Virus record (IMG/VR): IMGVR_UViG_3300025875_000091
Span: 1-24,357 of that record
DNA: 24,357 nucleotides
DNA from: a virus
Lineage: Duplodnaviria > Caudoviricetes
Strand: one strand, 5' to 3'
The notes under the pieces are model-generated. The model worked only from the letters and a program-made list of their open reading frames with translations, ran no database searches and was not told the DNA's origin. Position numbers and translations under genes: made by a program. Shown in pieces: positions 1 to 24,357 of this stretch (position 1 is the stretch's first letter; every line of letters starts with the position of its first letter).

Positions 1-915
1 CTCGCGAGCCGGGTCGAAGATGCCCGTTTCCGGGTCGTACACGTACGCGAAGTCGCCGACCTTGAAGTTGCCTTCGGTCTCGTACTTCTCGGCGGTGACC
101 TTCAGCGCCTTGCGCTGCCGGTTGAAGCGGTTCAGCGACAGCGCGGCGCGCGCTTCGACGCTGCCGCTCGTCGTGCCGCTCTCGCTGATCATGCGCGTGC
201 GCGTGACCTTGTTCCCGAACATGTCGTAGTACGGGACGGACGGCGCGTCAGCGGAACCGGTCGCGAACGTCCCGTCGTCCTCCGTCTGTCCGAGCAGGAC
301 GACGCGCGTCGAGTAGTCGATCACGTCCGTGCCGACGTCGAACTGCCCGCCGAGCGCGGTCAGATCGAGATCGACGCCCGCGTTCCGGCGCACGACGACG
401 GCGTTCGGCGTGACGTCGTACAACTGCTCCGTCGTCCCGGCGTACAGCTTCGAGTCGCCGCCGATGTACCATTCCGCGCCGAACGCCTGCGTGATCGTGT
501 TCAGCGCGGTGCGCGGCGTCTCGAACTGATGCGTGCCGGTGTAGCTGCCGGGCACGGTGCCGATGAACCCGACTTGCACCGACGGCGGCAGGACAGCGAG
601 CAGCGAGTCACGGAAGTTCTTCGCCTTGATGACGACCGGCGTCTCGAAGACGCTGCCCTTCTCGTCCTCGTCGCCCGCCCACGCCGCCATCCCGACGCCC
701 GCGATCGTCGGCGCGTCCTCGCGACCGCGCTCGCGCAAGATGCCGACGTACCGGGCAGCGGGCAGGATCGAGTCGCCGAGCGACTGCACGTCGACCGGAC
801 CGCGCACGACGGCGATGTGACCGAAATAGTCGAGCGCGTCGACGATCTCGCTCGGCGTGCCTTCACGCAGCTTGACAGACCACGATCCGAGCGCGCCGAG
901 AAGGTCCTTGATCAA
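1..915 (-). CDS. Minor tail protein (hub/Tal-position), 3' end beyond window
   Basis: Absent from the ORF track because it has no stop in the window. Manual translation from TTG at 915 (TTGA overlap with the upstream stop at 912-914) gives MIKDLLGALGSWSVKLREGTPSEIVDALDYFGHIAVVRG... open to position 1. It is the second gene after the tape measure. Confidence 0.75.
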   Translation of the reverse strand, partial: MIKDLLGALGSWSVKLREGTPSEIVDALDYFGHIAVVRGPVDVQSLGDSILPAARYVGILRERGREDAPTIAGVGMAAWAGDEDEKGSVFETPVVIKAKNFRDSLLAVLPPSVQVGFIGTVPGSYTGTHQFETPRTALNTITQAFGAEWYIGGDSKLYAGTTEQLYDVTPNAVVVRRNAGVDLDLTALGGQFDVGTDVIDYSTRVVLLGQTEDDGTFATGSADAPSVPYYDMFGNKVTRTRMISESGTTSGSVEARAALSLNRFNRQRKALKVTAEKYETEGNFKVGDFAYVYDPETGIFDPARE

Positions 916-2081
916 CGCTGCACCACCCTTGTACGGTCGCCGTTCGTGCCGATGTACTGACTGACGAGCGCGGCGAAGTCGCTCTCACTGCCGGTGAAGC
1001 CGACGAAGGCGTCGAGCCGCGTCTGTGCTGCCTTCGCGATGCTGCCCGTCGCCGTGGTCGTGGTGACCGTCTTTGAGCTGCCCATCACGTACACACTACC
1101 CGAAGCGTCGGCAGCGGTCGCACGGAGACCGCCCGTCGCTGCCGTGCTACCTTCGGCGGTGGTGCGCGTGACGCCGAGCGTCGCGGCGGCGTGGCGAGCG
1201 ATGAACAGCGTCGCGAACCGGGCACCACGACGCAGCCCGATGTCGACCTGCGTGCGACCGGGGACGCCGGGGAACGTGAGCCGGATCGTGATCTCTTCCG
1301 GGTCGTTGCGCAGTACGGTGAACTCCGGCTGCGTCGTCAGCGCGGTGCCGTTGACCGTGAAGCGGAACGTCTTCAGCCCGGCGTACTTCGTGCCGTCCCA
1401 CCGCTCGACGTCGATGCCGCCGGACGTCGCCGACTTCGACACGGCGATGACGCCGTTCGCGATCTCCCACGACTCGAACCCGGCGGGCGTGTGCTCGCCG
1501 AGCGCCTTCCGCCCGTCGAGCCGGAGCGTCGCAGCGCCGCGCATGTAGTCGGCAGCGCCGACCGTCCAGCGGGGCGCGACGCCGACCGGCATCGCCGTGA
1601 ACACGGGCACAGCGCCGTCTTCGCTCGCGCGGGTGAAGTACGTCGGCACCGTCGGCCCGGTGAAGTACGACGAGATGCCGACCGGCGCAGCGTGCCAGAA
1701 CGACGGCGCGACGCCTGCGCCGAGTTCAGACGCACGCGCGATCGTGGGAACTCGCGACTCGAACTCGACGTCGGCACCGCTGCCGATGCGCACCGCCTTG
1801 ATCTGCCACGACGCGGTGACGACGTACCCGATCCAGTCGAACAGGTCGCTCGACGCGCCGGTCACGAGGTAGAACCCGTTCCGCTCAGGCTTGCCGGTGA
1901 ACGTGATCGGCACGACGCGACCTTCGAGACCGAGCACGTTCGCGTGAAGCTGAAGCACGTCGCCCCGCGCGAGCGGCGGCGTCGACTCCTGCCCTTCGAG
2001 CGACAGCGACTCGCCGTCTTCCGCGACGTCGAACGTCTCTCGGAAGTCGACGCCGCCGATCGTTACGGTTCCCCACGACAT
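912..2081 (-). CDS. Minor tail protein (distal-tail position)
   Basis: 389 aa, beta/Gly/Thr-rich. First gene after the tape measure, joined by a TGATG overlap. Confidence 0.75.
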   Translation of the reverse strand: MSWGTVTIGGVDFRETFDVAEDGESLSLEGQESTPPLARGDVLQLHANVLGLEGRVVPITFTGKPERNGFYLVTGASSDLFDWIGYVVTASWQIKAVRIGSGADVEFESRVPTIARASELGAGVAPSFWHAAPVGISSYFTGPTVPTYFTRASEDGAVPVFTAMPVGVAPRWTVGAADYMRGAATLRLDGRKALGEHTPAGFESWEIANGVIAVSKSATSGGIDVERWDGTKYAGLKTFRFTVNGTALTTQPEFTVLRNDPEEITIRLTFPGVPGRTQVDIGLRRGARFATLFIARHAAATLGVTRTTAEGSTAATGGLRATAADASGSVYVMGSSKTVTTTTATGSIAKAAQTRLDAFVGFTGSESDFAALVSQYIGTNGDRTRVVQR

Positions 2082-4291
2082 CAGGCGTATTCCCTCTCGA
2101 CCTTGACGAGACCGGCGCGAACCGCTTCCACGAACCTATCCCACTCGACCGGGTTCGAGAAGTCGAACGACCCTTCGATCTGAAGCGTCAGGTTCCCGAT
2201 CGACACGCTGTGCGAGTTGCCCGCGCTCGACACGAGACCGATGCCGTCGCCGTCGACGCCGGGCATCCCGCCCGTGTCGATGACGCCGGTCGGCGTGCTC
2301 GGCATCGCGGCGTCGACCATTCCTTCGGCAGCGTCGGTGACGACGCCGAGATTGTGGTCGATACCGTCGGCGATACCGGCGGGCAGCCAGTGACCGACCT
2401 CGTCAGCGAACAGCTTCGACGGCGAGCCGATTCCGAAGAACGACTTGATGCCGCTCGTGACCGATCCGACGAAGCCGCGAATCTTGCCGAGAATCCAGCC
2501 GGTCACGTTGCTGATGCCGTTCCACAGACCGCGAATCAGATCGCCGCCGACGTTCCACAGCAGCGACCCGGCGTTCGAGAACACGCCGAGAATGGTGCCC
2601 GGCAGGTTCCGCACGATCGAGACGACGAAGCCGATCGCGTTCTGCACCGCGCCACTGATGCCGGACCACACGGAGCGGACGAGGTTCAGCGCGCCATTCC
2701 ACGCGCTCGACAGCCACCCGACGACATTCCCGATCCAGCCCGTCACCGTCGAGTAGATCGACGACACGGCGTTTGCGATCCACGACGTGATCGCGGACCA
2801 CGCGCCGACGATCATGTTCTTGACCCACACGACGCGATCGACGACCCAGTTCCACGCGCCGACGATTCCGGGTACGGCTGTGTTCGTGATCCAATCGACC
2901 GTTGCGCCGATCGCGACCTTGATCGCGTTCCACACTGCGGTGATGATCTGCCGTCCGAGTTCCGTCTGCGTGAAGAACCACACGAGACCGGCGACGAGCG
3001 CCGCGATCGCGATCACGACGAGCGCGATCGGGTTCGCCGACATCGCCGCGTTCAGCGCCCACTGTGCCGCCGTGGCGACGCCCGACGCGGCGGTGCTCGC
3101 GACCATCGCAGCGGTGCGACCGACCCACGCAGCAGCGCCGGTGATCAGCGAACCGTGCTGAATCGCGAACTGCGCGACCATCGCAGCCGACCCGGCGGTC
3201 GCCGCGATCGTCTCGATACCGACAGCGCCAACGGCAGCGCCGACAGCGCCGAGCGGACCCGGCAGTTCCGACGCACCGGTGAGCAGCCCTTCGAGCTGAC
3301 GCTTCATCGACTCGATCTTCGCCGCGCCGGTGCCGCCCGCGACGTCGACCATCGACTGCGTTGCGCCTTCGACCGTGCCGAGCTGATCGGGCAGCGGCGC
3401 GAGACCTGCGAGGATCGCACCGGACGAGTCTTCCCACATCGACCCGAAGAGCTGCGCGCCTGCCGTGTTCTGCGCGACGGGATCGGTGATCCCGTTCAGC
3501 CCGGCGACGATCGTCGAGAACGCTTCCTGCGCCTGCGGACCACCCGCCGCCATCTTCGCCGTCATCTCTTCGGCGTTCAGACCGAGCGTGTCGAACGCGC
3601 CCGCGCTCTCGGCGGAACCGTCGGCGACGCGGATCGTCATCTCTCGGATCGAGTCGGCGAACTGGTCGATCGAGTAACCACCCGCGTCGAGATACGCGAC
3701 GGACATCGACCCGAACTGCTCCATCGACAGACCGGCGTTCGCGAGGTTCGGCGCGTACTCGTTGATGATCTCCAAGAACTCGTTCGCCTTCGGCCCGCCC
3801 TCCTGAAACACGCGGGTCGCGACGTCGGTCGCGTGCTGAAGGGACGGCGCGAGACCCTGCGAGACAGCCGTGTCGAGCGCCGCGACGGACATCGCCGCGT
3901 CGACGTCGAACGTGCTCGCGAGCGTCATAACCTGCCCGGTCATCTTCTCGATCTCGCCGGTTGTCGTGGTGCCGAGACCGCCCATCGACTGACCGACGAC
4001 GCCGATAATGCCGTTCACTTCGTCGAGCGATTCCCCGAAGTTGCCACGGTACAGACGCCCGGCAGACTCGCCGTAGGTCTTCGCGTCCTGCGCGGTGAGA
4101 CCGAGCTGATTCTGAATGTTGGCAACGCCGGTCTCGATGTTCATTCCGTCCGAGATCGACTTACCGATCAGCGCGCCGAGACCGAGACCGGCAGCCCACT
4201 TTGTCAGTCGGCTGCCGATCCCGTCGGTGTCCGCCTGCGTGTTGTCTTCGGCGGTGACTTCGACGAAGGCTTCACCGATCCTGAAGCTCAC
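2081..4291 (-). CDS. Tape measure protein
   Basis: 736 aa, Ala/Gly-rich and helical, with an N-terminal IGEAFVEV motif, the hydrophobic ANPIALVVIAIAALVAGLVW segment, periodic Trp repeats and a C-terminal FGIGSPSK motif. Follows the tail chaperones. Confidence 0.92.
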   Translation of the reverse strand: MSFRIGEAFVEVTAEDNTQADTDGIGSRLTKWAAGLGLGALIGKSISDGMNIETGVANIQNQLGLTAQDAKTYGESAGRLYRGNFGESLDEVNGIIGVVGQSMGGLGTTTTGEIEKMTGQVMTLASTFDVDAAMSVAALDTAVSQGLAPSLQHATDVATRVFQEGGPKANEFLEIINEYAPNLANAGLSMEQFGSMSVAYLDAGGYSIDQFADSIREMTIRVADGSAESAGAFDTLGLNAEEMTAKMAAGGPQAQEAFSTIVAGLNGITDPVAQNTAGAQLFGSMWEDSSGAILAGLAPLPDQLGTVEGATQSMVDVAGGTGAAKIESMKRQLEGLLTGASELPGPLGAVGAAVGAVGIETIAATAGSAAMVAQFAIQHGSLITGAAAWVGRTAAMVASTAASGVATAAQWALNAAMSANPIALVVIAIAALVAGLVWFFTQTELGRQIITAVWNAIKVAIGATVDWITNTAVPGIVGAWNWVVDRVVWVKNMIVGAWSAITSWIANAVSSIYSTVTGWIGNVVGWLSSAWNGALNLVRSVWSGISGAVQNAIGFVVSIVRNLPGTILGVFSNAGSLLWNVGGDLIRGLWNGISNVTGWILGKIRGFVGSVTSGIKSFFGIGSPSKLFADEVGHWLPAGIADGIDHNLGVVTDAAEGMVDAAMPSTPTGVIDTGGMPGVDGDGIGLVSSAGNSHSVSIGNLTLQIEGSFDFSNPVEWDRFVEAVRAGLVKVEREYA

Positions 4292-4297
4292 AGCGGC

Positions 4298-4576
4298 TCA
4301 CCCTTCGTCGAAGTATTGCGACACGCTCGGGTCGTTGTACGTACCTTCGCGAACTGCCTTGCCCTTGTTCTTCTTCGTCTTCTTCGCCTGCTCGGCTTCG
4401 ATCCTCGCTCGCACGATCCCCCGGTAAGCGGGCAACCGGAGCGCGAACCGGAAGAACTTCACAGGCTTCATCTCGTACATGTCGTCGATCCGGTGGAACG
4501 CTGACAGGTCCGACTCGATGTCGTCGAGATGATCGAGCACCCACAGAACTTCTTTCAGCCGACGGAAGTCAGCTTT
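4298..4576 (-). CDS. Tail assembly chaperone C-terminal extension (T-like ORF), probably reached by frameshift
   Basis: The frame of the 4298..4540 ORF (LDHLDDIESDLSAFHRI...FFRFALRLPAYRG) stays open upstream across the chaperone stop: AAA GCT GAC TTC CGT CGG CTG AAA GAA GTT CTG TGG GTG. It sits between chaperone and tape measure. Confidence 0.7.
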   Translation of the reverse strand, partial: KADFRRLKEVLWVLDHLDDIESDLSAFHRIDDMYEMKPVKFFRFALRLPAYRGIVRARIEAEQAKKTKKNKGKAVREGTYNDPSVSQYFDEG

Positions 4577-4874
4577 TGTCAGCCTCCAACGTGCCGAGCG
4601 CGACCTTCTGCGCGGCCTTCACGACGGACTGAAACTGCTCCTTCGTGAGCTTGTCGTAGTCGGTCAGCGCCTCGAAGCCGCGCTCGCCGAGCAACGCTTC
4701 GAGCAGGTACGCGATCGCCGCCGCCTGCCCTTCCTTGCGCGCGAGCCGGAGGTACTTCAGGCTGATGTTCAGGCGCGGCACGGCGGGGATGAAGAACTTC
4801 TCGCCGTCCAGCTCGAACAGTTCGACGACGTCCGTCACGTCCGGCGTGTCGGTCGACTTGATGCTGATGGTCAC
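4569..4874 (-). CDS. Tail assembly chaperone (G-like)
   Basis: 101 aa between major tail and tape measure. SD-like GAAGGGA upstream of the GTG start. Confidence 0.8.
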   Translation of the reverse strand: MTISIKSTDTPDVTDVVELFELDGEKFFIPAVPRLNISLKYLRLARKEGQAAAIAYLLEALLGERGFEALTDYDKLTKEQFQSVVKAAQKVALGTLEADKS

Positions 4875-4909
4875 TGCGGGTTCCCTTCGCGGGTTGTGTG
4901 GGTTGTGGT

Positions 4910-4940
4910 GCTCCGGCTGCCCATCGCGAGCAGCCGGAGC
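4910..4940 (-). terminator. GC-rich hairpin after major tail gene (terminator/attenuator or mRNA stabiliser)
   Basis: Perfect 11-bp inverted repeat gctccggctgc...gcagccggagc, 8 nt after the stop. No U-tract. Confidence 0.55.
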
Positions 4941-4948
4941 GGGGAGGA

Positions 4949-5503
4949 TCAGGCGGGCAGCGCGTTGATGACGCGGAACGGGCGGACCGTCTTCGAGACG
5001 TAGTGCCCGCGCAGCGTCACCGTGAACACCTGCTGATCCTCCTTCTCGTACGCGAACTCCGTGCCCTCGACGGACAGCAGCTTGCGACCGATGAAGCGGC
5101 GCGGCAGACCGCCCTCACCGGGACCGTCGAGCATGATCGCCATGTAGTCGGGACGGGTCGCGCTGTTGACGTCGGCAGGCTCGAACTCGCCGTCGGCGAG
5201 CGTCCCGCCGTTCAGCGACAGCTTCAGGTTCGCGAGCGTCGCTTCGGCCATGTTCGTCTCGATGGTGAAGCCACGCTTCACGAGACGCGACTCCGGCGTG
5301 TCGACGAGCTGGTCGACCTCCATCTCGCTGTACTCCTGCTCGATGGAGACGGTCACACCGTCGGTGGTGCCGCCGATGTCGACCCACACGGGATCGGGCG
5401 CGACCGTCGCAGCGGTCGGACCCTTCACCGGCTCGATCGAGCCGAACGGCGCGACACGCGCGATCGCCGGACCCTGCAACAGATTGATGGTGGTGACGGC
5501 CAT
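4949..5503 (-). CDS. Major tail (tube) protein
   Basis: 184 aa with WVDIGGTTDGVTV...EVDQ...ETNMAEATLANL motifs typical of actinophage tail tubes. GGAGGG SD. Directly before the chaperone. Confidence 0.88.
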   Translation of the reverse strand: MAVTTINLLQGPAIARVAPFGSIEPVKGPTAATVAPDPVWVDIGGTTDGVTVSIEQEYSEMEVDQLVDTPESRLVKRGFTIETNMAEATLANLKLSLNGGTLADGEFEPADVNSATRPDYMAIMLDGPGEGGLPRRFIGRKLLSVEGTEFAYEKEDQQVFTVTLRGHYVSKTVRPFRVINALPA

Positions 5504-5507
5504 CGCG

Positions 5508-5765
5508 TCAGCCCTCCGTGTTCTCGTCGGTCATGTCGTGACGGGTCGCCGGGTCGGCGACCTGCGGTACGTAGTCGACGCCCGCGCCGTCCGGCTTCGC
5601 CGGGTGCGGGCGCTCGGCGCTCGCGTCCGACGCGGCCTTGATCAGACCGTCGGGCGTCGTGGCGCGCGTGTCGAGCAGCAGACCGGACGCCTTCAGGTCG
5701 GCGTACTCCGACTCGTCGACGTCGATCTCGTTCAGCGGGTTCATGGTGGTGCGGACCTTCGGCAC
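5508..5765 (-). CDS. Hypothetical protein (85 aa)
   Basis: GTG at 5765 with GAAGGGA SD. Begins MPKVRTTMNPLNEIDVDESEYADLK and fills the gap between neighbours. Confidence 0.65.
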   Translation of the reverse strand: MPKVRTTMNPLNEIDVDESEYADLKASGLLLDTRATTPDGLIKAASDASAERPHPAKPDGAGVDYVPQVADPATRHDMTDENTEG

Positions 5766-5787
5766 AGCGATTCCCTTCGTCGTCCGT

Positions 5788-6063
5788 CTACCGGTGCCGG
5801 TACAGCGCCGGAGCAAGGAACGGTTGAGCCGGAGCGCGCGACGTACCGCGCTCGACGAACTCGCTGTAGTCGACGGCTGCGCCGATCTCGCGCTTGCCGG
5901 GCGACACGTCGGTGCGGATCGAGCGCACCATGTCGCCGGTGTCGACGGGCGCGAGACGCTTCGCGAACGTCTCGACGTCGGCTGCGATCTCGTCGAGCGC
6001 GTCTTCGGTCAAGGCTTCGATGCGGGCGACCGCGTTGCGGTCTCGCCGGAATCCACTAGCCAC
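5788..6063 (-). CDS. HK97 gp10-like neck/tail-completion protein
   Basis: Family motifs APVDTG.MVRSI, YSEFVERGT and AQPFLAPAL. Confidence 0.85.
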   Translation of the reverse strand: MASGFRRDRNAVARIEALTEDALDEIAADVETFAKRLAPVDTGDMVRSIRTDVSPGKREIGAAVDYSEFVERGTSRAPAQPFLAPALYRHR

Positions 6064-6125
6064 TGACCTCGCCCCTAACGGCTCGGGAACTGCACGCGCG
6101 CTCGACGGTCTACCCGTCGCTGATC

Positions 6126-6133
6126 ACTGTACA
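6126..6133 (-). promoter_or_regulatory. Putative -10 element (TG-TACAGT) for the gp10-like/major tail genes
   Basis: TAnnnT hexamer in intergenic DNA with the same TGTACAGTG core as at 19094-19102. Followed by a small hairpin cgacgg-N5-ccgtcg (6103-6119). Confidence 0.5.
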
Positions 6134-6180
6134 GCATCGCGGGCCGACGGAGCGGGGCGGCGAACCGCCGTCGGCTCGTC

Positions 6181-6304
6181 TGGAACTTTGTCCGTTTCGG
6201 CCTACCCTATGCCCGCCGTACGTCGTTCTCTTCTTAGAGTTGATCTTGAAAGAGAACACTCGTCGTGGGACGGCATAGGGTGGTCTGAAACGGACAAAGT
6301 TCCA
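6181..6304. repeat. Inverted-arm element, copy A (intergenic)
   Basis: Left arm tggaactttgtccgtttcggcctacccta (6181-6209) and right arm tagggtggtctgaaacggacaaagttcca (6276-6304), around a 66-bp core with an AT-rich centre. Both arms recur exactly at 22172-22200 and 22265-22293. Confidence 0.95.
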
Positions 6305-6309
6305 CGCCG

Positions 6310-6768
6310 TCAGTACGTGGCGACCGGCGTCCAGTTCAGTTCGAGATCGACGTCGTACCGCGCGAAGCCGCTCGGGTCGGGCACGCGGACGGGTTCGCTC
6401 ACCGGCCACACGCCGAGCACGAGCGCGGGCGCGTAGCTGCCCGTCGCGATGTTCACCTGCCGCGCCCACGCGCCGTGTCCGTCCGGTCCGTACGTCGCGC
6501 TGACGATCGTCTCGGCGAGTACGTTCGCCTCACCGAAGCGCGGCTTCTTCCCGCCCGCCGTCCAGCAGGAGACGCGCACCACGGGCCGACGAACAGGCAC
6601 GTAGACCTTCGGCGTCCCGCCCACGGTGAGCACCTGCACGAAGCCGTTCGGCCACTTCGTCACGTCGTCCGGCAGGGTCGTACCGATCTGCTCGCGCGGC
6701 AGCTTCTCGACGCCCTTCAGCCACGCGATCGCGACGAGTTCGGACGTCGGGCGGTTCGGCTCGCTCAC
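6310..6768 (-). CDS. Tail terminator protein
   Basis: 152 aa: ELVAIAWL...FVQVLTVGG...RPVVRVSCW...PVRVPDPSGFARY, resembling actinophage tail terminators. GTGA overlap with the upstream gene. Confidence 0.75.
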   Translation of the reverse strand: MSEPNRPTSELVAIAWLKGVEKLPREQIGTTLPDDVTKWPNGFVQVLTVGGTPKVYVPVRRPVVRVSCWTAGGKKPRFGEANVLAETIVSATYGPDGHGAWARQVNIATGSYAPALVLGVWPVSEPVRVPDPSGFARYDVDLELNWTPVATY

Positions 6769-7091
6769 TTCGTGACCCTCTTCAGCTCGACGATGCGGTC
6801 GCCGTGCATCACGCTCGCGCCCGGCTGCATCGGCACGTCGTCGACGGTGTACTCGTCGCCGGTCTGCTCGTTGATGACGCGGTCGCCCTGCTCGGCGTCG
6901 GTGCCGGGACGGAACCGCCCCGTGATCACGCGAACGATCATCATGTTGCCGCCGTCGCTGCGCATCCTGCTGCGCTCGGACAGCGCGCCCGGCACGCGCT
7001 CGATCACCTTCAGCGGCGCGTCGACCTCGTCGCCGAAGCTGTTCGTGCGACTGCCGCGCTCGAAGCGGTACGTACCGTCAGCGATGAACAT
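6765..7091 (-). CDS. Head-to-tail stopper (SPP1 gp16-like)
   Basis: 108 aa from ATG 7091 (TGATG overlap). Beta-rich with GDRVI...YTVD pattern. Follows the adaptor. Confidence 0.7.
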   Translation of the reverse strand: MFIADGTYRFERGSRTNSFGDEVDAPLKVIERVPGALSERSRMRSDGGNMMIVRVITGRFRPGTDAEQGDRVINEQTGDEYTVDDVPMQPGASVMHGDRIVELKRVTK

Positions 7092-7825
7092 CAGATGCGC
7101 CGTCCCCACGGGTGCGCGTCGGACACGACCGGGTCGACGATGCGCGGGCGCACCGTGCCGACGCTCACCGTCCGGTTGTTCGACCACGTCGCCCGACGCA
7201 GCGCGGCCTTCGCGAGCGGCGCGAGGATGAACGTCAGCTCGTCACGGGCGCTCGTCGAGCTGCCTTCCTGCGACAGCGACGTGACGTCGTGCCGGTCGAA
7301 CGTGTCGAACTGATCGCGCAGCCACGCCGCCTGATAGGCTGTCGCGAGCTTCAGCATCCGGCGGTTGCGCCGGTTCAGCTTCGTGATGTCGAGATCGGCA
7401 GCGCCGGTCACGGCGTCGATCGACGCGGCGGCGCGCTCGATGTCGTCGATGTCGACGACCTTGCCCGTCAGCGTCAGGACGTCCTGCGGCGTCGCCCACG
7501 ACGTACCGATCGAGAGAGAAGGCGACTTGACGTCGAACGTCAGCAGCGCGGCGCGCTCGCGCCTGCCGTCCGCGACGAGCACGACCTGAAGCGAGTAGCG
7601 CCCGGCGGTCAGGAACAGCGACCGATCCGTCGGCCACTCGAACGACACGGTCTCGTGCGTCATCGTGACGGCGACGCCCGTCGTGTCGATCGGCGCGCCC
7701 GCCGCGTCGTGCAGTTCGATGACGGCGTCGGTGTACGTCGACAGGTCGACAGCCTCGCCGTCGCGCGTGATCGTGACGTCGACGCCTTCCGTCGGCGTGT
7801 CGCCGACCCAATACGGACCGAGCAT
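7091..7825 (-). CDS. Head-to-tail adaptor with extra N-terminal Ig-like (BppU-N-like) domain
   Basis: The C-terminal ~140 aa (WATPQDV...RAAASID...LKLATAYQAAWL...LAPLAKAAL) match the gp6/gp15-type adaptor pattern. The N-terminal ~100 aa (VGDT...VDLS...VSFEW...AGRYSLQV) look like a beta-sandwich. AAGGAG SD. Confidence 0.7.
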   Translation of the reverse strand: MLGPYWVGDTPTEGVDVTITRDGEAVDLSTYTDAVIELHDAAGAPIDTTGVAVTMTHETVSFEWPTDRSLFLTAGRYSLQVVLVADGRRERAALLTFDVKSPSLSIGTSWATPQDVLTLTGKVVDIDDIERAAASIDAVTGAADLDITKLNRRNRRMLKLATAYQAAWLRDQFDTFDRHDVTSLSQEGSSTSARDELTFILAPLAKAALRRATWSNNRTVSVGTVRPRIVDPVVSDAHPWGRRI

Positions 7826-7854
7826 CGTCGTGTCTCCTTCAGTCGTCGATCATC

Positions 7855-7860
7855 AGGATA
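7855..7860 (-). promoter_or_regulatory. Putative -10 element TATCCT upstream of the adaptor gene
   Basis: TAnnnT hexamer in a 153-bp intergenic gap, ~30 nt before the ATG and upstream of the SD. Confidence 0.4.
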
Positions 7861-7978
7861 CCGCACGGGCCGACGGGCGTCTGACCTGCACGTTCGCCAC
7901 CATCTGCCCTGTGCCGCCCGATCTCGGGTCGGCCTATGTCCCTGTATCCCCGGAACCGGCACAGCGCCATACAGCGGG

Positions 7979-10198
7979 TCACTGTCCGTCACCGTTGATG
8001 ACGGCGCGTACCCGTCGTCGACCGAGCGTCGCGGACGCTGCACCGCGCGTCATCGAGACCGCCACACGCACCGCCGAGCGCCCGATGTCGGCGACTGCCG
8101 TCACCGGCGTGCGCTTGCGCAGCAGGTTGAACGACGTCGAGTTCGAGACCGTCGGCGCGAAGATGCGTACGCCGTACCGCTGCTCTTCGTGGTTGAAGAC
8201 GAGCGCGGCGACGCTGAACCGCTCCGTGCCGGGACGGTCGACGATGCGCCGACGCACGTACCACCCGCCCGACTCGCTGTGCTCGACGTCGATGCGGACG
8301 CCGTACAGCTCGTCGACGCTCGTGTGCGTGTCGATGCGCACGCCGTACCGCTCGCTGTGCTCGTCGGTGATCGCGCGCTTCACTGCCCACGTGGTGAAGT
8401 CGGGCGCGTCGACGATCCGGCGACGGACGCCGTACGTGTCGAGCGCGTCCTGCGCGATGGCGAGCGCCGCACGGTACAGATCGGACGCGCTCGCGTCGAC
8501 TGCCTGCGCCACGCGGAACGCCGTCGTGTTCGTGTCGACGATCGCGCGCTTCACCGGGTACGCTGTCGCACGTGTGTTCACGATGCGCTGACGTGCGTAC
8601 CAAGAAGTCGCGACCGCTGTCGAGACGATCGAGCGAACCGGCGAGACCGCCGACGCGGACGAACTGACGATCGCGCGCACGTCGAACGAGTCGCCGTCGT
8701 CGATGCGCATGTCGATCGGCACACGGTTGCCGTACTCGTCGCTGTGCTCGGCGTAGACGACGCGGGCGGCTTCGTAGTCGGTCGTCGTCGACTGCTCGAC
8801 GATCGCACGGGCGTACCACTCGTCGCCGGTGCTCGACTCCACTGCCAGCCGGACGCCGTACGTGTCCGCCTTCGGCACGTCGGCGATGCGGCGGCGCACG
8901 CCGTACGTGTTCGCACGGCTCGTGCTGATGATCCGGCGGACCGGGGCGGACGACGAGCGGGACGCGGTGACGATGGCGCGGACGTCGAACGACTCGTCGA
9001 CGCGGTTCGACGGGTAGAACGCGACGCGCCACGTGTCGCCCGTGCTGCTCTCGACGCCGACCCGCACGCCGTAGTCGGTCGCGTTGACCTGCTCGCCGAC
9101 CGCGACGCGGACGCCGTACAGCTCGCCGGTGTCGGTGCCGACGATGCGCCGCGCACCGAAGGTCGACGTGACCTGCGTCACGAGCTGGTCGGCGACCGCC
9201 CATGCCGTCGAGCGCCCTCCGGCGACCACGGCAGCGACGTCGTACGCCTGCCCGCCCTGCGCCCCGCTGACGCCCTGCCGGACGCCCCACGTACTCGACA
9301 GCCCGGCAGCAGCCATGGCGCGCCGGACGGCGTACACAGCGGCAGCCGACGCGGCAGGCGCGGCGACCCGGACACCGTGCGTCGTCGAGCGAGACGCGGC
9401 GACGATGTCGCGCACGCCGTAGTTCGTGGCGCGCGAGTTGTCGACCGGCGTCGTCGTCGGGAAGACTTCGTACGACGTGCTGATCGACGTCGAGACGCCG
9501 CCCGCCTTGCGAACGCCGTACGTCGTCGCCTGCCCGCGCTCGACGGGCTGCATCGTGCCGAAGAGAACGAACGCCGACTGCGAGTCGACTTCGCCTGCCG
9601 CGTTCGTGTACTGCCCGACGTTGCGCGCACCGCGCACGGTCGACGGGTAGATGACGCCCGTCGAGACCGTCAGACGTCCGCCGATGCGCGTGTACATCTG
9701 CTCGTACGACGGTCCGGCGGACTGATCAGCCGAGCGACCCGGCCAGTCGACGCCGTTCCATCCCGCCTTGATGAAGCACACGGCAGCGCGCGGCGGATCG
9801 GTCGGCGGCTGAATGTCGACGACGTTGATGCCGTTCACGTCGACGCGCGAGTCGACAGCGCCCCACCCGGACACGCCGCCGAAGCGGAAGATCGAGAACG
9901 CCCACGGAACCGTCGTGCTCGCGTTGTTCGTCGGCACCGTGACGCGGATCGTCCCGCCCGGCGAAGGCGACGAGATCGTGATGTCGGTCTGACAGTGTGA
10001 CGCGACCTGATACACGCCGGTGATGTACGCCCACGACAGACCGTCGGCGACGGGCGTGTACACGTTCTTAGACGTCGCGCCGGTCGCGTCGAGCACGACG
10101 AGACGGTCGCCCGGATCGGTCGGCACGTCGATGAACCGCGACTGCCCGTACCCCGCGCCGCTGTTGTACGTGCCCTTCCAGATCGGTTCGCTCGACAC
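7979..10198 (-). CDS. Repeat-containing putative virion fibre/ruler protein (739 aa)
   Basis: An N-terminal ~225-aa beta-rich domain, then ~32 tandem 14-17-aa repeats of consensus [YWF]-G/x-V-R-x-x-[VI]-x7, then a short basic beta-rich tail. Lies between capsid and adaptor genes. Confidence 0.65.
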   Translation of the reverse strand: MSSEPIWKGTYNSGAGYGQSRFIDVPTDPGDRLVVLDATGATSKNVYTPVADGLSWAYITGVYQVASHCQTDITISSPSPGGTIRVTVPTNNASTTVPWAFSIFRFGGVSGWGAVDSRVDVNGINVVDIQPPTDPPRAAVCFIKAGWNGVDWPGRSADQSAGPSYEQMYTRIGGRLTVSTGVIYPSTVRGARNVGQYTNAAGEVDSQSAFVLFGTMQPVERGQATTYGVRKAGGVSTSISTSYEVFPTTTPVDNSRATNYGVRDIVAASRSTTHGVRVAAPAASAAAVYAVRRAMAAAGLSSTWGVRQGVSGAQGGQAYDVAAVVAGGRSTAWAVADQLVTQVTSTFGARRIVGTDTGELYGVRVAVGEQVNATDYGVRVGVESSTGDTWRVAFYPSNRVDESFDVRAIVTASRSSSAPVRRIISTSRANTYGVRRRIADVPKADTYGVRLAVESSTGDEWYARAIVEQSTTTDYEAARVVYAEHSDEYGNRVPIDMRIDDGDSFDVRAIVSSSASAVSPVRSIVSTAVATSWYARQRIVNTRATAYPVKRAIVDTNTTAFRVAQAVDASASDLYRAALAIAQDALDTYGVRRRIVDAPDFTTWAVKRAITDEHSERYGVRIDTHTSVDELYGVRIDVEHSESGGWYVRRRIVDRPGTERFSVAALVFNHEEQRYGVRIFAPTVSNSTSFNLLRKRTPVTAVADIGRSAVRVAVSMTRGAASATLGRRRVRAVINGDGQ
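8132..9520 (-). repeat. Protein-level tandem repeat array (~32 units, mostly 14-15 aa)
   Basis: Examples: YGVRDIVAASRSTT, YGVRVGVESSTGDT, FDVRAIVTASRSSS, YGVRLAVESSTGDE, WYARAIVEQSTTTD, YGVRIDTHTSVDEL. Confidence 0.9.
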
Positions 10199-10217
10199 GT
10201 ACCTAGCCTCTCATGCA

Positions 10218-10254
10218 GAACGGGACGCCGCCCACGAAGGGCAGCGCCCCGTTC
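10218..10254 (-). terminator. Hairpin after the 180-aa gene (terminator/attenuator)
   Basis: Minus-strand RNA GAACGGGGCGCUGCCC-UUCGU-GGGCGGCGUCCCGUUC: a 16-bp stem with two G.U pairs that form only on the transcribed strand. Confidence 0.7.
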
Positions 10255-10269
10255 AGGGTCGGAGCGGGA

Positions 10270-10812
10270 TCAGGCAGCCGTGTCGCCCGCGACGGAGACG
10301 GTGAAGCCGTCCGCGTCGATCGGCGCGCTGTTCTTCGCCGTACGGCGGACCCACACGGCGCGGACCTGACCGGGTCCGATGTTGCCGAGCGCCAGCCCTG
10401 CGGCCTTCGTGGTCGGCGTGCCGAACGCGCCGACGCTCGACGGGGCGGTCGTCTGCGACGCGATCGTCGCAGCCTGCGCCGCCGTGGCACCCTTCGCCAC
10501 CGGGCCGACGTTGTCGACCGCGATCGCGATGTCGGCACCGCCCGCGACTTCGGCGCTGACGTACACGACAGCCGCTTCGAGCGTCAGGCTCGCGTGGTTG
10601 TTGAGCACGAAGAAGCACCGGTAGTCGACCGTCGACGCCGCGTTCTCGTCGCCGGTGATGTTGTCGAACAGCGTGTTCGTGCCCGCCGCCCATGCGGTCG
10701 TCGACACGTACTTGCCGAGCGAGTTGTTCGGGTTCGCCTGCGCGGTCGTGTCGCCCGCCGAACCGGCGGTCGTCGACAGCCTGAAGACGATGTCGGATGC
10801 TGCGATCGCCAT
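10270..10812 (-). CDS. Putative structural beta-sandwich protein (180 aa; fibre/decoration subunit candidate)
   Basis: Ala/Thr/Gly-rich: YRCFFVLNNHASLTL...LGNIGPGQVRAVWVRRT. TGATG overlap with the upstream gene and a strong hairpin downstream. Confidence 0.6.
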   Translation of the reverse strand: MAIAASDIVFRLSTTAGSAGDTTAQANPNNSLGKYVSTTAWAAGTNTLFDNITGDENAASTVDYRCFFVLNNHASLTLEAAVVYVSAEVAGGADIAIAVDNVGPVAKGATAAQAATIASQTTAPSSVGAFGTPTTKAAGLALGNIGPGQVRAVWVRRTAKNSAPIDADGFTVSVAGDTAA

Positions 10813-11276
10813 CAGACGTCACCCTTCTTCGCGTTCTTCGGCGCGGGCGAACCGGTCGTCGGCGTCTTCGGGGCGGACGTGTCGACGTCCTTCCCGTCCG
10901 CCGTCTTCGCCGGGTCGCCGACGTTCTCGACGTCCTCGCCGGTCGCCGTCTGCTCCGGCGCGACCGCGACGGCGTCACCGTCGGTGGGCGCGGCGACGAT
11001 GACGGGCAGCGAGTAGACGAGCCGCACGTTCCGCTTGTCGACCTTCACCTGCTCGATCAGCGACGGGTTCCCGGTCGGGCGCATCCCGCGCTGCATGGCG
11101 GTCTGCCGCATGTCGGCGTACTGCCGCTCGACGAGTTCGGTCGGCACGTCCTTGTCGGCGTCGTCGACGAACGCGAGGTAGTCCTTCACGAACGTGCTCG
11201 CGCTCGCGCTGTCCCGCACGTTCGGGACGGTACGCAGCTCGACCTCGCTCGCTTCCTTCGGGGCGGTCTTCGCCAC
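10812..11276 (-). CDS. Hypothetical protein (154 aa, low-complexity C-terminus)
   Basis: GTG at 11276 with GAGAGG SD. First gene after the capsid hairpin. Confidence 0.7.
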   Translation of the reverse strand: MAKTAPKEASEVELRTVPNVRDSASASTFVKDYLAFVDDADKDVPTELVERQYADMRQTAMQRGMRPTGNPSLIEQVKVDKRNVRLVYSLPVIVAAPTDGDAVAVAPEQTATGEDVENVGDPAKTADGKDVDTSAPKTPTTGSPAPKNAKKGDV

Positions 11277-11308
11277 TGTCTGATCCTCTCTCGGGTGAAC
11301 GGGTTGAA

Positions 11309-11338
11309 GCGGGGCGGCGACCGAAGTCACCGCCCCGC
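11309..11338 (-). terminator. Hairpin after the major capsid gene
   Basis: Minus strand GCGGGGCGGUGAC-UUCG-GUCGCCGCCCCGC: a 13-bp stem with a C(UUCG)G tetraloop, 7 nt after the stop. Confidence 0.75.
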
Positions 11339-11345
11339 GTCAGGA

Positions 11346-12269
11346 TCAGCCAGCGGCGGCGGCGGTGATCTCGATCATCGCTGCGGCCTTCGGGTGCGCG
11401 AGCACGTAGCCGCGCCGCGAACGCGCCTTGATCAGCGCCTCGTCGGTGAGCGCCGACGCGCCGGTGAAGCCGTTCACGACGGCGAACTCGGGACCGGACC
11501 GGATGCCGAGCACCGAGAACCCACGGTTGAAGACGGCGAGCAGCGGGTTGCCGGAACCCGCCGGGCCGACGCGCACGTCGGTGCCCGTCTTCAGACCGGC
11601 GGACCACCGCACGCTGTAGCCGAACAGCGTGTCGGGCGTGGTGCCGTTCCCTTCCATCAGGATCGGGCGACCGGTGTCGTCCTTCAGCCCACGGAACAGA
11701 CCCTTGAAGATCGGGTGCGCCGCGACGGCGAGCTGATCGAAGTAGTCGTCGTTCTCGACGATGCCGATCACGTCGGACAGGTCGTCGTACGACAGGTCAC
11801 CGGCGGTCTGCATCAGGTTCGCACCGGCGGTGTAGCCGACGCTCGCGTCGGCCTGCGACAGCGCCCGGTACATGGACGTGAACGGGACGGCGAGACCGTC
11901 CTCCGCTGCGGTGTTCGCGAAGACGGAGAAGTCGAGACGGCGCGCGTAGGTCGACGCCCACGCGAGCTGCTTCTGCGCGACGATGTCGCGCGGGATGTCC
12001 TCGATGTCCTCGTCGGCGATGCGCAGCAGACCGGTGAACTTCCGGGCGCGCAGCGTGACCTCGTCGTCGGTGTTGTCGTTCTCCGTGTACGCGGTGCCCT
12101 TCGGGGTGACCGCCACGTCGACGCCGCCGTCACGCGGGATGGACTTCGTGTCGCTGCCCATCGGCTCGCGACGGCACAGCGCCTCCGCCGCGCTCGTGTT
12201 CTGGACGGCGAGCAGGACGTCGGAACCCTTCTCTTCGGGAATCCAGACGTCGAGATTGGTACGCGCCAC
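11346..12269 (-). CDS. Major capsid protein (HK97 fold)
   Basis: WIPEE...EVTLRARKFTGLLRIADEDIED...GLKDDTGRPI...TLFGYSV...HPKAAAMI. GTG at 12269 lies 8 nt after AAGGAG. Follows the scaffold. Confidence 0.92.
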   Translation of the reverse strand: MARTNLDVWIPEEKGSDVLLAVQNTSAAEALCRREPMGSDTKSIPRDGGVDVAVTPKGTAYTENDNTDDEVTLRARKFTGLLRIADEDIEDIPRDIVAQKQLAWASTYARRLDFSVFANTAAEDGLAVPFTSMYRALSQADASVGYTAGANLMQTAGDLSYDDLSDVIGIVENDDYFDQLAVAAHPIFKGLFRGLKDDTGRPILMEGNGTTPDTLFGYSVRWSAGLKTGTDVRVGPAGSGNPLLAVFNRGFSVLGIRSGPEFAVVNGFTGASALTDEALIKARSRRGYVLAHPKAAAMIEITAAAAG

Positions 12270-12310
12270 GATTGGCACTCCTTCACATCAGGGACGGTGG
12301 TCGGCCCGTC

Positions 12311-12346
12311 GCGGGCGCACGCCTACAAGATAGCACGTGCGCCCGC
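12311..12346 (-). promoter_or_regulatory. Extended -10 (TGcTATCTT) in the loop of an 11-bp perfect inverted repeat upstream of the capsid gene
   Basis: gcgggcgcacg-cctacaagatagca-cgtgcgcccgc. The minus strand reads TG-C-TATCTT at 12335-12327. Confidence 0.55.
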
Positions 12347-12360
12347 AACGGTGCCAGCCG

Positions 12361-13056
12361 TCAGCCCTTCCCGGTGAGCCGGGCGGCGAGACGGTCGGCG
12401 CTCGACTTCGGGCGGTTGTCGGTCCGCTCGCGCCGACCACCGTCACCGCTGCCGGGCGCACGCCGACGGCGCGGACGGTCGTCGTCGTCCTTCTTCGACG
12501 TGCCGAACAGCTCTTCGTACTCGTCCTTCAGCTCGTCGATCTGATCGTCGAGACCGTCGACGTCGCCGTCGTCGTCGATGTCGACGTCGTCGAAGTCGAT
12601 GCGCCCGACGAGCAGCGCGGCGTTCTTCGCCGACGCACCGGCAGCGAGCAGCGCGGCCTTCGCCGACGACTTCTTCAGCGCGAGTTCCCGCTTCGCGATC
12701 TTCGCGTCGCTCTCGACGCGGTCGTCGTCGTCGTCCTCGTCGTCGTCCTTGCCGCGCTTCGACTTCGGCTTCTTCGCCGTGGCGGCGGCGAGCTGCCGAC
12801 GCAGTTCCCGGTTCGTCCGGCGCTCGGCGCGCAGCGCCTTCATGCCCTTCTCGCCGAGTTCTTCGTCGTCCTCGTCGTCGTCGTCCTTGTCGTCGTCGTC
12901 GCTGTCGTCGTCGTCCGACTCGTCGTCGTCGTCGTCGTCCGCGTCGTCGTCCGACAGGTCGATGTCGTCGTCGTCGGCGTCCTCGTCGTCGGACGCCTTG
13001 CCGCGCTTCTTCGTGGTCGGCTTCTTCAGCTCGTCCATCAGGGTGCGCTTCGCCAT
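12361..13056 (-). CDS. Capsid scaffolding protein
   Basis: 231 aa with a very acidic N-terminus and coiled-coil LGEKGMKALRAERR, ...LDDQIDELKDEYEELF. Directly upstream of the capsid gene. Confidence 0.85.
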   Translation of the reverse strand: MAKRTLMDELKKPTTKKRGKASDDEDADDDDIDLSDDDADDDDDDESDDDDSDDDDKDDDDEDDEELGEKGMKALRAERRTNRELRRQLAAATAKKPKSKRGKDDDEDDDDDRVESDAKIAKRELALKKSSAKAALLAAGASAKNAALLVGRIDFDDVDIDDDGDVDGLDDQIDELKDEYEELFGTSKKDDDDRPRRRRAPGSGDGGRRERTDNRPKSSADRLAARLTGKG

Positions 13057-13101
13057 GATCAGTGATGCCTTTCGTCAGCCGGTCGCCTCGCGCGTCCGGT
13101 C

Positions 13102-13116
13102 GTGTACACCTTACAC
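13102..13116 (-). promoter_or_regulatory. Putative -10 (GTG-TAAGGT-GTACAC) for the scaffold/capsid genes
   Basis: 14/15 identical to 16258-16272. Intergenic, upstream of the GAAAGG SD of the scaffold. Confidence 0.6.
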
Positions 13117-14087
13117 TAGACGGGCAGCTTGCGCCCGCGTCGGAACTCGCCGCGCTCGACGTCGCGGCGCGCACGCTCTTCGACCGTCTTCGGCAGCCCG
13201 GCACCGTTCAGCAGCAGCCGGTCGGCAGCCGACAGACGGGCGGCGGCGCTCTCGCTCGGCAGCGACCACCCGCGCGCAACGGACCGGCGAGCCTCGCGCT
13301 TCAGCGCATCGGGGATCGAGACCTGACCGGGGCGCGACCACTCCGGGCGGTACAGCGTGATGCGGCACCGGCAGTTCGGGTGAAGCGGCGGATCGGGAAC
13401 CGGGTCAGTCGACTGCGGCTTCTTCGCGAACGTGAGACCACCGGCGAACGGTCGGCCCGTCTCGGCGACCTGCCCGGCGTACGCGGTGCAGTGAAGGCAG
13501 GCGTCGCGCTCCGGTACCCACAGACGAGACGCACCGACGGCGGCAGCGGTCGCAGCGACGCCGGACGCGGCGGACCGGTTCACGCCCCACTTCGCCGCAC
13601 GCTCGATCGTCGTCACCGCCATGTTCGCGCGTGCCAGCCCGGCGAGCAGTTCAGGCATCGAGCGGACGCCGGTCAGCTTCTCGGCGGCGTCGATCAGCTT
13701 CGACTTCGCCTTGACGTCGGTCTCCTGCGCGACGCGGCGCACGTCGTCCGGCAGCTCGTCGATCGGCTCGATGCGCGGACGGTGGTCGACAGCCTGCACG
13801 TTCGCATGGTCGACGCCGAGCGCCTGTGCCGCGACGAACCCGGACAGCAGGTCGTCGCCGACGCTGACGCCGAGCGCGAGAAGCTGTTCACGCACACGAC
13901 GCAGCAGCGGCTCGACGTCGGCGTCGGGCGCGAGCTGCGAGTACGCGGCGAGCGCCTGCCCGATGATCTGCGCGAGCTGCGCCTTCAGCTTCGACGACGC
14001 CTGCGCTGCTGCGCCGTCTTCCGCTGCGACTAGTGCGTTCTCCTGCTCGTCGATCAGCGCGAGCAGGTTCGCGGCAGCGTCAGCCAT
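13116..14087 (-). CDS. MuF-like minor capsid/head morphogenesis protein
   Basis: ERDACLHC and PPLHPNCRC motifs. Lies between portal and scaffold. Confidence 0.85.
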   Translation of the reverse strand: MADAAANLLALIDEQENALVAAEDGAAAQASSKLKAQLAQIIGQALAAYSQLAPDADVEPLLRRVREQLLALGVSVGDDLLSGFVAAQALGVDHANVQAVDHRPRIEPIDELPDDVRRVAQETDVKAKSKLIDAAEKLTGVRSMPELLAGLARANMAVTTIERAAKWGVNRSAASGVAATAAAVGASRLWVPERDACLHCTAYAGQVAETGRPFAGGLTFAKKPQSTDPVPDPPLHPNCRCRITLYRPEWSRPGQVSIPDALKREARRSVARGWSLPSESAAARLSAADRLLLNGAGLPKTVEERARRDVERGEFRRGRKLPV

Positions 14088-15624
14088 CAGACGGCGGCGG
14101 CGTTGCCGGGCGCGTCAGGTTGTTGACGACCTGCTCGACCTGTTCCGGCGAGATCGCGCCGAGCGTCGACGCGGTGCCGAGATCGCGCAGCGCGGCAGCC
14201 GTGGCAGCCGTGTCGGCAGCGGCCTGCGCCGTGCTCTTCTCGCCGTACTTCGGCACGCCCCACGCATCACACTGCGTGTCGGTGTACCCGCGCTCGATCA
14301 GCACGCGACGCAGCGGCACGCCCGCTTCGATCTGCGCGGCGGCGACTTCCCACGTGTCCTTGTCGTCGAAGGTTTCGAGCGGTGCCCACGTGACATCGAC
14401 GTCGGCGTCGATCCCGACGAGTTCGAGCGCGAACTTGTAGACCTGCTTCCACGTCGTACCGAACCGACGCTGCAAGTCGGCGACCCGCCCGTTCAGCGGC
14501 GCGTCGTCGGCCCGGCGCGACTCACCGGAAGGGAGCTGCCCGCCGATGCGGAACGCCGACAGCGGCGTCTTCGTGGTCACGCTCATGCCCTGCACGAACT
14601 CGCGCTGCGGGTCAAGGAACGCGCTCGCCGACGCCGCGTCGAACTGACCGACGCCCTTCACGTTCTTCAACCACCACACCGAACCCGGCTCGCTCTTCAG
14701 CTTCGGGTCGGCGTTGCCGCTGTTCTCGTCCGGGCCGATGTTGATGTCGTCGTCGTCGGCGAAGTCGCTGTCGACTTCGGACACACCGCCGTTCGTGCTC
14801 GTGTCTTCGATCGCGTACCGCTGCGGCAGACCGAGATAGTCGACGTTGCCCATCTGCGTCGCGATCAGCTTGTTGATCGCGTTCTGCGGGCCGAAGGCGT
14901 CGCGGTGCTCCGGTCGACCGTACGGGCGCGCGGTGCGGAAGTGGAACACGGGCAGCTTGTCCCACGGGTTCGGGATCGGCCAGGTGCCGGGGTACTCGTC
15001 CTCGTCGTCGGTCGCTTCGACGGCGTCGTCGACGAACGGCTCGAACATCGTGTCGTCGTACTCGACGGCGCTCTTCAGCTCGCCACGGCTGATGTACCGC
15101 TCGATGTGCGAGCGGTAGTACAGGTTGACACGCAGCCGCTTCTCGCCGCCGACGGTGACGCCCCACACCTTGATCGCGTACTCGGCTTCGCGCGGGTTCT
15201 CGGCGCTGTAGAACACGCGGACGTTCATCGGGCTGTTGAAGTAGATGTCGACGTCGGTGATGTTCTCGTCGTCGTCCATCTCGGAAGGCCACACGATGAC
15301 GTAGCCGTCGCCGTACTCGCACGTCGCTTCGTGCGTGTCGTGCGTCTCGTCGGCGAGTTCCTTGTCGATCCACCACCGCTGAAGCTGCTCGGCGGCGTCC
15401 TTGTCCTGCGACGTGACGGACGACAGTTCGAGCTTGTCGAGACGGGACGTCACCACGATGCGCGCGTAGTTCATGCGGAACTTGTCGCTCGACTCGCCGA
15501 GCACGCGAGCGATCTTCTTCGACGCGATGATCTCGTCGACCGTGCCCTCGTAGAACTGTTCCGCTTCGTCGAAGCCGGGGCGGGCAGCAGCGAGCGCCTT
15601 CAGACCGGCGACGAGATCACTCAT
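14080..15624 (-). CDS. Portal protein (SPP1 gp6-like)
   Basis: FYEG...NYARIVV...YGDGYVIVWP...PNPWDKLPVFHF...YGRPEH...PSGESRR motifs. Start taken at ATG 15624 (leaderless; alternative ATG 15636). Confidence 0.92.
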   Translation of the reverse strand: MSDLVAGLKALAAARPGFDEAEQFYEGTVDEIIASKKIARVLGESSDKFRMNYARIVVTSRLDKLELSSVTSQDKDAAEQLQRWWIDKELADETHDTHEATCEYGDGYVIVWPSEMDDDENITDVDIYFNSPMNVRVFYSAENPREAEYAIKVWGVTVGGEKRLRVNLYYRSHIERYISRGELKSAVEYDDTMFEPFVDDAVEATDDEDEYPGTWPIPNPWDKLPVFHFRTARPYGRPEHRDAFGPQNAINKLIATQMGNVDYLGLPQRYAIEDTSTNGGVSEVDSDFADDDDINIGPDENSGNADPKLKSEPGSVWWLKNVKGVGQFDAASASAFLDPQREFVQGMSVTTKTPLSAFRIGGQLPSGESRRADDAPLNGRVADLQRRFGTTWKQVYKFALELVGIDADVDVTWAPLETFDDKDTWEVAAAQIEAGVPLRRVLIERGYTDTQCDAWGVPKYGEKSTAQAAADTAATAAALRDLGTASTLGAISPEQVEQVVNNLTRPATPPPSDG

Positions 15625-15631
15625 GCCCTGT

Positions 15632-15637
15632 ACCATA
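15632..15637 (-). promoter_or_regulatory. -10 TATGGT, leaderless start of portal
   Basis: TATGGT-acagggc-ATG, 7-nt spacing. Confidence 0.55.
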
Positions 15638-15642
15638 CCTCA

Positions 15643-15675
15643 CCGCCCCGCCTGCCGGGGCGGCAGACGGGGCGG
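15643..15675 (-). terminator. GC-rich hairpin ending the two-gene insert
   Basis: Minus strand CCGCCCCGUCUGCCG-CCC-CGGCAGGCGGGGCGG: a 15-bp stem with one U.G pair. No U-tract. Confidence 0.6.
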
Positions 15676-15684
15676 CTGTGAAGG

Positions 15685-15888
15685 TCATCCGATCTTGCCC
15701 TGCATGGACGGATGGACGAACCACACCGGGCACGTCTCGTGTCCACAGTGGTGCGCGAGCCGGAAGTACAGGACGCTGTCGGTCGTGCCGTCGGGCAGTT
15801 CGTGGAAGTACGCGAACGTGCCGATCTCCGGCAGGTCGACGTTCAGCTCGCACCCGTCGCCGGGTCCGCCGTACAGCTTGATGCGCAT
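15685..15888 (-). CDS. Hypothetical protein (67 aa, GGPxDG motif)
   Basis: MRIKLYGGPGDG...HHCGHETC. TGATG overlap with the upstream gene. Confidence 0.7.
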   Translation of the reverse strand: MRIKLYGGPGDGCELNVDLPEIGTFAYFHELPDGTTDSVLYFRLAHHCGHETCPVWFVHPSMQGKIG

Positions 15889-16256
15889 CAGCGGATCACG
15901 ATCGGGGCGACGGCGGCACCGAGCGACATCGCGGCGAGAATGGCAGCCGCGCGACGCTGACCGGTCGGGACGGCACCGGGGCGACCGTGAAGCGTGGTCG
16001 TCGGCGCGCCGGGAACCGGCGGCAGCATCGGCTCGCCCATGTACGTCGGGATGCGCACGGTGTCGTCGGCGGGCGGCGTGAACGTCGCGTCGCCGAGCAG
16101 GTCGCGCAGCGCGTCGGGCGACAGACCGTCGGCGTCCTCGCGCATGGCGCGGGCGAAGCCACGGTTGAAGTCGCGGACGTTCTGCGCGGTGATCTCCGGC
16201 AGCTCGGCGGTCGCGGTGCGGTCGGTCATGTCGATGATGTTCGTCTGCGTGGTCAT
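15888..16256 (-). CDS. Hypothetical protein with C-terminal hydrophobic anchor (122 aa)
   Basis: ATG 16256 (MTTQTNIID) lies 7 nt after a -10. Ends RRAAAILAAMSLGAAVAPIVIR. Confidence 0.65.
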   Translation of the reverse strand: MTTQTNIIDMTDRTATAELPEITAQNVRDFNRGFARAMREDADGLSPDALRDLLGDATFTPPADDTVRIPTYMGEPMLPPVPGAPTTTLHGRPGAVPTGQRRAAAILAAMSLGAAVAPIVIR

Positions 16257-16257
16257 G

Positions 16258-16272
16258 GTGTACAGCTTACAC
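16258..16272 (-). promoter_or_regulatory. -10 GTG-TAAGCT overlapping the terminase stop; leaderless
   Basis: TAAGCT-gtacacc-ATG. The TAA is the terminase stop codon. Confidence 0.6.
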
Positions 16273-17748
16273 ATACGACGACGTTCGCGCACCACCCTGC
16301 GGCGCGGCGCGCCGTGGTCCGAGAAAGTAGATCAGCGCGGTGCCGACGCTGTCGACCATGTCGTCGTGCGGTGCCTTCGGGAACGCGATCTGCTGTTCTT
16401 CGAGACGATCGAGCCGCTTCGCGTGCAGGACGCGCCCGCGCTGATAGTGCGTGTGCGCCTGCGACGCGCGCAGTTCCTTCTTCAGCGCGTTGTGCTTCGA
16501 CTTGATCTTCACGGGCAGGTGGTGAAGAACCGTCTCCCATACCTCGCCGCCCTGATTGCTCTCGATCAAGATCAAGCCGACTTCGGGGAACGTGTCGAGC
16601 AGTTGAAGCACAAGCTCGCGCAGACCGTCGCCCTTCACCTTGACTTCGGTCGCATAGTGGACGACTGCCTTCGTCCCATCGCGCCGACAGCTCACGACCG
16701 ACACACCGGTGAAGTCGCTCGACTTCTTCGTCGTCACGGCAGGGTCGATCGAGATCAACCACCGGTGCGGCTGTCCCTCGTCGGTGCCGTACTGATAGTC
16801 GTCAGCGGACCAGTACGCGCCGTTGATGCCGCGCGGGTCGTTCGCGTAGTTCTTCGCGAAGCTCGCCGTGTGCCGGATCGAGCGCAGGAAGTCGAGCGAC
16901 CATCGGCCCGGCCACACGCTGCGCTCTTCGCCCGTACTTTCGTCTGTGACGATAGGCGGGTAGTAGTGGCACTTGACCTTCTCGTCGACGATCCACTGTT
17001 CAGGCGCGCCGGTCTCGCGCACGGACCGCACGAGCTGATGAACGATCGAGCCGGGCATCGTGACCGTGCCCGCGATGACGACTCGCGCGTTGATGTTCAG
17101 CGGGAAGATCGCGTCGGTGAGCGTGCCGAGCCGCTTCTTCGCAAGGTCGGCGCTGTACGACGACTCGTCCGGCTCGATGTCGTCGAAGATCAGCAGGTCG
17201 GGCCGACGCTCGCCGACCTTCATGCCGAGCGACGACGAGTCGATGCCACGGGCGGCGAACACGAACCCGCTCGACGTGAACAGCATCGCGCGGTTGTCAG
17301 CGACCTGCGTACCGCGCGGACGGCGGGCGGGCGCGACGAGATCGGGGAAGTCAGCGCGCAGCTTCTCGTTCGTGTCAAGCTCGTGCTTGAACGTCTGAAG
17401 GTGCGCTTCGGCCTGCGACGCGCTGTCAGCGAACGCGGCGGCGAACTTGACGTATCCGAAGGCAGCCGCCCACATCGGCAGGATCAGGAACCACCACGTC
17501 GACTTGCCCATCGAGCGCGGCGCGACGAACGCATCGCGGTGCTGCATCGGCTCGCCGATCGGCAGCATCCACGACTTAGCGTGCTCGCACCACGAATGGT
17601 GAACTTCGCTGAACGTCATCTCGCCGCCGGTCTCTTCAGACCGGAGATGGTGCGACAGGTAGATGCGCGCGAACGCCATCGGGTCGGAGATCGACGCGGC
17701 CTTACGGTTCCATCCGACGGAGCGATCCGCGCGGTACTCGAACGTCAC
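16267..17748 (-). CDS. terL: Terminase large subunit
   Basis: Walker A APRSMGKST, Walker B LLIFDDIE, nuclease motifs IDPA..DFTG and HDDMVD. GTG at 17748 in a GTGA overlap with the DUF1353 stop. Confidence 0.93.
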   Translation of the reverse strand: MTFEYRADRSVGWNRKAASISDPMAFARIYLSHHLRSEETGGEMTFSEVHHSWCEHAKSWMLPIGEPMQHRDAFVAPRSMGKSTWWFLILPMWAAAFGYVKFAAAFADSASQAEAHLQTFKHELDTNEKLRADFPDLVAPARRPRGTQVADNRAMLFTSSGFVFAARGIDSSSLGMKVGERRPDLLIFDDIEPDESSYSADLAKKRLGTLTDAIFPLNINARVVIAGTVTMPGSIVHQLVRSVRETGAPEQWIVDEKVKCHYYPPIVTDESTGEERSVWPGRWSLDFLRSIRHTASFAKNYANDPRGINGAYWSADDYQYGTDEGQPHRWLISIDPAVTTKKSSDFTGVSVVSCRRDGTKAVVHYATEVKVKGDGLRELVLQLLDTFPEVGLILIESNQGGEVWETVLHHLPVKIKSKHNALKKELRASQAHTHYQRGRVLHAKRLDRLEEQQIAFPKAPHDDMVDSVGTALIYFLGPRRAAPQGGARTSSYV

Positions 17749-18206
17749 AGCAGCCACGCGAGCAGCGCCCACGCGATCGCGACGAACGGCGACAGGACGA
17801 CGGCGAGCATCGGCAGGTCGCGCACGATGCCGGACGGGCGGCGCTGCTCGCTGAACGGGGCGGCGACGCGGACCGCTGCCCACATCAGCCACCGGCGGAC
17901 GAAGCCGGTTCCCTCTTCGCGCAGGACGCGGCGGAACAGACCGTCACAGTCGCGCGACGTCACGAGACCGAGCGCGATGCCGTGCGTGATCAGCCAGTCG
18001 TGCAGGACGGCGGCGAGCGTCCACACGCCGGTGCGCGGCACGAACCACTGAAGGAACCACGGCACCGACGCGAAGTCGGTCACGTAGCCGACCGGGACGA
18101 CGAACGTCTGCCGCTCGCCGTGGTACGTCAGGTCGTGCTCGCGCAGCGCCCACCGGATCGGGTCGACGCGGCGGACCGTGAACAGGTCCGGGTTACTGAA
18201 CGGCAT
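17745..18206 (-). CDS. DUF1353-family protein with C-terminal TM segment
   Basis: VPVGYVTDFASVP...AAVLHDWL...CDGLFRRVL...MWAAVR motifs. Confidence 0.85.
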   Translation of the reverse strand: MPFSNPDLFTVRRVDPIRWALREHDLTYHGERQTFVVPVGYVTDFASVPWFLQWFVPRTGVWTLAAVLHDWLITHGIALGLVTSRDCDGLFRRVLREEGTGFVRRWLMWAAVRVAAPFSEQRRPSGIVRDLPMLAVVLSPFVAIAWALLAWLL

Positions 18207-18729
18207 CGGTCTTCGTCGCCTCTCGTGCGGCAGCCGCCGCGCGCTGCTCGGCGATCATCTCGGCAAGCTCGGCGTCTTCGCCGTCCTGCACGGTGACCGT
18301 CACGTCGGACCGCACGGGCGCGTCGGTGCCGTTCAGCTTCGCCCGGCGCTCGTCGAGCCGGAGCAGGGTCGCCACGGTCTGCCGACGCTCGGCGAGCAGG
18401 GACGCAGCGAGCGACATCGGGACGTCGGGCGTCGTCAGCATCGCGTCGAGCGCGTCAATCTGCTGACGCAGCATCGTCTCGCGCTGATCGAGCGTGTCGT
18501 TCTGCACGCGCCGGTACTCGTCGACGGTGGGAGGGATGCGGGCGTCGAGCGCGATCTTCATGTACCGGTTTGCCGTGTCCTCGCTGATCTTCAGATCGGC
18601 GACGATCTCGTACATGCGCTCGCCCCGCGTGCGACGGCGAAGAATCTCTTCGCCCATCGAGCGACGGTCGTCGCGACCACGCCCGCTGTGCCGCTTCGAT
18701 GTCGAGCCGATCACCACGTCGCTACTCAT
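18193..18729 (-). CDS. terS: Terminase small subunit (HTH-containing)
   Basis: HTH MYEIVADLKISEDTANRYM, helical body, ERRAKLNGTDAP motif. Upstream of terL with a GGAGG SD. Confidence 0.75.
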   Translation of the reverse strand: MSSDVVIGSTSKRHSGRGRDDRRSMGEEILRRRTRGERMYEIVADLKISEDTANRYMKIALDARIPPTVDEYRRVQNDTLDQRETMLRQQIDALDAMLTTPDVPMSLAASLLAERRQTVATLLRLDERRAKLNGTDAPVRSDVTVTVQDGEDAELAEMIAEQRAAAAAREATKTDAVQ

Positions 18730-18758
18730 GCCCGCATCCCTCCCCGCACTTCATGTTC

Positions 18759-18845
18759 TTACTTGCTCGCCTTGACCACGCACCACACGATGAAACCGCA
18801 CAGCACCATGAACGCGATCTGCACCGCTGCGTCTGCCCAACCCAT
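18759..18845 (-). CDS. 28-aa single-TM peptide
   Basis: MGWADAAVQIAFMVLCGFIVWCVVKASK. TAATG overlap and strong GGGAGGT SD. Confidence 0.6.
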   Translation of the reverse strand: MGWADAAVQIAFMVLCGFIVWCVVKASK

Positions 18846-19087
18846 TACGTCGTACCTCCCTTCCCGTATCGGTCGGCGTACCACGCGCGAACGGCGGTCA
18901 TCGAGTAGACCGGACCCATCGCGAGCGTTTCGAGCGGGGCGGGGAAACCCGACGCAGCGCGTCGCGCTGCCCACATCGAAACCGTCGTGCGCGGCACGCC
19001 GAGCGTGTCGGCGATCTCGGCAACGCCGACGAGGTCGCGTACGGCGGCGTTGAACTCCTGCCGCTGTGCGGCATCGTCAGTCGTCAT
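18845..19087 (-). CDS. AlpA/excisionase-like HTH DNA-binding protein
   Basis: LVGVAEIADTLGVPRTTVSMW...FPAP...GPVY...VRAW. Confidence 0.85.
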   Translation of the reverse strand: MTTDDAAQRQEFNAAVRDLVGVAEIADTLGVPRTTVSMWAARRAASGFPAPLETLAMGPVYSMTAVRAWYADRYGKGGTT

Positions 19088-19586
19088 GGTGACCACTGTA
19101 CACGCCTACGGGCGGCGGGACCACTCCGGCGCGACGGGACGGCCAGTCACGCAGGTACCCCGCCATGCGCTCGAAGGCAGCCGGGTCGTCGCGGTAGTGA
19201 CCGAGCGTCCGGTTGCACGTGTCGCACAGCAGACCGCGCACGCACTTCCCGCACGACGTCGGACCGGGACAGCAGGCGTGGTCATGGTCGACGGCGAGCC
19301 GCTTCGTCGCGCCCGTGGCGCGGCGGCAGCCGAAGCACCGCCCCGCCTGCGCACGGTACATCGCGTCGTACTGCTCTTCGCTGATGCTGTACGTCGCTTC
19401 GACGCGGCGCGCCTTCGACTTCTTCTTCGCCGCCTTGCGCGCGCTGATGTCGTCGCTGTAGCAGCGGGGACCGGGAAACGGGGCGGGACGAGTCAGCGGA
19501 CGCCCGGCAGCCTTGCAGTCGACACACTCTCGACCCGGCGTCGGCGCACGCTTCGCGTACTGCCACTTGTCGTTAGAAGAGGTCAT
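19077..19586 (-). CDS. Endonuclease VII-family nuclease (resolvase-like)
   Basis: YSISEEQYDAM..AQAGRCFGC...LAVDHDH...VRGLLCDTCNRTLG. Confidence 0.9.
   Translation of the reverse strand: MTSSNDKWQYAKRAPTPGRECVDCKAAGRPLTRPAPFPGPRCYSDDISARKAAKKKSKARRVEATYSISEEQYDAMYRAQAGRCFGCRRATGATKRLAVDHDHACCPGPTSCGKCVRGLLCDTCNRTLGHYRDDPAAFERMAGYLRDWPSRRAGVVPPPVGVYSGHHDD
19095..19103 (-). promoter_or_regulatory. -10 GTG-TACAGT, leaderless start of the HTH gene
   Basis: TACAGT-ggtcacc-ATG, 7-nt spacing, no SD. Confidence 0.6.
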
Positions 19587-19755
19587 CGGGCGCGCCCTCC
19601 GTCATCTTCCCTTCGCGAGCCGCCGCGTCGTTCAGGCACCGCGCGTGCGACAGGTTGCCGCCGTCGTCGTACCCGATCGTGTCGCCCTCGTCGAAGGCGA
19701 ACCCGCAGTCGTCGCACTCCCCGGCGTACCGCGCCGTGAACGTCCTCGTCGTCAC
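19573..19755 (-). CDS. Small zinc-finger-like protein (60 aa)
   Basis: ARYAGECDDC...HARC. GTGA overlap and AAGGAG SD. Confidence 0.7.
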   Translation of the reverse strand: MTTRTFTARYAGECDDCGFAFDEGDTIGYDDGGNLSHARCLNDAAAREGKMTEGAPDDLF

Positions 19756-19886
19756 TGTCCCTGCTCCTTCTTCGGCTCGACCTTGATCGAGTACGTCACC
19801 GTGCCGCTGTTGCGGGACGGCATCGACTGACGGACGGACACGCGCCCGTCGAGCACCGCCTGTGCCAGCTCTTCGAGCGCGCTCAC
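19752..19886 (-). CDS. Hypothetical protein (44 aa)
   Basis: GTG 19886 in a GTGA overlap with the polymerase stop. Begins MSALEELAQAVLDG and fills the gap exactly. Confidence 0.55.
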   Translation of the reverse strand: MSALEELAQAVLDGRVSVRQSMPSRNSGTVTYSIKVEPKKEQGQ

Positions 19887-21760
19887 GACTTCCCCTTCGC
19901 GATCTTCTCGGCGACGTCGCCCGGCATCCACCGGCTGACGCCCTGCTCGTCGACCAACCGTACCGCGCTCGCCGTGATCGGCACGCCCATGAAGTCGAGC
20001 GTCATCGCGCGTTCGGCGTCGGCGATGATCTGCGCTGCCTGCTCGCCGGTCGGCACCTGAAGCACGAGTTCGTCGTGAACCGGCCACCACACGACGCCGT
20101 CGTGACCGAAGTCGACGGCGAAGCGGTGCCACGCATCGACGAGCAGTTCACGCGCGCTCGACTGCACGAGGTAGTTCACGTTCGCGTACGACCGGACGTC
20201 GCCCGTCTTCCGGTTCACCGTGACGGGCAGGCGACGACCGGAGATCGTGCGAACCTCGTCCTTCATGCCTGACATGTAGATCGTCAGCGCGTTGATCGCG
20301 GGGTACCGCTCTCGGATGCCGTAGACGACTTCAGCGGCGATGTCGAGCGGGATGCCTGCCTGCTCGGCGAGCGCCTTCGGACCGCCGCCGTAGACGATCA
20401 GGAAGTTCGCCATCTTGCCGACCTGACGAGAGATCGTGACGCCCATCGCTGCCAGCTCGTCGACGGTGAGCTGATGCAGGTCACCACCGGCGAGAATCGT
20501 TTCGATCATCTTCTCTTCGCGAGCGAGACCGGCGACGACGCGAAGCTCGACCTGATCGAAGTCGATCGTCCACAGCTCGTGACCGGGATCGGGCAGGAAC
20601 ATGCCGCGCATACGCCGGTCGGTCTTCGACATGTTCTGAAGGTTCGGCCCGCTCGACGACATACGCGCCGTCGTCGTCGCGCCGACCGGGTTCAGCAGCG
20701 GGTGAATCCGACCGTCGACGATGCGCGCCGAGATGCCTTCGCACTTGTTCAGCAGATCGAGCGACCGGCGGAACTTGATCAGCGCGTCGAAGACGGCGCG
20801 ACCCTGCTCGTCGAGCGGGAAGTCACCGATCAGCTTCACGTTCTCCTTCGCGAGCGACGGCGTGCCCTTCGGCGTGAGCGCGCCCGTCCAGTCGTCCCAC
20901 TCGACGCCGTGCTCGCCGAACCATCCCTGCAACTTCGGCGAGCGCAGCGTGATGCCGCCCGTGATCTCCTTCGCCACACGCTCGGCGTCGCCGGTCTCGG
21001 CGCGGGCGTAGGCGAGAAGACTGTTCAGCTCGTTCTCGTCGACACGCAGCCCGCGTGCCTGAATCCGGTTGCAGGTGGCGGCAAGCCACTGCTCGATGCG
21101 CAGCAGCTCGGCGGGTGCCTGCGTGGCGGGGATCAGCAGCGGCAGCAGGCGACGACACACGATCGCATCCTTGCCTGCGTAGATGAAGAAGCGGTCGGGC
21201 AGCTCGTCGACGGGCAGCGACGCGAGCGCGTCCCACCCTACCTGCTCGATGTGCGCCTTCGCCGCGTTCTTGCGACCGCCCGCGTCGACCCACCGCGCCT
21301 GCATCCATGCGTACAGCGACTCGTCGTCCTGACGCAGCTCGTCCATGCCGTACAGCGTGCCGAGCGTCTTCAGGTCGCGGTCGTTGTCCTTGTCCGGGTC
21401 CGCCATGATGGCGAGCGCCCGCGTGTCGATGTTGCGGTCGGCGATGTCGATCCCGAACTCGGCGAGCACCGACAGCACGTCCATGTTCGTGTGCGAGCAG
21501 AACGAGAACGCCGTGTCGGTCAGGATGCCCGCCGCCGTGGCGCGCTGCGCCGGGTCGGTGACGTCGAGAACCCACGCTTCCTGTTCCGTGGCGAACTGCA
21601 CCGTGCGCACCTTGAACGCCGGGTCGAACTGCGCGCGGTCGGTGAGGTACGTCGACTCGACGTCCAGACCGAGCACGCCGGGCGCGGGCATCGGCCCGAA
21701 GTCAGGTCCGACGTGAACGAGCACGTCCTGACCGCCGACGGTCGTCGTGTATGTCTCCAT
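19883..21760 (-). CDS. polA: DNA polymerase family A (3'-5' exonuclease + polymerase; no 5' nuclease)
   Basis: ExoI LDVES, ExoIII YAGKD, TTARMSSSGPNLQN, motif A DFDQVELR, motif B RQVGKMANFLIVYG, motif C VHDEL. ATG 21760 lies 8 nt after AAGGAG. Confidence 0.95.
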   Translation of the reverse strand: METYTTTVGGQDVLVHVGPDFGPMPAPGVLGLDVESTYLTDRAQFDPAFKVRTVQFATEQEAWVLDVTDPAQRATAAGILTDTAFSFCSHTNMDVLSVLAEFGIDIADRNIDTRALAIMADPDKDNDRDLKTLGTLYGMDELRQDDESLYAWMQARWVDAGGRKNAAKAHIEQVGWDALASLPVDELPDRFFIYAGKDAIVCRRLLPLLIPATQAPAELLRIEQWLAATCNRIQARGLRVDENELNSLLAYARAETGDAERVAKEITGGITLRSPKLQGWFGEHGVEWDDWTGALTPKGTPSLAKENVKLIGDFPLDEQGRAVFDALIKFRRSLDLLNKCEGISARIVDGRIHPLLNPVGATTTARMSSSGPNLQNMSKTDRRMRGMFLPDPGHELWTIDFDQVELRVVAGLAREEKMIETILAGGDLHQLTVDELAAMGVTISRQVGKMANFLIVYGGGPKALAEQAGIPLDIAAEVVYGIRERYPAINALTIYMSGMKDEVRTISGRRLPVTVNRKTGDVRSYANVNYLVQSSARELLVDAWHRFAVDFGHDGVVWWPVHDELVLQVPTGEQAAQIIADAERAMTLDFMGVPITASAVRLVDEQGVSRWMPGDVAEKIAKGKS

Positions 21761-21762
21761 CG

Positions 21763-21951
21763 TCACAGCTCCTTGATCCGCTCGTACACCGTCACCACGC
21801 CGACACCGAGACCGCAGCCGAGCGCGTCGACCCACCACGGCGACGACGTGTAGTCCGTCCACGCGAGCAGCACGCCGAACCAGAACGCGGCGAGCGCCCA
21901 CACCGCGACGAACAGCGCGACCGTGATCGCGACCTTCTTCAGCTTGTCCAT
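21763..21951 (-). CDS. Small two-TM membrane protein (62 aa)
   Basis: MDKLKKVAITVALFVAVWALAAFWFGVLLAW...WWVDALGCGLGVGVVTVY. Confidence 0.75.
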   Translation of the reverse strand: MDKLKKVAITVALFVAVWALAAFWFGVLLAWTDYTSSPWWVDALGCGLGVGVVTVYERIKEL

Positions 21952-21957
21952 GTGACC

Positions 21958-21966
21958 ATCATACAC
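21958..21966 (-). promoter_or_regulatory. -10 GTG-TATGAT, leaderless
   Basis: TATGAT-ggtcac-ATG, 6-nt spacing, intergenic. Confidence 0.65.
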
Positions 21967-22022
21967 CACCTTGACCGACGGGGCGGGGCGCAGGTGCCGA
22001 CGCAGCTTCGCGCGTGTCGCGC

Positions 22023-24357
22023 TCACGACGTGCGCTCGAAGGTCGCGGGCGTGCAGTGGCGGCAGGCGCGCCAGAACATCGCGGGCGGCACGAGGTCGCG
22101 CGGCTCGTCGCAGTCCGGGCACAGGTCGACCGGCGGCTGCTGCGCGAGGTCCGTCAGCAGGCTGTCGATCATGGAACTTTGTCCGTTTCGGCCTACCCTA
22201 CTGACTTCCAGGGTGGACACTTCTTCAGTGATCTTGTTCGGAAGAACATCGTTCCCGACGGGCGTAGGGTGGTCTGAAACGGACAAAGTTCCATCCTCCG
22301 GCGACTTAGTACCCGGTCCGGTCTCGGAACTGCCGACGTCCGGCCCGTCCCCGCCCGCCCCGGTCGACCACTCACTGCGCGGCTTCACGCGCAGGTTCCA
22401 TCCCCGCGACTTGCCGCTGCTGACCATCTCGACGACGCCGGGCACCATGCGCAGCCGATCGCGCACCTTCCCCTTCGCCATCGGCGTACGGCCCTCGTCG
22501 TCCGTCCAGTTGCGGAACGCGGTGTACAGCTCCGACGTCGTGCTCGCCGTCGAGTTCTCGACGATCTCGCAGCACTCGGCGACGAAGGCGCGGACGCGGT
22601 CAGACGCCTGCTCGAACTTCTCGCGCACGGCGGCGTTCGTGTCGAGCGCCTTCCCGCGCTCCGTCCGCCGCTGCCACGCCTTGACCCACCGCACGAGGAT
22701 GCCGGGCAGCTCTTCACGCAGGCGCGGTTCGAGCGTGTGATCCTCGCGCCCCGCGAACGAGTTCGGGAACAAGAACGGCTTGATGCGCTCGCTGTAGGCG
22801 CGGGACGACTCGCCGACCGTGGGCAGCTCGTTCGCGCTGAAGGCGAACAGCGCCCGGTTCGTGAACGCGAACTGCGAGCCGTACTTCCGGTTCGCCTGAA
22901 TCAAGTCTTCGCCGGTCATCAGCTTGAACATCGAGATGTCGTCGACGTGCGCGGCCTTCAGGTCGGCGGACACGTTCAGCGCCTTGCCGTACACGTTCGC
23001 AGCGGCGAAGCGGTCTTCGGCGAGCGCGTGCAGGCTGACGGCGCTCGTGTTCTCGTCGCCCGCGACGTCCTGCATCAGACGCAGGAACGTCGACTTGCCG
23101 GACCGCGACGGGCCGAACAGGAACACAGCCTTCGTGGGCGTCTGCGACGGGTCGATCATCATCGCGACCGACTCTTCGAGATCGTCGAGCTGATCGCCGA
23201 TCTGTTCCTTCGCCCACTGCTCGTAGGTCGGCGCGGTCGCGTTCGGGTCGTAGTCGACCGGGAACTGCACGCTCGACCGGTACTTCGGGTCGTGTGCCAG
23301 CAGCTCGCCGGTACGCAGGTCGACCATCCCGTTCCGGCAGTTCATCAGCGGCTCGTCGACGCGGTCGGTCAGGTAGTTGCCCGCCGCTGCCAGCCGACCG
23401 ACGGCGAACATCTCGGCGTTCGTCAGGTGCGACGACCGGAAGTCCTCGCCGAGCAGGTTCGTGACGGTCGACAGGAAACCCTTCCCGTCGATGCGGTACA
23501 CGCCGTCGATGTACAGCGCGATCTTGTCTTCGCGCGTGAGCGCAGCGGGCTGCGCGCCGACGACGTGCTCGGCGAGCGTCTGCACCTTCAACTTCTCGCC
23601 GTCGAAGAACGGCGAGCCGTCGCCGTCGTCGCTCGACTTCTTCGCCTTCGGCTTCGTCGCGGCGGGCAGCTCCGGCTTCTCGCTCTTCGGGCGGTTGCGC
23701 GTGAGTTCGATCAGCCGCGTGAGGTACTTCGTCCGGCGCTCCGGCGTCTCGGACGCGAGCACGTCGTCGAGACCGGTGCTCTTCGTGCCGGGCACGCGGA
23801 CGAAGCGGACGCTCTCGGCACCCTGCGCGATGCACGCTTCACGGAGCTGCACGCCTGCCGTGTAGACGTTCAGGTTCGACGCGGCGTCGGCGTCGAGCAC
23901 GATGAACACGTCGCGCCCGTCGACGACGGCGAGATCGCGCGTCGGCACGCCGCGCTTCATCCACGACTGCGCACCGGCGATGCCGTAGACGCTGAAGCCG
24001 ATCGGCGCGTACATCGACGCCGCGATCGTCTGACAGGTGCCTTCGACGATCATCACGGGCGCGTCGTCGTCGCCGACGCGAGCCGCGTTCAGGATCGACG
24101 GCGCGTCCTTCTCGAAGACGTACTTCTTCGTGTCGCCGTCGTACAGCACCGGCGTGTCGGGCCGAAGCTGATGCGTGACGGTCTCACCGTCCGGGGACCG
24201 GTACGGGAAGAGCAGTCCGGGCAGGTATCCGTTCGCCTGCGTCCAGTAGTCCGGCAGCCCGGCGGGCATGTCGGCGTCGGTCGCGATCGGGATCACGCCG
24301 AACTCGGCGGCAGCTTCGGCGGTGATGGCGCGCTTCGCGAGCGCGGTCACCTGCTCG
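22023..24357 (-). CDS. DNA primase-helicase (TOPRIM/DUF3854-like + D5-N + SF3 helicase, P4-alpha-type C-terminus); 5' end probably outside the window
   Basis: TOPRIM-like IVEG...LDAD, D5-N NCRNGMVDLRTGELLAHDP, Walker A GPSRSGKST, FKLMTGED..ANRKY..FSANELP, C-terminal CxxC...CxxC. The frame is open to the window edge. Confidence 0.92.
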   Translation of the reverse strand, partial: EQVTALAKRAITAEAAAEFGVIPIATDADMPAGLPDYWTQANGYLPGLLFPYRSPDGETVTHQLRPDTPVLYDGDTKKYVFEKDAPSILNAARVGDDDAPVMIVEGTCQTIAASMYAPIGFSVYGIAGAQSWMKRGVPTRDLAVVDGRDVFIVLDADAASNLNVYTAGVQLREACIAQGAESVRFVRVPGTKSTGLDDVLASETPERRTKYLTRLIELTRNRPKSEKPELPAATKPKAKKSSDDGDGSPFFDGEKLKVQTLAEHVVGAQPAALTREDKIALYIDGVYRIDGKGFLSTVTNLLGEDFRSSHLTNAEMFAVGRLAAAGNYLTDRVDEPLMNCRNGMVDLRTGELLAHDPKYRSSVQFPVDYDPNATAPTYEQWAKEQIGDQLDDLEESVAMMIDPSQTPTKAVFLFGPSRSGKSTFLRLMQDVAGDENTSAVSLHALAEDRFAAANVYGKALNVSADLKAAHVDDISMFKLMTGEDLIQANRKYGSQFAFTNRALFAFSANELPTVGESSRAYSERIKPFLFPNSFAGREDHTLEPRLREELPGILVRWVKAWQRRTERGKALDTNAAVREKFEQASDRVRAFVAECCEIVENSTASTTSELYTAFRNWTDDEGRTPMAKGKVRDRLRMVPGVVEMVSSGKSRGWNLRVKPRSEWSTGAGGDGPDVGSSETGPGTKSPEDGTLSVSDHPTPVGNDVLPNKITEEVSTLEVSRVGRNGQSSMIDSLLTDLAQQPPVDLCPDCDEPRDLVPPAMFWRACRHCTPATFERTS
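22172..22293. repeat. Inverted-arm element, copy B (inside the primase-helicase ORF)
   Basis: Same 29-bp left and right arms as 6181-6304, in the same orientation, around a 64-bp core. Confidence 0.95.

Follow-up and report, generated by a model that had tools for sequence, protein, structure and literature searches.

The pairing of one origin-like palindrome with a neighbouring primase-helicase of the D5/P4 type has been described before, and the closest described systems are those of pRN1, the SaPIs, phage P4 and T4. In pRN1, a 21-nt stem with a 58-nt loop located 3' of the rep gene is reported to be required, to function also after being moved elsewhere and to differ in sequence from one relative to the next; its initiator, ORF904, consists of PrimPol, SF3 helicase and winged-helix parts, and a stem-loop origin has also been proposed for Bordetella phage BIP-1 (PMC4234260). 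The SaPI origins are described as opposed iterons flanking an AT-rich centre, to which a winged helix binds (PMC9371898; bioRxiv 10.64898/2026.10.17.759575), and a winged helix is also ascribed to the P4 alpha protein (PMC4234260). T4 is reported to have several active origins in a circularly permuted genome, which show no common sequence motif and are largely R-loop based (PMC3016281). The locus considered here comprises two palindromes, A and B, in the window, i.e., the whole 24,357-nt stretch of phage DNA that was analysed. P4 itself needs two sites, ori1 and crr, which differ in layout, and multi-origin chromosomes are otherwise familiar from archaea and eukaryotes.

The twin elements noted 16 kb apart are indeed present (Table 1): copy A measures 124 bp and copy B 122 bp, their starts are 15,991 bp apart, and A matches B at every base of the two 29-bp arms, so that three positions at which left and right arm disagree recur in each copy. 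A 17-mer of the arm is found 4 times in the window when as many as 3 mismatches are tolerated, against a shuffle mean of 0.01. The arms span 29-33 bp in A and 29-31 bp in B, where the core is then 62-64 bp long, and only the outer 18 bp stay invariant when the half-elements of the window are compared with those of its 84%-identical relative, 8 in total. The cores delimited by the 29-bp arms (66 bp in A, 64 bp in B) contain the ordered words listed in the original prediction, and no other 122-mer of the window is as rich in AT as A and B; the value of 11/33 GC given for the centre of A belongs to its lowest 33-mer, at 6226, while the exact centre has 12/33. The centre is imperfect, cores range from 58 to 66 bp, and the predicted fold is strong (z -6 to -10). 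A tandem 5-mer repeat at a period of 8-10, present in 35 of 49 elements of the wider family, is absent from the window's arms, which therefore show no evident iterons of the SaPI kind. A contig from run X1 spans A with 0 differences over 5969-7122, which is not independent support since X1 may be the source sample. GC skew, proposed as a check, and AT skew both follow transcription and are uninformative.

Table 1. Positions of the two palindromes and of the features surrounding them in the window.
Feature	Position	Strand	Remarks
HK97-gp10-like gene	5788..6063	-	after tail terminator and A in the window
Promoter-like motif TGCTGTACA	6128..6136	-	between A and gp10-like gene; putative function
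Copy A	6181..6304	.	imperfect palindrome, intergenic in late operon, AT-richer core; likely second origin
Tail terminator gene	6310..6768	-	ends 5 bp short of A
DNA polymerase, family A	19883..21901	-	
P4-alpha/PriRep-like primase-helicase, 775 aa	22023..24350	-	sub-threshold DUF3854, D5_N, DUF5906 helicase region, winged helix, linker, CxxC..CxxC tail
C-terminal CxxC..CxxC motif	22053..22121	-	past B; many homologues carry the motif
Copy B	22172..22293	.	palindrome inside primase-helicase ORF, aa 686-727; likely primary origin
Winged-helix domain, aa 572-662	22365..22637	-	predicted origin-binding domain

Copy B begins ~70 bp past the winged-helix codons, inside the ORF and not after its stop, and is read through in frame as part of a linker predicted to be disordered (pLDDT <50). 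Third codon positions are G or C in 23/42 codons of B vs 603/645 in aa 16-660, and synonymous constraint in B, which had been suggested as a test, is not significant (1/35 vs 76/562, p 0.07). The right arm is translated as GQSS in 5 of 15 homologues and as TK[FL][QH] in the other 10, two frames of the same DNA that were deduced from protein only, with regular expressions written after seeing the sequences; the homologues count as one event, because the 15 matches are probably one clade. Both the two-frame reading and the GC3 are counted in support of a constraint that would act on the DNA rather than on the peptide. As for the protein, its best structural match is SaPI5 PriRep (7OLA, E 1.8e-20), and its N-terminus matches only DUF3854, below the cut-off of that family. 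For the winged helix, Pox_D5 is found in 22 of 54 family members. VIA-align ranks 1KA8, the P4 origin-binding domain, as the top match of the winged helix (Z 9.0, rmsd 2.6, 79 aligned), tied with RFX, and Foldseek places LOTUS domains first, with 1KA8 not among the matches listed. Matches to the winged-helix fold are common.

Like pRN1, the window has an element of ~100 bp with a long stem, a ~58-nt loop and no iteron array, positioned 3' of the region coding for the helicase, as well as an initiator in which an SF3/D5-type helicase is followed by a C-terminal winged helix; in both families, the shape is kept while the sequence differs between relatives. In contrast, the pRN1 element is single and lies outside the gene, whereas that of the window is inside the ORF and has a second copy 16 kb away, and the pRN1 primase is archaeo-eukaryotic, whereas the primase region here is DUF3854-like (below cut-off). 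P4 alpha is likewise a primase-helicase with a similar origin-binding fold (1KA8) and two separated cis sites, but these are unlike each other, whereas A and B are equivalent complete palindromes and most relatives are single-copy. With T4 the window shares several origins, in this case candidates, but its copies are homologous to each other and go with a single initiator. The SaPI Rep and PriRep5 proteins resemble the window's in being SF3 primase-helicases with a C-terminal winged helix (PMC9371898; PMC7581432), and the opposed sites around an AT-rich centre, located just downstream of the SaPI helicase coding region, are also alike. However, the SaPI ori is single, ~300 bp long and carries 6-12 short iterons, whereas there are two copies here, of which B is 122 bp long in all, each with one long arm per side, and the at least two short iterons per side that define a SaPI/PICI ori are not found in the window.

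Across the primase family, 83 distinct loci were compared, counting those of the window and the relative; in 49 of them, a palindrome of 95-256 bp lies at most 420 bp past the codons for the winged helix, and control windows inside the helicase contain such a palindrome in 0/83. Among the 34 loci without a 3' palindrome, 13 have a strong one upstream of the primase gene, leaving 21/83 with neither, 10 of which are untestable upstream. The core GC content of the family elements is 0.50 vs 0.66 for the locus, the core being lower in 45/49. Judged by these comparisons, the palindromic element travels with the primase-helicase family. OscarSo, which has a related terminase and portal and no match to the window's primase, has no such palindrome pair; a role as a packaging site was considered and is unlikely, given that it is the primase, rather than the module of terminase and portal, with which the element goes along. 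Because the palindrome follows the winged-helix domain in 49/83 loci and its anatomy is pRN1-like, B is likely the phage's own primary replication origin. The original prediction is partly borne out: origin-like, head-to-head sites linked to the primase-helicase are supported by the association with the primase family, the modelled P4-like domain and the analogy in anatomy with the pRN1 and SaPI origins.

Copy A occupies the same site in the 84%-identical relative (L001 6613-6734), which is collinear with the window across both element sites; the two copies are 16 and 19 kb apart on its 35-kb circle, a spacing that taken alone is not significant (P 0.08). Although A is non-coding, 36/36 of its outer arm bases are kept in the relative, and both outer arms are intact in the two genomes while the core drifts; the 117-bp flank of A is also well conserved. 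In the relative, A-left is the reverse complement of B-right at 45/46 bases, a pattern that indicates gene conversion between A and B, and the three left/right asymmetries, retained in both copies of the window, are not kept in its A copy. Gene conversion alone could account for the kept arms of A. With regard to its surroundings, 25 related loci gave a match to the gp10-like gene, and 24 of these have it ahead of the tail terminator, an order that is reversed in the window. The motif TGCTGTACA is kept in the relative, with two further occurrences in the relative's early region, and a scan for σ70 promoters and terminators around A found nothing. No palindrome of score >=16 lies near the tail terminator in 43 of 45 loci, these loci having been obtained from an alignment scan, as a single-protein scan gave nothing.

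Copy number per record ranges from 1 to 3; of the 22 records of the family, 17 have just one copy, as do 6 of the 10 that are at least 90% complete. Three evenly spread, lineage-specific copies occur in 5/5 cultured Woodruffvirus phages examined, where the extra copies hold the same sites although their sequences no longer align between phages, and three also occur in G019 and G021; the largest gap in triple-copy genomes is 22-25 kb, and their P values are not independent, since ancestral sites are shared. For 16 of 21 copies, the best match falls within the same genome. G015 lacks one of three sites (34-kb gap), G011 has a 37-kb gap, and records of 89 and 93 kb have one copy, so that a need for fixed spacing is not demonstrated; as a general rule, a strict limit of 20-25 kb on the length replicated from one origin is contradicted by the latter two records. 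Placing all multi-copy rows in one clade is rejected (p-AU 0.002) on quick trees, of which the p-AU tree omitted 9 of 31 rows (gappy, long or near-duplicate) and counted as multi-copy G010, a contig apparently broken at two element sites; extra copies are present in at least three lineages. Three arm-pattern scans of viral contigs returned 3, 21 and 32 loci, 2 of them in the relative each time: the remaining locus of the first is a lone arm, the other 19 of the second are unlike the element (one a low-GC tandem repeat), and the other 30 of the third have no primase match, one being a low-GC perfect palindrome of different sequence. In run X4, two contigs leave the right arm of B at 22293 into sequence unlike the primase gene, a weak hint at an A-type copy in another relative that is not used as evidence.

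The explanation we favour is that A, a complete duplicate of the element in B, is probably a second, independently firing origin on the opposite side of the genome; the duplicated-origin reading of the original prediction is supported. If pRN1, SaPI and P4 are taken as models, binding of the winged helix would be to the 18 invariant outer bp in each arm, a hexamer would be loaded per side, the AT-richer core would melt, and the primase domain would prime synthesis to be extended both ways by the phage PolA or host polymerases. A duplication that placed the element in the late operon, where gene order was shuffled, may have given rise to A, and selection together with gene conversion with B would keep A matched to its cognate helicase. 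The putative benefit would be that replication tracts become shorter, or that circularly permuted DNA always has an internal origin it can use.

Other readings have to be weighed against a second firing origin. B could be the sole working origin and A a non-firing passenger kept similar by gene conversion, as the conversion tract between B-right and A-left in the relative, the single copy in most records and the missing site of G015 would allow; however, the outer arms of A survive in two genomes despite core drift, and extra copies occur in at least three lineages and persist in place across Woodruffviruses whose elements cannot be aligned, which makes this unlikely. A might also be a primase-helicase binding site that regulates (titration, roadblock, late transcription-replication coupling) without initiating. 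The late operon is interrupted by A, with the promoter-like motif adjoining, and extra copies often adjoin reverse-strand genes; nevertheless, the whole geometry of two arms and AT-rich core is kept, beyond the need of a binding site, and a relocated pRN1 element is reported to work as an origin (PMC4234260), so we consider such a role rather unlikely as well. An origin for which A and B would both be indispensable is suggested by the P4-alpha-like protein, its similar winged helix and the two cis sites. Yet most records, including most of the near-complete ones, are single-copy, copy number varies from 1 to 3, and A and B are equivalent, complete and symmetric palindromes, in contrast to the differing layouts of ori1 and crr; a two-part origin of the P4 type is therefore improbable.

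Recombination at A and B could invert or excise the 16-kb segment, e.g., for genome amplification as with Flp/FRT in the yeast 2-micron plasmid, and both the sequence exchange in inverted orientation and the gene order changes at element sites in the window and in phiSAJS1 speak for it. Against this, tyrosine recombinases, resolvases and protelomerases (PF00589, PF00239, PF16684) are found in 0/2 records (the closed relative G027 and G011), a count compatible with enzymes of the host or of families beyond these three; the window is collinear with its relative, the tail operon would be split and the primase tail exchanged by an inversion, and single-copy genomes dominate. Moreover, site-specific recombination and hairpin-telomere sites have a short spacer or a perfect central palindrome, unlike the long cores and imperfect centre seen here, and dedicated recombination sites are quite improbable. 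Four runs, all of them consisting of contigs, gave no A-B joint among the joints listed; contigs drop rare variants, so this is not evidence of absence. Very improbable, finally, is a MITE or a structured RNA. Terminal inverted repeats recall the former, but the flanks of A and B in the window show no target duplication, as originally claimed, the position in the family is fixed, BLASTN gave no match for A among phages or for B among plasmids, and 401 sampled actinobacterial genomes contain one 1-mismatch arm match (G147) vs 3 control matches. The strong predicted fold would suit an RNA, and the excess of A-C over G-T mismatches on the sense strand of the family arms (44 vs 23; nominal p 0.014, loci not independent) favours antisense wobble pairs, but 78 of 145 arm mismatches cannot wobble and Rfam gave 0 matches on the window.

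More tentatively, small actinophages may have repeatedly evolved multi-origin chromosomes with 2-3 homologous, evenly spread origins for a self-loading helicase, all firing and matched to their own winged helix by gene conversion. Our literature search found no description of several homologous complete copies distributed over phage circles of 35-68 kb, as at least three lineages have them. Candidate origins can now be named for a large actinophage family, including cultured Streptomyces phages such as the Woodruffviruses Salete, phiSAJS1 and Mischief19, in which deletion, minireplicon and nascent-strand tests are routine. The many natural pairs of arm and winged helix offer material on DNA recognition by self-loading helicases and, possibly, compatible replicons for actinomycetes. 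In one clade of 15, both the wing and the arm are distinct.

The twin-element observation in the window is real: both 29-bp arms are identical between copy A, which is intergenic in the late operon, and copy B, which lies inside the primase-helicase ORF; the coordinates and core lengths agree with the original prediction, as do the distance of 15,991 bp between the copies and the lack of a target duplication at either. A 17-mer of the arm occurs four times in the window versus 0.01 expected, and A and B hold the top two ranks for AT content among the window's 122-mers.

Coordinates of the two elements and of the gene that contains copy B
Feature	Position	Strand	Core length
Copy A	6181-6304		66 bp
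Copy B	22172-22293		64 bp
Primase-helicase	22023-24350	minus	

The AlphaFold model of the primase-helicase (mean pLDDT 86.6) has SaPI5 PriRep (7OLA) as its top Foldseek match, which is also the sole PDB sequence match. The B codons correspond to aa 686-727, a stretch modelled with a pLDDT below 50 that joins a compact domain to a CxxC..CxxC tail. When the domain preceding this linker is folded alone, its top VIA-align match is the origin-binding domain of phage P4 (1KA8; Z 9.0, rmsd 2.6 over 79 residues), with RFX tied at Z 8.7, and Foldseek places LOTUS domains first, with RFX and Orc1 ranked lower. As modelled, the domain is a winged helix, and it may well bind the origin. The window's wing motif and the arm-encoded peptide are both present in 15 of 120 protein homologues and neither is found in the remaining 105, the motif patterns having been composed after the sequences were viewed; these 15 homologues are probably one clade. 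The right arm is translated in one frame in five of them and in another in ten, a switch that points to constraint on the DNA itself. GC3 is 23/42 in B versus 603/645 over aa 16-660, and synonymous change in B is low, though not significantly (1/35 versus 76/562, p 0.07).

For the wider primase family, an alignment of 43 homologues led to 38 viral, 80 metagenomic and 17 genomic loci, of which 83, including the window and its relative, were kept once truncated loci, duplicates and those below 34% identity had been left out. A palindrome scoring at least 14 lies directly behind the winged-helix codons in 49 of the 83 loci, compared with 0/83 control windows. Among the other 34, a strong palindrome is located upstream of the gene in 13, mostly Woodruffvirus-like, and 21 have neither at the set thresholds, 10 of these being without testable upstream DNA; weaker arms are visible by eye in several of the 21, and two (L040 and L046) were used as primary elements in the copy-number survey. 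Family elements are 95-256 bp long, with an AT-richer core in 45/49 and arms starting with a tandem 5-mer of period 8-10 in 35/49, a repeat that has been lost in the window's lineage. OscarSo, a phage whose terminase and portal are related but in which this primase has no match, has no element pair, and no palindrome scoring at least 16 was found near 43 of 45 tail-terminator loci, whose primase type is mostly not known. Arm mismatches on the sense strand are A-C in 44 cases and G-T in 23, an excess that would favour antisense-strand wobble pairs, the loci not being independent. In many family members (P0028, P0030, P0068 and others), primase and family A DNA polymerase form one fusion protein of about 1,310-1,350 aa.

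The relative, viral record G027 (pieces L001 and L003), has a length of 35,196 bp and a terminal repeat of 127 bp; CheckV estimates its completeness at 58%, yet classes it as direct terminal repeats. It is collinear with the window at ~84% identity and has both elements at the same sites, spaced by 16.1 and 19.0 kb on its 35,069-bp circle (P 0.08 against random). Numbering from the outside in, the outer 18 bp are common to all eight half-elements of the two records, positions 19-29 are partly conserved and positions 30-46 are variable, except that A-left of the relative is the reverse complement of its B-right at 45 of 46 bases. This match, which we read as gene conversion between copies, means that the left/right arm asymmetries stressed in the original prediction are not fixed. 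Tyrosine recombinase, resolvase and protelomerase domains were found in neither G027 nor the multi-copy record G011.

At the site of copy A, 24 of the 25 related loci that gave a match have the gp10-like gene ahead of the tail terminator; the window and the relative show the opposite order, with the gp10-like gene on the far side of A. Together with an additional reverse-strand gene adjoining A in the relative and a promoter-like motif that both records have between A and this gene, the order suggests that A marks an insertion with local rearrangement. The extra gene (L001 6041-6562, minus), absent in the window, belongs to phrog_636 (function not assigned) and has a C-terminal CxxC..C motif; its leaderless promoter-like motif is directly next to A.

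Copy number was surveyed over the full length of 22 of the 38 viral records, the relative, nine short contigs, three copies of cultured-type genomes and three distant matches being left out. One copy is present in 17 and two or three in five; of ten records at least 90% complete, six have one, including those of 89 and 93 kb, and four have more. Each of two 78.5-kb chromosomal regions holds a single copy. In all five cultured Woodruffviruses that were examined (Salete, phiSAJS1 and Mischief19 in full; YDN12 and Xkcd426 over the first 50 kb), the element occurs three times, at a length of roughly 180-330 bp: once upstream of the primase gene, once before the portal region and once among head-tail genes. 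The best match of a Woodruffvirus-type copy is in its own genome in 16/21 cases, the five exceptions all falling within the close pair Salete/YDN12. In seven triple-copy genomes the largest gap is 22-25 kb (each P 0.007-0.049, values not independent). Record G015 lacks one of the sites, G010 seems to be interrupted at two of them, and the third site of G014 seems to lie near its contig ends. In G010, the start of L193 and the end of L195, which are contig ends where copies are expected, each bear an imperfect inverted repeat of ~29 bp, and in G011 two additional arm-like repeats (1452-1816) precede the second copy. In phiSAJS1, the tape-measure and major-tail/adaptor blocks are exchanged relative to Salete, Mischief19, G019 and G021 (L245 5138-7674; L031 versus L007), and both end at or close to a palindrome. 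The multi-copy lineages are the window's lineage, G011 and the Woodruffviruses; the label changes 3-4 times on quick trees and a single multi-copy clade is rejected (p-AU 0.002, 22/31 rows). The simplest reading is three gains; a single gain followed by many losses may be an alternative.

For element and initiator, anatomy, position, conservation, copy number and fold are established here. In the proposed mechanism, the winged helix would bind the outer arms, two hexamers would load head-on, facing one another, and the core would melt and then be primed. The pRN1 and SaPI origins are close precedents. The former is described as a 100-bp element (21-nt stem, 58-nt loop) 3' of a gene for primase, SF3 helicase and winged helix, required, variable in sequence and active after relocation (PMC4234260). 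In SaPI origins, the winged helix is reported to bind opposed iterons around an AT-rich centre (PMC9371898; bioRxiv 10.64898/2026.10.17.759575; PMC7581432), whereas the window's lineage has no iterons, which speaks against the origin reading. The crr site of phage P4 is named, without further detail, in PMC9942202. On balance, B is probably an origin. That A would work as a second one is somewhat favoured; against it, arms can be kept by conversion without function, and one copy suffices in large genomes.

The single unit, an origin-like palindrome with its primase-helicase, is of a known kind; its multiplied, homogenised form is new. T4 has several origins, described as sharing no common motif (PMC3016281), in contrast to the homologous copies here. 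Repeats go unmentioned in the cluster BG phage announcement (PMC5511901), "repeat" and "palindrom" are absent from the main text of the Geonosis paper (PMC11536984), and no description of the multi-copy palindrome arrangement was found in the main texts of the literature searched, few subscription papers among them.

The window record is a 24,357-bp virus with a GC content of 68%, whose recognisable genes (primase-helicase, PolA, endonuclease VII, terminase, portal, capsid and tail genes) are all on the minus strand. Among cultured phages, the primase is closest to that of the Streptomyces-infecting genus Woodruffvirus (identity 42-47%), and the terminase and portal to those of phages of Microbacterium and Streptomyces, from which we infer an actinobacterial host. 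No Pfam or PHROG family matches a 739-aa ORF with degenerate internal repeats (7979-10198, minus). A perfect 15-bp inverted repeat (GGGAGGGATGCGGGC; 18529-18744) joins the start region of a small-terminase-like gene (18193-18729) to a site within it, and is also found in the relative (L003 13505-13720). Finally, promoter-like words occupy the loops of GC-rich hairpins at L003 2965-3007, L003 4142-4178 and window 12311-12346.
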